In this document: positions 1 to 64,000 of the stretch, one piece after another
How the letters are laid out: each line of letters opens with the position of its first letter
Numbering within the stretch: the first letter of the stretch is position 1
Origin: Myxococcales bacterium
GTDB taxonomy: Bacteria > Myxococcota_A > Polyangia > Fen-1088
Length of the DNA stretch: 64,000 bases
Direction: 5' to 3'
Assembly: GCA_022184915.1 (NCBI GenBank)
Contig: JAGTJU010000008.1
Span: 6,760-70,759, forward strand
The notes under the pieces: generated by a model
Database searches by the model: none
Seen by the model: the letters and a program-made list of their open reading frames with translations, nothing else
Told to the model about the DNA's origin: nothing
Position numbers and translations under genes: made by a program

Positions 1-441
1 TTCATCGGCACGAAGGACGTAGATGCCCGGCTCAAGGCCTTGCGCCGATACAGTTACGCGGAGGCCGTCGGTGGTGTCTTGAAAGTGCGCGAGCCCCAAG
101 GCGCGTGTTGCACCTTCAGGCGCAAGAAAGGCGGCAGTTCCGAATGGCTGAAGGTACTCCATCTCCTTAGGTGGGCGCTTGAACTGGCCTTCATTTGGAA
201 GCGAGGAGAGATCCGGACCGCGAAACCATTCGGGAGGCTCGGCTTCATTGGCAGGCTTTGGTGGGGCGGCGGGGTTGGATGTGCCAGACGCTTGTTCGCG
301 GGGGTTCGTCTTGCAGGCCACCCCTGCCGTGAGCCAGCAAGCGATTGACGCCGTTAGGGCTGTTGAAATTTTGATCGTCACTTCATCCACCAGTGCCAAG
401 ACTCGTACGGATGCTTCAGCGGCCCTACCAGCTTGGTCCCT

Positions 442-1161
442 TCACAGGCAGCAGCGAGCTTGTCTTCCCACCCTTCCTTCTTCCAGATCGGTTGAACGGC
501 GGAAGAGCGGATGGGCGCCACGATGGCGGTCCCTTTCATCACGACGAAGTCTACTGCCTTGCCGCGCCCGTGATCGGACGTGCCTGGAACAGCGTTTGTT
601 GGCTCCGGTGAGACTTTTTTTTTGCCGAAGAGCTTCGGCGAAGTCGAACGATTTCGCGGTCGTCGGAGCCGCGGGGTATTGGTCGGACGAAAGGACCTCC
701 TTCATTTCCGCCAGCAGCTTTGCTCCGGCCTCTCCAACGGTCGAGTTCCTGCCCCACAGGCGAACCTGGGCTTCGAGGCTGCGCACGGGTGACAGCACGA
801 GGTGGTAGTCGGGGTTGGCCTTCTTGAAGTTGGCTTGAACCTTCGCGGCCTCTTCGTATAGCGACTTCGTGGGTTCGAGCTTCTTTTGGGCATCGATGTC
901 GGCATCGGTCCACGACCAGATCGCTTCGAGGTTGGCGCCTCGCCGCTTGCTGCGTAGGTACTTCCTCACGGCCAAGAGCTGAGTGGCCAGCAGGCGATCG
1001 GGCGCGTGGCGCTTCATGTACGCGCTGATGCGCTCGAGCGCGTCGAGCACTTCGGTCTTGCCGCCACGGAGCGTGTCCACGGCCGCCAGCATGTAGGCGC
1101 GCACCTTCTCGTCGGACTCCGCCTCCTCCTTCGTGGGAGTGGCCTTGGCTGTTTTCTTCAT
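442..1161 (-). CDS. hypothetical protein; C-terminal ~45 aa probably out of frame
   Basis: 239-aa ORF. The first ~190 aa have balanced K/E-rich composition. The tail is R/S-rich nonsense directly after a T9 homopolymer (615-623), suggesting a frameshift or sequencing slip. Confidence 0.3.
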   Translation of the reverse strand: MKKTAKATPTKEEAESDEKVRAYMLAAVDTLRGGKTEVLDALERISAYMKRHAPDRLLATQLLAVRKYLRSKRRGANLEAIWSWTDADIDAQKKLEPTKSLYEEAAKVQANFKKANPDYHLVLSPVRSLEAQVRLWGRNSTVGEAGAKLLAEMKEVLSSDQYPAAPTTAKSFDFAEALRQKKSLTGANKRCSRHVRSRARQGSRLRRDERDRHRGAHPLFRRSTDLEEGRVGRQARCCL

Positions 1162-1391
1162 TAAGTGAACGCCGGATTTAGTCCGGCGCTCCTCACAGAA
1201 CCGTAGGTGCGATTAGGCATACGGCTCTTTGTTTTGTGTTTCCTCGGGGCACCATGCTCTGAGGAGAGGAAAAGAAGTTCTACACCGCGGGGAGGAGCCG
1301 GTAGAGGGTGAAAGTGTAACCTGCGCTTGAATTGTTCCCATGTGTAGGAGCGTTTCTGTGAGCGCCGGTTGAGCCATCTGAAGCGCCCGGG

Positions 1392-1811
1392 GTGGTCCGC
1401 ACGGGAGACATCGGACACTTCGACCGGAATGGCTTTTTGTATATTGACGGCCGCAGGCAGGAGATCATCGTGACGGCGAGCGGTCACAAGGTCCACCCCG
1501 AGCTGCTCGAAGCCATCCTGAACGACTGTCCTGCCATCGAGCGCGCAGCGGTGGTGCTGTCGGTTGACGGGGAGACTCTGACTGCGGCAATCGTCGTGCG
1601 CCGTCAAGCGCAAGGTGAACACCAGGAACCGGTGCGGGCCGCCATCGCGCGCGCGAACGCCCTGGCTCCGTCTGGCATCAGGATCGCGGATCACGTCGTC
1701 CTGGCCCAGCCGTTCAGCATGGATAACGGCATGCTGGCGCGTAACCTCAAACTGGATCGACGCGCCGTTCGGCGCGTGATCGTTCCGGATGCCGACTCCG
1801 CCCGTCCCTGA
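1392..1811 (+). pseudogene. 3' fragment of an AMP-dependent synthetase/ligase (ANL adenylation enzyme C-terminal subdomain)
   Basis: VRTGDIGHFDRNGFLYIDGRRQEIIVTASGHKVHPELLE matches the (Y/R)TGD…GxLYIxGR…II hinge and C-terminal-subdomain motifs. No N-terminal ~400-aa body lies upstream. Confidence 0.5.
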
Positions 1812-1845
1812 CGGTCTCATCGGCGAAACACCTGCCCAGGTCACC

Positions 1846-2250
1846 ATGCGAACCACTCCGCTCCTCGATCATGTGTCCATCGCGGTCGGCGATCTGTCGA
1901 GCGCTCGGCCGTTCTACGATGCCATCATGGCTGTGCTGGGAGCCCGCAAGGTGTACGACCACGAAGCCGCCATCGGCTACGGCGAACGGTGCAGCGGAGA
2001 GAGCAGTGGCGGATCGTACGTGACGGTCCGACGCTCGTCGGGAGTCGCGCCGGTCGATGGACTGCACTGGTGTTTCAAGGCCGTCAACCGACAGCAGGTT
2101 CGGGCGGCCTTCGCCGCCGGCATCGACGCGGGTGGGCGCGACGATGGCGGTCCGGGCTTGCGCGCCGAATACCATCCGACCTACTACGCCGCGTTCATGA
2201 AGGATCCGGACGGAAATCGGATCGAGATCGTCTGTCACCAGAGCGAGTGA
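1846..2250 (+). CDS. VOC (glyoxalase/bleomycin-resistance/dioxygenase) family protein
   Basis: Start moved to the internal Met (MRTTPLLDHVSIAVGDL…). The beta-alpha-beta-beta-beta VOC-like pattern with LDHVSIAV and DPDGNRIEIV is typical of glyoxalase-I-like proteins. Confidence 0.65.
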   Translation: MRTTPLLDHVSIAVGDLSSARPFYDAIMAVLGARKVYDHEAAIGYGERCSGESSGGSYVTVRRSSGVAPVDGLHWCFKAVNRQQVRAAFAAGIDAGGRDDGGPGLRAEYHPTYYAAFMKDPDGNRIEIVCHQSE

Positions 2251-2725
2251 GGCGCCTGACCGCTGGCTGGCGCAGGTAGCCCGGCTCCGGGAGTGAGCTG
2301 ATCCACGAGCGCGGCGAGGTAAGGGCGGGCCGCTCGAGAGGGATTTGGGGGACCGGGTCTCGTACACCCGGCCCCCGTGCACCGATGGATCGCGCGCCGG
2401 GACGATCGCCTGGCGAGCCTCCGGCGTCCAGTTACTCTGCTCGCGCGAGCAGATGGACGAAGAGATCGTATTCGAGGACCCGCGCTACGCCTGGTGTCTT
2501 CAGGCGGTCTTGATCTGCCTGCCGGGCTTCCATGGCCAGCTCTACTGCTCGGCCTCGTGCTCCGTGAAGGGCAAGGTGCCTGCGTCGGCGGGCTCGTCGA
2601 CCGCTTCGTCGAGCGCTGCCACATCATCGACATCGCCGCCGACTCTTGGCGCCAGAAGCGCGCCGCCGACCCCGCCGTCGACGGGCGTCGCGAACTTCCT
2701 GTACGCTCCCGCGCGGAGGCGGCCG

Positions 2726-3457
2726 TCACGGATCCGTTCGGTCCACGTCCTCGATGGCGTGGCCCAGAAGCGTGAAGAGCGCCTCGAGGGCGCCGGACGG
2801 GTTGTCGGACACGTGGGTGAGCGCATCGAGCGGTGCGGGCCAGCGCCTCGTCGCCGCCGCCAGGACCGTGCGCAACTTGGTGTCGGGCACGGTGAGGCCG
2901 CGCAGGCGAAGGAGAGCCAGCAGAGGGTAGCGGACCTGACGGAGCTTGTGTTCGAGCGCATTCACGAAGAATCGGCCCTGTTCCATCGCATCGATGGTTA
3001 GGCGGCGCAGCCGTGTGTTGATCTCGCGAAGCTCCTGCTCGATTCGCAAGCGCAAGTGCTCGTCCGAAACATCTACGCCTTCGAGGGGCGGGCGGCCCGC
3101 CAGCACGACGTGGCAGGCGGCGATCTCATCGTAGAACAGGGGAAAGACATCGGCGGAACGGGCGATTTCCCCGCGCAAGAGGAGCATGCTCTCAATGCGA
3201 GCGGCATCACGGGCCAGTCGCAATGGTTGCCGCAGTTCCGTCAACAGGGGAACCGACAGCGATTCGAGCACGATGATCAGATCCACGTCGCTGCTGCCCG
3301 GGCGGTACTCGCCGCGGGCCACGCTGCCGTGGACCGCCAGGGACACCAGGTTGTCCTGCAACATCGTCTGGAGTTGCTGACTGAGCTTTTCGAGCTGGGT
3401 TTTCGTGGGTGCCGGAAGCGGGAGTGCTTCGCCAGGCCAAACTGCCGTGACGGTCAT
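2726..3457 (-). CDS. nucleotidyltransferase-domain protein (pol-beta-like NTase)
   Basis: HGSVARGEYRPGSSDVDLIIVL matches the GSx9-13DxD NTase signature. The start was chosen at MTVTAVW, which gives an ATGA stop/start overlap with the upstream DUF692 gene. Confidence 0.6.
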   Translation of the reverse strand: MTVTAVWPGEALPLPAPTKTQLEKLSQQLQTMLQDNLVSLAVHGSVARGEYRPGSSDVDLIIVLESLSVPLLTELRQPLRLARDAARIESMLLLRGEIARSADVFPLFYDEIAACHVVLAGRPPLEGVDVSDEHLRLRIEQELREINTRLRRLTIDAMEQGRFFVNALEHKLRQVRYPLLALLRLRGLTVPDTKLRTVLAAATRRWPAPLDALTHVSDNPSGALEALFTLLGHAIEDVDRTDP

Positions 3458-4869
3458 CGTGTCATCCTCTCGAGCGGTGCTGCGGTGTTTTGCGTTGCCA
3501 GCCGGTGGAGTGCATGGGGCGGCAACCAGAGCCGTACGGGGCGGCCGAAGCCTGCGCCCTTGAATGCCCAGGCGCAATCGCCCCCGGGAAGGCGTGCGCG
3601 CCCGAAAAAGGGCGTCCACCGGGGGGCCCATCCGCGCCCGCCGCCAAGGGGCCGAAAGCGGGCCCGCAGGTTCAGAAGATCGAGCTGGGCCTCCGCCGCG
3701 AACGCCGGCTCAGCCGCGGCCGCGTGAGCCACGGTGAGGGCGTCATCGACGCTGGCCAATCGGCCGGCCCGAGGGCGACTCCTGAGCGCGTCGATGGCCA
3801 GATGGACGATGTTGTGGTCGGCGCGGCGAAGCCGGGGCAACAGCGGCAAGGCCGCGTCGACGCGCTTTCGCACGAGCAGCCTTCGGGTCCGGTCGACATG
3901 ACGAACCGAAACGTCGCCCCCGCCGGGCGGCGGCACGGCGGTGAGCAGAGCTGCGAGCCGTTCCTGGTCGATCGCCAAGTCGGTTTGCGAGCCCTCGAGC
4001 CAACCGGACCCCGGCCGCGTGGACGCGCAGCGCACCGGGACCTGCGGACCCTCGCGGGGTGTGGCCAGGCAACGGGCGAGTGTTGCCAGCTCGGCGCACA
4101 GCTCGTCAAACGGCGGGAAGTTGTCGTCCCGTTCGATGACGGCAGGCCGTGGGCCCACCGCGCGGGTGACCTGCTCGACGAGCGCAAACACCGCGGACGG
4201 AATGGGGTGCGCGTGGGTGTCTACGTAAAAGCCGTCCTCGCGCAGGCCGCCCGCCACATGCAACATGGCCACCCGGTCGAGCGGGAAGCGCGCCAGGCGC
4301 TGGGAAGGCTCTTCGCCTTCGTTGATCGCGTTGGCGTAAAGGTTTGCCACGTCCAGGAGGAGCGCACACCCGGTGGCCTCGGCAACCTCGAAGTAAAAAT
4401 CTTCCTCCCGCATCTGGTCGCCTGACCAGGGTACGGTCCAGACCACGTTCTCCAACAACAAGGGAATGTCGGGCAGATGTCGGCGGGCCCGCGCGACGTT
4501 GCGGGCGACCGTGGCCACGGCGGCGCGCGTGCGGGGCAGGGCTGTGAGGTGGCCGATCTCGTGGCCCCCTGCACGGACGAAGGCCACGTGCTCGGAGACG
4601 AAGGGGGCGTCGAGCTGTCGGGCCAGGCGACCCAGCCGGATGGCGCGGCCATCGTCGATGCCCTCTGCGCTTCCAAGCGACAGCTTCACGCCGTGAAGGG
4701 CCACAGGGAGGGCCTGAGCCACCGCCTGGACCTCGCGTGCGATGCGTGAATCAGCGAGGCAGTTTTCGGCCACGACCTCGACGAAGCCCACCGTGCCCGT
4801 CTGGGCCAGCAGATCCCCGGCCAGTTCTGGACGCCACCCGATTGCCACGGCGTTTGCCGCGAGAGTCAT
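3454..4869 (-). CDS. DUF692/MNIO-family enzyme (MbnB/TglH/BufB-like TIM-barrel) with a ~190-aa C-terminal extension of unknown family
   Basis: The N-terminal ~280 aa (VGFVEVVAEN… HGVKLSLGS… LLDVANLYAN… MLHVAGG) align motif-by-motif with the two other DUF692 ORFs in this window and with the xylose-isomerase-like DUF692 fold. The gene is ATGA-coupled to the downstream NTase. Confidence 0.65.
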   Translation of the reverse strand: MTLAANAVAIGWRPELAGDLLAQTGTVGFVEVVAENCLADSRIAREVQAVAQALPVALHGVKLSLGSAEGIDDGRAIRLGRLARQLDAPFVSEHVAFVRAGGHEIGHLTALPRTRAAVATVARNVARARRHLPDIPLLLENVVWTVPWSGDQMREEDFYFEVAEATGCALLLDVANLYANAINEGEEPSQRLARFPLDRVAMLHVAGGLREDGFYVDTHAHPIPSAVFALVEQVTRAVGPRPAVIERDDNFPPFDELCAELATLARCLATPREGPQVPVRCASTRPGSGWLEGSQTDLAIDQERLAALLTAVPPPGGGDVSVRHVDRTRRLLVRKRVDAALPLLPRLRRADHNIVHLAIDALRSRPRAGRLASVDDALTVAHAAAAEPAFAAEAQLDLLNLRARFRPLGGGRGWAPRWTPFFGRARLPGGDCAWAFKGAGFGRPVRLWLPPHALHRLATQNTAAPLERMTR

Positions 4870-5045
4870 CGGGGCGCATCTTATAGCGACACCCCGAAAG
4901 GGGGAATGATTCCAGGACGGGGCTCACCTGGAAGCACGTCACTCCGCGGCAGAAACGCCCGATAAAATATGTCTTGTGAGGTCGTCGTTGGAATTGTTCG
5001 ATCGGGGCGCACATCGCCGTAAACTGCGCTGCGAGAGACCCAACA
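4870..5045. promoter_or_regulatory. divergent intergenic (promoter) region between the DUF692 fusion gene and the Cys/Gly-tail membrane protein gene
   Basis: 176-bp gap between divergent start codons. It contains a partial copy (4944-4966) of the repeat-family motif ACATATTTTATCGGGCGTTTCTG. Confidence 0.3.
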
Positions 5046-6107
5046 ATGACTTGGCAGGGTGCCTTCCTTCAGGCCGTCGACTTTTACCCGCTCAACGTGT
5101 CCAGCGGGCCGCTCTTTCTCCTTGTCTACCCTGTGGCAGCATTCGTCCTGCTGCGCTTGGGCGCAGGGCTGGGGTGGTTGCTTGGTGACGTGCTCACCCG
5201 AGCCGCGCCTGCGCCTGCGCCTGCGCCTGCGCGTGCGTCAGCTCCCTACCGCGAGCCCGAGGCCTCACGTTTCGGCGACAGGCTCCAGATCGGTTTGCCA
5301 CCTGGACCCGCTTGGCACCTGGCCATCGCGTTTCTCAGAGGCGGAAGAGATGCGGTGGCCGAGACCCTGGTGGCTCGCGCGTTGGCCGCAAAGTGGCTGC
5401 TGAGCAGCGGCGAGGGCTTTCGTGTAGACGGCGAGCCCACGTCGCTCGATGCGGACCAGCGGGTGCTTCACCACGAACTGGCGGCGCTCGACCCCTTGAC
5501 CGGCGCGGACGTCGCCCGGATCGCCCGCTCCGTGGCGAACAGTCTCGAGTCCGAAGTGAAGGAGGACCTCGAACGCGCTGGCTTCCTGTTTTCGGGGGTG
5601 GGCGGCCGGGTGCGTGCCGGCCTGCATGCTCTGGCGCTGGGCCTCGTTTTGGCCCTGGGTTTGGCGCGCGCGGTTCGCGGTTCCTTGCTGGGACGCCCCT
5701 TCACGTTCTTGGTCATCGAGATGTTCGTGGTGGTGCCGCTCGGTTGGCGCTGGTTACGCCGGCGGCGGCGGGTCACGCGCAAGGGGAAAGCGTACCTGAA
5801 GTGGCTCGAAGACGTGACGGACAGCCTGCGCGAAGACGTGAACGAGGGCCGGCGCAACACGCCCTGGGACCTGTCGCTGGCGGTCGCCTGCGCAGGCGCC
5901 GTGCTCTTGCCAAGTTCGTTGGGATATCCTCTTGCGTCCTTCCAGTCGCTACCGCGCTCTGCCGGTTCGAGACAAAGCTGTGGGAGCAGCTCGACCAGCA
6001 GCTGCAGTTCCAGCACGAGTAGCTGTAGCTCGGGCTCCAGTTGCGGAGGCGGTGGCGGGTGCGGCGGTGGTGGTGGCTGTGGAGGGGGCGGGGGCTGTGG
6101 TGGGTAA
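5046..6107 (+). CDS. membrane protein with Cys/Ser/Gly-rich C-terminal tail (TIGR04222-like architecture)
   Basis: 353 aa with several predicted TM helices. The C-terminus is SRQSCGSSSTSSCSSSTSSCSSGSSCGGGGGCGGGGGCGGGGGCGG. The antisense ORF 5468-6223 is a Pro-rich artefact. Confidence 0.5.
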   Translation: MTWQGAFLQAVDFYPLNVSSGPLFLLVYPVAAFVLLRLGAGLGWLLGDVLTRAAPAPAPAPARASAPYREPEASRFGDRLQIGLPPGPAWHLAIAFLRGGRDAVAETLVARALAAKWLLSSGEGFRVDGEPTSLDADQRVLHHELAALDPLTGADVARIARSVANSLESEVKEDLERAGFLFSGVGGRVRAGLHALALGLVLALGLARAVRGSLLGRPFTFLVIEMFVVVPLGWRWLRRRRRVTRKGKAYLKWLEDVTDSLREDVNEGRRNTPWDLSLAVACAGAVLLPSSLGYPLASFQSLPRSAGSRQSCGSSSTSSCSSSTSSCSSGSSCGGGGGCGGGGGCGGGGGCGG

Positions 6108-6295
6108 CGGGGCGTGAAGACTCGAATCAGCGCCTGGGATCGGGGCCGTGGTACTTTCGGTATCCGGTGAGCACGCCCATACAACCTGCGATCTCTTCCA
6201 CGCGGTAGGCGAGGCCGGGCCACTTGTGCAGCAAGGCGCTTTACGCTCCTTCAGATCAGGTGAGTTTCGGGCCCAATAGAGCTCGGACGCCAGAA

Positions 6296-6350
6296 CCCGG
6301 CAGCAAGGCTGAGGATGCGAGGCGGCTTGCGTTAGTTGACAGAATACATT
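6296..6350 (+). repeat. repeat-family copy A (CCCGGCAGCAAGGCTGAGGATGCGAGGCGGCTTGCGTTAGTTGACAGAA…)
   Basis: One of at least 8 copies of the same ~65-bp unit in this window (see findings). Its CCCGGCAG end is a sharp boundary. Confidence 0.7.
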
Positions 6351-6830
6351 GCTCGAAATTGATCACTTTTTGACGCGAGTGGACTTCGTGCTTGAACTTC
6401 CTGTGCGCCACATTTTTTCGACGAAAGACTGAAGGGCGCTGTCGTACGTGGTGCCAGGCAGATCGTGCTTCTCTGCGCAGGGCTCGACAGCCGAGCGCAC
6501 TGGTTCCGGCAGATGCTTGAGGGTGTGACGGTGTTCGAGGTCGAGAAGGTGGCCGCCCTTTTTAAAATTTCACGCTCCATGCGCAGGGTCTTTACCTCGC
6601 GCCGAAGGGTCGAAAGTTCCTCACGCTCAGCCGTCGTCAGAGCGCCCTTGGGGCCTCGGCCTGCATCGGTATCTGCCTGACGGATCCACGTCCGCACGAG
6701 GCTCTCGGCGAGGCCCAAGTCCCGAGCCACCTCCGGTATCCCCCGCCGTCCGCTCTGGACGAGGGCGACTGTTTCACTCTTGAACTCCGGGGTATGGACC
6801 CGCCGGGTTCGTCTTTGCCTTGCTCATGTG
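6332..6830 (-). mobile_element. IS3-family transposase OrfA remnant (frameshifted, no OrfB)
   Basis: MSKAK then a +2 shift gives RRTRRVHTPEFKSETVALVQSGRRGIPEVARDLGLAESLVRTWIRQ… LTTAEREELSTLRREVKTLRMEREILKRAATF, the canonical IS3 OrfA HTH/leucine-zipper pattern. It degenerates after AATF and abuts repeat copy A. No integrase ORF follows. Confidence 0.55.
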
Positions 6831-7101
6831 GTCACCTTTCCACGCTCTTACAACTGAGCGCCGGTGTCCACTGAATCGGGTCAACCCCGTACGGTCCTTT
6901 CCCCGAAGCGGAAGCGTACCAAGCATGGGTTGATGCCTGGGCGGGCAGCACGGATCCGCTGTTCTTTTCCGTTTGCAACCATCAAGGACAAGCTTTGGGT
7001 GCGCTGCCTATCTTCGCATCGTGCCGGAGATAGGGTGCATTGAAGTGGGACACCTGAACTTCTCACCGCGCTTGCAGCGAACGCCCGCGGCCACGGAAGC
7101 G

Positions 7102-8397
7102 CTACCCCGCAAGCCCAGCCACCTTCCGCGCCGCCACACGCTGCTCATGCTCGAAGGCATCGGCGAACGCTTCCAGCTCCTGCTTCGTCATGCCCAGCGC
7201 TTTGCCTTCGGTCCGCCAGCGGCCAACCGCACTTTCAACCTCTGCGAGGATCTCGCGCGCCCGATTCGGCGATAGACGAAAATAAGCGCAGACGGACAAC
7301 AAGGCGTCGACGCTCGCATCGGGACCGGTCTCTTCGGAGATCCAGGTCTTGAGCTCGCGCACCCGTTCGGGAAATGGGTTTACGTCGAACGCGGGGGCGA
7401 GCCGCCACTGTCCGCGCTGAACATGCAGGAACCCGTGGTTCATGAGGTGATCGTCCACGTTGGTGATCAAGATCGAAAAAGCCATCCTCCGCCACAATTC
7501 TTCCGTGTCTGCCTGCGGCCGCACGCCCCATTGACGAAGGGCGTCGACGATCTCGGCGTAGGTATGTTCGGTAGAGTCGCTTAAATCAGCGCCAAGCATC
7601 GTAGCCGCCGAGACGTACATCAGACGACCGCCCGCCGGGTGCCGATCAAACCGTCGAATGAGAGCGACCGGCGCACCGTCGCTGTCGACCAGCCTGGCTA
7701 CGGCGGCGTCGATGCCAGCCAACCCAGCAAGTCGCAGGGCAAGCACTTCTCCTTTCGTGACGGCACGTTCGTCGCTCACGCTCGGAAACTTGCCGATCGC
7801 CAAGCCGCCGTCGTCGTCAATCACGGTGCACTTCGGCCGCAGCCCACCGAGCGAAGTTCCTCTTCCGCGCAAGTAAGCCAGGTCGGCAGACGTCTCCGTC
7901 TGCGTCTCCACGGCGCGGCTCGAGGCCAGAAGCGTGCCGAGCTCGATCAGGGGAGGAGCGGTGCGACGCCCTTCTTCGGGGGCCCTCTCGAAAATTCCGC
8001 GCTCGTCGCGAAACCGCAGGGCGCCCATCCGGCTCCCATCATCTACGGCCAGCAAGAAATCCAGCGCGTTCAGTGGCGCCGTCTGCACAGGTAAGCCTGC
8101 ATGTTTGGCTTGCTGCCGGCGCTTGGCATGATCGCGCGCAATCACCCTTCGCCCCCAGCCGTCTGGCTCCGTGTCCGCAATGGCGCGGTGAAACAGCGAT
8201 CCTCCTTCCGTCTTGCGGCGATACTGAGGACCTGCCACGAGCGGCAGCGCTGGATCAACCACGAAGGCTTCGCCGCTCGACAGCCAGAGCGGATCGTACT
8301 CGAACGCAGCGATCTCTCGCCCGCCTTCCTGCGCGTGCCGCAGAAGCCCGATGGGGCGCGCGCCATCGCCAAGATGGATCCACAACGTGCGCTTCAC
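7102..8397 (-). CDS. hipA: HipA-family toxin (Ser/Thr kinase)
   Basis: 431 aa. The C-terminal AFSILITNVDDHLMNHGFL matches the HipA catalytic motif. The N-terminal HipA_N-like region is present. ATGA overlap with the upstream HTH gene. Confidence 0.8.
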   Translation of the reverse strand: MKRTLWIHLGDGARPIGLLRHAQEGGREIAAFEYDPLWLSSGEAFVVDPALPLVAGPQYRRKTEGGSLFHRAIADTEPDGWGRRVIARDHAKRRQQAKHAGLPVQTAPLNALDFLLAVDDGSRMGALRFRDERGIFERAPEEGRRTAPPLIELGTLLASSRAVETQTETSADLAYLRGRGTSLGGLRPKCTVIDDDGGLAIGKFPSVSDERAVTKGEVLALRLAGLAGIDAAVARLVDSDGAPVALIRRFDRHPAGGRLMYVSAATMLGADLSDSTEHTYAEIVDALRQWGVRPQADTEELWRRMAFSILITNVDDHLMNHGFLHVQRGQWRLAPAFDVNPFPERVRELKTWISEETGPDASVDALLSVCAYFRLSPNRAREILAEVESAVGRWRTEGKALGMTKQELEAFADAFEHEQRVAARKVAGLAG

Positions 8398-8726
8398 AAC
8401 GGCTCGATCGCTTTCTTCGGGCGTATCCGCTTTGGCAAGCGTTCGAGATCCAGAAGCAACCCCTGGTCATCCCGCCGCGGGTCGATGATCTCGCTCAAGG
8501 CGTCGCCGAATCCCAGCACGAAGAGCGCCATCGCATAGACACCCAAGGAGACGGTGGGATCGCCTTTCTCGGCGCGACGATAGGTGCTTGTGGCGACCCC
8601 CATGCGCTCGGCCATCATCGCCGCGGTGAGGTGACGCTTCTTGCGAGCCACGCCAAGGTCGAAGCCAAACTTCGCAAGCCCCCGCCGAACCCGCGGCGGC
8701 AGTGTGTCAGTGACCCTGGAGCGCAT
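8394..8726 (-). CDS. hipB: HipB-like XRE-family HTH antitoxin
   Basis: 110 aa with an HTH (RKKRHLTAAMMAERMGVATSTYRRAEKG). It is overlap-coupled to hipA. Confidence 0.7.
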   Translation of the reverse strand: MRSRVTDTLPPRVRRGLAKFGFDLGVARKKRHLTAAMMAERMGVATSTYRRAEKGDPTVSLGVYAMALFVLGFGDALSEIIDPRRDDQGLLLDLERLPKRIRPKKAIEPL

Positions 8727-8754
8727 GATTACAACCTATATAGAGATTCCAGGA

Positions 8755-8880
8755 GGCCATTATAGCGCATATATGCTCAATTAGGTGCACAACAACAAGT
8801 CCGCCCTGCTGCGCGGACAATGTCGTTTATATATGAGCGAATTAGTTCAATTAATAGCTCATATATGAGCGTCTACTCTG
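8755..8880. promoter_or_regulatory. AT-rich promoter/operator region upstream of hipB with repeated palindromes
   Basis: A low-GC island in a 69 % GC background. It holds perfect palindromes GCATATATGC and GCTCATATATGAGC (the latter twice as CATATATGAGCG), as expected for HipB operator half-sites. Confidence 0.4.
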
Positions 8881-8960
8881 GTGGCCAGGAATGACCTTCG
8901 AGCCATGGGTTTTGCGCGCGGTGGAGTCAAAGAACACCACCTTCTGGTTGAACGATGTCA

Positions 8961-9200
8961 TCAGCGCGCGCGCCGGTAGTGCATGGCGAGCGCGCCGTTA
9001 CGGAGTGGCGTCGCCGAGACCAGGTCGAGCCGTCGCGTGCTGGGCAGCCCGCTTCCGTACAGGGTTGGGCCGTGGCCGGCGATCCTGGGGTGGACGAGAA
9101 ACTTGTACTCGTCGATCAAATCCAGCCGGTCCAGCTCGGTTGCGAGCTTGCCGCTACCGACGAGCACGCCGGCTGGGGTTGCGTCCTTGAGCTTCTGCAC
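8961..9200 (-). pseudogene. 3' fragment of a RibD-C/dihydrofolate-reductase-family gene
   Basis: The 79-aa C-terminal piece (LVGSGKLATELDRLDLIDEYKFLVHPRIAGHGPTLYGSG) resembles the RibD_C fold. The 5' part is replaced by an IS21 fragment. Confidence 0.45.
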
Positions 9201-9202
9201 GC

Positions 9203-9394
9203 CCGTGATCAGCTCACCAAGACAGTCCCGCCGTCTTCACGGCTGGTGGATGCGCTGCCCTCGTTGCGCGCGTGGCGTCCAGATCTCGGCACCGATCATC
9301 CACTTGCGCAACGCCTCCCGGGATACACGAACGCCATGTAGCTCAGCAGGTTTTTCGTGAGTTTTCACTTTGCGTCTACACGCCGCTGTTAGGC
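9203..9394 (-). mobile_element. internally deleted fragment of the type-2 IS21-family element (istA codons ~105-150 joined to its IRL)
   Basis: 9203-9360 is >90 % identical to 31130-31290 (istA of the 29852-31658 element). 9360-9394 (TTTTCACTTTGCGTCTACA) matches that element's terminus. Confidence 0.5.
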
Positions 9395-11196
9395 CCAAGT
9401 AGAAATGTCCCCATTCCTGCAAAGTAGGAATGTCCCCTTATGGGTATTGAGGGATGGTAGCACCTTGGGGGCGGCGGGTGCGGAGTCGGCCGATCAGCGG
9501 GCCCCCAATGGCCCGCAGGCCGGCGGACCCGTTGCCATTGAGTTGATGCTCATCGCCGCCCCCCGTCAGCGGCCCTCGCACTAGACTCGGCCGCCTTGGC
9601 TCGGGTTTGGATCTCCAATTGTTCGCGGTCGCGTTTGCGCTGCTTACTGGCGTCGTTGTATCGCTTTCGCCGTGCTTTCTGTTCGGCCTCGAACTTGGCG
9701 AAGAAGTTTGCCATTTCAGTCCCGCATTCAGGTGACCCTTGCGTGGCCGCAATGGCTGAAGCCAGTCGGTCAGTGTTGGGGACTGATGGGATCACATCAG
9801 CAGTACGATTGGTTTCTGCGCGCGACTCGCGTAAGTGCGTTTTTTGTCGAAGCGTAAGTTTTTTCGAGGCCAATCGACGCTGGTCGCGCTCCTCCTGGCC
9901 TGCTCGGATGGTTGAGAGCACGGCGCCAAGCCGCTTGTTCTCGACAATCGCACCGGGAGCCACCAGAGGTTGCTTGTCGAGCACGGTATAGGTCAGAAGA
10001 TGGTTGGCGCAGCGGATCTCGACCTGACCATCCGCCGCTTCGAAGAGGCGCACGCGACGTCCGGCGAGGCTGAGTGATTCTGGGCTGGGCACAATCAGGT
10101 ACGTACGCCGCTGATAATGCACGACCAGGTTGCGCGTCATCGTGCGCTCCTCTTGCCAGGTGAAAACCTCCGAAAGGACTTCGCCTGGTTGCACCGGGCG
10201 GTGCGCATCATGGGGGTTCATCGGCGCATGTGCAAAGCGGCGGTTGTAGTCGACCATGAACTCCGGTGCATACGCGTTTGCGTCCGCCATCGTGCTTATT
10301 TCACGCAGACGCATTTCCTTGACGAGCCGGTCCTGCAAGGTCTTGTTCATGCGCTCGACACGGCCTTTGGCCTGCGGCGTATTGGCGCAGATGATCTCGA
10401 TGTTGAGATCGCCCAGCGCGCGACCGAACTGTGTAACACCGGCGGAACGGCCGCTCGAGCCTTCCTGGTTCACGCGGAAGATGCTGTGTTTGTCGCTGTA
10501 AAACGCCACCGGTTTTCCGTAGTGACTTAGATACGACTGCGTGGCGGCAAAATAGTCGAAGGCCGATTCACTCACCACAAAACGCAGTTCCATCAACCGT
10601 CCCGTCGCATCGTCCACGTAGACCAATGCCGTGCAGCGATCAGCGCGCGCCTCGAACCACTCATGGTCGCAGCCATCAATTTGCACCAGCTCGCCAAGAC
10701 ATTGGCGGCGGTGCCGGGGCTGATGAACACGCCGTTTGCGCTCCCCACGGGTGAGCCACAGTCCGGCCTCAGCGAGCCACCCACGGACAGTCTCACGGCT
10801 CGCGTGTATGCCGTGGATCTCAACGAGCTTCTCGTGCGCCAGCTTCGGCCCGAAATCCGCGTAGCGCTCGCGTACGAGAGCCACAACCATTGCCTTCGTT
10901 TCAGCAGCGAGCTTGCGATTGCTCGGACGCCCTCGCAGCTGCGACGTAAGCCCAGCCAACCCTTGCGCTTTGAACTGCCGGCAAAGGCGCTTTACTTGGC
11001 GTACGCTGAGCCCCAGCAGGCCCGCGGCTTTGGACTGTGTCAGACGCTTCTCGAGTACCCGACGGATCATCTCGCCTCGATCGATCTCTCGGTTGGACAT
11101 GGTTACGAATCCCTTCGGCATGAGTCCACCCATGAGGACGCATAACGCGGCTCAAAGGGGACATTTCTACTTGGGCCGAAGGGGACATTTGAACTT
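9394..11196 (-). mobile_element. IS21-family element (type 1), istA only, no istB
   Basis: Ends are TGTTAGGCCCAAGTAGAAATGTCCCC and (rc) TGTAGCGCCCAAGTTCAAATGTCCCC, i.e. TGT… termini with GACATTT sub-repeats. Flanking CGCCGC direct repeat. Only ~150 bp remain between istA and the end, so an IstB ATPase gene cannot fit. Confidence 0.75.
9550..11133 (-). CDS. istA: IS21-family transposase IstA
   Basis: 527 aa with an N-terminal HTH and DDE core (…VQIDGCDHEWFE… DDATGRLMELRFV…). ~50 % identical to the second IstA at 30071-31606. Confidence 0.85.
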   Translation of the reverse strand: MGGLMPKGFVTMSNREIDRGEMIRRVLEKRLTQSKAAGLLGLSVRQVKRLCRQFKAQGLAGLTSQLRGRPSNRKLAAETKAMVVALVRERYADFGPKLAHEKLVEIHGIHASRETVRGWLAEAGLWLTRGERKRRVHQPRHRRQCLGELVQIDGCDHEWFEARADRCTALVYVDDATGRLMELRFVVSESAFDYFAATQSYLSHYGKPVAFYSDKHSIFRVNQEGSSGRSAGVTQFGRALGDLNIEIICANTPQAKGRVERMNKTLQDRLVKEMRLREISTMADANAYAPEFMVDYNRRFAHAPMNPHDAHRPVQPGEVLSEVFTWQEERTMTRNLVVHYQRRTYLIVPSPESLSLAGRRVRLFEAADGQVEIRCANHLLTYTVLDKQPLVAPGAIVENKRLGAVLSTIRAGQEERDQRRLASKKLTLRQKTHLRESRAETNRTADVIPSVPNTDRLASAIAATQGSPECGTEMANFFAKFEAEQKARRKRYNDASKQRKRDREQLEIQTRAKAAESSARAADGGRR

Positions 11197-11213
11197 GGGC
11201 GCTACACGCCGCT

Positions 11214-11278
11214 ACCCGATATATGAATGTTCTGTCAACTAACGTAAGCCGTCTCGCATCCTCAGCCTTGCTGCCGGG
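11214..11278 (-). repeat. repeat-family copy B
   Basis: The reverse complement reads CCCGGCAGCAAGGCTGAGGATGCGAGACGGCTTACGTTAGTTGACAGAACATTCATATATCGGGT. Confidence 0.7.
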
Positions 11279-11413
11279 ACTGCATCGCTGAGCTCCAAAA
11301 GGTGCTTGTCATGCAGAACATCCTGTCACCGCTCTTCCCGTGAATCTTCCGGCACCTTACATCCCCTGATTCGGCGGAGGTCTTGTGTTCCCGCAATCTC
11401 GGCCACCGGCGCC

Positions 11414-11818
11414 TCAACGCTCTTGCGAACAAGGAGATTCGACGGGGATCCGTAACGATCTCGCGGCTTCATCCAGGCGAACGTCATAAGTCACGAAGGC
11501 GCTGACATCAGACAGGTGCGTAAAGGCCGTCGCAAGGTGGATGGCGTCGAGGCTTCGCAGTACGTCCGGAGGCAGGTTCTCCGCGGTCTCAAGGATCCGA
11601 TCGTCGATTTTGAGTAGGGCAACGGCCGCTAGAACGCCGCGCGCACGATCAAGATGGTCCGGCGCTGCTCGCTTGACAGCTCGAACAAGCTCAACACGCG
11701 CAAGCTGCGACGAGAAGAACGTCTCGCCCGCGCGCAACCTGATCCAAGTTTGCAGCGCTACGGTTTCTGCCTCGCGCACCACGAGCTTCACCAGGGCAGA
11801 GGTGTCGAGATAGATCAC
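11414..11818 (-). CDS. vapC: PIN-domain toxin (VapC-like)
   Basis: 134 aa. MIYLDTSALV… and later D residues fit the PIN fold. ATGA-coupled to the upstream antitoxin. Confidence 0.7.
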   Translation of the reverse strand: MIYLDTSALVKLVVREAETVALQTWIRLRAGETFFSSQLARVELVRAVKRAAPDHLDRARGVLAAVALLKIDDRILETAENLPPDVLRSLDAIHLATAFTHLSDVSAFVTYDVRLDEAARSLRIPVESPCSQER

Positions 11819-12099
11819 GACCGCTCTGCCTGGCGCGCTTGATCGAGCACTTCAGAAAGCGACGGGCCAGTGCCCGAGGGCGGAGGAAGTGGTGTTAACA
11901 GAGCATCCGTAGAGCTGGTTGCAGCGATGGCCCGCCCCTCACTGACGAGCCGGTCGATGACCGATGCGTTGGAGAGAACGGGGACGATACGAGCGATGGG
12001 GCGGCCGTACTCTCGGACTTCAAGCGATTCACCAGCTTTGACCCGCTCAAGCACCTTGGCTGTTTGCTGGTTGAGTTCTGTAACCGAGACAATGGCCAT
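11815..12099 (-). CDS. Phd/YefM-family antitoxin
   Basis: 94 aa. MAIVSVTELNQQTAKVLERV… is the typical Phd/YefM N-terminus. Confidence 0.65.
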   Translation of the reverse strand: MAIVSVTELNQQTAKVLERVKAGESLEVREYGRPIARIVPVLSNASVIDRLVSEGRAIAATSSTDALLTPLPPPSGTGPSLSEVLDQARQAERS

Positions 12100-12162
12100 C
12101 TCGTCAAACTAGTACTTGCTACTAGTTTGGTCAAGAGGTCTGAAGATCGAGGCAGGAAATCA

Positions 12163-12203
12163 CATCGCCAGTGGATAGGAAGTTCAAGCGCGACGACGCC
12201 ATG
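12163..12203 (+). repeat. 5' part of the extended repeat unit (GTGGATAGGAAGTT…GAGTCAGA), interrupted by an IS21 end
   Basis: Matches 41693-41733 of copy G. The IS21 type-2 IRL starts immediately after GAGTCAGA. Confidence 0.4.
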
Positions 12204-12489
12204 AGTCAGATGTCAACGCAAAGTAGAAATGTCCGCTTCTGCAAAGTAGAAATGTCCCGTGCGGCGCGGCGTGGAGGGGGTAGCGGAGGCGGGGTTTTGG
12301 CCACAGATGCACGGCGGGCACGGCCCGCGCGCAGGCAGGTGACGACGTGCGGCTGTGGGCAAGTGCAGGGCCAAAAGCATGCCGCAGCGGGGGTGGTGAG
12401 CTAGGCAAAGGGGCGCGGCACGATAGCGACCGCCCCCCCTCTGCCTCACGGGACTGTTGTGGGGCTCAGCGCCGCCTCGCGGGCTGCAG
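12203..12489 (+). mobile_element. solo left-end fragment (~290 bp) of the type-2 IS21-family element
   Basis: TGTCAACGCAAAGTAGAAATGTCCGC… onward is collinear with 29852-30140, then joins repeat copy C. Confidence 0.55.
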
Positions 12490-12552
12490 CCCGGCAGCAA
12501 GGGAGGATGCAAGGCGGCTTACGTTAGTTGACAGAAGATATTATATCGGGCG
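12490..12552 (+). repeat. repeat-family copy C
   Basis: CCGGCAGCAAGGGAGGATGCAAGGCGGCTTACGTTAGTTGACAGAAGATATTATATCGGGCG. Confidence 0.7.
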
Positions 12553-12559
12553 TTTTTTG

Positions 12560-13822
12560 ATGCGGACGGATGTGGCGCTTAAACTTCCGGTACACTGCGC
12601 GCCCGTGACGTCTCCGATCCGCTCCCCAGGCGGCGAGCCCAAACGCACCGCCCTAGGCTCGCCGCGCACCCCGGTTTCTCTCTGCCTCCGCTCCTGGCGG
12701 GCCCCGTGGGACGCGCCCGGGGGACGCAGAGCTGGTACTCACGGGGGGGGGCGTGCCGGATCCGCGGCTGTTTCCCGACGTGCCGCTCGTGCGCGCCTAC
12801 CGGCGTGTGCTGGCGCGAACAGGGCCCCGATTGCTCGACTATGGCGACGCTCGCGGGGAGGCGCGGCTGCGTGAGGCGCTGGCCCGCATGTTGGCCGAGA
12901 CGCGCGGCCTGGCCGCCACGTCCGACGATGTGCTCCTCATGCGGGCAGCCAGCAGGCGATCTGGCTGGCGGCGCAGGCTCTCTTGCGCCCTGGCGATCGC
13001 GTGGGCGTCGAGACCTACGGCTATCCGCCGGCCATGCAGGCGCTTCTCTCGACGGGTGCCGTGCTCGTGCCCCTGCACGTAGATGCCGAAGGCGTGCGCC
13101 TCGACGAACTCGAACGGGCCCTGGCGGCGGGAGGCCTCGTGGCGGCGTACCTGATACCTCGCCACCAATACCCGACGACGGCCTCGCTCATCGCGCCTCG
13201 TCGCCTGGCCTTGCTCGCGCTCGCCCGGCGGCACCGCTTTGCCCTCATCGAGGATGACTAGTCACACGAGTTTCACTTCACGGGGCGTCCCCGCTTACCC
13301 CTGGCCAGCCAGGACGCGCACGGTGTGGTCATCTACGTCGGCAGCCTGCTGAAGGTTCTAGCCCCAGGGCTGCGCATTGGCTACGCGGTGGCACCCGTGC
13401 CCGTGCTCGAACGCATGGCGGCCCTGCGGACATCCATCGACCGACAGGGCGACAACGTGGCCGAAGCGGCGGTGGCGGAGCTTCTCGAAGATGGTGATCT
13501 GGCCCGCCGTTCGCGTCGCATGCGCCAGGTCTATCAGGCAAGGCGCGACGTGCTGATGACGGCGCTTCGAGACACGCTGGGTGAACGCGTTTCGTTCGAG
13601 GTGCCCCAGGGCGGCATGGCGTTATGGGTACAGGTTCATGGCGACGATCCGGTCGCGTGGGCGAAAAAGGCACGGGAGTGCGGTGTCACGTTCGGCGCGG
13701 GACGCGATTACCACGTGTTTCGCAAGCCCGTGCCGTTCGTTCGCATGGGCTTCACACGCCTCGACGAACGTGAACTGCGGCGGGCGGTACGGTTGGCTGA
13801 AACCGCCTGGGTCGAGGCCTGA
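12560..13822 (+). pseudogene. PLP-dependent aminotransferase (MocR/class-I-like), 5'-truncated, with two frameshifts and an in-frame TAG
   Basis: Three frames carry consecutive pieces of one aminotransferase: …ELVLTGGG / PDPRLFPDVPLVRAYRRVLAR… / GSQQAIWLAAQALLRPGDRVGVETYGYP…IEDD*SHEFHFTG…VIYVGSLLKVLAPGLRIGYAVAP…. The frame changes occur at the G9 run (12743-12751) and near 12945, and there is a TAG at 13259-13261. Confidence 0.6.
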
Positions 13823-13995
13823 ACCTGCCCGAGCTGGCTTCGGGGCAAGCCCTCGACACCCAGAAGCGGAGCCGTTGCGAGCCGGGCGTGCATCACGGGG
13901 CTCGTGCTTGCCGTGCTCGCGCTGCCAGCTTGCCGCCGCGACACCGCACCCTCACCGCCACCTCCTGCGACCAAAAGCGCGCCACCGGCGAACGT

Positions 13996-14037
13996 GAGGC
14001 CCCGAGATTCGTATTCTTTTTTGGCTCGGGGCCCCTC
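13996..14037. other. imperfect 11-bp-stem hairpin between convergent genes (possible bidirectional terminator)
   Basis: GAGGCCCCGAG-(18 nt, T-rich)-CTCGGGGCCCCTC. It lies between the aminotransferase pseudogene (+) and the DinB-family gene (-). Confidence 0.25.
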
Positions 14038-14153
14038 GAGGGCCCGATTTTCGAATTGCAATACCCCCGAAGGGGGCGGGTTGGCCTGTCTGGCTTATTT
14101 CAATTCACCCAGACATGCCGCGTCGCGTGCTGGGCGAATTCAAGATGCTTGCC

Positions 14154-14687
14154 TTACGAAACCGAGGCTGCCTCCTCGCGCAGCATCGCAAAAAGATCCG
14201 TGACGCCCGGGTCACAGCCCTGTTGCGTGAGCAGGGTGGTCACCTGGCCGCGATGGTGAGTTTGGTGGTTGAAGAGATGGGAGACGGCCCACCACAGTGG
14301 CGCCTCCTGCCGCTGTCCAAGCCGCAGGTAGACGAGTGGCCCCGTCAACCTCTCCGGAGTGAGCCCGGCGACCCATGCGGAAAGGGCCTCGTCCGTACGC
14401 CGCCGCTCGAGGCGCAGCTCTTCGAAGCTGCCGTAGAGCTCCTGGTCCAAAGAGCGGATGCCCCCAGGGCCGATGCAGCCGTCGGGCAGGGTCTTACCCT
14501 CAAACCGGGCGAGCCACACTCTATCGGTCAGCAAGAGATGGTTGAGCGTGCCGTGAATCGAGCGGAAGAACGCGCCTGCGTCCTTCTTGCGAACCTCGTC
14601 ACTGAGCGTGGAGGCGCGCTCGAAGAGCTTGTCGTTCATCCAGCGGCTGTATCGCGCAAGGGAACTCAACCATTCGGGGCTCGCCAT
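14154..14687 (-). CDS. DinB/YfiT-like (DinB_2) family protein
   Basis: HLFNHQTHHRGQVTTLL is the DinB-family His-triad helix. Start set at MASPEWLSS. Confidence 0.7.
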   Translation of the reverse strand: MASPEWLSSLARYSRWMNDKLFERASTLSDEVRKKDAGAFFRSIHGTLNHLLLTDRVWLARFEGKTLPDGCIGPGGIRSLDQELYGSFEELRLERRRTDEALSAWVAGLTPERLTGPLVYLRLGQRQEAPLWWAVSHLFNHQTHHRGQVTTLLTQQGCDPGVTDLFAMLREEAASVS

Positions 14688-15198
14688 GGGCACGAGTATA
14701 CCCAGCCTCAGTCGCAAGCGCCGAGACGCTTGAGGCTCCACTTGGGATTGCGCCCGTCGAGACCCGCGACGTTGTCCGGATAGTTCGAGTCTTGCAGCCA
14801 GATCCCCAGTTTCCCACCGGGGTGCTCGTACGTGACCGGCGGCAGGAGCTTGCTCGCGGTTACGCAGTCCTCGAACTCGGCGTAGGCACCGCTGCCCGCA
14901 AAGACCCCGACGTTGCCCGGCAAGCCCACCTTCTTGTCCGCGGTGGAGTCACCCACCAGCCACCAGTTGCAGCAGCCACCAGGTGCGAAGGCGTTGCCCG
15001 TCCAGCCCTGCCCGAGGTTCTATTTGTTGCACCCGTCCACGTAGGACAGCATGGCCGCCGAATGAGCCGCCCCCATCGAGCTTCCCTCCGGGGTCGCCCT
15101 CGTCACCACAACCAGCAGCCCGGGACAGCCTCGGAGAACGCCGAGCCGCCACGCAACGCCGCTGTTCGGCTCTGAGGGCCGGCGCTCATGACGAAGAT

Positions 15199-15909
15199 TC
15201 ACGGGCGTGAGCGCCGCACGCACACCAGGTTGCATCCCGAACCCAAGGGCGGATGCACGGTGCAGGCCCAGCTGCCATTGGCACACGTGCAAGCATTACC
15301 GATCTCGTTGCCACACACGTCGCCCGCCGTGCAGGCCGTCCCCGGTTGGTCGGCAGCGCCGCAGGTTCGCGGGCAGTTCGGCAGGACTTCTTCGGGGCAA
15401 GGATTGGCGCATTGGCTTTGGATGCAGTCGACAGGGGGCGCAGGCGCGCAGTCGCACACGGGCCCGCCGCAGCTGGCCTCCTGATACCCCGTGGCAAGGT
15501 CGTCGAGGGTCGCTTGCGTCAGGCTCTTGTTGACCAGGGCATAGCACCCGCCCAACCCGATTCCGCAGTGGCCGTAGAGCACATGGCAGTCGGCGGCCGC
15601 CTGACAGCTCTTGGCCGCTGAGATGACGGCTGTGTAGCCGTCCCTGCGATCAGTGCAGCTCAGGGTCATCGACCCGTCGACAGGGGCGTCACCGCCCGAT
15701 GAGGATCCATCGACCGCGGCGTCGGCGCCGCAGGCGGGCTCGTACTTGCAGTTCCTATCGAACTGCTGCGTGATCTCATTCCACTCGCAGATTCGGGTGG
15801 TGCGAGTGCAGGCTTTTTCTTCGCTGTCGTCGCAGGCGGGTCCAAGAGCTGAAAGAAGGGCCAGGCCGAGCAACCAAGACGTAGAACGGAGGGTCGACGC
15901 TACGTACAT
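15199..15909 (-). CDS. secreted Cys-rich protein; gene appears disrupted downstream
   Basis: Signal peptide MYVASTLRSTSWLLGLALLSALGPAC with >25 Cys. Downstream frames (15020-15292, 14708-14956) continue with protein-like sequence across one frame change and one in-frame TAG (…YVDGCNK*NLGQGW…), so this is probably a decayed longer gene. Confidence 0.4.
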   Translation of the reverse strand: MYVASTLRSTSWLLGLALLSALGPACDDSEEKACTRTTRICEWNEITQQFDRNCKYEPACGADAAVDGSSSGGDAPVDGSMTLSCTDRRDGYTAVISAAKSCQAAADCHVLYGHCGIGLGGCYALVNKSLTQATLDDLATGYQEASCGGPVCDCAPAPPVDCIQSQCANPCPEEVLPNCPRTCGAADQPGTACTAGDVCGNEIGNACTCANGSWACTVHPPLGSGCNLVCVRRSRP

Positions 15910-16197
15910 GATGACCCGAGGTTAGGCGGCTGCCAGCCGCAAAACAAGCGAGTACGCTCGAACGGTGCCAGGTGATGGTGGAGCGAAGGTCACCCTGTCG
16001 TACAGCGCGTTCGACCCCGACTCATGCCCCGAACGCACTGGCGTGGTTGCCTGGCCCGCCCCGCAAGATCCCGCTCTCGGAACGGTGCACCCCGGTCGAC
16101 TCGAGTGCGGCCAGCCGGTTCCGGGCGAGAGTAGGTTTCTTTACAACGTGCCCGCGCCGGGAGGGAACGCTGGCCAAGGGGCGCCTCCGTGCTCCGT

Positions 16198-17136
16198 TCA
16201 ACGGTGACTGCAAAGCGCGCTTCGAAGCCCGGGCTGTCGCCGAACATCCCCATGACCCCGCAACTCGACCAGTCCAAACGACCAGCGTCCACCTGGATGA
16301 AACCCGATCTCCACCTCGGCAACATCGCCTGGGTCCACGACTGTGCGAGGAAGCTTCGGAAACACGACTTGGCTCCAGTGAGTGGGAGGCGCATTCGGCG
16401 CCGTCGACAGCTCGACGCTGGGAGACAGCCTCGCCCAAAAGGTGCCCATGATGCCGTCCAGAACACCCGGCCTGTCAATTGGGCAGACAACCCTTCGAAG
16501 AAACCTGCCGCTGGTCGATTCGCCGAGCTCGAAGTGCATGAATGGAACGGTCGGTCCCAAGGCCCGGGCCTGTCGACAGGCTTCGACCACGTAGGGCGAT
16601 GCCTCGTTGACCAGCACCGCTTGCTGTAGGCGGCGAAGATCGAAACCAGCGACGTTGGTCCAGCACTGCCCATGCGTAGGCAGCAACCTGTGCCTCAGCC
16701 CTTCGTGCTCGATCGGGGTCAGCGCGAGCGCAAGTTCTTGCGGGATCATGCGGCCGCCAGGCTTGAGAAAACGGCGACGTGCATCGTGAAGGTACTCGAC
16801 GACGAACTCTTCGAGCGCAAACTGTCCGAATAGTTCCGAGACGACGACGTCAGCGCGTTCCGGCAGGTCGACGGCGAGGGAGTTTGCAGAGACCCACACG
16901 ATTCGATCGGCCAACTGGTTGTCTTGCGCGATGGCGCGCCCGAGCTCGCAGTAGGTGCCCTGCTCGATGGCGTAAACGCGTCGTGCCCCGGCCCGGGCAC
17001 AGAGCAGCGAGAGCAGTCCGAATCCGGCCCCCACGTCGACGACCACGTCGCCCTTTCTGACTTGCTCCCGGATCGCGCGGCCGTAAGCATCCGTCCGCTC
17101 GAGGTCGGCCACGTATCGTCCGAACTCACGCAGCAT
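16198..17136 (-). CDS. PRMT-like (protein arginine N-methyltransferase family) class-I SAM methyltransferase
   Basis: Start at internal Met MLREFGRY (TAATG junction with the kinase gene). Motif I VVDVGAGFGLLS, post-I VYAIEQG, double-E loop SELFGQFALEEF and THW-loop THWSQVVF are all in PRMT order. Confidence 0.65.
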   Translation of the reverse strand: MLREFGRYVADLERTDAYGRAIREQVRKGDVVVDVGAGFGLLSLLCARAGARRVYAIEQGTYCELGRAIAQDNQLADRIVWVSANSLAVDLPERADVVVSELFGQFALEEFVVEYLHDARRRFLKPGGRMIPQELALALTPIEHEGLRHRLLPTHGQCWTNVAGFDLRRLQQAVLVNEASPYVVEACRQARALGPTVPFMHFELGESTSGRFLRRVVCPIDRPGVLDGIMGTFWARLSPSVELSTAPNAPPTHWSQVVFPKLPRTVVDPGDVAEVEIGFHPGGRWSFGLVELRGHGDVRRQPGLRSALCSHR

Positions 17137-17756
17137 TACGTCCACTTGACAGCTCCTGGCGGTTTGACGAAGGCCTTGATCGCGCGTGCGTAACGGGACC
17201 AATCCTGGCGACGGGTATCTAGGTGCAAGAAGGGGAGGCGTGTCTTCTTTAGTCCGTCCCATCGGTGCGCCTGCGACCAGCGGACGGCTTCGATTGCAGC
17301 TTCTCGGGAGCCGTACCATGCGTCCATGTCTTGGGCCCACTCCAGCCTGTCGGGGCGCTCTATCGAACGTGTCTCCGCAAGCTCGGAAGGAAAGGTCAAC
17401 AGAACGAGAGAGGCGTCGAGCGCTTCGAGGCGCTCGTCGTATTGGTCGAGAAGTTCCCACCGAGGAAAGAGGGCGTAGGCCGTCAGGTGAAACCGCTCAA
17501 CCAAGAGCAGCCCCGCCGCCCCTTCGTCCCGGTGTCGTTCGATTCTGGCGAGGACCGCGTCGAGGGCCTCAAACCTGGGCCTCTCCCTCCAGGCGGGGTT
17601 GCGCACCTGGTTCATCAGGTCCCCAAGTGTGTCCTCCTCTGGGATGAGCGAGGGTCGATGGGAAAAGCAGCTCTCCATCGCGCGCAGAACCGACGTCTTT
17701 CCCGCCCCCGTGACGCCTTCCAGAATCAGAACGGAGCTCAATTGGGGGCACCCCAC
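17136..17756 (-). CDS. P-loop NTPase/kinase (nucleoside/nucleotide-kinase-like)
   Basis: Walker A ILEGVTGAGKTSVL near the N-terminus. 206 aa. Translationally coupled on both sides. Confidence 0.55.
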   Translation of the reverse strand: MGCPQLSSVLILEGVTGAGKTSVLRAMESCFSHRPSLIPEEDTLGDLMNQVRNPAWRERPRFEALDAVLARIERHRDEGAAGLLLVERFHLTAYALFPRWELLDQYDERLEALDASLVLLTFPSELAETRSIERPDRLEWAQDMDAWYGSREAAIEAVRWSQAHRWDGLKKTRLPFLHLDTRRQDWSRYARAIKAFVKPPGAVKWT

Positions 17757-18532
17757 AGCAGAACGTCGTTGAGACGCGGAACCGCTCGTTCCAGAACGGT
17801 GCGCTCGATCTCACTGAGCTCCGGATGCCAAAGATCCACCAGCATGAGCCCTCTCCAAACGTCGCTCGTGTTGACAGACTCGTGGTAGTAGCTGCTGTCG
17901 GCGGCCATGCATCGTCCATCGATCCAGGTGCGTCGTTGACCCCCGAAGCTGATCCAGGCTCCATCCGAGAACAGGGGCAAGTACAAAGTGACCACGAAAT
18001 TCACCTTGTCACTGTGTTCCTTGATCCGGGAGTGAGGCCCGAGGAAGGACATGAGCGCCTCGCGCGCGGGAGGAACCTCATCGAGGGTGCGCAGCGCAAC
18101 GGGTGCCTCCGCCGCTGTGGAGGGGACGCGGCGAAGGTGGCGTTGCAGGTAGTATCCCCTCCACTCACCCTCGAGCGGCGATTGCGGGTCTTTCGCCGGG
18201 CTGCTGCCAGATCGACCCGGATGTGAACGGAAGACCCACGGCTTGCTCAGAAGCCGCACCGCCTCTTCCCGAATGAGGGGGAACCGGCTCTCGAGACGTC
18301 TCGCGAGCGGAAAGGCATGCGCATCCCACCAAGGCCTCTCTGTGAGCCCTGGTACGTACAGGCGGGAATGCAAGGCGCGTTGAGGGCCTGGGTCGGGTGG
18401 GGTAGCCTCACCCCTGGCCACGGCGAAGAATACCTCGAGCCGCTCGAGTTCGCTCCCAGGATAGCGGGCGCACGACTCGGCCCAAAGTGCGTCGGCAGAG
18501 CGCTTCAATTCGCGGGCTTGATCTCTCATCAC
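17738..18532 (-). CDS. aspartyl/asparaginyl beta-hydroxylase-family Fe(II)/2OG oxygenase
   Basis: GYYLQRHL…HSDKVNFVVTLYLPL…GAWISFGGQRRTWIDGRCMAADSSYYHESVN…LVDLWHPEL follows the Asp_Arg_Hydrox (AspH/LpxO-like) cupin pattern. Confidence 0.7.
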   Translation of the reverse strand: MMRDQARELKRSADALWAESCARYPGSELERLEVFFAVARGEATPPDPGPQRALHSRLYVPGLTERPWWDAHAFPLARRLESRFPLIREEAVRLLSKPWVFRSHPGRSGSSPAKDPQSPLEGEWRGYYLQRHLRRVPSTAAEAPVALRTLDEVPPAREALMSFLGPHSRIKEHSDKVNFVVTLYLPLFSDGAWISFGGQRRTWIDGRCMAADSSYYHESVNTSDVWRGLMLVDLWHPELSEIERTVLERAVPRLNDVLLWGAPN

Positions 18533-18533
18533 A

Positions 18534-19382
18534 TCAAGCCTGTCGGATCAGGTGGTTCACCACGCCTGGACGCACGAGATTGGCATGGAAGGCTGCGTTT
18601 CGCACCTGGAGCCGCTCGCACGGGGGTACGAAGAGCGTGGTGTTGTAGGTAATCTTGTCGCCGCTGGAGGCCAACGCCGCCAGCGGCATCGAGATTCTGA
18701 CCTCCCGGTGAGGGGCACCCATTTCGCACTCGACCAGCTCGACCATGTGACCTGGAGGATAAAACCCCATGAGGTACTCGGCCAAAGGCCGCAGCCGTTC
18801 GGCATGGTTCGGCGTTACGCGGGTGATGAATCCCGACCCAAAGCAACCAACTTGGAAGATCAATAAAGGAACATTGCGCATTGGTTGCAGGGCGTAGGAG
18901 ACCATGCGGTTGGCGTCCAGAACCTGAAGGCCAGTGTTGGCGATGTCAAACGGCATCGTCGTGAGGAGCGTGTCGATGGCAGACAGCGCCGGAAGCACCC
19001 GAACCGAGACGCCGTACTGTGGGGCATGCTCGACGAGAAGATGTGTTGGTGAAACGTAGATGGACGGGTGACCCATCACGACGAGAACCACAGAGGCGTG
19101 GCGCAAACCCTCCCCGATCAGGAACGAAACGATCCGACCGTACACCTCGAGGTCGAGATCCCCTTCGCGATAGAAGTCGATCAAGCTTCGCGTGTTGGCG
19201 TTCAGACGCCGAAGGGCAGCGACAGCTTCCACGCCCGACACGAGGTGATAGACGACGTCAGCCTTCGCGACGACGTCAGCGGTCTCCAAAGTCGTATGGT
19301 GGCTGCCAAGCATCCCGGCGCCGCAAATGATGATCTCGTGCCGTTTGGACATGTTCTTGGTCTCAGTCTTCGGCTCAGGCAT
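18534..19382 (-). CDS. tetrapyrrole-methylase-family (TP_methylase fold) SAM methyltransferase
   Basis: HEIIICGAGMLGSHHTTLETADVVAKADVVYH (the GxGxG…T…A…ADVV opening) and the later VVMGHPSIY (GDP-loop equivalent). 282 aa. Confidence 0.6.
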   Translation of the reverse strand: MPEPKTETKNMSKRHEIIICGAGMLGSHHTTLETADVVAKADVVYHLVSGVEAVAALRRLNANTRSLIDFYREGDLDLEVYGRIVSFLIGEGLRHASVVLVVMGHPSIYVSPTHLLVEHAPQYGVSVRVLPALSAIDTLLTTMPFDIANTGLQVLDANRMVSYALQPMRNVPLLIFQVGCFGSGFITRVTPNHAERLRPLAEYLMGFYPPGHMVELVECEMGAPHREVRISMPLAALASSGDKITYNTTLFVPPCERLQVRNAAFHANLVRPGVVNHLIRQA

Positions 19383-21270
19383 TCACCACTTCCAGTCTTC
19401 GTTTCGAGACCGCTTTGGGCGCGATCTGCCGGTCCTCTGCTATCGCCCCCCAGGGCACCGCGAGCCCAAGGAGCTTGCCCTTCTCGACGAAAACGAGCTT
19501 GTTCTCCATCCAAGACGAGATCCACTCGTCCATGACAGCCGCTTCGATGCCGGGGAATCTGCGTCGCAGCTCGGCGATCGAGATGATCCTTTCACATTCC
19601 AAGTACACGTCCCGCTCAGGGCCCCTCAGCCAGTGAAAACGTGCATTCTTGCCGCGAAAGTCTCGGATCTTGAGATAGTCCCGTCCGTCTTGCATGGAAA
19701 GCAATAGGTTTCCCTCCACGTGAGGTCGCAGTGAGTCGTAGTGATTCCGCCACTCCCGCAGGGCCTCTTTCACCTTTCGCCAAAGGGGGCGAAGCGCGTC
19801 CAACTGGGCGCTGTCGAAAGACTTCTCGGTCAGGAAGAGCCGTTGGTTCAGGTCCGGCGGCAAGAGCATGCCATACATGTGATAGTTGCGGACGTTGCGG
19901 ATTCCGAACGTCTCTGGTGCCTTGTATGCTGGTGCCTGATACACCAGCGAGAAGTCGGCGATGTCAAGCGGTCTATAGCCTCGCGCGAACGCGATGTTCG
20001 TCAGTGTTTCGGCGATGTCTGCTTCGTCCATGCCCGGGTAGTCTACGATCAAGTTTGCCGTGTTCTTGATGCCGTATTGCTCACAGAACTTCATCGCCTG
20101 CAGATTCTGTAAGGTCGTCGTTCCCTTCACCATCTTCTCGAGAACAGACGTCGAGAGCGCTTCTATACCAAACTGCACCACACGGGCTCCAGCGCGGCTG
20201 AGTCGTCGAATCTGGTCGGGGTGTACAGACGCACGCGCTTCCATCCAGAAGTCGAGGCCGCCACCGATCGCGGTCAGTGCCTCGATGAACCCATCCGCTT
20301 CGCGGTGTCGAAGGATATTGTCGACGACGGTGAAATCGGGACACTCGTACTTTCTTGCGAGTTCGCGGATATCTTCGATCGACTGCTGGACGGGTTTCTC
20401 CCGATACCCATGCCATTGCAGGTTTAGATTGCAGAACGTGCAGCTCAGCATGGGGTCGACATGGCTTCGGTCCCACCAGCACCCCCTGCTGGTCTCTACC
20501 GGTATACGGATGCGGCCGATTTCCTCCTGGGAGTTGCCGCAGGAACGCAGAGTGCGAAAGTATCCGTCGTAGTTGGGTGGAGGTAGATCTGCCATGTTTG
20601 GGAGTTGGTCAACCTCGCCGAAGGCCGCCTCGGGTGAGTTGCGATGTACGACCGCCTTGACCTCCACAGTCTCGCCAGGGGCTGTCTTCTCCAAAGCCGA
20701 AGTCAGATTCAACAGGGGACTCTCGCCTTCACCGTTGACGACATAGTCCAAAAATGGGAACTCCTTTAGCAGAGTCTTCCCGATCAGGTTCGTGCAGCTT
20801 GGACCTCCCAGGACGATGTCCGTGGAGGGGGCTCTTCGCTTGACTTCGCGTGCGGCGAGCAGGCTTGGAATCATCTGGGCGAAAACCACGCTGAAACCCA
20901 CGAGCCGATATTGTGACCAATCAGTCCGGTCGAGCCTGTCGAGCAGGCTCGACCGTAGGGTCTCGATGACGCTTCCGAAGTCTAACTCACGGAAGGCTGG
21001 ATCGCTGTTTCGCGACGATTCGAGATAGTGGGCGATGGCGTTCGCGCGCTCGGGAAAGAAGATGTAGGCGAACAGGGCTTCGCCGACCCAGCTCACCGAG
21101 ATTCGCTTGGCCAAATGGATCCCGACAGCATCAGCCAACTCCAGGAACAGCTCATACGTGTCCACTTCGATGTCGGGACGGTGTCGCTCCATCCAGGCCT
21201 TGAGGGTTCCCAGTTGAATCGATGGGCTTAGCGGATCCTGCCAGGGCATCGAGATGAGGGCGATGCGCAT
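19375..21270 (-). CDS. B12-binding-domain radical SAM enzyme (class-B rSAM; RiPP-type C-methyltransferase-like) with non-canonical Cx12Cx2C cluster motif
   Basis: N-terminal Rossmann-like B12-binding region (MRIALISMP…). The rSAM core ETSRGCWWDRSHVDPMLSCTFCN is spaced Cx12CxxC instead of CxxxCxxC. 631 aa. Confidence 0.7.
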   Translation of the reverse strand: MRIALISMPWQDPLSPSIQLGTLKAWMERHRPDIEVDTYELFLELADAVGIHLAKRISVSWVGEALFAYIFFPERANAIAHYLESSRNSDPAFRELDFGSVIETLRSSLLDRLDRTDWSQYRLVGFSVVFAQMIPSLLAAREVKRRAPSTDIVLGGPSCTNLIGKTLLKEFPFLDYVVNGEGESPLLNLTSALEKTAPGETVEVKAVVHRNSPEAAFGEVDQLPNMADLPPPNYDGYFRTLRSCGNSQEEIGRIRIPVETSRGCWWDRSHVDPMLSCTFCNLNLQWHGYREKPVQQSIEDIRELARKYECPDFTVVDNILRHREADGFIEALTAIGGGLDFWMEARASVHPDQIRRLSRAGARVVQFGIEALSTSVLEKMVKGTTTLQNLQAMKFCEQYGIKNTANLIVDYPGMDEADIAETLTNIAFARGYRPLDIADFSLVYQAPAYKAPETFGIRNVRNYHMYGMLLPPDLNQRLFLTEKSFDSAQLDALRPLWRKVKEALREWRNHYDSLRPHVEGNLLLSMQDGRDYLKIRDFRGKNARFHWLRGPERDVYLECERIISIAELRRRFPGIEAAVMDEWISSWMENKLVFVEKGKLLGLAVPWGAIAEDRQIAPKAVSKRRLEVVNA

Positions 21271-21306
21271 GCGAATTGTTCCTTGGTTTGGGGTGTTTCG
21301 GTGGGC

Positions 21307-22008
21307 TCAATGACGTCGGGCGGGAACCAACAACATCGCATCCTCGATGTTCGCCCGTAGCCAAAGATCGTCCCGTGCCAGGGGCATGGCAAGTAGGGAA
21401 TCTCGTGGCGCCGCGGCTCCCGCGCGGTAGACGTGAACCGTCCAGTCGGCCCCCCACGTGTGGATGAGGCGCGTCGCCAGGGCAAGGCGGCCACCCGGAG
21501 GCACGTAAGCTGTGTTCCACAGCGCCAAAGACACGCGATGGTCGAGCTGGTAGCCATGATCGAGAACGTCGCGAGCGTCTGCGATCAGCGTGGCGGGTCG
21601 AAGAAGATCGTTGCCCAAAAGGCCTGCGTAGTTGTCGAGCGCCGAGGGCGCGGCGACCACCTCGAAGGTCACGTTCTGCTGCGCCGCCACAGCCGCGGCC
21701 ACAGGAGTGAAGGGGTTGCCGAAGCTAGGATTACCCAACACGGCGACCGCCGCTCGCTCGTGGGCCCGTGCTGCAGAGACCGCGAGCTGAGCGGCTTTCG
21801 CCGTCACTCCAAAGGGGCCGGCGTCTCGGAAGACAGCCTGGTCGAGGTTGATGGCCGTTGGCGCCAATCGATGAAGCCTTTGTGACAGAACGGGCGGCAA
21901 ACCGAAGTGTCCCACCCACCTGCATTCCGACAGCGTTCGCGCCCCTTGCAGAGTCAGCTGATCTCCGGAGCCAAATCCAAGGCCGATCACGGAGAGCATC
22001 GAGATCAC
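21307..22008 (-). CDS. second tetrapyrrole-methylase-family SAM methyltransferase
   Basis: GTG start. MLSVIGLGFGSGDQLTLQGARTLSECRWV and AVLGNPSFGNPF (GDP-loop) fit the TP_methylase fold. 233 aa. Confidence 0.6.
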   Translation of the reverse strand: MISMLSVIGLGFGSGDQLTLQGARTLSECRWVGHFGLPPVLSQRLHRLAPTAINLDQAVFRDAGPFGVTAKAAQLAVSAARAHERAAVAVLGNPSFGNPFTPVAAAVAAQQNVTFEVVAAPSALDNYAGLLGNDLLRPATLIADARDVLDHGYQLDHRVSLALWNTAYVPPGGRLALATRLIHTWGADWTVHVYRAGAAAPRDSLLAMPLARDDLWLRANIEDAMLLVPARRH

Positions 22009-22009
22009 G

Positions 22010-23005
22010 TCACTTCCACCTCACCCCGTCCAACTTGGCTCCGGTGAGGATGGCCCCATCGAGATTTGCACCACGGAGGTCCGAATTGCTCAGGTTGGCC
22101 TCCGTCAGGTCGGCGCCTGCCAGACTGGCGCCACGAAGATCCTGGTTCGAGAGGTCCGCACCTTTGAGGACAGCGCCGCGGAGCTGAATGACGGGGAAAC
22201 TGGGTGTCGCCATCGCTGCCTGGTAGGCCGCCGCAGCCGCGTAGAAGGACGGGTCGATGGCGGGTGCGCAGCGAACGGCGGCTGGGTTGTAGAAGGACGG
22301 GTCGATGGCGGGTGCGCAGCGAACGGCGGCTGGGTTGTAGAAGGACGGGTCGATGGCGGGTGCGCAGCGAACGGCGGCCGGGTTGTAGATGGACGGGTCG
22401 ATGGCGGGCGCGCAACGAACGGCGGCCGGGTTGTAGATGGACGGGTCGATGGCGGGTGCGCAACGAACGGCGGCCGGGTTGTAGAAGGACGGGTCGATGG
22501 CGGGCGCGCAACGAACGGCGGCCGGGTTGTAAATGGACGGGTCGATGGCGGGCGCGCAACGAACGGCGGCCGGGTTGTAAATGGACGGGTCGATGGCGGG
22601 TGCGCAACGGACGGCCGCGGGGTTGTAGGCGTCCTGGGGCGGGTATCTCGTAGGTTGCTCCAGAGCACCTAGGTGTGGATCTACTTTGAATTCCTTTTCC
22701 TGACTCATCACGTTCTCCTGAGCGGCAATGGGATTTGGGTAGGGATATTCGGCATGCAGAAGCTTGCCCGTCTGCGGATCACGGACGTATCGGGTTCGGG
22801 AGGTGGTCTCGACGATGCGACGGTGTGCGTCCAGCGCGCGACGAGCCACTTCCCAGTCGATCGCGCGCAATGAGGCCAGTTCGCGACCCGTGAGGCCAGC
22901 CCTGCCGGCCGCGTTTTCGGTCCTCGCCAAGCGCTCGAGGGTGTCGAGGTCGATGCGCTCCAACGTCAGCTCACTGAAGAGCCGCTGCAGATTCTCCAGG
23001 CTCAT
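22010..23005 (-). CDS. repeat protein / candidate multi-core RiPP precursor: ~100-aa N-terminal domain, 8 tandem 16-aa repeats [15 protein letters not shown](I/F), C-terminal pentapeptide-repeat domain
   Basis: 331-aa ORF. There is an internal SD-like AGGAGAACGTG-ATG (Met at ~22703) just before the repeats. The repeats occupy ~22241-22630. The C-terminus [45 protein letters not shown] forms A(D/N)LxG pentapeptide repeats. Confidence 0.6.
22241..22630 (-). repeat. tandem array of 8 near-identical 48-bp repeats (coding)
   Basis: GTAGAAGGACGGGTCGATGGCGGGTGCGCAGCGAACGGCGGCTGGGTT repeated 8 times with 0-3 substitutions. The three long alternative-frame ORFs over it (22005-22607, 22105-22668, 22204-22653) are artefacts of the repeat. 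Confidence 0.9.
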
Positions 23006-23020
23006 GGCGTGGCCTCAGCG

Positions 23021-23917
23021 TCAGGCGGCGCGGGCGCGGGTCGCCGCCGGGAAGAGATCGTTTAGGATCTCGAGGTTGTGGAAAAGGACCCAGGGCTCTG
23101 CCCCGATTGTCTCGGTGTATACGGCGCGAAGGTTTGTACAACGTGGAATCACGTGTTGGAGGGCTTCGACGGTGATGGGGTTGAGGGGACCCGTGTAGTC
23201 GTCGACCCAGGTGAGGTGGGCGGGATCTCCGAACATGCCGCCGGCGGTGTTGATCTCTCCGACGTGACTCAAGGGGAATTCGTCGATGCGATCGAGGAGA
23301 GGGCGTCGATGAAGCAGGTTGTAGCTGAAGAAGTGGCCCACATCGAAGTTGAGCGTTGCGCCCGTGGCTTCCACGAACGAACGGAAGAACGTGGAAAGGT
23401 GCATCTCGTCCGGTCCGGGCATGTAGAAGTGCGGAACCTCTGGGAAGAGCGACACCGGTACTCGTTCGCTCACCTCGCGCATCCGTCGAATACAAACCGA
23501 GAGGCATTCCTCCGTGAGGAAGGGCTGCACGTAGTTGGGGTGGCCTTGCGGACGAGAGCGAGCGAAGTTGGTGACTATGACGTCTTCGGTGGCCCACTCT
23601 GGCCGCCAGATGTCGACGATCTCATGGATTCTGCTCCAGTTCGCCGTGATCGTCGTACCATCGAAGGGAAGCTCGAAGTCCCCGCTGGCGTGCCAAACGT
23701 ACTTCAATCCTGCGGGAAGTTGGGCCTTTAGCCGCTCCATGAAACCGCGGGAGTAGTTCTCGTAGGCGTAGACCGTCAGATACTGACAAAGGCCGCGCCG
23801 GTAACACTCGGTTACCACGTCAATGACCCCTGGCTCGCACAAATCGTTCGCCACACCCACGCCAAGCGCTCCCGCTTGGATCCGACTCGAATCTGACACT
23901 CCAAACACCTCCGGCAT
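23021..23917 (-). CDS. DUF692/MNIO-family enzyme, first gene of the tailoring operon
   Basis: 298 aa. GVGVANDL…VIDVVTECY… YVWHASGDF… TLNFDVGHFFSYNLL… LSHVGEINT align block-by-block with the DUF692 domains at 3454-4869 and 40012-40956 and with the MbnB pattern. Confidence 0.65.
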   Translation of the reverse strand: MPEVFGVSDSSRIQAGALGVGVANDLCEPGVIDVVTECYRRGLCQYLTVYAYENYSRGFMERLKAQLPAGLKYVWHASGDFELPFDGTTITANWSRIHEIVDIWRPEWATEDVIVTNFARSRPQGHPNYVQPFLTEECLSVCIRRMREVSERVPVSLFPEVPHFYMPGPDEMHLSTFFRSFVEATGATLNFDVGHFFSYNLLHRRPLLDRIDEFPLSHVGEINTAGGMFGDPAHLTWVDDYTGPLNPITVEALQHVIPRCTNLRAVYTETIGAEPWVLFHNLEILNDLFPAATRARAA

Positions 23918-24037
23918 CCAGTGACGATGCTATCCGCGCCGGATAATATCTGCGGCTTCGCGCCATGGCAACAGGAAACACGGGCGCGCTTTGCTTGTAG
24001 AACCTCTGGGTGACTCGAAACTAGGAGGGTCCCGAGG

Positions 24038-24214
24038 ATGCGCAAGAGCAGATTCACTGAAGACCAGATGGTCAAGATGCTGCGAGACGCCGACCGGACA
24101 CGCAGGCGGGTCCCAAGATCAGGGCGGTGGCCGCCGACGAAAGCCATCGCCTCAACGACGCCTATGCCCGCATCGCCGCACACGTCGCACAGGGCAACGT
24201 GCCGAAGGTCTAAA
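24038..24214 (+). mobile_element. IS3-family OrfA N-terminal scrap
   Basis: MRKSRFTEDQMVKMLRDADRT… is the standard IS3/IS407-type OrfA start. A frameshift follows after ~20 codons and then a stop. Confidence 0.45.
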
Positions 24215-24349
24215 CGAGCCGCGGGCGGCGAGCGCCCCGATGCACGGGACGAGCCCAGGAGGATCGCGAGCGCCGGACGGAACCTCGGTCACCGGCGAAG
24301 GTGGAGCCTTGGCCCACCACGCCGGTGATCCGTTTTATCTCGTTGCCTC

Positions 24350-26950
24350 TCAGGGCAGCAGCCGACCCAGGTTGATGAGCTGGGTCTCGCCGCTGTTGTC
24401 GTCGACGCCATCGTTGTCGTTGACGATCCAGACATCGCCGGTGCGGGTCACCGCGCTGCCTTCGATCTTCTCGTAGACGGGGCCCGCCGGCCGCTTGAGA
24501 TCAGGCACCAGGTCGCGAACCAGCGTCTTGGTCACGGTGGCGCCGTCGGCCACGCCTGCCAGCGTCACCCGGTAGAGCCGCTTGATGACGGCGTCGGGAC
24601 CGCCCTGATTGTCGCGTTCCACCACCAGGAAGCTGCCGTCACCCAGGCTGCTGATATCGGAGAGGCCCACCCAGCCGCCGTTGGCCGAAGCCGGTGCCTC
24701 GAGCGGGTAGAAGGCGAAGGTCCAGGTGTCCGACACCACATCGTAGATGCCGATGCGCGCGTTGGCATCGCCCTGCCAGACCCGCTGGAAGGCCACGTAC
24801 ACCTTGCCAGCGTGTTCCGACACGCCTTCGTAGCCGAAGCGGATCTGCTTGGCGTTGATGGCATCCGGCAGCTTCACCACCTTCTCGATGACGCCATTGG
24901 CGTTCGTCTTGAACAGGAAGTTCAGGGTGTTGACCGGCCGCGCGGCTTCGCCGACCGTGCCCGCCCCTTCCGATGCGATCCAGAAGCCACCATCGCCCGC
25001 CACGGCAATGCCTTCGGGATCGATGTTCACCGTCTTGTCTGGGTTGATCATGGCCGCCAGATCCGCCTCATCGAAGACGTCTTTGCGGGTGGCGTCGTTC
25101 GCCGGAACGGTGGCATCAGCCAAATCCACGGCCGCCACCGCCTTGAACACGTCGTTCGTGTCGCGAATCGCAATTTCGCGAACGATGCGCGCAGGCCGGA
25201 AGCCCGTGTCGATGGCGAAGATGCGGTTCGCCTCGAAGGCGCTGTCCTCGATGGCGTAGAGCATGTTTCCGTGAATCGGATCGGCTGCCAGGCCCGACAT
25301 GGCTGCCCACGGGATGGGGTTTCCGTTCAACCGGTCGTTCGAGATCAGCGTGGGGTAGGCCGCGGGCGCGGTTTCGTAGGCGTAAATGTTGATGACCGAC
25401 CGCACGAGATCTTCGCGGCTATCCTCTTCGCTGGCCACGACCAGCAGGTTGCGCGATGGGATCGCCAGGGCGCCTTCGGGACCGATCCCGGCAGGCACCG
25501 CCTGCTTGAACACCGGCTTCCTCAGATCGGCCACGTCGTACACGAACACCAGGCTCGAACGCTCGGAGTTCACGAACAAGTAGCGATTGTTCCCGAACAC
25601 CGCGAATTCCACGTTCTCAGGTTCGTTGCCTTTGTTGTCCGATCGGCCATCAGGATAATGCCCGAGGCGCGAAGCCATCACGTCCATCTCGCGACCAGAG
25701 CTGTAGACGACGTTGCCGTTGGTATCGAAAATGGTGAAACCACGGCTGCCGCCAGCCAGGTCGCCCTCGTCCGCCGTCGCGAAGAGATCCTTCGAAAGCC
25801 AGGCCACACCATCGGGCTCTCGGGGCACGTCCATCTTCGTCTCTGTCAACGAGATGATGCCGTCGTCCCTCGTGTCCACGCCCGTGAGGTTCACCTTGCC
25901 GGCGCTGAAGCTGCGCACGATGCTGCCATCGCTCAGCTTCACCAACACGATGCCGTTGTTCTCCTGCAGGCTGACCACGGCGATGTTGTCGCTGTTGATG
26001 TCCACGAACTCGGGTTCGGGATCCGTGGGGGTTTCGATGCCAGCGAGACCGGTGAGCACCACGTCTCGGGTGGTCCAGGCACTGGGCATACCCTCCAGGC
26101 TCACCACCACCAGCTTGCCCGCGGGCAGCTGAGGGATGGCGCCATCGTTCAGGTCTTCGTCACGCTGGTTCTCGATCACGACCGCGGCGTACTTGCCATC
26201 GGGGCTCACGGCCACCGAGTCGGGCTGCCCCCCAAGATCGATCTTGCGCACGGACATCTTCGTCGTCACGTCGACGACGTCCAGCTCGCCCGATACGTTC
26301 ATGAAGCCGGCGCTCTTGTTTACTCCCACGAGGGCGTAGTTGCCCACCACGGCCACCGACGTGGGTTCCCCCGCCAGATCCAGGGTGCCCGCCGCTTTGG
26401 GAGCCCGCGGATCCGTGATGTCCACGAAGCCCACGACCTTGCGGGGGCTGTCCGAGTAGATGAGGGTCATGCCGTCGGCGGAGGCGGCCACGATTTCGGC
26501 GGCGGTCTGCGTATCGTCATCGCAGTTTGCGTCGATCTGGCTGCACACCGGCAGCACGGCGATGCGGTTGAAGTTCTTGCCGGTGTCGACGCTGGTGGGA
26601 GCGCAAAGGAAGGACGTGGAAACGATCTCGGTCGCCTCGAGCTGTCCGTTGCCGTTGGCATCGGCGCCGCTGTCGAAGCGGATGCCGCCGTCGAAGCAGT
26701 GTGCGTCCCCCGTGGCGAGAACGGTCTGCACGGTCAAACCGGAGTGTCCGCTGGCGCCCATGGCACCGGAAGGTCCAGCGGCGCCCGGCGCCCCCATGTC
26801 ACCCGGAGGTCCGGCTTGCCCCGCACCACCAACGGGTCCTGCGGGGCCCGCGGGACCGTTCATTCCGTCTTCTCCATCGGATCCCGAGCATCCCACCAGC
26901 GGGGACAGCAGCAGGGGCACCGCAAGCACGATCTGTTTCAGCCGAAGCAT
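24350..26950 (-). CDS. large lipoprotein with collagen-like G-x-y repeat segment and beta-propeller-like body (phytase-like/choice-of-anchor-type domains)
   Basis: Lipobox LVGCSGS, then GPAGPAGPVGGAGQAGPPGDMGAPGAAGPSGAMGASG, then ~780 aa rich in D/G/N/T beta-strand repeats. The antisense ORFs 24812-26980, 24849-25259 and others are artefacts. Confidence 0.55.
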   Translation of the reverse strand: MLRLKQIVLAVPLLLSPLVGCSGSDGEDGMNGPAGPAGPVGGAGQAGPPGDMGAPGAAGPSGAMGASGHSGLTVQTVLATGDAHCFDGGIRFDSGADANGNGQLEATEIVSTSFLCAPTSVDTGKNFNRIAVLPVCSQIDANCDDDTQTAAEIVAASADGMTLIYSDSPRKVVGFVDITDPRAPKAAGTLDLAGEPTSVAVVGNYALVGVNKSAGFMNVSGELDVVDVTTKMSVRKIDLGGQPDSVAVSPDGKYAAVVIENQRDEDLNDGAIPQLPAGKLVVVSLEGMPSAWTTRDVVLTGLAGIETPTDPEPEFVDINSDNIAVVSLQENNGIVLVKLSDGSIVRSFSAGKVNLTGVDTRDDGIISLTETKMDVPREPDGVAWLSKDLFATADEGDLAGGSRGFTIFDTNGNVVYSSGREMDVMASRLGHYPDGRSDNKGNEPENVEFAVFGNNRYLFVNSERSSLVFVYDVADLRKPVFKQAVPAGIGPEGALAIPSRNLLVVASEEDSREDLVRSVINIYAYETAPAAYPTLISNDRLNGNPIPWAAMSGLAADPIHGNMLYAIEDSAFEANRIFAIDTGFRPARIVREIAIRDTNDVFKAVAAVDLADATVPANDATRKDVFDEADLAAMINPDKTVNIDPEGIAVAGDGGFWIASEGAGTVGEAARPVNTLNFLFKTNANGVIEKVVKLPDAINAKQIRFGYEGVSEHAGKVYVAFQRVWQGDANARIGIYDVVSDTWTFAFYPLEAPASANGGWVGLSDISSLGDGSFLVVERDNQGGPDAVIKRLYRVTLAGVADGATVTKTLVRDLVPDLKRPAGPVYEKIEGSAVTRTGDVWIVNDNDGVDDNSGETQLINLGRLLP

Positions 26951-27255
26951 TCTGTAACCTTTCCTGACGTCGTTTCGTGATCGCTCCCCAAGGGGAAGGC
27001 GCGGCGACCTTAACAGCGATGATCTTTCTTACGTCCGGGTGCGACAAAGTGTTTCCTGTCTGACAAGAACCTGTAGAAAAATTCGCGAGGTTACCGCTTG
27101 CGGTCGGCTCAACGAGCGGTCCGGTCGAACGCCGGCCGATTGGCTCCGAAGGGTTACTTCGGCTATCAGAGGCGCCTCCCCATGTCCACGCTCGTGCAGA
27201 TCCGCCGCCCCTCCGAGGCCGCGGCGCCCGCGTCCTCTGGTGAGCCGCCGGCTGG

Positions 27256-27338
27256 CGTCCGTGGAGACCTACGGGTGCCAGATGAACGTGGCCGACACCG
27301 GGATGGTGCTTGGCATGCTGGCGGGCGCAGGCTACGGC
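27256..27338 (+). pseudogene. 5' stub (~28 codons) of a MiaB/RimO-like radical SAM methylthiotransferase
   Basis: (V)ETYGCQMNVADTGMVLGMLAGAGY is the invariant MiaB-family N-terminus (xYGCQMN…). It is cut exactly where repeat copy D begins. Confidence 0.45.
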
Positions 27339-27376
27339 CCGGCAGCAAGGCAGAGGATGCGAGGCGGCTTACGTTA
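27338..27376 (+). repeat. repeat-family copy D (5' 39 bp only, ends …CTTACGTTAG)
   Basis: CCCGGCAGCAAGGCAGAGGATGCGAGGCGGCTTACGTTAG directly abutting the ISAzo13-like element. Confidence 0.7.
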
Positions 27377-28707
27377 GGGGCTGCCGCGAAAAAAGTCGAT
27401 CGTCTCGTCATGTCGGTACGGTCGGGTGGATGGTGTAGTTCCACTCGCCGTGGAAGACGTTGGGATCGAGATTCACGAGTGCGAGGTCCTTGTCCGAGAC
27501 GCGGCGACCCTTGGCGTAAGTGCGACTGTCGACTCGGCTCTTCACGAGCAGTCCGGTCGTCGTCGTCGTCGCTGCGATTAGATTGACGATGACTTGATGG
27601 GTGACCAGAGGCTTTCCGCGCCAGTTCTGGGTGATGAAGGAAAACAAGCGGTGCTCGATCTTGTTCCACTTGCTCGTTCCCGGAGGCAGATGACAGACGG
27701 TGATGGGGAAGCGCAGGTCGTCGACGAGCTTTTGTAGCTCGAGCTTCCATAGGCGCAGCCTATAGCCGTTGCTTCCACCTCCGTCCGCCGTGATCACGAG
27801 CGAGGTCGCGTTTGGATACCTCGAGGCGCCCATCTCGCTCCACCAGGTGCGGATGCTCTGCACCGCGAATTCCCCCGTGTCGTGGCTCACGCCAACGCTG
27901 ACCCACGCCTCGTTCTTCTGGAGGTCGTAGATGCCGTACGGTGTGGCGCGTCCCTTTTCGTCGTCGACGAAGTCGTGCACGTTGACATCGACCGGATCTT
28001 CCTTCCCGCTGAGCTCGCGGCCGCCGTTCTTGTACGGTCCGACAAGCTCTCGTTTCTTCGTGTCCACAGAGATCGCCGGCTCGTTCGTTTCGAGCTGTCG
28101 ACGGAGTGTCTCGTTGATGTGCTCAAACTGAGCGTTTCGATCTGGATGCTGCGCGCCCTCAAGCCGCTTGCGATTCGCCTGGAGACTGTAGCCGAGCTCC
28201 TTGAGCAGTCTTGAGACCATCTTCATGCTCGTTTGGTGCCCCTGCTTCTTGAGCGCCTCCACGAGATTGCGCTGGCTACGAGCTGTCCACAGAAGCGGCG
28301 ACTCGGGATCTCCGCGTGTCGTCGATTCTACAAGCTTCTTCAGATCCGGAATCAATCTCGGATCCTTCTCGGTTGCCTTCTTGCGCCCGGCGCCTGGTCG
28401 ACGGCTTCGCGTTGGCGGTAAATGCCTCGCCGTCCCGTTTTCGATCGCCCGTACTTCGGCGATCCCGCGCCCCACCACGCTCGGTGCCATACCCGTCGCA
28501 CGAGATGCAGCGACAATGCCGCCGTAGCCAAAAGCGATCGCCTCGTTCGCCACGAATAGCCGCCGAGCTCTCTCTGTCAGACTCCCCTTTATCTTGCCGT
28601 AGCGATCCCGTATCTCGGATTCACGCCGCGATCGTTCCTTGGTCATGCACCTCCAATGGAGATCCTCCTCGCAGATAAAGTCAACCTATTTATTTCGCGG
28701 CAGGCCC
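27377..28707 (-). mobile_element. ISAzo13-family insertion sequence, copy 1 (1331 bp)
   Basis: Terminal inverted repeats GGGGCTGCCGCGAAAAAAGTCGATCG / (rc) GGGCCTGCCGCGAAATAAATAGGTTGAC. It contains a single 412-aa DDE transposase gene. Identical in length and ORF to the copy at 41814-43144. Confidence 0.75.
27408..28646 (-). CDS. ISAzo13-family (DDE_Tnp_ISAZ013-type) transposase
   Basis: 412 aa. N-terminus MTKERSRRESEIRDRYGKIKGSLTERARRLFVANEAIAFGYGGI… and a DDE region. 100 % identical to the protein of ORF 41875-43113. Confidence 0.75.
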   Translation of the reverse strand: MTKERSRRESEIRDRYGKIKGSLTERARRLFVANEAIAFGYGGIVAASRATGMAPSVVGRGIAEVRAIENGTARHLPPTRSRRPGAGRKKATEKDPRLIPDLKKLVESTTRGDPESPLLWTARSQRNLVEALKKQGHQTSMKMVSRLLKELGYSLQANRKRLEGAQHPDRNAQFEHINETLRRQLETNEPAISVDTKKRELVGPYKNGGRELSGKEDPVDVNVHDFVDDEKGRATPYGIYDLQKNEAWVSVGVSHDTGEFAVQSIRTWWSEMGASRYPNATSLVITADGGGSNGYRLRLWKLELQKLVDDLRFPITVCHLPPGTSKWNKIEHRLFSFITQNWRGKPLVTHQVIVNLIAATTTTTGLLVKSRVDSRTYAKGRRVSDKDLALVNLDPNVFHGEWNYTIHPTVPT

Positions 28708-28744
28708 TAACGTAAGCCGCCTTGCGCCCTAAGCTTGCTGCCGG
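28708..28744 (-). repeat. repeat-family copy E (inverted, 5' 37 bp only)
   Basis: The reverse complement is CCGGCAGCAAGCTTAGGGCGCAAGGCGGCTTACGTTAG. Together with copy D it forms an inverted pair around the IS. Confidence 0.7.
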
Positions 28745-28848
28745 CTCTACGAAATCGTGCAGCGCCGCAAAGAATTGTCGCTGCGCTGGATTGCCGCCCA
28801 CTCGGGCAACCGTTGGAACGAATACGCCGACGCGCTGGCCACGGCCTA
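28730..28848 (+). pseudogene. 3' fragment of an RNase H (rnhA-like) gene
   Basis: YEIVQRRKELSLRWIAAHSGNRWNEYADALATAYRRSVR* resembles the RNase HI C-terminus (…W.KGHAG…NE.AD.LA). No upstream body is present. Confidence 0.4.
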
Positions 28849-29128
28849 TCGCCGTAGCGTGCGTTGAGACAACCGAGAAGCTTCGCAGTGAGTCAGGCGT
28901 GGCAAGGTAGCCTGTGCTTCGATCCAAGCGAATATGAGAATCAAATTCAATTGCCAAGGCTTTTTGGCGATAGAACTCACGCAGCTCGGCGGTCACGTGG
29001 CGAGGCAAGCAGCGACCATTAGCATCGTCCTGCCAGCTTTGCGGGAAGCTGCCGAGGTGCGCCTGCATCACCTGTTCGTGGTGCCGGGGCTTTATCGGCG
29101 GTCAGGCTCACATGTTCGTCCCAGCCGC

Positions 29129-29500
29129 CTAACGGCCGATCGCAATGATCTGCTCCAGCGTGTCGCAGGCCGCATCGAAGGGCTCCTGTGCAACCCGCTT
29201 TAAGGGATGCGGTTTGGCATTGCGTGCGCGCCAATCGAACGACTTAGGCTGATGCCCCAAAATGTAGCTTGTCACACCCGTCGCGCCCTTGAATCGCACG
29301 GCGAACGGGTTTGTCTCATTGAACGCAGCCGTGGTCATCGGCAATCCTATGACGATCCCGGTGCGCAGGTTGAACTCGCGCGGAGAAAGCACCACAAGAG
29401 GATGAATATCCTTCATTTCTCTTCCCGCCTGCGGATTGCAATCGATCCAAATCATGTCTCGTCTATCCGGACACCAGGACGCTTTGGGCGTAGCCACTAC
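29129..29500 (-). CDS. mazF: MazF/PemK-family toxin (endoribonuclease)
   Basis: Probable GTG start overlapping the antitoxin TAG. RRDMIWIDCNPQAGREMKDIHPLVVLS…GIVIGLPMTT follows the RGDIV.VDF.P..G.E…RPALVLS…PITS MazF pattern. Confidence 0.7.
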   Translation of the reverse strand, partial: VVATPKASWCPDRRDMIWIDCNPQAGREMKDIHPLVVLSPREFNLRTGIVIGLPMTTAAFNETNPFAVRFKGATGVTSYILGHQPKSFDWRARNAKPHPLKRVAQEPFDAACDTLEQIIAIGR

Positions 29501-29757
29501 AATGCTTCTTTCCCGCGTGGCACCGTAGCCATCACCTCGCCCCCGTGTTTGACTGGATCGAAGGCAGCTAGCTTCTGTGCGAGGGTGAGCTTGGCTTTCC
29601 CCAAAGACCGCACCACAACTGTTGATTCTTCCGCAACAACTTCCACTGGCTGGCCAATCTCGAAGTGCGCCGAGCGCGCCACTGCAGCGGGAATCCGAAC
29701 CGCCAAGCTGTTCCCCCACTGCTGGACTGTTGAGGTTGATCGCTTTGCGTTGGCCAT
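29497..29757 (-). CDS. mazE: MazE/AbrB-fold antitoxin
   Basis: 86 aa. VQQWGNSLAVRIPAAVARSAHFEIGQPVEV is the SpoVT/AbrB swapped-hairpin motif. Confidence 0.7.
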   Translation of the reverse strand: MANAKRSTSTVQQWGNSLAVRIPAAVARSAHFEIGQPVEVVAEESTVVVRSLGKAKLTLAQKLAAFDPVKHGGEVMATVPRGKEAL

Positions 29758-29851
29758 GTAGATACAAGTATATACACCAAAGCCGGCCGCGGCAAGGGTC
29801 GCACCTAGATGGGGATAGGACGGACAAACACTGCGTCCTATCGCATCAAAA

Positions 29852-31658
29852 ATGTCAACGCAAAGTAGAAATGTCCGCTTTTCTGCAAGTTAGAAATGTC
29901 CTCCATGCGGCGCGTCAGGGGGTATTAGCGGAGGCGGGGTTTTGGCCACTTGTCCATAGATGCACGGCGGGCACGGCCCATGCCCAGGGCAGGTGGCGAC
30001 GTGCAGCTGTGGGCAAGTGCAGGGCCAAAAGCATGCCGCAGCGGCTGGTGAGCTACGCCAGCCGCTACGGCTACGTGGCGCCGTTGGTGCCCCGGTCCAG
30101 GGGGGGGGTCGACGCCTCGCGGGCTGCGGCTCTGCGGGCGCGTGCGGCTTCGGTGTAGCGACGCTGCTTGGCTTTTTGTTCCCGGTCAAACTCTTGCAAA
30201 TAGCTGGCGAAGGCTTCCGCTGCGCCAGGGTTAATGCCCGTGGGCGTTGGTCCCGCTGATTCAGCCTCCGCGCGTTGGGCACGCAATCGTTCCTTTTGTC
30301 GAAGCGTGAGCTTCTTGGACCTAAGACGGGCTTCATCTCGAACCTGCTGCTGCTGCTGAATGACCGCCAGCGCAGTGCCCAATCGATTGTTCTCGACAAT
30401 CTCACCCTGGTTCACGTGGGGACTCTTGTCGAAGAGTGCAAAGGAAAGCGGCTGGTTGTTGTGGCGCAATTGCACTTGGCCGTCTTTCCACAAGTGCACG
30501 CGCACGGTCTTTCCCGCAAGCTTGCTCGTTTCTGTCGTTGGTTCGACCAGATATGAGTTTCTCTGAAACTGCACCACCAGACTCTGCGACAGCTTTCGGT
30601 CCTCTTGCCACGTGAAGATGAGATTCAAGTCCTCGCCCTCAAGCAAGGGACGGTGGGCATTATGAAGACTGCGAGGAGCACGCTCGAAGCGGTTGTTGTA
30701 GGCGTCCATAAAGGCAGGGACGAAGGCATTCGCATCTTCCGCATTGCTGATACCATGAAGCCGCAGCTCCTTGACCAAACGGTCTTGCAGCGTCTTGTTC
30801 ATGCGCTCTACACGACCTTTGGCCTGCGCTGTGTTCGCACAAATGATGTCTATGTTTAGTTCTCCCAATGCGCGACCATACTGCGTGACACCCTTTGCCG
30901 CACCTGTTGAACCTTCCTGGTTTACTCGGAAGATGCTGTGTTTGTCGCTATAGAAGGCCGCTGGCTTTCCATGCTTCCGTACGTAGCTTGCAGTCGCATC
31001 GAAGTAGTCGAAGGCCGATTCCACTTCCACAAAGCGCAGCTCCATCAGCCTTCCCGTGGCATCGTCGATGAACACCAACAGGGTGCATCTTTGTCCGCGG
31101 CCCTCGAACCATTCGTGATCGCTCCCATCTATCTGAACCAGCTCACCAAGACAGTCCCGCCGTCTTCGCGGCTGGTGGATGCGCGGCCCTCGTTGCGCCC
31201 GCGGCGTCCAGATCTCGGCGCCGATCATCCACTTGCGCAACGTCTCCCGGGATACACGAACGCCATGTAGCTCAGTAAGTTTCTCGTGAGCCAACGTCGG
31301 CCCGAAGTCCCTGTAGCGCTCACTGATGAGACCTACGGCGTACTCTTGCACCACCTCCGGCAACTGACGGTTGCTGGGGCGTCCGCGCTTTCGCGACACG
31401 AGAGCCCGAGGCCCTTGACACCTCATGGACTGGCACAATCGGCGCACCTGGCGCTGACTAAGTCCCAGAACCATGGCGGCTTCTGCTTGCGTCAGCCGCT
31501 TTTCCAACACTCGCTGGACGACCTGCATTCGGTCCATTTCCAGCGCGCTCATCGTGACAAGATCCCTGGCCATTGCGGCCCGAGGCTGCCAGGCAGCGGC
31601 GCCCAAAAGAGGACATTTCTAAGTTGCACAAAGCGGACATTTTCACTTTGCGTCTACA
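29852..31658 (-). mobile_element. IS21-family element (type 2), istA only, no istB
   Basis: Ends are TGTCAACGCAAAGTAGAAATGTCCGC and (rc) TGTAGACGCAAAGTGAAAATGTCCGC. Only ~220 bp remain beyond the istA stop. Fragments of this element also occur at 9203-9394 and 12203-12489. Confidence 0.75.
30071..31606 (-). CDS. istA: IS21-family transposase IstA
   Basis: 511 aa, HTH plus DDE. A paralogue of 9550-11133. Confidence 0.85.
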   Translation of the reverse strand: MGAAAWQPRAAMARDLVTMSALEMDRMQVVQRVLEKRLTQAEAAMVLGLSQRQVRRLCQSMRCQGPRALVSRKRGRPSNRQLPEVVQEYAVGLISERYRDFGPTLAHEKLTELHGVRVSRETLRKWMIGAEIWTPRAQRGPRIHQPRRRRDCLGELVQIDGSDHEWFEGRGQRCTLLVFIDDATGRLMELRFVEVESAFDYFDATASYVRKHGKPAAFYSDKHSIFRVNQEGSTGAAKGVTQYGRALGELNIDIICANTAQAKGRVERMNKTLQDRLVKELRLHGISNAEDANAFVPAFMDAYNNRFERAPRSLHNAHRPLLEGEDLNLIFTWQEDRKLSQSLVVQFQRNSYLVEPTTETSKLAGKTVRVHLWKDGQVQLRHNNQPLSFALFDKSPHVNQGEIVENNRLGTALAVIQQQQQVRDEARLRSKKLTLRQKERLRAQRAEAESAGPTPTGINPGAAEAFASYLQEFDREQKAKQRRYTEAARARRAAAREASTPPLDRGTNGAT

Positions 31659-31728
31659 TCAGAAAGCCCGATAAAATATGTTCTGTCAACTAACGTAAGC
31701 CGCCTTGCGCCCTAAGCTGGCTGCCGGG
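31659..31728 (-). repeat. repeat-family copy F (full ~70 bp)
   Basis: The reverse complement is CCCGGCAGCCAGCTTAGGGCGCAAGGCGGCTTACGTTAGTTGACAGAACATATTTTATCGGGCTTTCTGA. It directly follows the IS21 terminus. Confidence 0.7.
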
Positions 31729-31783
31729 CGCCTCGGCGTCAGACCAGACGGGGTTTTTCTTTTCTTCCGGGCGCAAGATACTC

Positions 31784-34330
31784 ATGGATGCCGAGACTCC
31801 GAATTCTATGACCCCACCGCGCACGTCTGTGCCCTTCGCCGCTGCGCTGGCGCTTGCGTTGACGAGCGGCGCTGCGGCGCTGGGTCACGAGCTGCTGTGG
31901 ACGCGGCGGTTGCTGGATGTCACGGGAAGCAGCGCCGCGTCGGGTACGCGCGTGTTTGGCGCGTTTTTCCTTGGTCTTTCGCTTGGCGCTCTCGTGATCG
32001 CGCGGCACTCTGTCTTCACGAGGCGGCCCTGGCTTTGGCTTGCACTGGCCGAGCTCGCGATCGCCGCGCTCAGCGCTCCTCTACTTTTCCTACCAGAATT
32101 CACAGACTGGATTTGGCCCTGGCTCGGCCGCGCGCCTCTGACGGGCGCGGCGGGAGGGGCCATCAAGCTCCTGGTGTCTATCGTGTTCGTCTGCCCACCC
32201 GCCGTGATGATGGGCACCACGCTGCCGCTGTTGGCCGCTGCCGCGGTGGATGCGCAGCCCAATATGGCACGCCATGGGATTTGGCTCTACGGCGCAAACA
32301 CGGCGGGAGGCGTGCTTGGTCTCATCCTGGTGCTGCTCGTGCTCATGCCCGTGCTAGGGGTGCGGGGCGCGATGACGATGATCCTCCTCAATGCGATCGT
32401 GGCGGGGGTGGCCTTTGGGTTCGCGCGTTCCCGCCCGCGGGCGGCTGCGGCGCGGCCCCTTCCACGCGGCGACGTGGCCGAGGGAACACGCCCCCCTCGT
32501 TGGGTCATCGCGCTGGCGGCCTTTTCGGGCTTCGGAATTCTCGCCGCTGAGGTGATCGCGCTACGCCTCCTCATGCTCCTGGCCACCACTTCCTTGCACG
32601 CTCCGTTCGGGGTGCTGGTCGCTGTGATCCTCGCGCTGGCCGCGGCCGCCTTTGCAACGCCGCTCGTGCGTACGTCCCTGTCCCTGCAGGCGGTGACGGC
32701 GTTCGCGCTGGTTGCCGCGGGCCTGTGCTTCGCGCTTGCGCCCTTTCTCTTCGTCCAAGTGGCGGCCCATCCCGATTGGCTCAGCGCCGCGGGGGCGGGC
32801 GCTTTCGTTGCGCGGTTGGCTCTGCTCACGCTCGCGGTGATCGGCCCTGGCGTGTTGTTTGCGGGAACGGTGTTTCCAAACCTGTTTCGTTTGGCACGTG
32901 GTCGCAACGGTCATGCCTCGGCTCTCGCGTGGTTGCTCGCGGCCAACGGTCTGGGCGGTCTGATTGGCGCCGAAGTGGCGTATCGAGGGCTGTTGCCCTG
33001 GCTCGGACCACACGTCGCGTTGGGCGCTGTCGGGCTGCTCTACGTCGTGGCCGGTGCCTTGATGGCGGCGTTGGCAAAGTCGATGCGGCACGTATTTCTG
33101 GCGGCCCCGGTGCTCGCTGGGGTCGTGGCGCTCGTGTTCGTGCCCTTGAGGAATCTGCCCATCGTGAACCCCCACATGAACTTCGCCATCATCGCGCAGG
33201 AAAGTGGACGTGAGGGCACGCTGGTGGTGGCCGACCACCCGCAGATGGGGCGCCTGATGCTGGTCGACAACCAGTATGTGCTCGGAAGCACGAGCGCTCG
33301 CCACGATCAAGAACGCCAGGCCCACCTCGCGTTGCTGCTGCATCCGCTCCCGCGGCGTGTGGCCTTCATCGGGGTAGCCACTGGCATGACGCCCGGGGCG
33401 GCGCTGATGCATCCCGAGGTGCAAGCCATCGAGGCGATCGAGCTCTCCGAAGTGGTGACACGTATGGCCCGCCAGCACTTCGGCGATGTCAATCATCACG
33501 TGCTGGATCACGAAAAGGTGACGGTAGCCGTTGAGGACGGACGCAGCTATCTGGCCGCTGCACAGGACGCCTTCGACGTCGTTGCGGGGGATCTGTTTTT
33601 GCCGTGGGGCGCGGGGGCGGGAAGCCTTTACAGCCTTGAACACTTTCGCGCCGTCAAGCGTGCCCTTCGGGAGGGAGGGCTGTTTTGCCAGTGGTTGCCG
33701 GCCTACCAGCTGACGAGCGATCAGCTCACCCTCATCATCAACACCTTCCTTCAGGTGTTCCCCGAGGCGGAGCTGTTTCGCGGCGGGTTTCATCCCGACC
33801 GGCCAACGCTTGCGCTGATCGGCCTCAAGGGGCCCGGCCTCGATTGGAACGTTGTGCGCCAGCGCGCCGACGCCTTGCGCGCGCGTGATGACGTCAAGGA
33901 CCCGAGCGTGCGTTCACAAGAGGCCCTGGCGCTGCTTCACCTTGGCCCTGCAGCGCCGCTGGTGCAGCCCGCGACGCCTGTGAACACGCTGGCCAACATG
34001 CTGTTCGAGCGCGATGCCAGCAAGGTCCGTCTTTCCGGGGGCGGCCAGGGACTCTATCTCTACAATCGCAACTGGACCACGTTCCTCGAAGGCCGCTACC
34101 GACATTTGGGCTCGGGCGCGGCTGAACTCACTCGGTCAGAGGCCGTGCGAAGGTGGGCCCGTCTCGGCATCATGCTCACCAACTGGGAGATAGCCCGTCG
34201 CACAGGGCATGCATCGGCCCCGGATCTGCAGCGGCAGATTGCGCAGGCGTTTCCGCGCTCGGTGGCCGCCGACCATGGCGCGGACTGGTCACATTGGCCC
34301 GGACTCGGCCGATGGCAACTCGAGCGCTGA
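31784..34330 (+). CDS. fused polytopic membrane domain + spermidine-synthase-like (aminopropyltransferase-fold) protein
   Basis: 848 aa. About 12 TM helices in the first ~500 aa. The C-terminal HPLPRRVAFIGVATGMTPGAALMHPEVQAIEAIELSEVV…VAVEDGRSYL…DVVAGDLFLPWG… is a SpeE-like SAM-binding fold. Confidence 0.6.
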   Translation: MDAETPNSMTPPRTSVPFAAALALALTSGAAALGHELLWTRRLLDVTGSSAASGTRVFGAFFLGLSLGALVIARHSVFTRRPWLWLALAELAIAALSAPLLFLPEFTDWIWPWLGRAPLTGAAGGAIKLLVSIVFVCPPAVMMGTTLPLLAAAAVDAQPNMARHGIWLYGANTAGGVLGLILVLLVLMPVLGVRGAMTMILLNAIVAGVAFGFARSRPRAAAARPLPRGDVAEGTRPPRWVIALAAFSGFGILAAEVIALRLLMLLATTSLHAPFGVLVAVILALAAAAFATPLVRTSLSLQAVTAFALVAAGLCFALAPFLFVQVAAHPDWLSAAGAGAFVARLALLTLAVIGPGVLFAGTVFPNLFRLARGRNGHASALAWLLAANGLGGLIGAEVAYRGLLPWLGPHVALGAVGLLYVVAGALMAALAKSMRHVFLAAPVLAGVVALVFVPLRNLPIVNPHMNFAIIAQESGREGTLVVADHPQMGRLMLVDNQYVLGSTSARHDQERQAHLALLLHPLPRRVAFIGVATGMTPGAALMHPEVQAIEAIELSEVVTRMARQHFGDVNHHVLDHEKVTVAVEDGRSYLAAAQDAFDVVAGDLFLPWGAGAGSLYSLEHFRAVKRALREGGLFCQWLPAYQLTSDQLTLIINTFLQVFPEAELFRGGFHPDRPTLALIGLKGPGLDWNVVRQRADALRARDDVKDPSVRSQEALALLHLGPAAPLVQPATPVNTLANMLFERDASKVRLSGGGQGLYLYNRNWTTFLEGRYRHLGSGAAELTRSEAVRRWARLGIMLTNWEIARRTGHASAPDLQRQIAQAFPRSVAADHGADWSHWPGLGRWQLER

Positions 34331-34622
34331 GACGGAAGTGGTTCGAGGCGAAGGAGCGACTGCACGCGGCCGAAGTCCCTGTGTCGAACCGTTCTTACGC
34401 AATTGACTTGCAGAATATAAATAAAATGCAGAAATGAATGAGTTGCATTAATTCGGGCTGCGGGCTAGGGTACATGAGCGTCGGGCGGCAGGGGCGGGTC
34501 AGCCAGGGTTCGTGAAAAGTCCGTGGCGGGGTGTGGGGCCACTCCCGGCGCAGTTTCCTTCCCCAGCAGGAGGGGGACCCTCTACGTGTGCGTCCCGGCG
34601 CCGCCCATGGCCGTGATGGCGG

Positions 34623-35244
34623 CTAGCCACCGATTACAAAGCCGAACCGCGCCTGATCAGTGCGGCCATCGGCCAACTCCACGTTCACGGTCGTAAGCCA
34701 GTACCCTGGCATGAACAAATTCACGGGCGCGGCCTGATACTGACCTGACTGAGGCCCCGACGTCACGACGACCGTCGTTCCGGACCCATGTCCATGGTCC
34801 GGCATGCGAGGCACCACCGTAACTCTCGCCCCCTCGGGCCGCGTGCCGTCGATTGGCCTCACGAGCAACGACCACTGGCTTTGTCCCTTCAGGGGTGGCG
34901 GAGGCGTCGCCTCGAGAAGGGTGACCTCAATGAGGCCTCTTTCACCTGTTGCCACCATGCCGGGAACGAAGACCAGCGCCCGCGCGTCGCGTGGGTCCAC
35001 CTGAAGCGGGGGGGGCCGCGTCCCCCGGCGGACTTTGCCCCAGGCCTTCGTCGTTCCTTTCCCCTGCGTCCTCGGTTGGTCCTTGGCCGAGAGGCGCAGG
35101 GCCAGCCGCATCCGTCGGGGAGGGGGCCGGGTCATCGCAGCCGGCCAGGACGAGCAGGGCCCAGAGCGGCGCCAGAGCGAGGAACTCCCCCCGGCGGATG
35201 CGGCTTCCGGGCCTTCCTCTGCGAATCAAGGCGCGCAGCAACAT
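34623..35244 (-). CDS. lipoprotein, reading frame broken at a G/C8 homopolymer (35008-35015)
   Basis: The signal/lipobox MLLRALIRRG…LLVLAGCDD lies in one frame (TGATG-coupled to the upstream cytochrome gene). The conserved-looking body …VFVPGMVATGERGLIEVTLLEAT… lies in the -1 frame. The switch maps to the C8 run. Confidence 0.4.
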
Positions 35245-36122
35245 CAATCCGAGACCTTGATGGTCGCGGCTACGGGTTGCAACTGGGTCCGCACATACTG
35301 GACCGCCCGCTCGATCTCCGCCCGCGAAAACACCTTGTGGTACGGCGACATGTGGGAGAAAGCTGAACCATCGGGCAGGCGACCGATGGACCCGAAGGCT
35401 ACCATGCGCGCCTGTTCCGCGGCAGAACGCTTTTCGAGCCAGTTCGCGATGGTGCGACCGCCGGCCTGCTCCTGCTCGCCGGGCATGAAGTAGACTTTGA
35501 ACTTGGTCAGGTCGACAGCTTGGCCAGACCAATCCGCATGGCAATTCGTGCAGGCGCGGGGCCCGGTCTCGGGCAGCATCGCCTCGTAGACCTCTTTACC
35601 CGTTTTTCCCGCGTCGGCAGGCAACACGACGCAGCTAATCCCGTTGCAGCCATTCGTTCCCGCACAGGTGTGTTCGGTCGTGACGCCGGGATCCCAGTCC
35701 CCGTAGGAAAAGCCCGCGCAGCTGTTGACGCCCGCGCAGGCGGCGTGCACCTGCGTGTAGCCTGCGCGCTGATCACAGGCTTGCTTGATCTCCGCGAAGG
35801 TGCGGGTGCCTTCCGTTTCCAGAGTGACCATGGGTCCCACGGGAGCTGCCGCGTCCGCAGGGGCAGGGGCCGCGTCGGGAAGCGAACAAACTCCCCCATC
35901 GCTTGGCCCGGCATCGGCTTGCGGGGGAGGGCAGGAGCACATCGACGACGCGTCGAGGACCACGGGGTCGGGTTCCATGGTCGCATCGTCACTGCATCCC
36001 AGAGCCCCGACGCCCAGCAAGCCGGTCAGGGCGCTGGTCATCAGGGCACGCGTGGGCGTGCTCGCGACGTTCGAGGGAAGGGCCGGTGCGATGAGGCTGA
36101 AGAGGCGAGCTCTACGGGACAT
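35244..36122 (-). CDS. lipoprotein with a single CxxCH haem-c-binding motif (cytochrome-c-like)
   Basis: Lipobox LLGVGALGCSDD, Cys-rich, with CTNCH at about residue 205. Confidence 0.5.
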   Translation of the reverse strand: MSRRARLFSLIAPALPSNVASTPTRALMTSALTGLLGVGALGCSDDATMEPDPVVLDASSMCSCPPPQADAGPSDGGVCSLPDAAPAPADAAAPVGPMVTLETEGTRTFAEIKQACDQRAGYTQVHAACAGVNSCAGFSYGDWDPGVTTEHTCAGTNGCNGISCVVLPADAGKTGKEVYEAMLPETGPRACTNCHADWSGQAVDLTKFKVYFMPGEQEQAGGRTIANWLEKRSAAEQARMVAFGSIGRLPDGSAFSHMSPYHKVFSRAEIERAVQYVRTQLQPVAATIKVSD

Positions 36123-36253
36123 GGTTTCCTCTGTAGTCGTTGACGGCCCGGAAGGCCCAAGTTACGTGAAGTGCGCATCCTCTCCGCGATGGCGGTTCGT
36201 GGGAATGCGACACTTTGTCGCAGGGAGCTTTTTCCGCTGCGGATCGTAGGAAC

Positions 36254-36880
36254 TCACTTCAAGATGGCGCGCATGTCTCGAAAACCCGCCGTATCGGGCG
36301 GAGACACATCGAACCCCTCGGTCCCGATATCGACCGAAACCGTGTGGTTAGCCCCCGCGCCGTTGCGATCGGTGAGCTCCATTCTCAGTGCGTAACCCCC
36401 TGCAGCGATCTCACACCCGTGCAAATCCCGAAGGTCCCAAACAACCTCGTGAACCGTGTGTCCCGTCAAGGTAGCACCCGTGATGGCATCCACCTCGTTG
36501 CCCCCCGAGACGGCGAGCCAGGCCGAGAGCCACTTGGCGCGCACGTTGCCCCACGAAGCGAGCGTACGGACGAACTGCCCTTGGCTCGTCTCCATCCAAA
36601 TGGCGCCCACGTTCTTGGGTGCGAAGCGGCCTCCCAGGGGAGCCGTGCGGACCGTGAAGGTGAGCGTGCGTTCAGATCGTGGAACCGCGCACGCCGGATT
36701 GTTGTCCGGAGCGTCCGCAGACCCTGCATCTCGGACGAACAGCTCGGTAGGCAGGGTAAGCGCGTCGGTGTCAAGGAAGTCTTTGGCTGGGTCTGTCGGG
36801 TAGCAGGCCGTGAGGCAAACCAGGACGAGAGCCGAAAGCCACGACGCGCGAGCGGGTGCGCCCTGTTTCTGGGTTCGTTC
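36254..36880 (-). CDS. lipoprotein, hypothetical (start codon not identified)
   Basis: The C-terminal ~200 aa of ORF 36254-37999 are protein-like (signal …WLSALVLVCLTACYP, then a beta-rich domain ending DMRAILK). The upstream 380 aa of that ORF are an antisense artefact. No ATG is present near the signal peptide. Confidence 0.4.
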   Translation of the reverse strand, partial: ERTQKQGAPARASWLSALVLVCLTACYPTDPAKDFLDTDALTLPTELFVRDAGSADAPDNNPACAVPRSERTLTFTVRTAPLGGRFAPKNVGAIWMETSQGQFVRTLASWGNVRAKWLSAWLAVSGGNEVDAITGATLTGHTVHEVVWDLRDLHGCEIAAGGYALRMELTDRNGAGANHTVSVDIGTEGFDVSPPDTAGFRDMRAILK

Positions 36881-37954
36881 GTCGTGGGGGCGTTCTCCTG
36901 CGGGGGGCCTGCTCGGACCACGTTGGCCTCGTCCTCCGTCTACGTGCGGGCGGATACCGACCGCACCACCGTCGTCTCCCCGGAGATTCGCGCCGCGGCC
37001 GCGGTGGGAGAGAGGGTCACCGTCGAGGCCTCCGAGGTCGTGGATGCGTGGACGGGCGCCTCGATCGACGTCATCACGGCTGCCACCGGCACCATCCGCG
37101 AGCGGCGCTTCGAGACGAACGCCCAGGTGGGCTACAGGGGTGACCTCTGGGCGTTCGCCCTGGGGCTTCGGCACTCTTTCGAGAACGACTACGGGTCTTT
37201 GGGGGGCTCGCTGCGGCTGGCGGCTGACGTCTTCCAGCGCAACACCACCTTGGCTTTGGTGGGTTTTGGAAGCACGGATGCAGTGGGACGTGCGGGAGAT
37301 CCAGGCTTCCGCCGCGGGGTCGTGCAGCTGGGGGGGCGTGTCTCCGTCACGCAGGTGTTGACGCGTTCGACGCTGGCCGAGTTGCAGTGGGAGAGCGTTC
37401 GCCTCGAAGGATATCAAGCGAGTCCCTATCGCTTCGTGGGCGTTGGTGGCGATGGCGTGTGTGGGGGGCGAGCGGTGTTCTGTCTGCCCGAACATGTACC
37501 GGACGGTCGTCTGCGCAACGCACCCTCGATCCGGTTGCGCCAGGCGCTCTCCACCCGCGCCTCTTTGGGTTGCGATTATCGCTTCTACTTCGATTCTTGG
37601 GGCTTGCAGTCCCACACCATCGAACCTGACCTTGCCTGGCTGATGGGGCGGTCGGGAACGTTGAGCGTAAGCTTTCGCCATCACACGCAAGGACGGGCTG
37701 ACTTTTACCGCGCTCGTTACCTTGGTCTCGACGGCAGTGAAGGATTTTTTACGCGTGATCGCAAGCTCTCGACGTTCTCGTACCATGGTGTGGGACTCTC
37801 CTACGTTCACGATCTGAGGCTTCGCGACGAGGGTACGGTCCTGCAACTGGGGGCTCGTGCCGCCTTTACACGATTTCATTATCTGGAGTTCCTTGGGCTT
37901 GAACGGGTATCGGTGCTCGAGACCACGGCGTACGTCGCCTTGCGCTTCGAGTGA
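36810..37954 (+). CDS. outer-membrane beta-barrel-like protein (DUF3570-like pattern), 5' end uncertain/frameshifted
   Basis: From ~36840: RRASGCALFLGSFVVGAFSC (signal-like), then alternating-hydrophobic beta-strand sequence through …TAYVALRFE. The ATG at 36810 is in a different frame, so either a frameshift or a non-ATG start is needed. Confidence 0.4.
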
Positions 37955-38679
37955 CGTCGGCGCAGGTGACGACCCGCAACGAGGGCGAGACAAGCCCATG
38001 GCACAGACGGGATGCTCCCCCCGGCGGCGGACAGTGAACAGCCCGCCAGGGGTGTGCCTTCGGCGCGCAGTTCGTGACGAACTTCGAGCACACCGTCACC
38101 TTGGCTGTCGCCTGCGCTGTTTGAAAGCACCACCCCGAGTGCGAAGGTCAGCGACTTCGTCGGGGGCGCTGTAAAGGAGAGCGAGACCTCGCTGGCGCCG
38201 CAGTCGAGAACACCCACCACGCGCCGGAAACCAAGGTCATGCGCGTAAAACGCAGGTGGCGCGCTACCGACTTCGTCGCAGCGGGATGCTGGGTTCGCCT
38301 CGGCAGCAGGGGGCAATGTCACGGGAGGTGAACGGCCGAGGTCATCCATCAGTTCCATTTGCAGTGCGTGAGAGCCCCGATCCGGTGGCCAGCTCAGAGT
38401 GAGATTGTAGGTGGCGCCGGGAATGAAGGTGCGGGGCAGGGCGCTCTCGACGGGGGCGTCGTTCGTGAGGTTCCGCCAGGCGATGGCCACGACCGGCTCG
38501 GGGCCTCCCTCGTGGCATACACCGCAGCCAAACCCATCACCTGGCGCTCCCGTGAATTGTCTGCCCCCGCCACCGCCCTCCAGCGCCGGCAGCGCGAAGC
38601 GCCCGGGGTCCGAGAACGCCTGCGCAGATGAAGGAGCTGCAAGACCTGCGAGGCAGAACGCGGCCATCAGTGGCTTCAT
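37879..38679 (-). CDS. secreted CxxCH-motif protein with MYXO-CTERM-like C-terminal sorting tail
   Basis: Signal MKPLMAAFCLAGLAAPSSAQA, CGVCHEG, and a C-terminal …GCSLSAAGGSIPSVPWACLALVAGRHLRRRH (GCS, hydrophobic stretch, RRR). Confidence 0.5.
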   Translation of the reverse strand: MKPLMAAFCLAGLAAPSSAQAFSDPGRFALPALEGGGGGRQFTGAPGDGFGCGVCHEGGPEPVVAIAWRNLTNDAPVESALPRTFIPGATYNLTLSWPPDRGSHALQMELMDDLGRSPPVTLPPAAEANPASRCDEVGSAPPAFYAHDLGFRRVVGVLDCGASEVSLSFTAPPTKSLTFALGVVLSNSAGDSQGDGVLEVRHELRAEGTPLAGCSLSAAGGSIPSVPWACLALVAGRHLRRRHSKRKATYAVVSSTDTRSSPRNSR

Positions 38680-39137
38680 CGAAGAGTCTCCGCGGTCACG
38701 GCCCAGAAAAAGAGCGCCTCCCATCGGGGATCCCTCTTTGTCAGATAGATGCTTTGGCCCCAGGGGTCGTCACCCGCGTGACCTGCACCGCCTGCCTCCA
38801 CGGCCAACGGTTTTCGAAGGAGGGGGCCGCGCCGGACGCCGGATTCGCCCGCCAGCATGGAGGCCGCTCGTGTATACGCGAGGGCCAGCTCCTCAGCCGT
38901 GGGAGGATCGAAGAGGGCCGTCGCTGGGTCGAGCCGGGTGCGCCCGGGGCCGTGCACGCGAAAGAAGCGCTGTTCGTTTCCGTGACAACCCGAGAACGCG
39001 CAGTCGGCGAGCAGAATCGGATAGACGGTGGACGCAAACGCCGCAGGGTCGGGGCGGGGGGGGGACGCCTCCTCGGGAGGGGGTGCGCAGGCCCACAGGA
39101 TCGAGCCGACGAAGCACGCGCCCCATCGCCTCAGCAT
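38676..39137 (-). CDS. small secreted protein with CAFSGCH motif
   Basis: Signal MLRRWGACFVGSILWACA, 153 aa. It is overlap-coupled between the DUF2063 gene and the CxxCH-protein gene. Confidence 0.45.
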   Translation of the reverse strand: MLRRWGACFVGSILWACAPPPEEASPPRPDPAAFASTVYPILLADCAFSGCHGNEQRFFRVHGPGRTRLDPATALFDPPTAEELALAYTRAASMLAGESGVRRGPLLRKPLAVEAGGAGHAGDDPWGQSIYLTKRDPRWEALFFWAVTAETLR

Positions 39138-40015
39138 GGGTCTACGCCCTCCCAGAAGCCGAACTTCACCGACTCGGCAAGCCAGGCCTTCACAAGGTGC
39201 GAAAGACGAGTGGGGGGCAAAGCGATGGCTTCACGCTCGAGAGCCGCCAGGGCCTCGGCCAGCGGCAATTCCGACAAGCGTTCGTAGAGACGTGCCTGCA
39301 ATTCGTCGATCAGCCACAGGCGAGGCCCGGTTTCGCCCCTTACGAGGGCGGCGTGAACCCGCCGGGGGTGTTGCGGGGGTAGGGGCACGGGGGCTTCTGG
39401 AGGGAGTGAGGTCAAGCGGCTGCGCAACGCGAGCAGGGGCCAGTCTTCCTCGACCAAAAAGAACCGACCCGAGGGACGAAGGCGGCCCGTGGCCAGCTGG
39501 TCCGTGCCGACTCGCTGAAACGCACGCGACGTCTCCGCCCGGGGTTCCGGGGCCCAAAAAGCTGCACGGTACGCAGCATCGATGCGAGCGGCCTGGACGA
39601 GCGCCGTGGCGGATACGGCCGCACCCTCGAACGGCGGGAGTCCTGCGTTGTGACCTTGCGCGAGCCAATCGTCGAAGCCGAGGGCAACCTCCCCGAGGTC
39701 GTGCCCCCGGGGTGGGTGCTTTTCCAGGAAGCCTGCGACCAAACCGTTGAAGCCCCAAGCCCCCGCCAGTGCCGCGACCAGGCGATACTCGTTTTGCATG
39801 ACCGCGAACAAACGAAACCAGTACTGTCGCTGGTAGACCGCCAGCCTTTCGCCGGGACTGAGCCCATGGCCCGCTTTGGCCTCGTTCAACAGTCGACGAG
39901 GATAGTCTTCAGGACGGGCTCGCAGCGTCCGCGACCTGCGGTCCAGGGGCGTTCTCAGGACGTCAGAGAAGTCTCTCTGAAACTGCGCGAGCCAGGCAGG
40001 GCCTGCCAGGGTCAT
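39131..40015 (-). CDS. DUF2063-family protein (MNIO partner; BufC/HvfC-like)
   Basis: Start at MTLAGPAWLAQFQRDF (ATGA overlap with the DUF692 stop). RLAVYQRQYWFRLFAVMQNEYRLVAALAGAWGFNGLVAGFLEKHPPRGHDLGEV matches the DUF2063 core (vYrnn…FP…G…F…HPP…L). Confidence 0.6.
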   Translation of the reverse strand: MTLAGPAWLAQFQRDFSDVLRTPLDRRSRTLRARPEDYPRRLLNEAKAGHGLSPGERLAVYQRQYWFRLFAVMQNEYRLVAALAGAWGFNGLVAGFLEKHPPRGHDLGEVALGFDDWLAQGHNAGLPPFEGAAVSATALVQAARIDAAYRAAFWAPEPRAETSRAFQRVGTDQLATGRLRPSGRFFLVEEDWPLLALRSRLTSLPPEAPVPLPPQHPRRVHAALVRGETGPRLWLIDELQARLYERLSELPLAEALAALEREAIALPPTRLSHLVKAWLAESVKFGFWEGVDPC

Positions 40016-40956
40016 GCGCGGACCTTTCGTGCCTCGGCGAGTTCCTCGATGACGACCTCGAGGGGTGGTATCGCTGCGTCCCACTCGACGAGCGTAGGAA
40101 AGGGCCCCCCCAAAGCCCAGGCGAAGCGATAGAGCTCCCAAACCTCCCGAATGATGGGTTGGTCGTGGGTGTCGATGATCGTTCCATCCGGCTGTTTCGT
40201 GTGGCCAGCGAGGTGCACCTGCAGCACGCGCGAGTAGTCGATCGCCTCGAGGTACACCCGTGGGTCGAAGCCGTGGTTGACGCTCGAAACGTACACGTTG
40301 TTGATGTCCAACATGAACCAGCAGCCTGAGTCTTTGACGACGCGGGAGTAAAACTCCCACTCCGGCATGGAGGAGCGCTCGAATGCGACGTAGGTGGACA
40401 GGTTCTCGATGCCAAAGGGCCGGTCAAGCCGGCGCTGCACTTCACAAGCACGCTCTGCAGCCAGCTCGACGAGCTCGGGGACATAAGGGGTGGGCAGCAG
40501 GTCGTGGTGCGAGACGCCTTCGGCCCCCGACCAGCACAGGTGATCGGTGACGAAAGGCACCGCGAGAGCATTGGCCAGATCGGTGACCTTCTGCAGGTAC
40601 TCTTCGTCGAGAGGCGCGTGTCCCAGGAGGTTCAGCGTCACCCCGTGCATGACCACGGGATAGAGGGCACGAATCCGTGCCAGATGCCGGTTGGGTGGTG
40701 AGTCTGGACGAAGATAGTTCTCCGTAATGATCTCGACGTAATCAACGGGTGGTTTGGTCGTCTGGAGTGCGTCGTAAAACGGGGGCCGGAGCCCAACGCC
40801 CAGGGCGTCGCGGGCGAGGGCAGGCCTGGCGGTGTCTTTGGCCTTTGGAGACACGAGCCCGGGAGGGTACCTCAGGATCGTTCTGCCTCCCCTGCGGCAA
40901 TAGGTCGCACCCCCTGACCTTGCCCCCGGGGCTGGCTGGCGGCACCCTCGTGGCAT
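40012..40956 (-). CDS. DUF692/MNIO-family enzyme (BufB/HvfB-like)
   Basis: LGVGLRPPFYDALQTTKPPVDYVEIITENYL… HGVTLNLLG… FMLDINNVYVSSVNHG… LQVHLAGH is a canonical DUF692 domain. The true start may be a GTG near 40851 rather than the first ATG. Confidence 0.7.
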   Translation of the reverse strand: MPRGCRQPAPGARSGGATYCRRGGRTILRYPPGLVSPKAKDTARPALARDALGVGLRPPFYDALQTTKPPVDYVEIITENYLRPDSPPNRHLARIRALYPVVMHGVTLNLLGHAPLDEEYLQKVTDLANALAVPFVTDHLCWSGAEGVSHHDLLPTPYVPELVELAAERACEVQRRLDRPFGIENLSTYVAFERSSMPEWEFYSRVVKDSGCWFMLDINNVYVSSVNHGFDPRVYLEAIDYSRVLQVHLAGHTKQPDGTIIDTHDQPIIREVWELYRFAWALGGPFPTLVEWDAAIPPLEVVIEELAEARKVRA

Positions 40957-41185
40957 GCAGGATCGCAGTTTGCGCACACGTCTCGGCCTTCTTGCCTGCG
41001 CGCTTCTTTCGTTCCTCACGGGCTGCCTGCGTGTTCCGCCCTACCTGCGAGAGACCCTGGCCCGACGCGACATGACCCTGGGGCGGGAGGCCGCCCTTCG
41101 AGCGGGGGAACGCCACGCGCAGGCCTACCGAGAAGGTGCGAGTGGGGGAGGAGAGGTCCGAAGTGGAGGTTGCGGGTGCAACTGA
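40955..41185 (+). CDS. 76-aa lipoprotein ending in GGCGCN (candidate MNIO substrate/precursor)
   Basis: Lipoprotein signal MQDRSLRTRLGLLACALLSFLTGC, then a 52-aa mature peptide ending …GGGEVRSGGCGCN*. It is divergent from the DUF692-DUF2063 operon. Confidence 0.4.
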   Translation: MQDRSLRTRLGLLACALLSFLTGCLRVPPYLRETLARRDMTLGREAALRAGERHAQAYREGASGGGEVRSGGCGCN

Positions 41186-41689
41186 CGCGCCGGGCGCATC
41201 GCACGTTCGAGCGGTCTCACGGCCGCATGCGTCACGCTGGGCGGAGACGTCAACAGTGTTCAGCTTGACCTGAGGGCGCTCTTCGATACCGTCTCCGCGG
41301 AGACTACGATGACCATGGTCATGGTCATGTGCCGACCGTGTGATCGTTGCCACCGCTCTGGGAAAGGGCCTCCCCTTGTTGACCAAAGATGAGAGGATCC
41401 ACGGGTTCGCTGACGTCACCTCTATCTGGTGATGGCCATGCCACGGGGCTCGCGCCAACGTGAAATGGTGTTCAGCACCAGGCCGCCCACACGCCGTCGC
41501 AAAGGCGTTTGGCCTCCAAGTGTGCTTGTGAATCCGTCCGTTTCGGGCGACGCTCGGGTTCCGAGGGAACTGCGTGGTGTGGACGTGTCGATGAGTGGCG
41601 AGCCGATCATCCGAGAGCGCCTGCAGAGGTTCGTGGAGCTCATGCAACGCGTGGTTTCCCTGCGTTTCCACGTCACCGATGCGCAGGGG

Positions 41690-41795
41690 GGTGGATAGGA
41701 AGTTTAAAGGAGACAACGCGTCGAGTCAGAAAGCCCGATAAAATATGTTCTGTCAACTAACGTAAGCCGCCTTGCGCCCTAAGCTGGCTGCCGGG
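41690..41795 (-). repeat. repeat-family copy G (longest, ~106 bp, includes the GTGGATAGGAAGTTTAAAGGAGACAACGCGTCGAGTCAGA extension)
   Basis: …GGTGGATAGGAAGTTTAAAGGAGACAACGCGTCGAGTCAGAAAGCCCGATAAAATATGTTCTGTCAACTAACGTAAGCCGCCTTGCGCCCTAAGCTGGCTGCCGGG. Confidence 0.7.
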
Positions 41796-41813
41796 CAAAG
41801 GAATCGTCAGAAA

Positions 41814-43144
41814 GGGCCTGCCGCGAAATAAATAGGTTGACTTTATCTGCGAGGAGGATCTCCATTGGAGGTGCATGACCAAGGAACGATCGCGGCGTGA
41901 ATCCGAGATACGGGATCGCTACGGCAAGATAAAGGGGAGTCTGACAGAGAGAGCTCGGCGGCTATTCGTGGCGAACGAGGCGATCGCTTTTGGCTACGGC
42001 GGCATTGTCGCTGCATCTCGTGCGACGGGTATGGCACCGAGCGTGGTGGGGCGCGGGATCGCCGAAGTACGGGCGATCGAAAACGGGACGGCGAGGCATT
42101 TACCGCCAACGCGAAGCCGTCGACCAGGCGCCGGGCGCAAGAAGGCAACCGAGAAGGATCCGAGATTGATTCCGGATCTGAAGAAGCTTGTAGAATCGAC
42201 GACACGCGGAGATCCCGAGTCGCCGCTTCTGTGGACAGCTCGTAGCCAGCGCAATCTCGTGGAGGCGCTCAAGAAGCAGGGGCACCAAACGAGCATGAAG
42301 ATGGTCTCAAGACTGCTCAAGGAGCTCGGCTACAGTCTCCAGGCGAATCGCAAGCGGCTTGAGGGCGCGCAGCATCCAGATCGAAACGCTCAGTTTGAGC
42401 ACATCAACGAGACACTCCGTCGACAGCTCGAAACGAACGAGCCGGCGATCTCTGTGGACACGAAGAAACGAGAGCTTGTCGGACCGTACAAGAACGGCGG
42501 CCGCGAGCTCAGCGGGAAGGAAGATCCGGTCGATGTCAACGTGCACGACTTCGTCGACGACGAAAAGGGACGCGCCACACCGTACGGCATCTACGACCTC
42601 CAGAAGAACGAGGCGTGGGTCAGCGTTGGCGTGAGCCACGACACGGGGGAATTCGCGGTGCAGAGCATCCGCACCTGGTGGAGCGAGATGGGCGCCTCGA
42701 GGTATCCAAACGCGACCTCGCTCGTGATCACGGCGGACGGAGGTGGAAGCAACGGCTATAGGCTGCGCCTATGGAAGCTCGAGCTACAAAAGCTCGTCGA
42801 CGACCTGCGCTTCCCCATCACCGTCTGTCATCTGCCTCCGGGAACGAGCAAGTGGAACAAGATCGAGCACCGCTTGTTTTCCTTCATCACCCAGAACTGG
42901 CGCGGAAAGCCTCTGGTCACCCATCAAGTCATCGTCAATCTAATCGCAGCGACGACGACGACGACCGGACTGCTCGTGAAGAGCCGAGTCGACAGTCGCA
43001 CTTACGCCAAGGGTCGCCGCGTCTCGGACAAGGACCTCGCACTCGTGAATCTCGATCCCAACGTCTTCCACGGCGAGTGGAACTACACCATCCACCCGAC
43101 CGTACCGACATGACGAGACGATCGACTTTTTTCGCGGCAGCCCC
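41814..43144 (+). mobile_element. ISAzo13-family insertion sequence, copy 2 (inverted relative to copy 1)
   Basis: Same 1331-bp element as 27377-28707 with the same termini. Only the flanks differ. Confidence 0.75.
41875..43113 (+). CDS. ISAzo13-family transposase (identical to 27408-28646)
   Basis: 412 aa identical. The ORFs nested on the opposite strand (41843-42205 and others) mirror those of copy 1. Confidence 0.75.
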   Translation: MTKERSRRESEIRDRYGKIKGSLTERARRLFVANEAIAFGYGGIVAASRATGMAPSVVGRGIAEVRAIENGTARHLPPTRSRRPGAGRKKATEKDPRLIPDLKKLVESTTRGDPESPLLWTARSQRNLVEALKKQGHQTSMKMVSRLLKELGYSLQANRKRLEGAQHPDRNAQFEHINETLRRQLETNEPAISVDTKKRELVGPYKNGGRELSGKEDPVDVNVHDFVDDEKGRATPYGIYDLQKNEAWVSVGVSHDTGEFAVQSIRTWWSEMGASRYPNATSLVITADGGGSNGYRLRLWKLELQKLVDDLRFPITVCHLPPGTSKWNKIEHRLFSFITQNWRGKPLVTHQVIVNLIAATTTTTGLLVKSRVDSRTYAKGRRVSDKDLALVNLDPNVFHGEWNYTIHPTVPT

Positions 43145-43430
43145 TTAGTCTCAGGGGTAAAGCACTCAAGGAGGCCGCGGCCACTCTTGACATAAGCGTG
43201 AAAACAGTTGAGCAGTATTGGGCGCGGATCTACGTCAAGATTGGCTGCAATAGCCGGGAAGCTGTTGTAGGCCAGCTTGTTGAAATGATGACTGAAAGCC
43301 CAGATAACTATTTATCAGACCCACGCACAAGCGGCCGTGCCTAGGACGTTCCAAGCGCGAGACGTCCATGTGTCCTATTTTGGCGTGCGTACAGGAACTA
43401 CAAGCGCCACGTCCCTCCGCGGCAAATTTG

Positions 43431-43493
43431 TCTGATAAAACATGTTCTATCAACTAACGTAAGCCGCCTTGCGTCCTTAGCCTTACTGCCGGG
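43431..43493 (-). repeat. repeat-family copy H (diverged)
   Basis: The reverse complement is CCCGGCAGTAAGGCTAAGGACGCAAGGCGGCTTACGTTAGTTGATAGAACATGTTTTATCAGAC. Confidence 0.65.
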
Positions 43494-43608
43494 CGAAAAC
43501 AAGGACCACGCGAGAATCAAGCCGTATTGAATCAGTATTTCACAATACATTTGCATGGCGCGGTCAGATCTCCCCCCTCCAGCCCCACCCTCGGCTCCCT
43601 ACAGAACC

Positions 43609-45111
43609 TCAAGCCGGCCACAGATCCGAATCACATCCCGTCTCGCCCGTGCCTCCGGGCGGTCCCCTCGCCGGTGACCACGTGGGCACCTCCGCTGAGA
43701 GGCCCTTGTAGGCCAGGATCGTCTCGATAGCCCCCCGCTCTTGCACAGGGCCCAGCACCTTCATCGGCCCCGCGCAGCGCGGGCACACCAGCACCTCGTG
43801 AGCGAACACGCGCCGCATGAGCTCGGCCCAGCTCATCGCCGCTGCGTCGCCTCGCTCCCGTAGCTCCGTGACGTGGTCCTCACCCCCATCACCTTCGCCC
43901 TCGCGCTTGCCACACCCTCGTCGCGCCTTGCGCCCTGCCCCTCCCGGCACGATGCGGGCCCGATCCGCCGCCGCAGGCGCGAACACCCCGTGGTAGCGAA
44001 CCAGTTGGGCGCGCGGACGTGGCACCAACGCAACCAGCTTCTCGATGAACTCCTCGGGCGTAAACGCAACGTGCGTGGTGCCGTCGCGCCACGGCCGTTT
44101 GAGCCTGACGGCCACTCGCCCGTCGGGCAACTCCGAAAGCCTATCTTCGCTCAGCGGTGGCCGTGCGATGTAGCGAATCAGCCGCTCCAGGCCGTCCCTG
44201 TCGTTGGCTGCGATGCGCGTGCTGGCGTGCAGGTTGAAGCCCTCCACGAACGCGCACTGCTTCCCCAACACGTAGGGTTCCCACGACGCGATCGGATCGT
44301 TGCCGAGCCGCATGACCGCTTGTCCTCGGCGCCTTCCCGTGGCGATGAGGGCTTTGACCGAAGCGCCTGCGATCACGGAGAGCGCCTCGGCGTCGGCAGC
44401 GTCTCGTTCCTCTGACGAGGCAAGCGCCCGCGTTACACCCTCCCAGATCCGCGCGGTCACCTCGGCCACCTCCTCATCGCGCGGAGGTGGCGTGGCGAAG
44501 AACGCGGGCCGCCCGGGCGTGTCGACACGGAACACGCCGTCGGTCACAACGGAATGAAAGTGAACGTTCAGCGCAAGGCCCGAGCCGAAGCGCTGAATCA
44601 CCGTCACGGCGCCCGTGGCGAGCGCGCCGCGCACTCCGGCCTTGCGCGCACGCTTTCGGTACCACCGGCTCACCTCGCGCAGAAAGACCCTCAGCACCAC
44701 GCTGGCCAGGTGTGGCTCGCGCGCCATGCGGTAGCGAAGCGCGTGCGGCACCGTCAGCACCCACTGGCGTGCTGGGACCGCCGGAAACACGTTGTCCACC
44801 ACGTGCGCGGCCGTCTCGGCCATGCGCCGCCCAAGGCAGCTGGGGCAAAAGCCTCTTCGTTTGCACGAAAACGCCACGAGCCGCGTCTCGGCGCAGGCTT
44901 CGCAACGAACGTTGACGAACCCCTTGCCCAGAATCCCGCAACCCAGATACGCCTCGAACTCCGCCGCCACGAAGGCGGGCAGAAAACCACCCTCGCCTTG
45001 CAGATTGTCGCGGAACGTGAGCCAGGTGTCCTGCACCACGCGGTGAAGCTGCGTCTTTTCAGGCTCCCGGCGCCGATACCCCGAGACTTTCCCTGCGGCT
45101 CTGTCGACCAC
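43609..45111 (-). CDS. IS91-family (Y2 HUH rolling-circle) transposase
   Basis: The N-terminal zinc-ribbon is CEACAETRLVAFSCKRRGFCPSCLGRRM. The HUH-like motif is NVHFHSVVTDGVF. The C-terminal …RYIARPPLSEDRL…VRYHGVF is the tyrosine region. Confidence 0.7.
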   Translation of the reverse strand: MVDRAAGKVSGYRRREPEKTQLHRVVQDTWLTFRDNLQGEGGFLPAFVAAEFEAYLGCGILGKGFVNVRCEACAETRLVAFSCKRRGFCPSCLGRRMAETAAHVVDNVFPAVPARQWVLTVPHALRYRMAREPHLASVVLRVFLREVSRWYRKRARKAGVRGALATGAVTVIQRFGSGLALNVHFHSVVTDGVFRVDTPGRPAFFATPPPRDEEVAEVTARIWEGVTRALASSEERDAADAEALSVIAGASVKALIATGRRRGQAVMRLGNDPIASWEPYVLGKQCAFVEGFNLHASTRIAANDRDGLERLIRYIARPPLSEDRLSELPDGRVAVRLKRPWRDGTTHVAFTPEEFIEKLVALVPRPRAQLVRYHGVFAPAAADRARIVPGGAGRKARRGCGKREGEGDGGEDHVTELRERGDAAAMSWAELMRRVFAHEVLVCPRCAGPMKVLGPVQERGAIETILAYKGLSAEVPTWSPARGPPGGTGETGCDSDLWPA

Positions 45112-45285
45112 CCGGGCTTATCGCGCCCGCAAACGAGACCCGCCCCCCTGGAGCCCCGAAGAGGCTAGCCTGACAGGAGACGGAAGGGTGTACCCGGTCT
45201 GCCGGGCGGCCAAACGAAGCCTCTGGCCCCCCAACAGGAGAACGCCTGTTTCCAGGACCGGCCGGCACCTGATAGAAAGGCCGCC

Positions 45286-46038
45286 ATGTGGACGCAGACG
45301 CTTGCCCAAGTCCTCTGCCGAGGTGGGTGGGCAACCGCGTTCGCGATGAGCGTGGCGGCCTGCTCGGTCGTGACCTACCAGCCTGTTTCGGGCCTTTCAC
45401 GCCCCACGGCCATCAGCGCCGAGCGGAGAAACTTCGAGGGCCGGCGGATGGTGCTGCGCTGCTTGCCCGGCGGCTACCTCGACCCGCGCGACACCCAGCG
45501 CCTCTGCGCGCGCGTGCAAGCGTTGTTTGCGGGGCAAGGCGCCGAGGTGCAGATGGCGCTCACCCGCGCCGGCACCCAGCTTGGTGGGCCGCCCGCGCAG
45601 GCGGGGGCGGTCGACCTCGTGCTCGAGCTGCGGAGCCACTTGATTCACAAAGAAAGCAACGTCTGGCTGAGCATCCTGTCCGGCCTCTCGCTCACGCTGA
45701 TTCCCGCGATCAGCAGCTTTTCGTTCGCGCAGGACGTGGTCGTGCTCGACGCGGATGGCTTTCAACTGGCTTCGGAGACCCTCGAGGGACGCTTCGTCAC
45801 GTACTTCGGGGCGGGCGTGTGGAGCGTCAACAAAGTGCTGGACCTGCTGGTCCGCGAAGAGGACGAACACCTCACAGGCGACACGGCCAAGACTGACTTC
45901 TCGAAGGATTTTTATCGGCAGTTGAGTCAAATCGCGCTGAACGCGCACCTGCGCGCCCGGGTGATGCGTGCGTTCGACGAACCCCCGCGGCCGAACGCCC
46001 CTCCCCGGCCCCCCCTGTCATCGGCGGCACCACGATGA
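45286..46038 (+). CDS. lipoprotein, hypothetical; first gene of a 13-gene envelope operon
   Basis: Signal/lipobox AFAMSVAACS, 250 aa. ATGA overlap with the next gene. Confidence 0.5.
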   Translation: MWTQTLAQVLCRGGWATAFAMSVAACSVVTYQPVSGLSRPTAISAERRNFEGRRMVLRCLPGGYLDPRDTQRLCARVQALFAGQGAEVQMALTRAGTQLGGPPAQAGAVDLVLELRSHLIHKESNVWLSILSGLSLTLIPAISSFSFAQDVVVLDADGFQLASETLEGRFVTYFGAGVWSVNKVLDLLVREEDEHLTGDTAKTDFSKDFYRQLSQIALNAHLRARVMRAFDEPPRPNAPPRPPLSSAAPR

Positions 46039-46673
46039 CCACGTACTTTTTGTTGTTCCTGCTCGATCACTTTCTGTCGGGCCGCCACGCCGATCCCTCG
46101 CCCGGGGTGGTCCATGGCAAGGCGGATGTCAGGAACCTCGAATGCACGCGGCTCAGTCAGGCCGTGGCGCACGACCGCCGGCCTGGCGAAGTGGCAGAGC
46201 CCTCACCCCGGGTCACCTGGGACCGGGGCTCGGCGCTCGTCTGCCGGCAGCGCTACGTGCGCCTTGGCGAGCGGGACCCGCGCGACGAAGCGGTGCTGTC
46301 TTCGCTCGGGCGCCACGTGGGTGACATCACCCGCGAAGCCAGCGCCGCCGTGGCGGGTGACGTCGTTTGGCACGTCGACGCCTTTTACCCGGACCTGTTG
46401 GTCTCGGCGAAGATAGCGGTGGCCGCAAAAACGAACCTCGTCGAGACCGGCCGTTCGGTGTCGGACCGGGTGCCCCTGCTCGCCGCGGGCGACTTGGCGG
46501 TGTTCGGCAAGCTGTCCCCCGTGCGGTCCTTGCCGATGGCGTGCGTCCGCTACTTTGCGGAGGGCTCCCTGGGTCCGCGGGACGTGCTGCTTGCGATCGC
46601 CTTGCTGGACGAGCAGGAGACGCAGCTCCACGGTGGCCTTTGCCAGCAAGGCACCTGGAGGTGGCTGAGGTGA
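46035..46673 (+). CDS. hypothetical protein
   Basis: 212 aa with a hydrophobic N-terminus (MTTYFLLFLLDHFLSG). Overlap-coupled on both sides. Confidence 0.4.
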   Translation: MTTYFLLFLLDHFLSGRHADPSPGVVHGKADVRNLECTRLSQAVAHDRRPGEVAEPSPRVTWDRGSALVCRQRYVRLGERDPRDEAVLSSLGRHVGDITREASAAVAGDVVWHVDAFYPDLLVSAKIAVAAKTNLVETGRSVSDRVPLLAAGDLAVFGKLSPVRSLPMACVRYFAEGSLGPRDVLLAIALLDEQETQLHGGLCQQGTWRWLR

Positions 46674-47866
46674 AACGCCCTCGTCTCCTCGCAGCCTGGG
46701 CGCTCGCCTTCGTGGCATCCACCGCGCACGCCAACGACGCGGAGCTCTCGCCGGCGCAGCGGACGGAGATGGAGGCGTTGCGCGGAGAGATTGCCGCCGG
46801 AATCCAGCTGCAAGCCTACGACCTGCTCGACGAACTGGTCCACGGCTGGCTCCAGCGCCCCGTGTTCGACCAGCAGACGCCCGTCGTGCTGGGAGACATT
46901 GGGGTGCCCGTGGGCTTCGGCAGCGGCATGAAGGCGCTCGTCGAGACCCATCTCGCGGGCCTTTTGGTGGACAACCCGCGCACGAACGCCGTGCTCGTGC
47001 ACTGCCCACGCTGCACGGCGGTCGTGATTCACTCGGGCGCCCAAGGCACCGTCATCTCCCGCGGTGTGGACAATCCAGCGGCCCTCGCCGAGGCGGGAGC
47101 TTCGCTGGGCAGCCACCACGCGCTCTTCGTGGACTTCGAGGCCGAGGGCACGGCGCTGGTCCTGCGCGCACGCATCACGCGGCTCGAGCCGACCCTGCCC
47201 ATCGTTTACGCGAAGACCCTCTCCACCACCACCTCCGCCCCGGCGCTCCTCCGGACGGGCGAACGCCTCAAGAGCGCCCGGGAAGCGCGCCAGGAGTTCG
47301 ACGATGCCCTGCGAGGCCGCAGCTGGTACCTGGTGCCGTTGCGCATGGGTCTGCGCGCTTATGCCGCGGCAGAGGACGTGCCCGTGGTGGCACAACCCTT
47401 CGGTTGGATCCAGATGGGGGTGGAGGGCGCGCTCAGCCAGGCCCGTTTGTGGACGGCGGGCTTTGCGCTTGGCTTTTCGTGGGCGCCGGAGTCCCACTGG
47501 GGGTGGTTGGCGCAGGCGCGGATCTCACGGCTTTTGAGCGGCGCCGCCACGTCGCTCACGCGCCCTGACCTTTACGCGTTCGTGGGCGCTTCGATCATCT
47601 CCGTTCACGGCGATGGCTCCTCGATCTTTCGCAACCGCGTTCCCTCGCTGGAAACCCTGCTGGGACAAGTCAACCGGGTCGAACCCAAGGAAACGTTCGC
47701 TGCGTTCCCGCTGGGGCTCGAGCTGCGGGTCAAAAACCGCATCGGCGTGGGCGTGTATCTCGAGTCGGCGCCCGCGTTGAGTGACGCCGACGCGATCGGA
47801 ACGTATCTGGATCTCGGCATCGTGGCGTTTCAGTCGTACGGCGTGGAGGTGTCCTTTTGCTTCTGA
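46670..47866 (+). CDS. secreted protein, outer-membrane beta-barrel-like (C-terminal …VEVSFCF)
   Basis: GTG start overlapping the previous stop. Signal VKRPRLLAAWALAFVASTAHA. The C-terminal aromatic residue is typical of OM beta-barrels. Confidence 0.5.
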   Translation: MKRPRLLAAWALAFVASTAHANDAELSPAQRTEMEALRGEIAAGIQLQAYDLLDELVHGWLQRPVFDQQTPVVLGDIGVPVGFGSGMKALVETHLAGLLVDNPRTNAVLVHCPRCTAVVIHSGAQGTVISRGVDNPAALAEAGASLGSHHALFVDFEAEGTALVLRARITRLEPTLPIVYAKTLSTTTSAPALLRTGERLKSAREARQEFDDALRGRSWYLVPLRMGLRAYAAAEDVPVVAQPFGWIQMGVEGALSQARLWTAGFALGFSWAPESHWGWLAQARISRLLSGAATSLTRPDLYAFVGASIISVHGDGSSIFRNRVPSLETLLGQVNRVEPKETFAAFPLGLELRVKNRIGVGVYLESAPALSDADAIGTYLDLGIVAFQSYGVEVSFCF

Positions 47867-48846
47867 GGCGGGGCCGAGCCCCGGGCCGCGTGGCGTACGT
47901 GCTCACGCTGCTGGCGGCGCTGTGTCCGAAGGCCGCGTCCGCCGCCACCGAGACCACGCGCGAGGCGTTGGCGCGCATGGAAGAGACACTGGTCATGAAG
48001 TTCACGGATGAGGGGCTCGCCCCACAGGAGCTGACGCCCGCCATCGTCGTGAGCGTGACCCCCGCGTGGGAGGCCAGCGCCACCTGGTATCCCAACGCGG
48101 CGCTTTCGTCGCTGGCGCGTGTGTTCGGCAGCGCGGCGTTGCGCGCCTGCGAGGCTTGCATGTCCCCGCGCACCTACGTGGAGCCGGGCCGGGTGGAGCA
48201 AGTGTCCACCGCGCCCAGCCTGGACGAGATCGTGCGCCTCGATGAAGGCAGCCGCGGGCAGGCGGCCCCGGCCCGCACGGCGATTTGGCTCGATGAAACG
48301 CCCGAGGGTGTGTCCCTGCGGATCGTGAACCTCGCAAACGGGCGCATCATCCTGGCCGCGAACATCGACCCCCTGCTGACGCGCACCGCCCGCACGCGGC
48401 GCTCGTTCACGCTGGCCCAGGAGCTCGACCGCCGATCGCGCGGCGACAGCATCACCCACACCTTTGTCGACCTCGCCGTTTACCCCGGCCAACACCTGTC
48501 GCTCGATTGGGCGGAGCAGTGGGGCACCACCAACAGCAACCTGTCCGGGTTTTCTCTCTCTTTTTTCGATCCGGTTTTGGGACTGGGTGGCGCTTACTAC
48601 CGCGCCCTGCCGGATGCGATGAACATCTCCGTGGGCGCCAAAGTTCTCATGGCCTTTCCCACCGCCCTGGTGCGCGCCTTCGGGGGCGAAGACGACGTCG
48701 TCGATCCCCTGTTGACGGGCGTGTTCCTCGCCCGCGTGCCCTTCGGACGTTCCAACTACGGCGTCATTTTGTCGGCCTCCACCAACGGACGCATCGGCAT
48801 CGGAATCTCACTCATGAACACCTCGCTGCTCCCCTTCGTGCCATGA
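47857..48846 (+). CDS. secreted/periplasmic protein, hypothetical
   Basis: TTG start overlapping the upstream stop. Signal …VAYVLTLLAALCPKAASAAT. 329 aa. Confidence 0.45.
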   Translation: MLLRRGRAPGRVAYVLTLLAALCPKAASAATETTREALARMEETLVMKFTDEGLAPQELTPAIVVSVTPAWEASATWYPNAALSSLARVFGSAALRACEACMSPRTYVEPGRVEQVSTAPSLDEIVRLDEGSRGQAAPARTAIWLDETPEGVSLRIVNLANGRIILAANIDPLLTRTARTRRSFTLAQELDRRSRGDSITHTFVDLAVYPGQHLSLDWAEQWGTTNSNLSGFSLSFFDPVLGLGGAYYRALPDAMNISVGAKVLMAFPTALVRAFGGEDDVVDPLLTGVFLARVPFGRSNYGVILSASTNGRIGIGISLMNTSLLPFVP

Positions 48847-49478
48847 CCAACGCGCGTATCGCCTTGCTCGTTGTCTTTGTCCTGTGCGGCTGCGCGGGGC
48901 GCAACTACACCTACTATCTGCTCGATCCCCCGCCCGCCACGCATCCGGCGCTGACCGAGGGCGGCGTGCTGACGCGTCCCCTGGGATTCGGAAGCACCAC
49001 CGTGATGAAGGTGCGGTGGAATGACGGCAACGTCATCACGGAGGTGGACGTTCCGGTGCTCGCCACCGGCCAGCGCATCGTGATCGAACACGGCGCCGGC
49101 AGCCCGGACGTCAAGACCATCCCCGCGACCCGCGTGGTCCCGCCGCCGCCCACGCGTGCGGACGAAGCGCTCGTGGAGGCGTACCGCGCCCGCGGCCTGC
49201 GGGTGGACGAGGACGCGCCCGAGGTCAGCATCGTGCGCGCCCGCGCCTTGATGCAGGATGCGATCAAGGGCGGCAACTATCACGTGGCGCTCGAGTGGTG
49301 CGAAACGGTGCTCGCACGGTATAAATTGCACCCCGAGTTTCTCCGCGCCAAGGCCTCCTTGCTGCTGATGATGGGCGAACGTGACAAGGCCATCGAGATT
49401 TACGAGCAGGTCGAAGCGATCGAAAGCGACCCGGCGGTCCGCAGGAAGCTGGAAGAGCTTCAACGTCAACAAAGATAG
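48843..49478 (+). CDS. lipoprotein with helical (TPR-like) C-terminus
   Basis: Lipobox LCGCAG. ATGA overlap with the upstream gene. The C-terminal …ALEWCETVLARYKLHPEFLRAKASLLLMMGERDKAIEIYEQVEAIE is TPR-like. Confidence 0.5.
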   Translation: MTNARIALLVVFVLCGCAGRNYTYYLLDPPPATHPALTEGGVLTRPLGFGSTTVMKVRWNDGNVITEVDVPVLATGQRIVIEHGAGSPDVKTIPATRVVPPPPTRADEALVEAYRARGLRVDEDAPEVSIVRARALMQDAIKGGNYHVALEWCETVLARYKLHPEFLRAKASLLLMMGERDKAIEIYEQVEAIESDPAVRRKLEELQRQQR

Positions 49479-49486
49479 GAAGAGAC

Positions 49487-50221
49487 ATGCAGCTTCTTGG
49501 ATTGGCCCTTTTGGGTTTCATCGTTTGGTTCGGGTTTCGGGATCGCAGCAGCGACCAGGCGATCTCGGCCTTCGACGCACACGCGCTGGTCATGGTCCTC
49601 GTGGGCTCGGGCGCCGCGGTGCTCGTCAGCTCGCGGGGGCGCGATGCGCTGAGCACGCTCACGTCGCTGCGCGAATTGGTGCCCGGGCTCCGCGGCTACG
49701 GCGCCGCGAGCGCCGCCATGGAAGCGGAACGCAGCGAAGCGAGCGCTGCGTGGGAGGGAGCGCGGCGGCGCGAGGCGCTGGCCCTGGCCGAGCGCACCCG
49801 CTTTGCACCGGTCAAGCGGATGATCGAGCTGCTCATCGGCCGGGCCTCGGAAGGCGAGGCCACCAAGACCTTCATGGAGCTGCGGCACGCCGAGATCGCG
49901 CGGCTGCAACCGGCCATCAACAACTGGGAGATGTTGTCGAAGCTCGGCCCCGCCTTCGGCATGGTGGGCACCATCACGGGCATGATCCGTCTGTTTCAGA
50001 ACATGAGCGCCGAGAACCTGAACATCGGCGCCGCGATGTCCCTGGCGCTTCTGGCCACGCTGTACGGAGTGGCCTTCGGCGCCGGCGTGGCGGGGCCCAT
50101 CGCGCAGCACCTGAACCGGCTGCTCGACGAGCGGCTGGGGGTTCTCGAGCGTTGTGAAAAAAGCGCCATCGACTCGGGTTCTCGGGCCACCGTGGCGGCG
50201 CTCGAAGCGAGGGTAGGCTGA
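49487..50221 (+). CDS. MotA/PomA-like four-TM proton-channel stator subunit (MotA/TolQ/ExbB superfamily)
   Basis: TM1/TM2 close together at the N-terminus, a ~100-aa cytoplasmic loop, then FGMVGTITGMIRLF and AMSLALLATLYGVAFGAGVAGPIAQ as the TM3/TM4 signature. Confidence 0.7.
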   Translation: MQLLGLALLGFIVWFGFRDRSSDQAISAFDAHALVMVLVGSGAAVLVSSRGRDALSTLTSLRELVPGLRGYGAASAAMEAERSEASAAWEGARRREALALAERTRFAPVKRMIELLIGRASEGEATKTFMELRHAEIARLQPAINNWEMLSKLGPAFGMVGTITGMIRLFQNMSAENLNIGAAMSLALLATLYGVAFGAGVAGPIAQHLNRLLDERLGVLERCEKSAIDSGSRATVAALEARVG

Positions 50222-50224
50222 GCC

Positions 50225-50848
50225 ATGCAGCGGCGCCCCCTGCAGCACGAAGAGAGCTGGCTGCTCAGCTACGCCGACCTCATCACCAACTTGCTGCTGT
50301 TCTTCGTGGTGCTGCTGACGGCGGCGAACCTGAGCCGCGGCAAAATGCAGCAGATCGCCAAGAGCATCTCGGGCAGCGAAAGCCCGGCCAGCCTGGCCTC
50401 GATTCAAAAAGAGATAGAGGCGCAGATCGCAAGCAAGCAGCTCGAAAACATGGTTCGCACCAGCATGTCCGAGGCGGGGCTCGAGATCTCGATGAACTCA
50501 GGGCTGGTGTTCGATTCGGGCAAAGCCGTGATCCGGCCTGACCTGGAGAACACGCTGATGGCCATGTTGCAAGTGCTCGAACCCTATGCCCGAAAGTACG
50601 GCTTCGCCGTCGAGGGCCACACCGACGCCACCCCCATCACCGGCGGCGCGTTCGCCAGCAACTGGGAGCTGTCGAGCGCGCGCGCGATCGTGGTGCGGCA
50701 TCGGCTGGAAGCCGTGGGCATTCCCCGCGACCGCATCCGCGTCGAAGGCTATGCGGACACCAAGCCGCTTGCCGCAGACGAGCTTGCCGGTCTCAGTGTC
50801 GAAGAAACCCTGGCGCGCCACCGGCGCGTGGTCGTGAGGATATTCTGA
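50225..50848 (+). CDS. MotB-like stator subunit with OmpA-type peptidoglycan-binding domain
   Basis: N-terminal SWLLSYADLITNLLLFFVVLL has the MotB plug/TM with the conserved Asp. The C-terminal GHTDATPITGGAFASNWELSSARAIVVRHRL is the OmpA-family PG-binding motif. Confidence 0.75.
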   Translation: MQRRPLQHEESWLLSYADLITNLLLFFVVLLTAANLSRGKMQQIAKSISGSESPASLASIQKEIEAQIASKQLENMVRTSMSEAGLEISMNSGLVFDSGKAVIRPDLENTLMAMLQVLEPYARKYGFAVEGHTDATPITGGAFASNWELSSARAIVVRHRLEAVGIPRDRIRVEGYADTKPLAADELAGLSVEETLARHRRVVVRIF

Positions 50849-52644
50849 TGCGCATCTGGCTTGCCTTCGTAACCCTCCTGTGTGCGGCGCCTGCGGCGGC
50901 ACAAACACTCGTGCCCCAAAAGCACGTTCCCGCTGCGGTCCTGGAGCAACTGCGGGCTGTGGAGGCGCAGTTCGAGGCGGCCTTGGCGCGCGACTGTGCG
51001 CCCGAGCGCTGCCTGCCCAAGGGCTGCATCTACCGAGACCATACGGTGGTGGATCTGCCGCGGGCCCGGTCGTTGCCGGGTTTCGACGAAGAGGAAGGTC
51101 CCGGCAGCGTGCCGCTGCAGGAGTACCTCACCAGCGCACAGTGCGAGTTCGTGCACGAAAAGAACGTGAATGCACGTGACCTTCAGGCGCTGGCGCGGCG
51201 GCTCGAACAGAAGCTCTCGCGGGGCTGGCTGAAGGTCAGCATCGCCCGCCAGGCCTTAGAGCCCCTCTCGAGCGCGCTGGCCCAGCCGCCCGCGGACGAC
51301 GAGGGCGCGGCGCAGACACCCGAGACACAGAGCACGCCTTCCCCCACGGCGGCGACGCCCCCGCGGGAACAGGAAGCGCCTGCGCGCGAGTTGTGGCTCA
51401 CCTTGCTCCCACACTTTGCGTGGATGATCGCGCTCGTTCTGGTGACGGCGTCGGCCATGACGCTGATCTGGTCGCTGCGGCGGCTCGGTCGCGAGAGTCT
51501 CGAGGAGCGCGCCCTCCTGGCCGAACTCGGCGCCCAAGCGTCGCACGACAGCAAAAACTCGACGGAGGCCGACACGGAGGCAGAGGACAAAACGCCTCTG
51601 CGAGACGACCCCGCCTTCGTGGCCGCTGCCCACGGCTTGTGGAGCGACCGCATCGCCCAGATCCAGCTGGGCAAGGACAACGGCGTCATCGTCGAGCTGC
51701 TCCGACAGTGGCTCAAGCAAGGAAACTTTGCCTTGCTGGCCAAGGCCATCGTGGTGTTCGGCGATCGCCTGTCGCTGGCGTTCCCGGCCGATGGCGACCT
51801 GGCGGTGCGCAAGGTCGAGTTCGCGGACTACCTGCGCCAGCTGGATGAGACCACCTTGCCCTCGGACGCGGAGTTTTTCCGTAAGCTCGGCCATCACGCG
51901 GTGTCATCGACCTTGCTGTCACAGACCGATGCCGCCGTTTACCATAGCCTGCGCGACGAGTTCGGGATGGCCGGCGTGGCGGCGCTCATGGCACGCCTGC
52001 CACCTCGCTTCGCAGCGCTGCTCTTTGCGCTTTCACCCACCGAGTTCCATCAAGACCTGGCGCGCGCCTTGGCGCCCGCCGCGCGCGCGCTGGTGGCGGG
52101 GCAGCTGCTCCTTTCGAACCGCATGGCGCCCGAGGAGCAGACGTATCTGTTTGCCGCGTTGGCGGCGGCGCGCGCCGGCGGCACCTTGCCCGCGGCCCCC
52201 CCCGAAGGCGTGCTGGATCGTGGCCGTGAGATCGACGCGGCAGGGCCGATGGCGCTGCTGCTGCAGGAGCTCACGCCCGACGAGCGCCGGCGCTTGTTTG
52301 CCGAGGCGGTCGCGCGCTGGCGCGGCGGCCTGCCCCCGTGGTGCCAAACCATCGTGGCGCCCGCCCTGTTGCTAAACCTGCCCGCCCACACGCAGGCTGA
52401 GCTGCTGCTGGAGGTGGACGTGCGGGAGCTGGCGGCGTGGCTGTGGACGTTTCCCGCAGCGGCACGGCAACCGCTGGTCGACACACTGCCGACGGCGCTG
52501 CAGAACGCCCTGCGCGCCCACACCGATTTTGGATCGCGCGCCGAACAGGTCGCGCTGGCGGCGCGGGGGCGAAGCGCACTGGCCGCGGCTGTGCAGCGCG
52601 CGGCCGCAGCCGGCAAGCTCAGCTTCGAGACGCTCTGGGCTTGA
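50848..52644 (+). CDS. signal-peptide + single-TM membrane protein with ~370-aa cytoplasmic FliG-like (armadillo-repeat) domain (hypothesis)
   Basis: Signal MRIWLAFVTLLCAAPAAAQ, TM WLTLLPHFAWMIALVLVTASAMTLIW. The C-terminal helical repeats, especially VDVRELAAWLWTFPAAARQPLVDTLPTALQNALRAHTDFGSRAEQVALAARGRSALAAAVQRAAAAGKL, parallel the FliG C-terminal/MgtE-N pattern. Confidence 0.45.
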   Translation: MRIWLAFVTLLCAAPAAAQTLVPQKHVPAAVLEQLRAVEAQFEAALARDCAPERCLPKGCIYRDHTVVDLPRARSLPGFDEEEGPGSVPLQEYLTSAQCEFVHEKNVNARDLQALARRLEQKLSRGWLKVSIARQALEPLSSALAQPPADDEGAAQTPETQSTPSPTAATPPREQEAPARELWLTLLPHFAWMIALVLVTASAMTLIWSLRRLGRESLEERALLAELGAQASHDSKNSTEADTEAEDKTPLRDDPAFVAAAHGLWSDRIAQIQLGKDNGVIVELLRQWLKQGNFALLAKAIVVFGDRLSLAFPADGDLAVRKVEFADYLRQLDETTLPSDAEFFRKLGHHAVSSTLLSQTDAAVYHSLRDEFGMAGVAALMARLPPRFAALLFALSPTEFHQDLARALAPAARALVAGQLLLSNRMAPEEQTYLFAALAAARAGGTLPAAPPEGVLDRGREIDAAGPMALLLQELTPDERRRLFAEAVARWRGGLPPWCQTIVAPALLLNLPAHTQAELLLEVDVRELAAWLWTFPAAARQPLVDTLPTALQNALRAHTDFGSRAEQVALAARGRSALAAAVQRAAAAGKLSFETLWA

Positions 52645-52650
52645 GACCCC

Positions 52651-54654
52651 ATGCCGCGCCTCGCGCTTTTTGGCTTGTGCCTGTGGGCAGCGACCACCGC
52701 GTGCAGCAAGGTGCCGCTCACCAACGTCGACGCCGGCTTCGAGCTGGCCGACGCCGTGTGGTTCGAGGACGAGCACACGCTCTTCGTATTTTACAAGTTG
52801 CAGGCAGCGCAGGGCCTGGGGGCCGAGAGCCAGGTCGAGCTGGGATTTCGCACCGATGAGCTCACGCAGGCCTTCGCCTCCGTCAGCAGTTTCCCCACCG
52901 TGCATCAACACGTGGCCGTGGATTGTGGGCAGAACGCGCGCTGCGGAAGCACCAGCCTCAGGCTGGCAGAGCGACCCCGGCAGGTGACGCTGCGGCTCCG
53001 CTATCATCGAGAGGGCAATGTGTTTTTGGCAACGGACACGCTGCTCACCATCGTGGGCGCAGGCCAGCGCTACAACCACCGCAGCCTCATCGTCTACGGC
53101 GTGTTCGATGAAACCAACACGCGCGTGTTCTGGCGGGCGCGCCACCAGTTCCCGAATTTGCGCAACCAAGAGGTCGAGGCGCTGGGACTCAGGCGCCGGG
53201 TCAGCATTGCCGGCCGTCGTTTCGGTGACCCAGGGGCCCTCCCCGACGACAATCCCTACGGCTACGGAGCCTTCGACACCTGTCCCCCGTCGCTGCAGGC
53301 GCTCGACGCCAACGAACTCGAGACGCGCGCCCGGTCGGCGCTCGACCGAGAGCCGCTGCCTGCCGAGGCCGCTGCGGCCCCGCTCGTGTGCGCCACCGCG
53401 ACCGTGGACGATGCAAAAGGCCGCTTTGCCGCCACGGCGCTCGCACGGAAGAACCCTCAGACCCGGCCGGCGTTCCCCGCGTTGCGTAGCCCCATTCGCC
53501 CGAACCGGGCGCTGGGCTACGTGCTTCGGCCCTGCACCCGTGTGATCTCCGACGTGCACGCCGCCATGCAAAGTCAACGGCTGCTCTTCGTGGACGCCCC
53601 CGAGGTGTGCATCGATGACTGGATGATGCCCGGCTTCGCCGAGCAGCTCGCGGCGCGTATCCGTACGCGCATCGACGAAGAACGCACGAGGGGAGAGGAC
53701 ATGGTGCTGACCTTGGCGCTCCATCACGACGATCCCACGGGGGCCCTGGCGGACAGGGTGGAAGACGCTTTGTCGATCGCGCTGGCCCCCGAGCGGGAAA
53801 AGACGACGCCCCGGCTGACGGGCGCGTTCGTGTTCGACAGCTTCGGGCATGGCATCACGCGAGAGCCCGTGCGACAGATGGTGCTGTGGTGCCCCGCCCG
53901 GGCCGGCAGCGTCCTGGATGAGCTCCCCGAAGGGGCCCCCCGGGCGTGCCCTCTTTTGCCCGACTTGCCGCAGCTGACCTTCGGTGCGTTGCGGGCGAGC
54001 GTGCTGCCGATCCTGCCCACGCGCGCGCAGTACCTGCGGTTTCTCGAGACCTACGGCGAAGCGCAAGCGGGGCGCATGCGTGCGCTCACCTTCTTGGCGC
54101 CCGAACGCACCCCGCTGTCCCGGAACGTGCAGGTGGGCGACTTCGGGGTGGCCACGTTCTTCAACGACGAGGCGATCTCGGCCTTGCCGGGTGATGTGTT
54201 CTCCCACTGCCCCACCGAAGATCCACGCACGGCCGCCGTGGTGTTTTTCGACGAAGCCGAGGCCACGACGCGGCTCCTCGCGGAGCTGCCGCTCGTTCAC
54301 GAGACGGCGCCGCAACCGAGCTACGCGCTTGGCATCGCGTGGGATTTCCCTTACCTCACACGGCTCGACTACCAAGTGACCGTGGCGGGCGCCGTGAGCG
54401 CCTTTTCGTTGTCGGTCCCCTTCGGCATTTCGGGCACCAACACCTCGTACTTCGGCACCGAGCTGTGGCGCACGGGGGAATTTCCCCTGCGCGAAGCGCT
54501 TCTGCAGTGTGAGCGCTTCTGCGATCATCCCACCTTTGATTCCGCGGGGGTCTACAACGTGCTGGCAACGTTCGCTTCGACATACAAGCAAGAGTGCTAC
54601 CGGCCGCGGTATCCGTCCGTCCTGCCGGAGGAGGCGTTTCCCCTTGATCCGTAG
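52651..54654 (+). CDS. large lipoprotein, hypothetical
   Basis: Lipobox LWAATTACS. 667 aa with many Cys pairs. Confidence 0.5.
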   Translation: MPRLALFGLCLWAATTACSKVPLTNVDAGFELADAVWFEDEHTLFVFYKLQAAQGLGAESQVELGFRTDELTQAFASVSSFPTVHQHVAVDCGQNARCGSTSLRLAERPRQVTLRLRYHREGNVFLATDTLLTIVGAGQRYNHRSLIVYGVFDETNTRVFWRARHQFPNLRNQEVEALGLRRRVSIAGRRFGDPGALPDDNPYGYGAFDTCPPSLQALDANELETRARSALDREPLPAEAAAAPLVCATATVDDAKGRFAATALARKNPQTRPAFPALRSPIRPNRALGYVLRPCTRVISDVHAAMQSQRLLFVDAPEVCIDDWMMPGFAEQLAARIRTRIDEERTRGEDMVLTLALHHDDPTGALADRVEDALSIALAPEREKTTPRLTGAFVFDSFGHGITREPVRQMVLWCPARAGSVLDELPEGAPRACPLLPDLPQLTFGALRASVLPILPTRAQYLRFLETYGEAQAGRMRALTFLAPERTPLSRNVQVGDFGVATFFNDEAISALPGDVFSHCPTEDPRTAAVVFFDEAEATTRLLAELPLVHETAPQPSYALGIAWDFPYLTRLDYQVTVAGAVSAFSLSVPFGISGTNTSYFGTELWRTGEFPLREALLQCERFCDHPTFDSAGVYNVLATFASTYKQECYRPRYPSVLPEEAFPLDP

Positions 54655-55462
54655 GCCAGGATCGGTGGGTTTCGCGCTGGCGCTCGCCCTGGCGTTGCCC
54701 GCGGGAGCACGAGGGCAAACGTCTGCTGTGGTCACACCGCCCGTATCATCCCCTCTGCGTGCAGCCGATGGCGCTGCGCTCGCACCTTACCGTCTGCCGC
54801 TCGATGCGCTCATCGAGCGCACGTTGGGCAGCACCTCCCGGGCCGTGCGTTTCGATTGGCGAAGCAAAGCCATCGGCGTGGGCGCGTTCGGCAGCCAGGT
54901 GCTCGAGCTCAACAACTTCGGGAGCGCGCGCTTCGGGCTCCTGGCCCGCCGCCCCTGGGGCAGTCTGATGACGGAGCTTTCGCTTGCCCGCGTCGAGACC
55001 TGGGGCAGCACGAGCGCCACGCGCTTGTCGCTCACGCCCTACCGGCAAGCCGGACGGCCGAGCCGGTTCGAGCTGGGGCTGAACGTGGGCTATCCTTTGG
55101 CCGAGGGTGTGGCCACGGCGCGCCCTGGGTTTTTCCCGGCCACCGAGCTCGTGTTCTCGGTGAACGCGGAGCTCCGCTACCTTTACTATCCCGGCGCGCT
55201 CAGCGGCGCCACCTTCGGGCAAGTGGCCCGCGCGGCCCTGTCACCGCGGCTGTCGGCGCGCGAAATGCGCAACCTCGAGGACGACCGTTTGCCCGCCATG
55301 GACGTGGACCGCGGCCGTTACGGCCTTCTCGTGGGCTTTACCTTCGACATCTATTTCGCAAAGGGCGGATTTGTCTCCCCGCGCGTGATGATGGCTCCGT
55401 TTGGCAGCGCGGCCCTGGGGTGGTGGTGGGATCTGGCGTTCGCGGCCGGGTGGATGTTTTGA
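54640..55462 (+). CDS. secreted outer-membrane beta-barrel-like protein (C-terminal …AAGWMF)
   Basis: The TTG or GTG start overlaps the upstream gene. Signal …GFALALALALPAGARGQ. Alternating beta-strand pattern with a terminal Phe. Confidence 0.45.
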
Positions 55463-57369
55463 ACGTGCGTCTGCTCTGTCTGGGCGTCAGCGTGGCGCTG
55501 GCCTCGGCGGCACAGGCCGAGCCGAAGGCGCCCCGCGTTCCGCCACAAACGCTCGTATTCTGGAACGCGCGGCTCGCCTTGCGCGAGGGCCGCCCCACCG
55601 ACGCCCTCAAGCTGTGGATGCTTCACAATGGCCTGCGCCAGGCGGGGCAGCCTGCGGCAGAAGAAGGTGATTTTTCGTCGGTCGTGTGGGCCGCGCTGGG
55701 AGAGCTTGGCCTTTGCCAACAGACGTTCCCGCGCGATCAAGACCAGGGCGCGGGCCTGTGGCCCCTGGCGTTGCACAACTACGTGGTGCGCGCCGCCTTT
55801 GCGCCCGAGCCTCCCCCGCGCGCGCCGCCGTTCGCCGCCTTCCAGATGGCACGCCAGGCCCGCACATTCTCGCTGCACGATGTGCTCGACGCCGAAGAGC
55901 TTCGTTCTGTCCGCTTTCACCCCACGGCATGCACGCTGCCGGGCTTGCCAGGGGGCTTCATGGGCCGCGATCGCGGCCGCATGGGTGATCGCATCGAGAT
56001 GATGCGCTACCTGCGGCACACCCTGTCGACAGCGCTCGAAACGGTGACGCCGGGCAAAACCCGGGGCATGGAGGCCGTCGAGGCGCGGCTTTTCGATCTC
56101 GACCTGGCCCTCATCGACGCCGAAACGCGCCGCCTGCGCCTCGCGGGAGTGGAAGCGCGCACGAGGGCGCGTGAGCTAGGGCTGTCGCCGGAGGCGGTGT
56201 TGCGCGCGCGGGTCGCGGACACGGCGTGGCCGCCCACGTCGGCCGAGGGGCGTTTTCTCCGCAGAACGCTGACCTGGCGTGCCGACGCGTGGCTGACGCT
56301 CGAGCGCGAGCGGCGTGTGTTTTTGTTTTCGCTGGCGCGCGCGTACGCCCCGGATGACGCCGCGGCCGAAAGGGTGGCCCTCGCGGTCATCGACGCGCTC
56401 GTCGTGCGGGGCCTCGGCGCGGAGGTGCAGCAGTGGGTGGGCGCCACAGGGACGTCACCGCGTTTTCGTGACGCCCTCACGCAGGGTGAGCGGGGCCTGC
56501 GCCTTCTCACCTTGGACAACGCCTCTGGCTTTCGCGAGCGGAGCGCGGTGGCGCTTCATCGGGCCGTGGCCTTCCTCGAAGCCGGCCAGCTCAAAGACGC
56601 CCTCCGCGCGTTTGCCTACGCGCTGGCGGAGGCCGAGACCTCGCGGGAAGCCGCCGCCCTCTCGGCGCTGTGCCGTCGCTGGCTGGCCTACGTGCTCGCG
56701 CAGTTTCAGGCCGACGCCGAGGTCATCCGCATTCTCGAGACCGTGCTGCCGAAGCCGGATTATCGGATCGTGGCCGCCGACCTGGTATGGCGGGCGGCCC
56801 TGAGGCGGGATGCCGCCTCGTTCGAGGCGCTCATGGCCACACTGCCGCGCGGGAGCGCCTTCGACACCGACGCAGCGGATCTGCGCAAGCTGGCCCACGG
56901 CCGCATCCCCGAGATGCTGAGCGCGCTCGCGCAGCGAAGCCAAGCCGAACCCCACCTCACGTTGCGCCTGTGCGCGCGCCTGCTCGACAACCTGGAGGCA
57001 GAGGCCACGGACGTTCGTCGTAGCCACCTGCCCACGCTGCGCGGCCTGCTAAGCCTTTTCGACGAGATCGCCGCGCGCACGACGAGCGCCGGCGCTCAGA
57101 AGCGCAGGGCCGAAGAGCTCGGGGCACGCAGCCGCGCCCTGCTCGAGGGCCTGCGGGCGCCCCTGGCCGACGACGCCGCGCACGCGCTGTCCCCACGGGC
57201 AGAGACGTTTGCAGGCAACATACGCGTGGCACCGAGCGATCCTTTGCCCTGGCCCTTCCCCGCACCCGACCCGAAGCCCACGTCGGTGTTCGTTCCGCTG
57301 CGTCTGCAGCCGCTCGAGTGGCGGGATGAGACCGGAGCCCTGATCTTCGGCTGGAGTGTGAGCGATTGA
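55459..57369 (+). CDS. large secreted protein, hypothetical (Arg/Ala/Leu-rich helical)
   Basis: The TTG or GTG start overlaps the upstream stop. Signal MNVRLLCLGVSVALASAAQA. About 636 aa. Confidence 0.5.
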   Translation: MNVRLLCLGVSVALASAAQAEPKAPRVPPQTLVFWNARLALREGRPTDALKLWMLHNGLRQAGQPAAEEGDFSSVVWAALGELGLCQQTFPRDQDQGAGLWPLALHNYVVRAAFAPEPPPRAPPFAAFQMARQARTFSLHDVLDAEELRSVRFHPTACTLPGLPGGFMGRDRGRMGDRIEMMRYLRHTLSTALETVTPGKTRGMEAVEARLFDLDLALIDAETRRLRLAGVEARTRARELGLSPEAVLRARVADTAWPPTSAEGRFLRRTLTWRADAWLTLERERRVFLFSLARAYAPDDAAAERVALAVIDALVVRGLGAEVQQWVGATGTSPRFRDALTQGERGLRLLTLDNASGFRERSAVALHRAVAFLEAGQLKDALRAFAYALAEAETSREAAALSALCRRWLAYVLAQFQADAEVIRILETVLPKPDYRIVAADLVWRAALRRDAASFEALMATLPRGSAFDTDAADLRKLAHGRIPEMLSALAQRSQAEPHLTLRLCARLLDNLEAEATDVRRSHLPTLRGLLSLFDEIAARTTSAGAQKRRAEELGARSRALLEGLRAPLADDAAHALSPRAETFAGNIRVAPSDPLPWPFPAPDPKPTSVFVPLRLQPLEWRDETGALIFGWSVSD

Positions 57370-57974
57370 GCGATCCCCTGCGCCGCCGCCAATTCGCCGC
57401 ACGCCGGGCCGCCCTCCGGCACGCCCTGACGGCCGCACGGCAGCGGGCGCACAGCCGCTTGCCGCAGCCTCGGCGGCGGCGAGGCGCCCGTGCCCTCGCC
57501 ATCGCCCTGCTCCTCGCGCTCGTCGCCCTGGCCCGCTGCCTCGCGGAGGCGCCCCCGCCCTCGCCCCCGCCCCCGCCGCAAGACGCCGCGCCCGTCAGCG
57601 CCCCGCAGCCCCCGGCCCCGGCCGCGTCCCCCCCCCGCTCGGCCCCCCTGCCTCCCCGCCCCCGGCTGCGTGTGGCCAGCGCCCCGACGCCTGATTGGAT
57701 CGATGAGTTCAGGCTGCAGGTGGGCGCCCGCAGCCCGCGCCTCGCCCGCTGCCTCACGGGCGCTGCGCTTCCCGGACGTCTGCGTTTTTCTGCCACGGTC
57801 GATCGCAACGCGGGGATCGTCTCCGATGCCGAGATCGAGGTGGCCTCTGGGGGCGGCCCGAGCCGCGACCAAAGCCGCTGCCTCGTGGACGTGCTCCGCC
57901 ACCCGGCTTACGACCTGCGGCGCGGGCAGGCCCCGGCCGTGCCCGAGCGCGTGAGCCTGGTGATCGAGTTCTGA
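57366..57974 (+). CDS. TonB/TolA-like topology protein: cytoplasmic N-terminus, one TM, Pro-rich spacer, C-terminal globular domain (GltG/AgmX-like)
   Basis: TTG start overlapping the previous stop. TM ALAIALLLALVALARCLA, Pro-rich linker PPPSPPPPPQDAAPVSAPQPPAPAASPPRSAPLPPRP, and a ~100-aa C-terminal domain. Confidence 0.5.
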   Translation: MSDPLRRRQFAARRAALRHALTAARQRAHSRLPQPRRRRGARALAIALLLALVALARCLAEAPPPSPPPPPQDAAPVSAPQPPAPAASPPRSAPLPPRPRLRVASAPTPDWIDEFRLQVGARSPRLARCLTGAALPGRLRFSATVDRNAGIVSDAEIEVASGGGPSRDQSRCLVDVLRHPAYDLRRGQAPAVPERVSLVIEF

Positions 57975-58023
57975 CGGGGCCCACCGCCCCCACCGAGCCC
58001 GCCCTTGCGGTCCCCCGGCAAAC

Positions 58024-59103
58024 TTGATAGCCGCTGCCTTTCCCATGAGCGCCTCTGGCACCTTCACGGCCTATCTGGTCGAGCCCGCGTTCGAGGCGGC
58101 GCTCGAAGCGGAGCTGGGGAGCGCGCCGGGCCGCAGCCCCCGGTGGCCGGCCGTGCTCACGCGCCCCCGCGGTCACGACGGGCCCGAGGATCCGATGTTC
58201 GCGCGCCAGGTGTTGCCCGAGGCGCAGCTCATCAAGGCGCCTGCGCCGGAAGCGCTCGTCGAGCAGGTCCTCGAGGCGAGCCTCGCGCGGGTGCAGGGCG
58301 CGGTGGCGGGGCCTTTCGTGTTCACCCCCGACGCCTCACGGTACCGGGCGCTCGCGGCCGCCGTGGGGCCCTGCACGCAGCGCCTCAAAGCGGGTTTGAA
58401 AGCGGCGGGGCACAAAGGGCTTCCCCCCAATCCACAAGCGCTGCGGGCGGCGTTTCGGCAGGGCCGGCAGGTGCTGCAAGTGGCTTTGGTCGGACACACG
58501 TCCGCCCTCGTATCGTGCAGCGTGCCCCGCGCGTGCGTTGGCGGCGGCTTCGACATCTCGCCCTGGCCCGCGGGTCTGGCCCCCGTGGCTCAGGATCGGC
58601 AAGCCCCGTCCCGGGCGTACAAGAAGCTCGAGGAAACCTTCGCGTGGCTCGGCCGCGCTCCCAGGGCTCACGAAACCGTGGTGGATCTCGGCGGCGCTCC
58701 CGGGGGGTGGGCGTGGACGGCGCTCAAGCGCGGCGCCCAGGTGACCGCGATCGATCGCGCGCCGCTGTCTCCGCCCGCGGCGGGGCACCCGGCCCTCGTG
58801 CAAGTGCAGGGCGATGCCTTTGCGTTTTCGCCCCCGGCCCCCGTCGACTGGTTGCTCTGCGACGTCATCTGCGAGCCCGCGCGCTCGCTGGCGCTCATCA
58901 CCCGCTGGGCGCGCGAGGGCTGGTGCCGTCACCTGGTGGTAACGGTGAAGTTCAAGGGCGCCACCGGCAATCATCTCGCCGTGTCTCCGATCGTGTCCGT
59001 GCTGACCACGGCGGGCTTCAGGGTTGCGCGGGTCAAGCACCTGCACAACAACCAGAACGAGGTGGAAGTGTTCGCCTCCCGCGAGGGCGATCAACACGGC
59101 TGA
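58024..59103 (+). CDS. rlmM: RlmM-like 23S rRNA 2'-O-methyltransferase (THUMP-like N-terminus + FtsJ-type MTase)
   Basis: SRAYKKLEETFAW, VVDLGGAPGGWAWTAL (SAM motif I) and DWLLCDV fit the RlmM/FtsJ pattern. 359 aa. Confidence 0.6.
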   Translation: MIAAAFPMSASGTFTAYLVEPAFEAALEAELGSAPGRSPRWPAVLTRPRGHDGPEDPMFARQVLPEAQLIKAPAPEALVEQVLEASLARVQGAVAGPFVFTPDASRYRALAAAVGPCTQRLKAGLKAAGHKGLPPNPQALRAAFRQGRQVLQVALVGHTSALVSCSVPRACVGGGFDISPWPAGLAPVAQDRQAPSRAYKKLEETFAWLGRAPRAHETVVDLGGAPGGWAWTALKRGAQVTAIDRAPLSPPAAGHPALVQVQGDAFAFSPPAPVDWLLCDVICEPARSLALITRWAREGWCRHLVVTVKFKGATGNHLAVSPIVSVLTTAGFRVARVKHLHNNQNEVEVFASREGDQHG

Positions 59104-59195
59104 CACGTAAAGTCGTGTGAACGTCACGTTTGGCTTTGGCCGACATCCGACCCAAATGCTAACGTCTGGCCGCCCCGGCCACGACGGCCGCCTGG

Positions 59196-59855
59196 ATGGT
59201 CATGAATCAGAACTCTCGCTTCGTTCAAACTCTCCTCGAGTTGCCCATCTTCGAGTCCGAATGGGTGCTCTATTTGCTGATCCTGCTGTCCGCGGCCTCC
59301 ATCGCCGTGATGATCGAGCGGGCGGCGTTTTACCGCAGCCGGCGCGTCGACACCGATGGCCTGCGCAAAATGCTCTCGGAGCGCCTTGCGAAGGGCGACT
59401 ACGCCGGCGCCCTCGGCGAGATGCAAAAGCAGGATTCGCTGGAGACGAACGTGGTGCTCGTGGGTTTGCAAGCGTCGGCCAAGGGGCCCGAGTCCGTGGA
59501 GGATCTCATCTCGGGCGCCCTCGGGCGTGAAAAGACCCGCTACGAAAAGCGCCTCAGCTTCCTGGCCACGCTGGCCAGCAACGCGCCCTACATCGGGCTC
59601 TTCGGCACCGTGCTCGGCATCATCCGCGCCTTCCGCGATCTGGCCGCCAACATGGCGGATGCCAGCACCTCGGTGATGGCCGGCATCGCCGAAGCGCTGA
59701 TCGCCACGGCGGTGGGCCTTTTGGTCGCGATACCGGCCGTCATCGCCTACAACGTGTTCAAGGGCCGCGTGAAAGAATCCGTGACCGACTGCCAGATGTT
59801 GTCACGCGTGGTGCTGGCACAGCTCAAGTCCACCGATCTCGGCAAAGCCGACTGA
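59196..59855 (+). CDS. exbB: ExbB/TolQ-family proton channel
   Basis: Three-TM pattern with a large cytoplasmic loop and the signature LATLASNAPYIGLFGTVLGII…AGIAEALIATAVGLLVAIPAV. Confidence 0.8.
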   Translation: MVMNQNSRFVQTLLELPIFESEWVLYLLILLSAASIAVMIERAAFYRSRRVDTDGLRKMLSERLAKGDYAGALGEMQKQDSLETNVVLVGLQASAKGPESVEDLISGALGREKTRYEKRLSFLATLASNAPYIGLFGTVLGIIRAFRDLAANMADASTSVMAGIAEALIATAVGLLVAIPAVIAYNVFKGRVKESVTDCQMLSRVVLAQLKSTDLGKAD

Positions 59856-59882
59856 CCTTCGACGTTTCCTCGGAGACCCTCC

Positions 59883-60323
59883 ATGGCCTCTCTCGACGAT
59901 GGCGCTGACGAAGACGGACCTCTCGCTTCGATCAACATCATTCCCTTCGTGGACATCGTGCTGGTGCTGCTGGTCATCTTCATGCTGACCTCCGCCACGA
60001 TCGTGCGGGCCAGCTTGAAGGTCGAGCTGCCCCGTGCGGCCTCGGGCGGTGCCCGCGTGGAATCCACGTTGAATCTGGTGGTGCCGAAGGAAGGCCCGTT
60101 TTTGGTCAACGGAGAGCCTGCCGCGAACCTCGAGGCCGTGGGCCGCCTGGTGAAAGCGGCGGCGGCAGCCGATCCGAAGACTCAAGCCGTGATCGCGGGC
60201 GACAAGGGAGCGGAGTACGGTCGGGTGGTGGAGATGATCGACGTGGTGAAGCAAAACGGCATCAAGGCCTTCGCCCTCGACATCGAGAAGGGCAACGCCC
60301 CCACCGCGGCCGCCACCCCCTGA
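59883..60323 (+). CDS. exbD: ExbD/TolR-family protein
   Basis: INIIPFVDIVLVLLVIFM TM helix with the conserved Asp. 146 aa. Confidence 0.8.
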   Translation: MASLDDGADEDGPLASINIIPFVDIVLVLLVIFMLTSATIVRASLKVELPRAASGGARVESTLNLVVPKEGPFLVNGEPAANLEAVGRLVKAAAAADPKTQAVIAGDKGAEYGRVVEMIDVVKQNGIKAFALDIEKGNAPTAAATP

Positions 60324-60338
60324 ACCCGCCCCGCACCG

Positions 60339-61304
60339 ATGATGGACCTCGAAAGCCGCGCCCGCGCCCGCCCGCAACCTCTGCGGCGCGCGCCTCTGCC
60401 CGTCAGGCGCGCAGAGGCGCGTCGGGCCGCGCGGGAGCGCATCGCGGTGGCTGCCACCCGGCCCGTCACACGGGAGCAGCTGGCACTCGATCCGCTCACG
60501 CACGAATCCCGCGCGCCTGCCGCCAGGGCCATCGGGTTCTTTGCCGCGGCGCTGGCCCTCCACGCGCTGGTGGTGGGGCTTGGCGTCTGGCTGGGTGACG
60601 GCGCCCACGAGTTCGTCCGCGACGAGCAGCAGGTGAAGATCGAGGTGCGGGAGCCGCCCCCCCCACCACCGCCCCCGCCCGAACCCGAACCCGAGCCCGA
60701 GCCGGTGGAAACGCCCCCCCAAACACCACCCCCGAAACCTCAGCCGAAGGTCGAGCGGGCACCGGCGCCGCCGCCTCCCAAGGCCGAAACACCCCCCCCG
60801 CCGCCGGAAGCCAAGCCTCCACCGCGCGTGGTGGGCTTGAGCCTCGACTCCACGACCGAAGGCGGCAGTGGCCCCTCCTTCGCCGTGGGCAACACGCGCG
60901 AGGGCGAGACCGGCAAACGCGCCGCGGACCCCAACAAAGTGGCGCCCGTGGGCGTGGGCCCCATCGTGGAGCAGCCCACGGAATCGCCGAACCGGGCGGC
61001 CTCGCGCATCCCCACCGTGGGCCTTCAATACACGCCCGCCAAACGCAAGCAGGTCATCAAGCCCCCCTACCCCGAAGCCCTCAAGGCCCAAGGCATCGAG
61101 GGCGACGTCACCGTGATGGTGACCATCGACGCCACGGGAAAGGTGAGCAACGTCAAGGTCGTCAAAGAGGCGGCCTATGCCGAGTTCAACGAGTCGGCGC
61201 GCAAGACCGCGCTTGCGGAAGAGTTCGAGCCCGCCCAAAAAAACGGGGCGGCCGTTCCCGCCACCATCACCTTCACGTACCGTTTTCGCTTGGAAGAATC
61301 TTGA
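60339..61304 (+). CDS. tonB: TonB energy transducer
   Basis: TM helix, (E/K)P-rich spacer PEPEPEPEPVETPPQTPPPKPQPK, and a C-terminal TonB_C domain YPEALKAQGIEGDVTVMVTIDATGKVSNVKVVK. Confidence 0.75.
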   Translation: MMDLESRARARPQPLRRAPLPVRRAEARRAARERIAVAATRPVTREQLALDPLTHESRAPAARAIGFFAAALALHALVVGLGVWLGDGAHEFVRDEQQVKIEVREPPPPPPPPPEPEPEPEPVETPPQTPPPKPQPKVERAPAPPPPKAETPPPPPEAKPPPRVVGLSLDSTTEGGSGPSFAVGNTREGETGKRAADPNKVAPVGVGPIVEQPTESPNRAASRIPTVGLQYTPAKRKQVIKPPYPEALKAQGIEGDVTVMVTIDATGKVSNVKVVKEAAYAEFNESARKTALAEEFEPAQKNGAAVPATITFTYRFRLEES

Positions 61305-61365
61305 ACGGTTTCCGGCCCAGCGCCGGCCCGGCCCATTCGGGCCTTGCGACCCACGAGCTTTTCGC

Positions 61366-62352
61366 ATGATACGCACGATCAGGATGACAGCCCTCGAAGG
61401 CCTCTGTCTCGCGGCGCTCGCGCTCGGAGGCGCGGCCTGCACCGAAGACTTCCCTCCTTACAACCGCCTCGAAGCCTTGCGCGTGCTGGCCATCCAGAGT
61501 GAACCGGTGGCCCCGGCCTTTGGTGAAACCACCACCCTGACCCCGCTCGTTCACACCGCCGCAGGCGAAGCCGTGACGTACGCCTGGTCGTGGTGCCCCT
61601 TCGCCGGCGGCGCCAACGACGGCTATCCCTGTCTGGTTTCCGAAGAGCAGCTCCGGGCCCAGCTGGGTGCCGCTGGCGCCAACCTGCCCCCCTTCGATCT
61701 CGGCACGGGCCCCACCGCCAGCTTCACGCACACGCTCGACCCCGCCGCGCTGGCTCCGCTGTGCGCCGCCACCCTGCCGCCGGGGTTGGCGCCCTTTCCC
61801 CTCTCGCTCGACTGCAAGGAGGGGTTCCCCATCTCGATCAAGCTCGTGGTCAGCACACCCACCGATACCATCACCTCCGTGCGCAGCCTCGACCTGCGCC
61901 TGGATCCCAGCACGCCACCCAACACAAACCCGCGCATGACGAATTTGGTCGCCCTGTTGCCGGTCCCCGGTTTCCCGGAACGCAGGACCACAGCACCCTT
62001 CGACGCCGTTGGCACCGTGGTGTTGCCGCGCAGGGTGGAGACGACGATCCAGGTCACGGTGGATCCCACGAGCTCCGAGCCTTTCGTGGACAAAAACGAA
62101 CGGAATGAAGACATTCCGGCCAACGAGCGCTTGTTTTTGACCTGGTTCGTCGAGTCGGGCAGCACGGACGACGAACGAACCAGCTTTTTGCCCGGGCTCA
62201 CCAATCTTCTGGAGGCAACGATCAACGGGTGGCGCCCCGCCTCCGTTGAGGACTATGCCCCCGCCACCTCGCGCATCTACGTGGTGGTGCGCGACAACCG
62301 AGGCGGCGTGAGCTGGCTTTCGGGCCTTGCCACCTTGGGAGCGGAACCATGA
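61366..62352 (+). CDS. lipoprotein, hypothetical
   Basis: Lipobox LALGGAAC. 328 aa. ATGA overlap with the receptor gene. Confidence 0.5.
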   Translation: MIRTIRMTALEGLCLAALALGGAACTEDFPPYNRLEALRVLAIQSEPVAPAFGETTTLTPLVHTAAGEAVTYAWSWCPFAGGANDGYPCLVSEEQLRAQLGAAGANLPPFDLGTGPTASFTHTLDPAALAPLCAATLPPGLAPFPLSLDCKEGFPISIKLVVSTPTDTITSVRSLDLRLDPSTPPNTNPRMTNLVALLPVPGFPERRTTAPFDAVGTVVLPRRVETTIQVTVDPTSSEPFVDKNERNEDIPANERLFLTWFVESGSTDDERTSFLPGLTNLLEATINGWRPASVEDYAPATSRIYVVVRDNRGGVSWLSGLATLGAEP

Positions 62353-64000
62353 AGCGCAGTCTGCACGGCAGCGTGGCGCTGCTCCTGGGTCTCTTCGCCA
62401 GCGTTCCCACCGGGGCGCGGGCCCAGGGCGTGTCCGCAAAGAGCGGTGCCGCAACGGCCCCCGGCGGCGACGGGGCCGATGCGGGGCGTGAGACGCTCGA
62501 GGCCTCGAAGCTCAGCAAAGTCCCCAAGCAAAAGACCTTCGTGAAAGCGGACTATCCGCCCGAAGCCAAGGCGCAGGGGCTCGAGGGCGAAGTGACCTTG
62601 CTGCTCGACATCAACGCCGAGGGCACCATCGACGCCGTGAGCGTGGTCGAGGCCACCCCACCGGACGTGGGCTTCGAGGAGGCCGCGTCGATCGCGGCCC
62701 AAGGCTTCGAGTTCGAGCCGGCCGAGGTGGAGGGAAAGCCCATCGCCGTTCAGCTGTCATACAGGTACCGCTTTACCCTCGAACCCGAAGCGCCCGCCAG
62801 CGCGCCCCCCCCGGGACCTGAGTCACCCGGGCCAAACGACGCCCCGGCCGCCGCCCCCAAGCCTGCCAAGGCTCCCGTGGCCAACTTCACCGGGCTGCTG
62901 CTCGAACGAGGCACCCGTTCCCCCTTGCCGGGCGTGATCGTCACGGTGTTCCGCGACGACGGAGACGCTCCCGTGGGCTACGAAGCCACTACCAGCGAAC
63001 AGGGACGTTTTGAGTTCTTCGATCTGCCCGCGGGCCCCTGGAAGGTCCTCATCGAGGCGCCCGGCTTTTACCCCTTCCGAACCACGGAGGAGTTGGCAGA
63101 GAACGAGGCGATCGACGCGACCTACTACGAAGAGCGGCAATCGTATAACCCCTACGACGTGACGGTCACGGCCGATCGGCCCCGCAAAGAGGTGAGCCGC
63201 ACCGTGATCTCGGCGAAGGAGATCGACAAAATTCCCGGCACGGCCGGCGATCCCTTGGCCGTCATCCAAAACTTCGCAGGCGTGGCCCGCACGCCGGTGG
63301 GCAGCGGCCAGATCATCGTGCGCGGCTCGGCCCCCGAAGACACCCGGGTGTTCGTGGACGGCGTCGAGGTTCCGATCATCTACCACTTCGGGGGGCTGCG
63401 CAGCGTGCTCCCGATCGGCATGCTGGATGGGATCGATTTTTACCCGGGCAACTTCGCCCCCAGCTACGGCCGCGCCACCGGCGGCGTCATCGACGTGCGT
63501 ACGAAGAAGCCCGAGGCCAAGCAGCTGCGCGGCTACGCCGACGTGAGCCTGCTCGACACGGGCGTGTTCCTCGAGATTCCCCTCGGGACCAAGGGCTCAC
63601 TGTCGCTGTCCGGGCGGCGCAGCTACATCGACTTCATCCTCAACGCCGTGGTCCCCGAAGACGCCGACGTGAACCTGGTGGCGGCGCCGCGCTACTACGA
63701 CTACCAGCTGCTCGCGACCTACCGCCCGGCGCCTGCGCACGACATCCGGTTCTTTTTCTTCGGCTCCGATGACCGGCTCGAGCTGCTCTTCACCAACCCG
63801 GCCGATCTCGACACGGCCGTCACCGGCAACAGCCTGTCGGCCTCCACCACGTTCTACCGCTCGGCCACGACCTACCGCTACGTGCCGAGCCCGAACTTCT
63901 CGAACACGCTGCGCATCTCTCAGGGGCGCAACTGGTTCAACTTCTCGGTGGGCAACCTGGTCTTCGACCTCAACGTGTACGTCAGCCAAATTCGCGACAC
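62350..64000 (+). CDS. TonB-dependent outer-membrane receptor with N-terminal TonB_C-like domain and carboxypeptidase-regulatory-like domain (3' end beyond window)
   Basis: Signal peptide, then ADYPPEAKAQGLEGEVTLLLDINAEGTIDAVSVVE (TonB_C-like), then TGLLLERGTRSPLPGVIVTVF…GRFEFFDLPAGPWKVLIEAPGFYPF (CarbopepD_reg-like), then the plug motif ISAKEIDKIPGTAGDPLAVIQNFAGV…VFVDGVEVP. Confidence 0.7.

Follow-up and report, generated by a model that had tools for sequence, protein, structure and literature searches.

A rare RiPP-type modification cassette, probably acting on a co-encoded repeat protein, in a Myxococcales bacterium

In split borosins, the N-methyltransferase SonM is inactive when its two catalytic tyrosines (Y58, Y71) are both mutated, and R67 is also essential (PMC8429565). 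Large multi-core split-borosin precursors have been described, and type IX borosins provide precedent for a second methylase domain (bioRxiv 2021.12.24.474128). Among MNIO systems, oxazolin (HvfA) and related precursors are long repeat proteins carrying one modifiable Cys motif per repeat (PMC12452194). MNIOs also act on non-Cys residues, B12-radical-SAM enzymes may cross-link instead of methylating, and the pbs cluster joins an MNIO with a B12-radical-SAM enzyme, a hydroxylase and an Arg-modifying enzyme (PMC12257519). A 2024 review of RiPP methyltransferases makes no mention of Arg side-chain methylation or of a PRMT-type enzyme (PMC11285071). Within the literature library searched, borosins and MNIOs occur together in one paper, which surveys RiPP recognition elements in general, and no paper was found that describes the combination of enzymes and repeat substrate reported here, in agreement with an earlier note on this DNA that knew of no RiPP class containing it.

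The locus lies within a 64,000-nt stretch of a Myxococcales genome, hereafter the window, to which all positions refer. Eight intact ORFs, all on the minus strand, occupy 16198-23917 with spacings of -19 to +36 nt. Going down the operon from the gene at 23021-23917 to that at 16198-17136, neighbouring genes are separated by 15, 1 and 36 nt at the first three junctions, overlap by 8 nt at the fourth, are 1 nt apart at the fifth, and overlap again by 19 nt and by 1 nt (TAATG) at the last two. Strand and spacing are as the earlier note gave them, but seven junctions make eight genes and not the nine it announced (its own title listed eight). A candidate sigma-70-like promoter (TTGCCA-17-TATTAT, 23943-23971, minus strand) precedes the first ATG by 26 nt; it was the single site found in a search of 15000-24600, where 1.4 are expected by chance, so nothing but its position is suggestive. 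Searches of the cassette for defence systems and Rfam elements gave no match. IS elements flank the cassette within the window. Taken as a whole, the locus is probably a self-contained, horizontally mobile RiPP-type modification cassette whose substrate is a co-encoded, three-part repeat protein.

The same cassette was found at about 13 loci in Myxococcota and Oxalobacteraceae. The order MNIO, precursor, TP-methylase 1, radical-SAM enzyme, TP-methylase 2 and AspH-type hydroxylase is kept in all complete loci, while the flanks are unrelated. The repeat-protein gene lies immediately downstream of the MNIO gene in 13/13 MNIO-bearing loci, so that homologous operons devoid of a repeat-containing partner, which would have pointed to a housekeeping function, were not encountered. 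The MNIO, N-methyltransferase (TP-methylase 2) and precursor N-domain families are tiny and co-extensive, with 19 (among 5.8e9 proteins), 17 and 9 (among 1.84e9 representatives) database matches, respectively, and the last is confined to this system.

The repeat protein (331 aa, 22010-23005, minus strand) consists of an N-terminal domain, a linker, eight core repeats and a pentapeptide-repeat C-terminus. The N-terminal domain (aa 1-89, 22739-23005), a presumed leader or docking domain, is modeled by AF2 as five helices and a beta-hairpin (pLDDT about 70-85). Beyond it, in-frame Met100 (ATG at 22706-22708) with AGGAG 6 nt upstream (22706-22719 overall) is a possible internal start, and Met100 with an SD-like GGAG/GAGG was found at all homologous loci. 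Read in frame, eight tandem 48-bp units (22244-22627) encode [15 protein letters not shown][I/F], the presumed core peptide; Tandem Repeats Finder reports a 48-bp period, 8.1 copies and 95% matches (22241-22628). Since six of the seven nucleotide positions that vary among the eight copies are third-codon positions and the sole amino-acid change is I/F, every copy is under purifying selection at the peptide level and is not merely the product of recent duplication. Across the family, the consensus is ...A-[IV][15 protein letters not shown][IV]-D-P-x-x-Y..., with a 16-residue unit in which Y1, A4, R7, C8, A9, P10, A11, D13 and P14 are invariant. Copy number ranges from 1 to at least 15 among homologous loci, and the single-core variants mark out the minimal unit. 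The repeat region is predicted to be disordered (AF2 pLDDT about 26-33) between the helical N-domain and a C-terminal beta-helix. With near-synonymous copies, predicted disorder and single-core variants, the repeats behave like core peptides. The beta-helix (aa 272-331, 22013-22192; PF00805, 68.7 bits, E 2.8e-19; pLDDT 72-90) ends in GVRWK. Tandem Repeats Finder and PF00805 agree with the initial description of an eight-repeat, Cys-containing protein ending in a pentapeptide-repeat domain. The beta-helix is conserved in all full-length homologues, at least as strongly as the leader, and the terminal GV[RK]W[KNT] is nearly invariant.

These features also bear on a possible, if doubtful, alternative, namely that the locus specifies a classical secreted multi-core RiPP in which the N-domain is the leader, the pentapeptide-repeat domain is a disposable follower, and the eight modified 16-mers, or cyclised derivatives, are cut out and exported by proteases and transporters whose genes lie elsewhere in the genome. 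The predicted disorder of the repeat region would suit this, and the Tyr-flanked, Pro-rich cores could suit processing by a prolyl oligopeptidase-type enzyme, as occurs for omphalotin. Moreover, the number of near-identical cores varies rapidly among the loci, as is typical of multi-core precursors. Ten copies are present in the precursors of type V split borosins (bioRxiv 2021.12.24.474128). However, no protease or transporter gene is conserved beside the cassette in any of the roughly 13 loci with their differing flanks, the protein has no signal peptide, and the strong conservation of the beta-helix is unexpected for a discarded follower. Because the cassette contains neither protease nor exporter at any of these loci, and given how well the C-terminal domain is conserved, we think that its own end product is a heavily modified intracellular protein, with peptide release by unlinked proteases being possible; "RiPP-type" may therefore mean a modified protein and not a released peptide.

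The first gene (23021-23917, minus strand) encodes a divergent MNIO/DUF692 enzyme of 298 aa (PF05114, 34.1 bits; cutoff 25), and its family profile retrieves TglH from the PDB (8hci, E 2.8e-7), which places it in the family originally proposed. By alignment, its iron ligands are partly altered (His in place of N187; Asn in place of H216 in 16/18 members; D229/H231 not aligned). Both TP_methylase (PF00590) assignments of the earlier note were likewise borne out, as were those of the B12-radical-SAM and AspH-type enzymes. TP-methylase 2 (282 aa, 18534-19382, minus strand; E 7e-12) is a homologue of the SonM/OphMA-like peptide alpha-N-methyltransferases. Its PDB matches by phmmer are exclusively borosin N-methyltransferases (SonM, E 1.8e-18, aa 18-263 vs. 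5-250; dbOphMA, 7e-17; OphMA, 2e-15; also MroMA), with zero tetrapyrrole methylases. In contrast, TP-methylase 1 (233 aa, 21307-22008, minus strand; E 2e-13) is a degenerate paralogue with no sequence match in the PDB; the equivalents of SonM Y58, R67, Y71 and Y93 are all lost, the top-clamp loop is deleted, and it is the least conserved cassette gene (34-42% identity). A suggested relationship to borosin enzymes therefore holds for TP-methylase 2 but not for TP-methylase 1, which lacks both catalytic tyrosines.

The radical-SAM enzyme (631 aa, 19375-21270, minus strand; PF04055 and PF02310) has a conserved C...CxxC cluster and matches NCBIfam TIGR03975, named "RiPP maturation radical SAM C-methyltransferase", over its full length (375.5 bits, cutoff 281.85; 3-605 of 606). 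The AspH/LpxO-family Fe/2-oxoglutarate hydroxylase (264 aa, 17738-18532, minus strand; PF05118, E 6e-25) shares an HxD...H (HSD...H) motif with its orthologues. A small P-loop NTPase (206 aa, 17136-17756, minus strand; Walker A GVTGxGK[ST]), missing from two loci (L012 and L014), was earlier called a kinase; that call is weak, as the match to CPT (22.0 bits) is exactly at cutoff and limited to this member, orthologues match generic AAA families only, and the PDB yielded nothing informative. The last gene (16198-17136, minus strand) encodes a 312-aa homologue of PRMT-family arginine methyltransferases (PRMT_C, 33.5 bits; PrmA also matched), as had been supposed. It aligns with PRMT6 and CARM1 over the catalytic and beta-barrel domains (E about 3e-27, aa 8-267), including the double-E loop SELFGQFALEE and the THW loop. 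In several Oxalobacteraceae loci, a Methyltransf_24 enzyme takes its place.

It is very unlikely that these enzymes act on a small molecule such as a tetrapyrrole or corrinoid, with the repeat protein as scaffold, regulator or immunity factor. PF00590 and B12-radical-SAM families do include tetrapyrrole enzymes, weak NCBIfam matches to CbiL and BchE occur in the cassette, and some pentapeptide-repeat proteins (McbG, AlbG and Qnr, for instance) serve as immunity factors. Nevertheless, TP-methylase 2 matches peptide N-methyltransferases only, the radical-SAM enzyme passes the RiPP-specific TIGR03975 cutoff but scores 65 bits against BchE (cutoff 481), and MNIO, PRMT and AspH families modify peptides or proteins; selection on the peptide sequence of every repeat and the strict coupling of the repeat protein to the MNIO point the same way. 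It is equally improbable that the cassette rides on mobile DNA as a decaying passenger, functionless in this genome: the surrounding IS elements, a GC content below that of the rest of the window (0.614 vs. 0.652), extreme rarity (2/185,579 species-representative genomes) and split or frameshifted ORFs at three homologous loci (L002, L007 and L013), which could reflect either faulty assembly or decay, would fit this view, but those loci derive from error-prone metagenome assemblies, none of the eight ORFs here is broken and neighbours abut closely or overlap, orthologues from different phyla retain 44-75% identity along with their catalytic motifs, and repeat copies vary almost exclusively at synonymous sites.

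For a modification cassette acting on its own repeat protein, we infer the following scheme from family chemistry. The helical N-domain and/or the beta-helix would dock the enzymes, and the disordered array would be modified one copy at a time. The MNIO may oxidatively convert the single invariant Cys, e.g., to a thiooxazole or oxazolone-thioamide type heterocycle, and the SonM-like enzyme may methylate amides of the backbone, possibly after pairing with the catalytically degenerate paralogue in a heterodimer. The TIGR03975 enzyme would C-methylate an unactivated carbon (a cross-link is less likely), the AspH-family enzyme would beta-hydroxylate the invariant Asp, the terminal methyltransferase, here the PRMT, could methylate the invariant Arg guanidinium, and the P-loop NTPase would be an accessory factor. 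The earlier note had paired Cys, Asp, Asn and Arg of the repeat with enzymes: Asp, Arg and Cys are invariant, but its Asn position is N/Q/H across the family (Ser is not conserved either), and the pairings themselves are conjectural. That of Arg with the PRMT is plausible but draws no support from co-variation, because Arg is equally invariant where Methyltransf_24 replaces the PRMT. Also weighing against the scheme are the departures in MNIO ligands, the lack of an MNIO partner, the missing R67, an N-domain with no significant similarity to SonA, the absence of a protease or exporter, the frameshifted genes at several homologous loci, and the fact that MNIOs can act on residues other than Cys and B12-radical-SAM enzymes can form cross-links.

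Compared with split borosins (SonM/SonA), the cassette has a stand-alone TP-methylase-fold enzyme that is a full-length homologue of SonM (E 2e-18) and OphMA and keeps the Tyr58 and Tyr71 equivalents; as in the multi-core types V-VIII (e.g., RceM/RceA), there is a separate large precursor in which near-identical cores follow one another in tandem behind a helical N-domain. The borosin-binding domain of SonA has been described as a bundle of five helices, and the AF2 model of the cassette N-domain also has five helices. However, no significant sequence or fold similarity to SonA, or significant similarity to any other known leader, was detected. Furthermore, the enzyme has no Arg67 equivalent, its side-clamp loop is three residues shorter, Tyr93 is replaced by Met, the second methylase copy is degenerate, and an MNIO, a B12-radical-SAM enzyme, an AspH and a PRMT are added. 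As in MNIO systems (MbnBC/methanobactin, TglHI, ChrHI, BufBC/bufferins, HvfBC/oxazolin, ApyHI and PbsCD), a PF05114 enzyme adjoins a Cys-containing substrate, and HvfA is a precedent for an MNIO-modified repeat protein (PMC12452194). Yet the cassette MNIO is far from every named subfamily (best NCBIfam match ApyH, 37.7 bits vs. cutoff 400; BufB, 23.4 vs. 310), its 19-member subfamily goes unmentioned in a 2025 survey of the MNIO landscape, no partner protein of MbnC, TglI or DUF2063 type is recognisable, the substrate is without a signal peptide, and the inferred ligand set is altered. Proteusins (NHLP/Nif11 leaders; PoyB/PoyC of polytheonamides) share the full-length TIGR03975 enzyme and an unusually long, folded leader, but here NHLP-clan hints are weak and below thresholds, no relatives of NHLP leaders emerge from profile searches, the cassette lacks a radical-SAM epimerase, a LanM-type dehydratase and a C39 peptidase/ABC exporter, and a folded domain comes after the tandemly repeated cores. 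The PRMT homologue aligns with eukaryote-type PRMT1, PRMT6 and CARM1 in Rossmann domain, beta-barrel, motif I, double-E loop and THW loop, but is bacterial, operon-embedded, presumably dedicated to the repeat substrate and interchangeable with Methyltransf_24 in sister loci. Like the pbs cluster, the cassette joins an MNIO to a B12-radical-SAM enzyme, a hydroxylase and a putative Arg-modifying enzyme, and we rate it as a very rare combination, a hybrid of parts of known RiPP-type systems with presumptive chemistry.

Eight consecutive minus-strand genes occupy positions 16198-23917 of the window, one fewer than the nine counted in an earlier note on this DNA. Together they form an operon in which enzymes from families that modify peptides and proteins are obligately coupled to a repeat protein, the repeats of which, predicted to be disordered, are constrained copy by copy. 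From gene 1 to gene 8 they encode an MNIO/DUF692 protein (23021-23917, 298 aa), the repeat protein or precursor (22010-23005, 331 aa), the TP-methylase-fold protein TPM1 (21307-22008, 233 aa), a B12-radical-SAM enzyme (B12-rSAM; 19375-21270, 631 aa), a second TP-methylase-fold protein, TPM2 (18534-19382, 282 aa), an AspH/LpxO family protein (17738-18532, 264 aa), a predicted P-loop NTPase (17136-17756, 206 aa) and a PRMT family protein (16198-17136, 312 aa when counted from the ATG that has one base in common with the preceding stop). The seven junctions, in the same order, measure +15, +1, +36, -8, +1, -19 and -1 (TAATG) nt, identical to the spacings of -19 to +36 nt claimed before. The first ATG is preceded, at a distance of 26 nt, by a sigma-70-like site (TTGCCA-17-TATTAT, 23971-23943); one such site is roughly what chance would yield in the region. 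A riboswitch or RNA leader 5' of the operon was ruled out, since no Rfam family was matched anywhere in the window. Likewise, an ORF of 96 aa at 24038-24328(+), IS3 OrfA-like by eye, was set aside as it had no Pfam match. Just upstream of the operon, an 866-aa ORF (24350-26950, minus strand) combines DUF7151 with collagen triple-helix repeats and a domain of the phytase-like/choice-of-anchor I kind. Its make-up resembles that of secreted surface proteins, and elsewhere it is not kept beside the cassette. Downstream, at a distance of 289 nt, a Cys-rich ORF of 236 aa (15199-15909, minus strand) with a lipoprotein-like N-terminus had no Pfam or NCBIfam match and was missing from the homologous loci inspected.

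Tandem Repeats Finder placed 8.1 copies of a 48-bp unit (95% matches) at 22241-22628, and in frame 22244-22627 resolves into eight units, each reading [15 protein letters not shown] with I or F as the last residue, in agreement with the eight tandem copies originally reported. Only seven nucleotide positions vary among the copies, six of them third-codon positions, and I/F is the sole amino-acid difference, the other 15 of the 16 residues being identical. DNA divergence with 15 of 16 residues constant points to selection acting on each copy's peptide sequence. Ten homologues of the repeat protein were found among 5.8e9 proteins, with further ones in the fetched loci, and all have a common architecture of N-terminal domain, linker, P-x-x-Y-P motif, core array and pentapeptide-repeat domain. 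The number of Cys-containing cores per homologue is 1, 4, 5, 6, 7, 8 or at least 15. In the single-core members (protein P0009 and that of locus L014) the unit reads [AV]-[IV]-D-P-x-x-[YF][10 protein letters not shown][IV]-D-P-x-x-Y, which places an (I/V)DPxxY element on both sides of each Cys. Across the family, core positions Y1, A4, R7, C8, A9, P10, A11, D13 and P14 are invariant, while position 2 is N, Q or H and position 15 is S, A, W, T or L. Of the residue types proposed as targets of the operon's enzymes, Cys, Asp and Arg are invariant in the core and Asn is not.

In an AlphaFold2 model of the precursor, residues 1-89 are predicted to form five helices and a hairpin (pLDDT ~70-85), residues 90-271 take up no structure (pLDDT about 26-33), and residues 272-331 make a beta-helix whose strands recur every 5 residues (pLDDT 72-90). 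The alignment behind the model was shallow (10-11 sequences), so the disorder of residues 90-271 is indicative rather than firm. The repeats might otherwise be pictured as a solenoid that extends the pentapeptide helix; the pLDDT of ~30 over residues 90-271 speaks against this, and disorder is the preferred prediction. The C-terminal domain of ~60 residues, which matched PF00805 with an E-value of 2.8e-19, ends in G[VIA][RK]W[KNT]. The N-terminal domain, of ~90 residues, has invariant L3, L13, T14, A32, L46, W51, H61, Y73, R75, P88 and P92, and its profile found 9 matches among 1.84e9 cluster representatives, all from its own family, indicating that the domain is private to this system. A reading of the domain as an NHLP leader gained little: matches stayed below threshold, and the same search found no NHLP or Nif11 protein outside the family. 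The same private domain occurs, without the RCAPA core or the pentapeptide domain, in two short proteins, P0141 (120 aa) and P0142 (106 aa), one of which has the C-terminal end ...EVRDNC; they might represent fragments or, alternatively, precursors with another type of core. The linker is variable and acidic and contains a conserved Met. In the window this in-frame Met (residue 100/101; 22706-22719, minus strand) is preceded by AGGAG, and in every homologue (loci L001-L009) the Met is kept, always with an SD-like GGAG/GAGG 3-9 nt 5' of it. It could be an internal start yielding a form without the N-terminal domain, or the motif could merely result from Glu codons in the acidic linker.

Coupling between the enzymes and the repeat protein was evident in the comparison of loci. 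In 13 of 13 loci the gene directly downstream of the MNIO is that of the precursor, which bears out the expectation of a repeat-containing partner in homologous operons, and the order MNIO, precursor, TPM1, B12-rSAM, TPM2, AspH is fixed in all sufficiently long loci. The remaining genes are more flexible: the P-loop gene is absent from L012 and L014, and the methyltransferase at the end is of one of two kinds, PRMT-like (the window, L002, L011, L013, L014 and L015) or Methyltransf_24 (L001, L004, L005, L006 and L012). In three Myxococcota-type loci, a gene for a PhyH-family Fe/2-oxoglutarate dioxygenase is convergent to the PRMT-like gene and slightly overlaps it (L013, 9274-9825; L014, 5744-6514; L015, 6242-6940); tblastn found no counterpart in the window, and the dioxygenase may be an optional extra tailoring enzyme. 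In L002 (10950-11677, 14434-15224), L007 and L013, two ORFs take the place of a single TPM1, AspH or radical-SAM gene, as could arise from pseudogenization or from errors in metagenome or long-read assembly. The flanks of the loci are mutually unrelated and include T6SS genes, recombinases, AraC regulators and a PhoD-family gene.

Only two of 185,579 species (one genome each) carried the cassette, a Myxococcaceae MAG and Janthinobacterium fluminis hw3, and a scan of metagenome contigs added one short contig. In the window its neighbours are of mobile or toxin-antitoxin type: three transposases (two HTH/rve, one ISAZ013-type DDE) along with a HipA kinase and a PemK/MazF-like toxin (9550-11133, 27408-28646, 30071-31606, 7102-8397 and 29129-29827, all on the minus strand), and its GC content is 0.614 vs. 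0.652 for the rest of the window. These surroundings and the lower GC fit horizontal acquisition and, taken with the two-phylum distribution, point to the horizontal transfer of a self-sufficient module.

The DUF692 assignment of gene 1 held, with 34.1 bits against the curated PF05114 cutoff of 25, and its family profile retrieved the reference MNIO TglH (8hci) from the PDB with an E-value of 2.8e-7. The protein is remote from the named MNIO subfamilies (ApyH, 37.7 bits vs. a cutoff of 400; BufB, 23.4 vs. 310). Its subfamily comprises 19 members among 5.8e9 proteins, all at least 54% identical, and the window member is 100% identical to a Myxococcales MAG protein. The iron ligands of TglH are H71, H107, E151, D184, H216 and E258, with N187, D229 and H231 at a third iron (PMC10880893). 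In one HMM alignment, covering the central 116 residues, E160 and D192 of gene 1 match E151 and D184, the position of N187 is taken by H195 (invariant in the subfamily) and that of H216 by N223 (16 of 18 members, with His in two), and D229 and H231 are paired with T236 and V238. The alignment did not reach the N- and C-terminal ligands of TglH, for which invariant H76, E111/D112 and E269 are candidates; these residues, along with invariant D231 and D239, are also possible alternative ligands. If this single alignment holds, it suggests that the metal site may be re-wired. Pfam and NCBIfam searches found no MbnC, TglI, DUF2063/BufC or RRE partner protein in the cassette, and partner-independent MNIOs such as MovX exist (PMC12452194). 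The sole plasmid match to the MNIO was a 27% identical DUF692 protein at L016 (Streptomyces europaeiscabiei plasmid NZ_CP109155, 12401-14002), in the company of small ORFs and of genes for a YcaO protein, an MBL hydrolase and an acyl-protein synthase and reductase that are LuxE/LuxC-like; it appears to be a different, uncharacterized MNIO cluster unrelated to the cassette.

Genes 3 and 5 both matched PF00590 (E-values of 2e-13 and 7e-12), and the earlier hint at borosin methylases proved right for one of them, gene 5. All 25 PDB matches of gene 5 were borosin peptide alpha-N-methyltransferases, led by SonM, the methyltransferase of a split borosin (E-value of 1.8e-18, residues 18-263 vs. 5-250), and followed by dbOphMA, OphMA and MroMA; tetrapyrrole methylase, diphthine synthase and RsmI were absent from them. 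A tetrapyrrole pathway was rejected on this pattern and that of the NCBIfam matches. Catalysis in SonM depends on the pair Y58 and Y71, which when mutated together leave it inactive; R67 is likewise essential, R67A having no activity, and Y93 is minor (PMC8429565). The equivalents of Y58 and Y71 are kept in gene 5 and all its orthologues, Met stands at the Y93 position, and the R67 position falls within a side-clamp loop shortened by three residues. The gene 5 subfamily, which has 17 members, contains a conserved Arg directly after the Y58 equivalent (YREG) that might stand in for R67. Gene 3 is a distant paralogue of gene 5 that has lost all four SonM residues, lacks the top-clamp segment, retains the cofactor-type motifs GxG, G[HN]P and APSA, and shows the lowest conservation in the cassette (34-42% identity). 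We infer that it is a catalytically degenerate partner subunit; type IX borosins are a precedent for a duplicated methylase domain (bioRxiv 2021.12.24.474128).

Three further enzyme assignments were sustained by profile matches or sequence alignment. Gene 4 scored 375.5 bits against a cutoff of 281.85 over the whole of NCBIfam TIGR03975 (1-606 of 606), named 'RiPP maturation radical SAM C-methyltransferase.' Gene 6 matched PF05118 (88.4 bits, E-value of 6e-25), and in the Fe-binding HxD...H motif the HSD and distal H are invariant in five orthologues. Gene 8 matched human PRMT6 and CARM1 (E ~3e-27) across the Rossmann and beta-barrel domains and exceeded the PRMT_C cutoff of 27 with 33.5 bits. 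In its alignment with PRMT6 (aa 8-267), which includes VDVGAGFG, the double-E loop (SELFGQFALEE vs. SEWMGYGLLHE) and the THW loop (THWSQ vs. THWKQ) are in register. The kinase claimed for gene 7 is the weak spot among the assignments. A Walker A motif is present, but the CPT (chloramphenicol phosphotransferase-like) profile matched the window member only, at 22.0 bits for a cutoff of 22; orthologues had AAA_22 and AAA_30 matches only, and PDB matches were restricted to P-loop segments. The protein can be described no further than as a P-loop NTPase, possibly a kinase. Given the variability of core position 15, Ser15 would be no conserved target for a kinase; the hydroxyl found in the core of every family member is that of Tyr, or that of beta-hydroxy-Asp if AspH makes it.

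If the enzymes act as their families do, the MNIO would modify the single invariant Cys of the core, the SonM-like gene 5 product would N-methylate backbone amides, the TIGR03975 enzyme would C-methylate, AspH would hydroxylate the only invariant Asp, and the PRMT would methylate the guanidino nitrogen of the invariant Arg. The Arg is equally invariant in loci without a PRMT. Characterized MNIOs are mostly Cys-directed (PMC12452194), yet MNIOs also hydroxylate aromatic residues, which a B12-rSAM cross-links in the pbs pathway (PMC12257519), and since the core Tyr is invariant, Tyr-based chemistry is a live alternative.

As to the fate of the product, no protease or exporter gene beside the cassette was conserved across the homologous loci compared, and the C-terminal beta-helix is strongly conserved. 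On these grounds we favor a modified intracellular protein as the cassette's own product. It is also possible that unlinked enzymes release peptides from the precursor. A fuller version of the favored reading, which we regard as rather unlikely in its entirety, is that the product is not a secreted peptide but an intracellular 'designer' protein with a disordered array of heavily modified 16-mers. Their modifications may comprise a heterocycle or thioamide formed from Cys, methyl groups on N and C, beta-hydroxy-Asp and methyl-Arg, and the array may sit between the private docking domain and the short pentapeptide-repeat beta-helix. The modified repeats may be the functional surface, which could for example buffer metals or redox state, or target an enzyme of nucleic acids via a DNA-mimic-like beta-helix; the divergent MNIO with its putatively re-wired metal site may perform chemistry unseen in its family, and the conserved internal start may add a second, leader-less isoform. 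An anti-phage defense system was discarded, PADLOC having given no system match; all that it matched was mad2, through the generic methyltransferase domain in the PRMT-like protein.

Interest in the cassette is tempered by the inferential nature of all the chemistry, by the thousands of MNIO clusters that are still uncharacterized and by the extreme rarity of the system. It is tractable nonetheless, with an unambiguous presumed substrate, a compact length of 7.7 kb and cultured carriers in Janthinobacterium fluminis hw3 and Duganella spp. The enzymology on offer, if true, includes an MNIO that has an altered ligand set and does without a partner protein, and a borosin-like methyltransferase that lacks the 'essential' Arg and is paired with a pseudo-enzyme. 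The conserved folded C-terminus and the lack of a protease or exporter raise the wider question of how many 'RiPP' clusters make modified proteins.

Compared with known systems, the N-terminal domain of the AlphaFold2 model, like the borosin-binding domain of the SonM precursor SonA as described, would have five helices. The pentapeptide domain, with ~3 coils only, is far shorter than Qnr and MfpA. In line with the novelty first claimed, no description of the system was found in the literature covered on MNIOs, borosins, RiPP methyltransferases and myxobacteria, an absence that is not proof, as many subscription papers lay outside that coverage. AspH-type hydroxylases and eukaryote-type PRMTs, which the operon would add if its inferred chemistry holds, have rarely or never been tied to bacterial peptide natural products. 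We rate the cassette as a hybrid RiPP-type system that is not categorically new, since there are precedents for each of the families that it combines and for its multi-core logic. If the proposed chemistry is real, a single operon unites three RiPP toolkits that have so far been studied separately: oxidation by an MNIO, backbone N-methylation as in borosins and radical C-methylation as in proteusins.

Follow-up and report, generated by a model that had tools for sequence, protein, structure and literature searches.

Eukaryotic signalling and chromatin biology are marked by methylation of the guanidino group of arginine side chains, which is one of their hallmarks. The eukaryotic type I protein arginine methyltransferases (PRMTs) considered in this work are PRMT6, CARM1/PRMT4, PRMT3, PRMT1, PRMT2 and PRMT8. 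The two glutamates of the double-E loop and the residues of the THW loop of these enzymes are specialised for guanidinium binding and, in PRMT1 and CARM1, the alpha-X helix closes over SAM.

A bacterial PRMT in a peptide-tailoring operon is not a new idea. The section of PMC3417536 that cites Aravind et al. 2011 describes bacterial PRMT homologues as predicted peptide methylases found in secondary-metabolite operons together with peptide dioxygenases, and the contexts that it names are NRPS and amine-oxidase. SznE/StzE, from the streptozotocin pathway, is a bacterial enzyme that converts free L-Arg to N-omega-methylarginine (PMC11705231; PMC12637814). PRMTs are absent as RiPP tailoring enzymes from a 2024 review of RiPP methyltransferases (PMC11285071). 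In the searchable literature, which leaves most subscription journals uncovered, we found no report of a PRMT in a RiPP cluster or of omega-N-methylarginine in a RiPP, no bacterial PRMT whose action on a peptide had been characterised biochemically, and no report of an MNIO and a borosin enzyme in one cluster or of a pentapeptide-repeat precursor for an MNIO.

The locus described here lies in a 64,000-nucleotide stretch of DNA from a Myxococcales bacterium (the window). Its PRMT-like protein has the Rossmann domain and the beta-barrel of the type I PRMTs, with an arm-like insertion in the barrel, and shares with them motif I, the post-I Glu, a double-E loop of the same spacing, motif III and the THW loop. 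Unlike those enzymes it is bacterial, consists of only 312-315 amino acids, has neither the YFxxY alpha-X helix nor an accessory domain, and carries a Tyr in place of Met48. While type I PRMTs act on RGG regions or histone tails, the gene for this protein belongs to a RiPP operon, and the substrate presumed for the protein is an RC motif that occurs in repeats. As in the operons treated in that section of PMC3417536, the PRMT-like gene is accompanied by dioxygenase genes, in this case one for an Asp/Asn beta-hydroxylase, to which a PhyH gene is added in three related loci. What sets it apart from the contexts named there is the combination of MNIO, borosin-type and B12-rSAM enzymes with a multi-core precursor made by the ribosome. 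Compared by function, SznE/StzE has the association with natural products in common with the PRMT-like protein but uses free L-Arg instead of a peptide. The operon also resembles the split multi-core borosins (SonM/SonA; Type V RceM/RceA), with which it shares a SonM/OphMA homologue and a multi-core precursor; such a precursor is known from the Type V split borosins (10.1101/2021.12.24.474128). In addition, it resembles the MNIO RiPP clusters (methanobactin, bufferins, aminopyruvatide ApyH) in the presence of an MNIO, but an MNIO partner protein is not evident.

The PRMT-like protein and its fold

The gene occupies positions 16198..17145 of the (-) strand and codes for a PRMT-like SAM-dependent methyltransferase in which a Rossmann domain is combined with a PRMT beta-barrel and an insertion resembling an arm. 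When translation begins at the ATG at 17136, the open reading frame (16198-17136, (-) strand) yields 312 amino acids. The stop codon of the upstream P-loop gene (TAA, 17138-17136) and this ATG share one A, which confirms in the sequence the TAATG junction reported in the preliminary description and places the two genes in translational coupling. Another start, the GTG at 17145, yields 315 amino acids with the N-terminus MDVMLREF. Since an AGGAG is located 7 nt upstream of this GTG, and MDVMLREF is the N-terminus in 15 of the 20 homologues, GTG 17145 is probably the true start, which would give a 10-nt overlap with the P-loop gene.

The preliminary description had listed four ordered PRMT signatures and all of them were found, in that order, in the 312-residue translation. 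They are motif I, VVDVGAGFGLLS (amino acids 32-43, nt 17008-17043), the post-I motif VYAIEQG (amino acids 54-60, nt 16957-16977), the double-E loop, SELFGQFALEEF (amino acids 100-111, nt 16804-16839), and the THW loop, THWSQVVF (amino acids 252-259, nt 16360-16383). Judged on the sequence, the presence of these four motifs in the right order is far beyond chance. Motif III corresponds to LKPGGRMIP.

The close homologues of the protein (46-61% identity, about 300 amino acids) form a small clade; clustered at 90% identity, it has 20 members in a set of 5.8 billion proteins. The Pfam PRMT_C model matched the protein with 33.5 bits (cut-off 27), and PRMT_C was matched by 20/20 clade members. Generic Rossmann methyltransferase models also matched the protein. 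Without exception, the 60 matches listed by phmmer against the PDB were PRMTs, among them PRMT6 (3.4e-27, the best), CARM1 (7e-27), PRMT8 (2e-23) and PRMT1 (1.4e-21). In the phmmer alignment, E101 and E110 fall on both glutamates of the PRMT6 double-E loop with an identical 8-residue spacing; T252-H253-W254 aligns to the THW of PRMT6 and PRMT3. The profile of the 20-member clade matched PRMT3 in the PDB at 7e-42 over profile positions 12-286. Overall identity to the type I PRMTs is 24-28% over about 300 aligned positions.

An AlphaFold2 model, built with 60 homologues as input, reached a pLDDT of 93.4 and a pTM of 0.89. When this model was used as the query in a Foldseek comparison with the PDB, the best 50 matches were type I PRMTs only (CARM1, PRMT3, PRMT2 and PRMT6), with TM values of 0.77-0.84 and E values of about 1e-28 over about 300 columns. 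The elements of SAM binding in a class I Rossmann domain, i.e., motif I, the acidic post-I residue and motif III, align to the motifs of PRMT6, and the double-E loop, the THW loop and the PRMT-specific C-terminal beta-barrel are all present. In the model the arm region is a helix-loop-helix (H145-155, H168-179) inserted where the PRMT arm lies. The protein also contains the stretch CWTNVAGFDL, which resembles the WENVYGFDM stretch of PRMT1. These results demonstrated a genuine relationship of the protein to the arginine methyltransferases of eukaryotes.

NCBI holds an identical protein, from a Myxococcales MAG, under the name '50S ribosomal protein L11 methyltransferase'. The Pfam PrmA model matches with 28.1 bits, and only in the generic Rossmann part, while the NCBIfam prmA models reach 21-26 bits against cut-offs of 183-269 (TIGR00406, 26.2 bits against 183; NF001790, 22.1 bits against 269). 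By these scores the PrmA identity was rejected and the public label is wrong; the misleading annotation is hereby corrected. A CFA synthase or UbiE-like identity was discarded as well (UbiE, 16.6 bits; CfaB, 15.4 bits, both far under the cut-offs), and no small-molecule class I methyltransferase appeared among the 60 PDB sequence matches listed or the best 50 fold matches. The Foldseek comparison thus bore out the PRMT fold that had been proposed. The contrary case, a generic class I methyltransferase without a conserved double-E loop, is not what was found; sequence, profile and fold all led to PRMTs.

Ten residues are invariant in the 20 clade members: R14, D34, G36, G38, G40, E58, E101, E109, H253 and W254. 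Position 110 is E in 19 of 20 and D in the remaining one, and T252 is present in 19 of 20. In several other bacterial PRMT-like groups these residues are replaced (D-Q...E-A, RR or SSW in place of THW). The retention of the catalytic residues in the clade and their loss in other bacterial groups point to selection for guanidinium binding.

The N-terminus is the part of the protein that departs from the characterised enzymes. The alpha-X helix with YFxxY is absent across the whole 20-member clade. Only 7-10 residues precede the position that aligns with PRMT6 Met60, and all clade members (20/20) begin at the same point, with MD[IV]MLREF. An upstream in-frame extension of the open reading frame contains no YFxxY and overlaps the P-loop gene. 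Tyr8, conserved in at least 90% of the clade, occupies the position of PRMT1 Met48 (PRMT6 Met60). In these alignments, the active-site lid differs from that of the characterised PRMTs. The most fitting description of the protein is that of a minimal PRMT-family member from bacteria that has the SAM-binding Rossmann motifs, the double-E loop, the THW loop and the C-terminal beta-barrel and does not have the YFxxY helix.

The eight-gene operon and its precursor

The PRMT-like gene is the last of eight genes on the same strand, which are separated by gaps of at most 36 nt or overlap. The order is MNIO, precursor, TP-methylase-like protein, B12-rSAM enzyme, borosin-type N-methyltransferase, beta-hydroxylase, P-loop protein and PRMT-like protein. 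The product of the first gene (23021..23917, (-) strand) is a peptide-modifying iron enzyme, a divergent MNIO (DUF692) that PF05114 matches with 34.1 bits (cut-off 25) and that matches ApyH and BufB weakly. Just upstream of its start there is a sigma-70-like promoter match, TTGCCA-17-TATTAT (23943..23971, (-) strand), which is a consensus match only and weak on its own, as one was found in the region where 1.4 were expected by chance.

The precursor gene (22010..23005, (-) strand) specifies a multi-core protein of 331 amino acids, organised as a leader domain of about 125 amino acids, eight core units and a C-terminal pentapeptide-repeat domain. The core unit consists of 15 residues followed by [IF]. 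RCAPAIDP occurs exactly eight times, every 16 amino acids, with one Arg each, and thus the earlier claim that every repeat of the upstream substrate has one Arg held. At the DNA level, the cores form a tandem array of 48 bp x 8.1 at 22241-22628 with 95% matches. The pentapeptide-repeat tail is common to all the precursors recovered from related loci, and none of their full repeats is without RCAPA[IV]DP and its single Arg. The precursor of locus L005 includes one degenerate unit, VRTAPAIDP, in which the Cys is lost and the Arg is kept.

Two proteins of the operon belong to the TP_methylase family. The one encoded at 18534..19382 ((-) strand; PF00590) is a homologue of the borosin-type peptide backbone alpha-N-methyltransferases, with the TP_methylase fold, and its PDB matches are SonM (1.8e-18), dbOphMA (7e-17) and OphMA (2e-15). 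The second, divergent TP_methylase-like protein (21307..22008, (-) strand; PF00590, 51.1 bits) is present in all related loci and gave no sequence match in the PDB; it may be a partner of the alpha-N-methyltransferase. The gene at 19375..21270 ((-) strand) codes for a B12-binding radical SAM RiPP C-methyltransferase (TIGR03975, 375.5 bits against 281.85), and the gene at 17738..18532 ((-) strand) for a protein of the Fe/2OG Asp/Asn beta-hydroxylase family (PF05118, 88.4 bits). The locus therefore combines a multi-core precursor, dedicated peptide-modifying enzymes and synteny across genomes and, by its gene content and its conserved gene order, qualifies as a genuine RiPP cluster.

The gene that overlaps the PRMT-like gene (17136..17756, (-) strand) had been called a kinase in the preliminary description. 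It codes for a P-loop protein with an NMP-kinase fold and the Walker A motif GVTGAGKT, and the Pfam model for chloramphenicol phosphotransferase (CPT) matches it with 22.0 bits, at the cut-off. Its AF2 model (pLDDT 94) was matched by Foldseek to thymidylate, adenylate and shikimate kinases and to CPT with TM values of 0.5-0.62, which upholds the name at the level of fold but not of function. The P-loop gene is missing from L005, which has the PRMT-like gene, and from L007, and it is present in L006, which does not have the PRMT-like gene. Moreover, homologues that are 52-53% identical are stand-alone genes in myxobacterial genomes. An obligate partnership of the P-loop protein with the PRMT-like enzyme was consequently rejected.

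Related loci and the acceptor of the methyl group

At least five independent loci (L001, L003, L004, L005 and L008) show this gene order with the PRMT-like gene in last place; L009 is on the same contig as L001, and L002 is a Logan copy with a layout identical to that of L001. Every clade member with a readable context is the last gene of this same cluster. The GC content of the related loci that carry the PRMT-like gene is 50-69%, and L008 is closest to the betaproteobacterial (Janthinobacterium) cluster. Two more loci, L006 from Janthinobacterium fluminis and the metagenomic L007, have the same cluster and the same core (15 residues and [IM]), with RCAPAIDP kept. Their last position is taken by a Methyltransf_24 protein of 191-195 amino acids with a weak match to TylF, and no remnant of a PRMT-like gene was found in either. 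L006 and the PRMT-bearing L008 share 81-85% identity in the MNIO, precursor, rSAM, N-methyltransferase and hydroxylase. The similarity of these two loci, together with their different last genes, indicates that the terminal methyltransferase is an optional module for tailoring that was exchanged recently.

The core Arg does not vanish with the PRMT-like gene, as L006 and L007 keep it. Its conservation is therefore not evidence specific for a PRMT, and the residue must be kept for reasons beyond a role as PRMT substrate. The Arg present in every repeat had been offered before as an argument for PRMT activity; the invariance of the residue stands, and its weight as an argument is reduced by the two loci that retain it without the enzyme. 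This exception weakens the argument and does not contradict the methylation of Arg where the PRMT-like enzyme is present.

We consider it moderately probable, from the sequence comparisons, that the PRMT-like enzyme catalyses the SAM-dependent omega-N-methylation of the core Arg. Arg methylation is the most economical prediction given the placement of the protein among the PRMTs, the conserved double-E and THW loops, the RiPP operon and the invariant Arg. The protein would be an active methyltransferase of the PRMT family that a hybrid RiPP pathway has taken up for tailoring, as a late and optional step. The glutamates E101 and E110 of the double-E loop and His253 of the THW loop would hold the guanidinium of the single Arg in RCAPA[IV]DP while one or two methyl groups are transferred from SAM to an omega nitrogen, and the reaction would be repeated along the eight-core precursor. 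The product would contain up to eight N-omega-methyl- or dimethyl-arginines per precursor, beside the changes expected from the other enzymes: the Cys chemistry of the MNIO, borosin-type backbone N-methylation, the C-methyl groups added by the B12-rSAM enzyme and the beta-hydroxylated Asp or Asn residues left by the hydroxylase of the operon.

An additional candidate for the modification of the core Arg is encoded in the same operon. The enzyme Mmp10 is reported to target an Arg in methyl-coenzyme M reductase (PMC8828468). By analogy, the B12-rSAM enzyme of the operon could act on Arg as well, and this counts against the assignment of that role to the PRMT-like enzyme.

It is rather unlikely that the PRMT-like protein is an active PRMT-fold methyltransferase of the pathway whose acceptor is other than the side chain of the core Arg. 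That acceptor could be a nucleophile made by the MNIO, the hydroxylase or the kinase, an N-terminus freed by cleavage, or an Arg of the leader or of a partner protein. Such an acceptor would fit the terminal position of the cluster, where the PRMT-like enzyme is interchangeable with a TylF-like, probably O-type, methyltransferase at an identical core; a shared function of the two enzymes would mean a target other than a guanidinium. The different lid, with Tyr instead of Met48 and no YFxxY helix, could also be read in this way. However, the double-E glutamates and the His and Trp of the THW loop are invariant or nearly so in the clade and are replaced in other bacterial branches, and no enzyme of the PRMT fold is known to us that methylates anything but a guanidino group. 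As for an Arg of the leader, the leader arginines are not conserved between precursors, e.g., the junction reads PTRYPPQ, PVQYPQQ or PISYPPQ.

The methylation of free L-arginine or of a small guanidine as a building block is very improbable. Its precedent is SznE/StzE, which establishes that bacterial guanidino methyltransferases acting on free Arg exist (PMC11705231; PMC12637814), but the operon includes no NRPS, ligase or other user of free methylarginine, its product is ribosomal with an Arg encoded in each repeat, and the protein retains the full PRMT beta-barrel and an arm-like insertion, the counterparts of which form the peptide-binding groove in PRMTs. There is also very little chance that the protein lacks catalytic activity and serves as a scaffold or for recognition, or that it is a protein methyltransferase of general function, such as PrmA, adjoining the cluster by coincidence: the NCBI label, the Pfam PrmA match (28.1 bits) and the distant canonical-motif PRMT-like genes outside RiPP clusters could be cited for it, but the PrmA match covers generic Rossmann structure, the NCBIfam prmA scores are far below the cut-offs, the SAM-binding and catalytic residues are all conserved, and the synteny that ends in the PRMT-like gene, the start of which overlaps the preceding stop, recurs in five independent loci.

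With Arg methylation as the preferred reading, the chances seem to us evenly balanced that the clade represents the first PRMT-type RiPP enzyme, forming omega-N-methylarginine up to eight times per precursor, in a hybrid RiPP family not described before (Asp hydroxylase, B12-rSAM enzyme, MNIO and borosin-type N-methyltransferase), and that it is a minimal PRMT working without the alpha-X lid and a living example of the bacterial 'peptide methylase' stock that has been proposed as the source of the eukaryotic histone and protein arginine methyltransferases. If the predicted Arg methylation is correct, the enzyme would add a new post-translational modification and a compact 312-amino-acid enzyme to the RiPP engineering toolbox, and would provide a tractable bacterial PRMT with a genetically encoded 16-residue substrate. 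Such an enzyme could serve to test the proposed origin of eukaryotic PRMTs from bacterial peptide-tailoring methylases. It would also draw attention to an uncharacterised hybrid RiPP family in which the sister cluster of the cultured Janthinobacterium fluminis is a natural comparison.

Distribution of PRMT-like genes in bacteria

PRMT-fold enzymes had been described as rare in bacteria. This was overstated for the fold and applies to the particular clade only. At 50% identity the clade amounts to about four representatives among 1.84 billion proteins, and beyond it, in the same set, the scores fall from 306 to 257 bits into a broad PRMT superfamily. With a threshold of E<=1e-30, the profile recovers 2,965 representatives from this library, in which bacteria and eukaryotes are not kept apart, and many of the named matches are bacterial MAG proteins.

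The contexts of three distant PRMT-like genes with canonical motifs (P0022, P0030 and P0042) are not RiPP clusters (0/3), and thus the link to RiPPs is not general for bacterial PRMT-like proteins. A scan of the GTDB species representatives with the clade patterns yielded a single true locus, which is identical to L001, besides a weak match that is unrelated. In metagenomes, a scan with the rSAM alignment found no close relatives of the cluster, the best identity being 44%. In one unrelated locus from the metagenome rSAM scan (L069), a canonical PRMT-like gene adjoins a TIGR03975-like rSAM gene.

Methyltransferases at the end of the cluster

The terminal methyltransferase is the point of difference between related loci L006 and L007 on one side and L008 on the other, whose clusters are elsewhere 81-85% identical and encode an identical core peptide. 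The terminal slot is occupied by a TylF-like Methyltransf_24 gene in L006 (15692-16279, Janthinobacterium fluminis JAQQXR010000001) and L007 (7218-7793), and by a PRMT-like gene in L008 (7017-7892). The alternation of these two genes at the cluster end has the appearance of a recently exchanged module. Experiments could start from J. fluminis, which is available as a cultured strain.

A PRMT-like gene was also found next to a radical SAM gene in L069, an unrelated metagenomic contig (Ga0209254_10014404). This gene (222-1235) has the canonical motifs (SEWLGAIGVDEN, THW) and a PRMT_C match of 40.7 bits, and directly downstream of it lies a TIGR03975-like B12-rSAM gene (1718-3568); a 117-aa Arg-rich mechanical ORF is located between them. 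L069 may represent a second association of a PRMT with a RiPP, independent of that in the operon.

Precursor and associated proteins of the operon

The precursor gene (window 22010-23005, minus strand) specifies 331 aa, with a conserved N-terminal domain of about 125 aa and a pentapeptide-repeat (beta-helix) C-terminal domain whose final residues are GV[RK]WK. Since the operon encodes neither an MNIO partner nor an RRE protein as a separate gene, the recognition functions may be part of the precursor itself.

The operon includes two genes of the TP_methylase fold, at 21307-22008 and 18534-19382 (both on the minus strand), and only the second resembles in sequence the borosin N-methyltransferases SonM and OphMA. 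The first is divergent, retrieved no match in a PDB sequence search, and is kept in all related loci; its product may be a heterodimer partner that does not take part in catalysis. In L003 (50% GC), the genes for the first TP_methylase-like protein and for the Asp hydroxylase both appear as two called genes (5179-5864, 8624-9411), a pattern that frameshifts, a faulty assembly or a decaying cluster could explain.

About 44 clusters make up the family of the P-loop kinase-fold protein (17136-17756, minus strand). Its homologues at 52-53% identity (L094 and L095) come from a Hyalangium MAG and a metagenomic contig of 320 kb, both myxobacterial; their genes stand alone there, outside any such operon.

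Flanking genes and a second MNIO locus

A PhyH-family dioxygenase gene, convergent to the PRMT-like gene and overlapping its 3′ end, is present in the related loci L001 (6207-6860), L004 (6242-6940) and L005 (5744-6514), on the minus strand in all three. It is absent from the window, where the PRMT-like gene is followed by genes for an apparently secreted Cys-rich protein of 236 aa (15199-15909) and a DinB-family protein (14154-14741). The gene next to the operon on its upstream side (24350-26950, minus strand) encodes a secreted protein of 866 aa that combines a collagen-like repeat with DUF7151 and a phytase-like esterase domain; it is probably unconnected with the RiPP cluster.

A second, canonical MNIO is encoded 18 kb from the operon (3454-4869, minus strand; PF05114, 259 bits). 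It is 471 aa long and therefore carries a C-terminal extension of about 200 aa. Its gene adjoins one with a nucleotidyltransferase domain (2726-3631), and it may be part of a separate RiPP locus. The region between both MNIO loci (7102-12099) contains mobile and addiction elements: a HipA toxin kinase (7102-8397), a transposase-like ORF with HTH and integrase-core domains (9550-11133) and a PIN/Phd toxin-antitoxin pair (11414-12099).

Follow-up and report, generated by a model that had tools for sequence, protein, structure and literature searches.

Gene content and mobile elements

The window, a stretch of 64 kb from a Myxococcales MAG, contained one inverted pair of insertion sequences. The repeat search placed its arms at 27376-28708 and 41813-43145; they were 1333 nt long, 100% complementary and 13,104 nt apart, and each was made of a 1331-bp element plus one chance-complementary base per end. 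Copy 1 occupied 27377-28707 on the minus strand and copy 2, identical to it, occupied 41814-43144 on the plus strand. An intact transposase ORF of 412 aa starting with ATG was found in each arm (27408-28646, minus strand; 41875-43113, plus strand). The protein matched Pfam PF07592 over the entire profile (1-308 of 308, E 1.4e-135) and NCBIfam NF033519 'ISAzo13 family transposase' over positions 4-387 of 387 with 549 bits, where the curated cutoff is 200 bits. This is matched with the sequence-only reading of the region, which had described two identical inverted ISAzo13-family copies of 1331 bp with a 412-aa ORF, and its claim that the copies are recent follows from their identity. The terminal inverted repeats were imperfect, GGGCCTGCCGCGAAATAAATAGG and GGGGCTGCCGCGAAAAAAGTCG, and were aligned with the ends of the relatives L002, L003, L005 and L064.

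At least four accessions, from four contigs of the source Myxococcales MAG, had the exact 412-aa sequence; variant and partial copies were present as well. Among the GTDB species representatives searched, the closest transposase matches showed 79-82% protein identity and came from Myxococcota MAGs. The ISAzo13-family element is a new isoform, multi-copy in the source genome and apparently active there.

The interval between the two copies (28708-41813) was a mosaic of 13.1 kb, with mobile-element debris at 28708-31729 and, from 31730 to about 41600, DNA conserved in related populations. The debris included a toxin-antitoxin pair on the minus strand at 29129-29757, formed by mazE (29497-29757, MazE-like translation) and mazF (29129-29497; PemK_toxin E 2.6e-16, NF007386). 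The conserved part carried a fused MFS/spermidine synthase gene (31784-34330, plus strand, PF01564), whose product was 100% identical to MCG5055976.1 of a Myxococcales MAG and only 49% identical to the nearest homologue outside this lineage. Domain matches revealed a BufC-like gene (DUF2063/HvfC_N, 39131-40015) and a BufB-like gene (MbnB/TglH/ChrH, 40012-40977) at 39131-40977 on the minus strand, and two secreted proteins of the interval had one CxxCH motif apiece. These contents had all been named in the sequence-only reading; its 'IS21', however, is an ISNCY/IS1202-family element.

This element, at 29853-31658 on the minus strand (transposase 30071-31606), belonged to the ISAjo2 subgroup of the IS1202 family and showed TGT...ACA ends with repeated internal sites. 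A related element, also with TGT...ACA ends and repeated internal sites, lay at 9387-11206 between a 6-bp duplication, CGCCGC (9381-9386 and 11207-11212). The two elements scored 485 and 481 bits against NF033594 (cutoff 250) and 29-36 bits against the IS21 model (29 bits for the element at 29853-31658; cutoff 160), no istB accompanied the supposed IS21, which is only 1.8 kb long, and the IS1202-type elements were about 50% identical to ISKpn21/ISLad2. Much other mobile DNA surrounds the IS pair, in a stretch that may be near the replication terminus.

Repeat M and its dif-like core

The sequences bordering copy 1, 27337-27376 and 28708-28746, were inverted copies of one sequence of about 40 nt, about 80% alike, as had been noticed before. 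What had been called the '39-bp repeat' forms the outermost 38-40 nt of a longer repeat of about 113 bp, called M here, of which 11 copies or fragments were present in the window. The 40-mer gave three matches at up to three mismatches (0 expected) and its 17-nt core gave six (0.04 expected). M4 (27337-27376, plus strand) consisted of the outer 40 nt, or tip, and was cut by copy 1 after TTA (nhmmer, M 1-41, E 3.6e-10); M5 (28708-28746, minus strand) consisted of the outer 39 nt or so of a different sequence subtype and was cut at the same position (nhmmer, M 3-41, E 1.9e-9). Copy 1 lay at the same TTA in two different M copies, where the XerD-like arm has its outer edge. M6 (31659-31729, minus strand) was composed of TCAGA, a dif-like core at 31664-31691 and the tip, and was 100% identical to 41726-41796. 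nhmmer also found the full-length M7 (41686-41796, minus strand, core 41731-41758), with its tip 17 nt from copy 2, and M8 (43382-43494, minus strand, core 43428-43455).

The M6 core has an 11-6-11 arrangement, AAGCCCGATAA-AATATG-TTCTGTCAACT, and its arms agreed with the predicted myxobacterial dif in 9/11 positions for the C arm and 10/11 for the D arm, the predicted sites being AGGTCCGATAA-CATGCG-TTATGTAAACT in M. xanthus and GGATCGCATAA-GAAACA-TTATGTCAACT in Sorangium. The core of repeat M is thus a candidate XerC/D site similar to dif, at which chromosome dimers are resolved. Members of the ISAjo2 subgroup, called 'dif site hunters', have their insertion points beside dif sites, 5(-6) bp off the XerC arm (Harmer, Pong & Hall 2023, PMC10132070). 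The element at 29853-31658 was followed by the spacer TCAGA (31659-31663) and a C arm at 31664-31674, and the element at 9387-11206 by a spacer at 11207-11212 and a C arm at 11213-11223; element remnants at 9210-9380 and from 12208 onwards had this same position relative to the dif-like site. These IS1202-type insertions at the published distance would lend indirect support to an Xer function of the M core.

Outside the window, repeat M had no matches in 84 fetched loci and none in plasmids; one exact match in JGI metagenomes was rejected as chance, being inside an AT-rich gene. A Y2 transposase adjoins M8, which suggested M as an oriIS end of the IS91/ISCR type. When six M ends were folded as ssDNA, z was +0.5 to +2.2, and this reading was dropped because there was no ssDNA structure above shuffled sequence and inverted pairs of M occurred without a Y2 gene. 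Some likeness of M to Tn3-family inverted repeats was also seen (inner ACGTTAG resembling ACGYTAAG, and toxin-antitoxin cargo). The window contained neither a Tn3 transposase nor a GGGG terminus, and no transposase for repeat M was found.

Target triplets and broken genes

The target duplication of the ISAzo13 family is normally a 3-bp T-W-A (TTA or TAA), usually inside C-TWA-G. Among 57 ISAzo13 relatives from GTDB genomes, 40 had the same TTA/TAA triplet on both sides and 17 had complementary triplets; C preceded the triplet in 32 and G followed it in 33. When the ends of the present copies were inspected for target duplications, as the sequence-only reading had proposed, no match was found at either: the triplets were TTA/TAA for copy 1 (in transposase orientation ...GGCTTACGTTA-IS-TAACGTAAGCC...) and AAA/TTA for copy 2 (...AATCGTCAGAAA-IS-TTAGTCTCAGG...). 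Complementary TTA/TAA flanks occur in about one quarter of the family members elsewhere, and alone they do not prove a rearrangement at copy 1.

The argument for rearrangement of copy 1 comes instead from the two different broken genes around it. On the left, a frameshifted miaB-like 5' fragment (27182-27336, plus strand; 90% to P0022 over residues 59-87 by tblastn) stops exactly at the M4 tip. On the right, a 3' fragment of RNase HI comprising the last 40 aa (28745-28867, plus strand; 85% identity to P0001 residues 41-80) begins exactly at the M5 tip. Because copy 1 is between two different truncated genes, its flanks have been rearranged. The '39-bp repeat' did not arise through an inversion of repeat units, as had been suggested: its two copies are tips of the M family abutting different genes. 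A 5-bp duplication, CTACG, around the M4 tip, the IS and the M5 tip, together with an in-frame ORF join, had looked like proof of a single insertion and was dropped; the match is coincidental, since the stump on the left comes from miaB and that on the right from RNase H.

At copy 2, a LuxR/GerE-type HTH gene was cut at a canonical CTTAG-type site and only its 3' fragment was left (43144-43344, plus strand; GerE E 3.3e-7, profile 16-54 of 57), while the left flank of the copy does not match. The missing halves (miaB 3', rnhA 5', luxR 5') were searched and were nowhere in the 64-kb window, and no homologue came up when the LuxR stump was used as the query. The junction of the miaB fragment with M was also present in the relative L083 (97% identity), where the M tip breaks off at nt 22 and gives way to unrelated sequence. 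The NCBI contig L082, which carries an RNase H fragment, had only 88 nt in common with the window and was not syntenic. The missing 3-bp duplication indicates rearranged flanks and does not place the element outside the ISAzo13 family.

Origin of the 13.1-kb interval

Comparison with related populations divided the interval. L085 and L086 matched the window at 99.5-99.7% from about 31721-31730 rightwards only, and directly left of the shared block they had a different gene together with a terminator hairpin's left half, both of which were searched in the window and were absent. L088 matched the shared block at 99.55% up to 41568, and L087 matched the window at 99.99% over 31701-41602. So part of the segment (31730-41568) is present in the related populations, with a different left neighbour.

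This result bears on the earlier proposal that the 13 kb was mobilised as a composite unit. Two copies of one IS bound the 15.8 kb (IS, 13 kb, IS), and both outer flanks are TTA (27374-27376 and 43145-43147) as for a 3-bp duplication, which a TWA-targeting IS would give by chance at about 0.5. However, most of the supposed cargo (31730-41568) is found in the relatives in another left-hand context and without the adjacent debris, the interior is itself cut by M repeats and the IS1202 element, and a search for a second occurrence of the unit found none. It is very improbable that a composite transposon was inserted here in one piece.

An assembly artefact was considered as well, in which the copies differ in reality, or the assembler chose their placement and orientation from among several identical IS copies. 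The genome has at least 4-5 identical copies, repeats can be homogenised by consensus polishing, and short-read contigs stop at repeats. But an independent assembly of short reads agreed at 99.99-100% with the unique sequence at each of the four sides, as far as the edges of the repeats, and the MAG contigs of up to 1.8 Mb suggest long reads, which easily span 1.3 kb, so we regard an artefact as highly unlikely. A single MAG assembly supports the linkage across each 1.3-kb IS, and the short-read contigs of the same population, which break at every repeat, confirm the unique segments and not their order. The junction sequences are identical in both orientations and only reads spanning 1.3 kb distinguish them; one assembly is no reliable guide to the orientation of the interval.

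We consider it likely that the locus has a real IS pair with rearranged flanks and a mosaic interval, and not a composite unit. At both copies an IS-end rearrangement would have followed insertion, either by recombination between identical copies or by intramolecular transposition leading to deletion or inversion, and the 13.1 kb would not have arrived as one unit. The present pair would be a substrate for RecA-dependent inversion, as the sequence-only reading had stated, a perfect inverted repeat of 1.3 kb being a legitimate one.

Whether the 13.1 kb has already been flipped between the copies had also been raised, and the flanks of this one assembly give evidence both ways. Such an inversion could have come about by RecA or by one-step intramolecular transposition ('duplicative inversion') and would have swapped one flank of each copy. 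A single event of this kind would account for copy 1 standing between two M tips with the same cut position and complementary TTA/TAA. Cross-pairing of the M5 tip with the flank in the LuxR-type gene produces a perfect TTA/TTA duplication, but this match is one bit of information only because all targets are TTA or TAA. In addition, 9-10 nt at the left end of copy 2 (CGTCAGAAA, then the first G of the IS) agree, in the correct orientation, with the part of the M consensus directly inward of the XerC arm, for which the estimated random chance is about 0.001-0.003, or about 0.02-0.03 given the local abundance of M. The left flank of copy 2 and the outer flank of copy 1 together would rebuild one M minus only the 25-nt dif-like core. 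Yet the copy 2 flanks are not the expected M interiors: an extra deletion of 25 nt is needed on the left and a replacement of the M5 interior by luxR on the right, and the remaining 8 nt of the 17-nt left flank have no likeness to M. The missing gene halves are absent from the interval too. GC skew was +0.037 for 31730-41685, +0.012 to +0.056 for the left-hand DNA and -0.032 for the right-hand DNA; the sign of the interval is that of the left-hand side, which argues against a recent net inversion. We give an earlier inversion a little less than an even chance. Likewise plausible, though somewhat short of probable, is a history in which two IS-associated deletions occurred independently and the present orientation is the older one. 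Partner flanks of these ends (TTAGTTGACAGAAC..., ...CTGTCAACTAA and the luxR 5' half) may be present at other IS copies of the genome, and would then change the history.

Significance and comparison with known systems

The IS pair itself is ordinary and has local weight only, as an active ISAzo13 element reshaping a region with bufferin-type RiPP genes, toxin-antitoxin pairs and a polyamine gene; more interest attaches to the family of dif-like repeats found alongside it. The repeat M array is a concrete candidate set of sites for XerC/D. Dense dif-like sites within a longer repeat, with IS1202-type elements 5-6 bp off, would extend 'dif hunting' and an organisation similar to dif modules from Acinetobacter and enterobacterial plasmids to Myxococcota. 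Only tentatively, and with more doubt than belief, we speculate that the M modules are undescribed small mobile modules of Myxococcota with terminal repeats of about 40 bp, each followed by a functional dif-like XerC/D site, carrying toxin-antitoxin pairs and possibly RiPP genes and accumulating near the terminus, where dif-hunting IS1202 elements and ISAzo13 (at the XerD-arm edge) insert. If this were true, host Xer recombination would shuffle or resolve the modules, besides RecA acting on the IS pair.

The element is a typical member of the ISAzo13 family (PF07592, NF033519) in its single 412-aa DDE transposase with full-model match, its length of 1.33 kb and its imperfect terminal repeats of about 20 bp starting with GGG. 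Its relatives duplicate T-W-A, whereas neither copy here kept a matching duplication. Tn10/Tn5-type composite transposons and RecA-invertible IS-bounded segments similarly have two identical inverted IS copies around a gene-carrying interval. Here, in contrast, the unit showed no sign of moving whole, its interior is largely resident DNA in relatives, and a single orientation was seen, in one assembly.

The M repeats resemble the dif modules of Acinetobacter plasmids and dif-integrated IMEX in having many close 11-6-11 dif-like sites with IS1202-type elements beside them, and in bracketing small cargo such as the toxin-antitoxin pairs HipBA, Phd/PIN and MazEF. Unlike these systems, M is conserved for 40 nt past the XerD arm and about 45 nt past the XerC arm, and its outer edge is a sharp breakpoint which truncates miaB and rnhA and splits a terminator; this edge looks like a transposon terminus rather than an Xer crossover point. 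The two IS1202-type elements differ from the described ISAjo2 subgroup (PMC10132070) in their myxobacterial host, in transposases of 511-527 aa versus 441-457 aa, and in targets that are repeated sites within a 113-bp repeat versus plasmid pdif sites. Like that subgroup, both are placed 5-6 bp off the XerC-side arm with the transposase-proximal end facing the site.

The ISAzo13 pair

A repeat search of the 25-46 kb region and of the whole window returned one long inverted pair only, 27376-28708 and 41813-43145, with arms of 1333 nt that are 100% complementary and spaced by 13,104 nt. Each arm contains a 412-aa ORF starting with ATG, and its transposase covers the entire Pfam model PF07592 (ISAzo13, E 1.4e-135) and the entire NCBIfam model NF033519 (549 bits, cutoff 200). 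Alignment of the four junctions with the closest relatives placed the element at 27377-28707 (copy 1, minus strand) and 41814-43144 (copy 2, plus strand), with imperfect terminal repeats GGGCCTGCCGCGAAATAAATAGG and GGGGCTGCCGCGAAAAAAGTCG. It means that the coordinates, length and family assigned in the sequence-only reading are right, and the two copies are identical as it had described. That the pair is an assembly artefact is very improbable. By exact-sequence look-up the transposase was found under at least four accessions on four contigs of the source Myxococcales MAG (MCG5051474, MCG5052944 and MCG5055452 among them), where variant and partial copies are also present; the element is evidently multi-copy and active. 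The same look-up matched the spermidine-synthase fusion in the interval between the two copies with MCG5055976.1. The IS pair is real and correctly placed, and it is of an ordinary kind.

Target duplication in ISAzo13 relatives

We collected 80 loci with ISAzo13 relatives from GTDB species representatives, a set outside the source genome. The best relatives were 79-82% identical and belonged to Myxococcota MAGs. Termini were determined by unbiased end-to-end alignment of each element, plus a register-fixed tabulation, and the ends read T-W-A|GG...CC|T-W-A. Among 57 relatives the flanking triplets were TTA/TTA in 21 and TAA/TAA in 19, with C before the triplet in 32 and G after it in 33; therefore the ISAzo13 family duplicates 3 bp at C-TWA-G. 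Complementary triplets (TTA...TAA or TAA...TTA) were found in 17 of the 57, about a quarter, a few of them mis-registered. These are from unrelated genomes and are too many for inversion in every case. Could TA duplication at TTAA or CTAG be behind them?

Repeat M and the flanks of the two copies

Using alignment of eight ends and a profile search, we defined a repeat of about 113 nt, named M, which has 11 copies or fragments in the window. M is composed of a 40-nt tip, a dif-like 11-6-11 core (C arm for XerC, D arm for XerD) and a conserved inner part of about 45 nt, and its outer edge CCCGGCAGC... is a sharp breakpoint every time. Full copies are located at 6296-6412 (+), 12489-12600 (+), 41686-41796 (M7, -) and 43382-43494 (M8, -), and copies interrupted by an IS at 11205-11278 (-) and 31656-31729 (-). 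Internal fragments lie at 4934-4977, 12169-12212 and 29810-29856, and tips only at 27337-27377 (+) and 28707-28746 (-). The inverted 39-bp repeat seen beside copy 1 in the sequence-only reading does exist there, but it is the tip of M and not a by-product of an inversion between repeat units.

Written in transposase orientation, copy 1 has flank a on its left (...GGCTTACGTTA, the reverse complement of the sequence from 28708 on) and flank c on its right (TAACGTAAGCCGCCTCGC..., the reverse complement of the sequence up to 27376), while copy 2 has flank b on its left (...GGAATCGTCAGAAA, 41797-41813) and flank d on its right (TTAGTCTCAGGGG..., from 43145 on). Copy 1 (a+c) has the triplets TTA/TAA and copy 2 (b+d) has AAA/TTA, so the target duplications to be looked for at the IS ends gave no match at either copy. 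Judged by these junctions, neither ISAzo13 copy is a clean insertion.

In flanks a and c we recognised the outermost 38 nt of two different M copies. Beyond one tip there is a frameshifted miaB-like 5' stump, 90% identical to its homologue, and beyond the other the C-terminal 40 residues of an RNase HI (85% identity with its homologue). Flank d lies within the 3' part of a LuxR/GerE gene, and the site is of the canonical CTTAG type; the 5' part of the gene is missing. The other halves of miaB, rnhA and luxR were absent throughout the 64-kb window. With two different genes broken and their other halves missing, rearrangement at the IS ends has, on sequence grounds, taken place. A single insertion, considered because of a 5-bp CTACG duplication and an in-frame join, was rejected as coincidence when the homologue search gave miaB on one side versus RNase HI on the other.

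The interval as a mosaic

Short-read contigs of related populations (SRR32583943, SRR32583940 and SRR32583971) match the window at 99.5-99.7% identity from about 31730 to 39032, 35949 and 41568. Directly to the left of 31730 they have another gene, one that the window lacks, together with one half (the left) of a terminator hairpin, at the place where the window has the tip of an M copy (M6). The RNase H stump, mazEF and an IS1202 element inside an M copy occupy 28708-31729 of the window. Considering these contents and the different left side of the relatives, this part is foreign to the conserved block. Contig L083 (SRR32583943, 97% identical) already has the miaB'-M junction, and its M tip (window 27337-27358) gives way after 22 nt to unrelated sequence TGATCAAACCTGACG..., which is absent from the window; it is also unlike the window left of 24209. 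This mosaic make-up means that the interval is not cargo that arrived between two IS copies. Mobilisation as a composite unit, suggested in the sequence-only reading, is contradicted by the occurrence of 31730 to about 41568 in relatives with another left neighbour, and insertion of such a unit has only a slight probability.

A G-rich run GGGTCGGGGCGGGGGGGGGACGCC... is present at 39046-39083, and the relative's contig L085 stops just before it, at window 39032. The interval also encodes a DUF3570 protein (36215-37954, +) and a small lipoprotein ending GGCGCN (40955-41185, +), which overlaps the opposite-strand BufB-like ORF in its over-long upstream extension. The lipoprotein may resemble DUF4266, which commonly accompanies DUF3570.

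Possible inversion or deletions

Recombination within the IS keeps all four junction sequences, so only the pairing of flanks is informative. The past inversion proposed from the sequence is possible, though unproven, and we consider it somewhat short of an even chance. Pairing a with d yields TTA/TTA, and a single inversion, through RecA or duplicative intramolecular transposition, between IS copies at the same TTA of two M would explain the tip-IS-tip structure of copy 1. The last 9-10 nt of b also fit the consensus of M immediately interior to the XerC arm and are correctly oriented, so that b+c would be one M without its 25-nt core. However, the remainder of b is unlike M, and targets are TWA only, so any TTA match is worth about one bit. 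Copy 2 does not have the M interiors that would be expected at its flanks, which adds two deletions to this history, and none of the missing gene halves lies in the interval. The conserved block has a GC skew (+0.037) like that of the DNA to the left, evidence against a recent net inversion.

A history of two deletions without inversion requires about as many events, and we regard it as a tentative possibility, a little under even. Copy 1 would then result from deletion between two direct copies, or from an intramolecular hop from M to M, and copy 2 from insertion into luxR followed by an adjacent deletion. If copies had recombined, the partner flanks beside another IS copy would start TTAGTTGACAGAAC, end CTGTCAACTAA, or carry the luxR 5', miaB 3' or rnhA 5' halves.

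A possible replication terminus and neighbouring features

In the window, cumulative GC skew is highest at 42,777. Segments left of the peak have skews of +0.012 to +0.056, and 45.2-64 kb has -0.032. This is compatible with a replication terminus nearby, with 64 kb being a short baseline. The window may span the terminus, and if so, one M core could be the real dif.

The 4983-bp unit at 6296-11278, which looks like a discrete module, has M copies in inverted orientation at its two ends (49 nt, 96% complementary) and contains hipB-like and hipA genes, an IS3-type OrfA fragment and nested IS1202 elements; no duplication was seen flanking it. A Phd/YefM antitoxin and PIN toxin pair (11414-12099) lies between two M copies, and a PIN-like C-terminal remnant (41340-41432) adjoins M7. 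Immediately outside M8 there is an IS91/ISCR-like Y2 transposase of 500 aa (43609-45111; ISCR clade Ia model 351 bits, below the model cutoff), with full and partial copies on other MAG contigs.

Outside the IS-bracketed interval, 16198-23917 is a second, larger RiPP-like cluster encoding a PRMT-like methyltransferase, an Asp/Arg beta-hydroxylase, two tetrapyrrole-methylase-fold proteins, a B12-binding radical SAM enzyme, a pentapeptide-repeat protein and a second MbnB/TglH/ChrH-family gene (23021-23917). An ORF ending with pentapeptide repeats has 8.1 tandem copies of a 48-bp unit (22241-22628, 95% matches), and short-read contig L001 stops inside this array.

Comparison of M with dif sites and IS1202 targets

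M as an HUH/IS91-type end was ruled out because it does not fold as single-stranded DNA. We did not find M in JGI metagenomes, plasmids or the fetched loci outside the source genome, nor a transposase for it. M may represent transposon termini, Xer-dependent modules or both. Next to the 40-nt tip, on its inner side, the core reads AAGCCCGATAA-AATATG-TTCTGTCAACT (11-6-11). The dif sites predicted by Kono et al. (2011, supplement) are AGGTCCGATAA-CATGCG-TTATGTAAACT for M. xanthus, GGATCGCATAA-GAAACA-TTATGTCAACT for Sorangium and ACGTCCGATAA-TATGGA-TTATGGTAACT for Anaeromyxobacter. Against predicted Myxococcales dif, the core matches 9/11 positions in the XerC arm and 10/11 in the XerD arm. As its target, copy 1 used the TTA that marks the XerD arm's outer edge (ACG-TTA|G-TTGACAGAA).

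The element in the interval called IS21 in the sequence-only reading belongs elsewhere. Its 511-aa protein (30071-31606) and a 527-aa paralogue (9550-11133) matched NF033594 (ISNCY) with 485 and 481 bits and the IS21 model with 29-36 bits only, and both IS1202-type transposases are about 50% identical to those of ISKpn21, ISLad2 and Acinetobacter ISNCY. The first element (29853-31658) terminates in ...ACA, with TCAGA between this end and the C arm at 31664; its flanks, AAAAA vs TCAGA, do not match, which suggests recombination between IS1202 copies here too. A 6-bp duplication, CGCCGC, accompanies the second (9387-11206) and directly adjoins the C arm at 11213. The same position relative to the M core is taken by remnants (9210-9380 and 12208 to about 12400), and one element lies nested against what remains of another.

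The ISAjo2 subgroup of the IS1202 family has TGT...ACA ends, internal transposase-binding repeats and 5-bp duplications, and is always 5-6 bp from the XerC arm of dif/pdif in a single orientation (Harmer, Pong and Hall, PMC10132070). The elements in the window are like this subgroup in their ends and in their spacing to the XerC arm, and all of them, with the remnants, keep this 5-6 bp distance to the XerC-like arm of an M core. This published distance gives independent support for the M core as a putative Xer-type site. The M family is more unusual than the IS pair: dense dif-like repeats with toxin-antitoxin cargo, visited by IS1202 dif hunters, in a myxobacterium.
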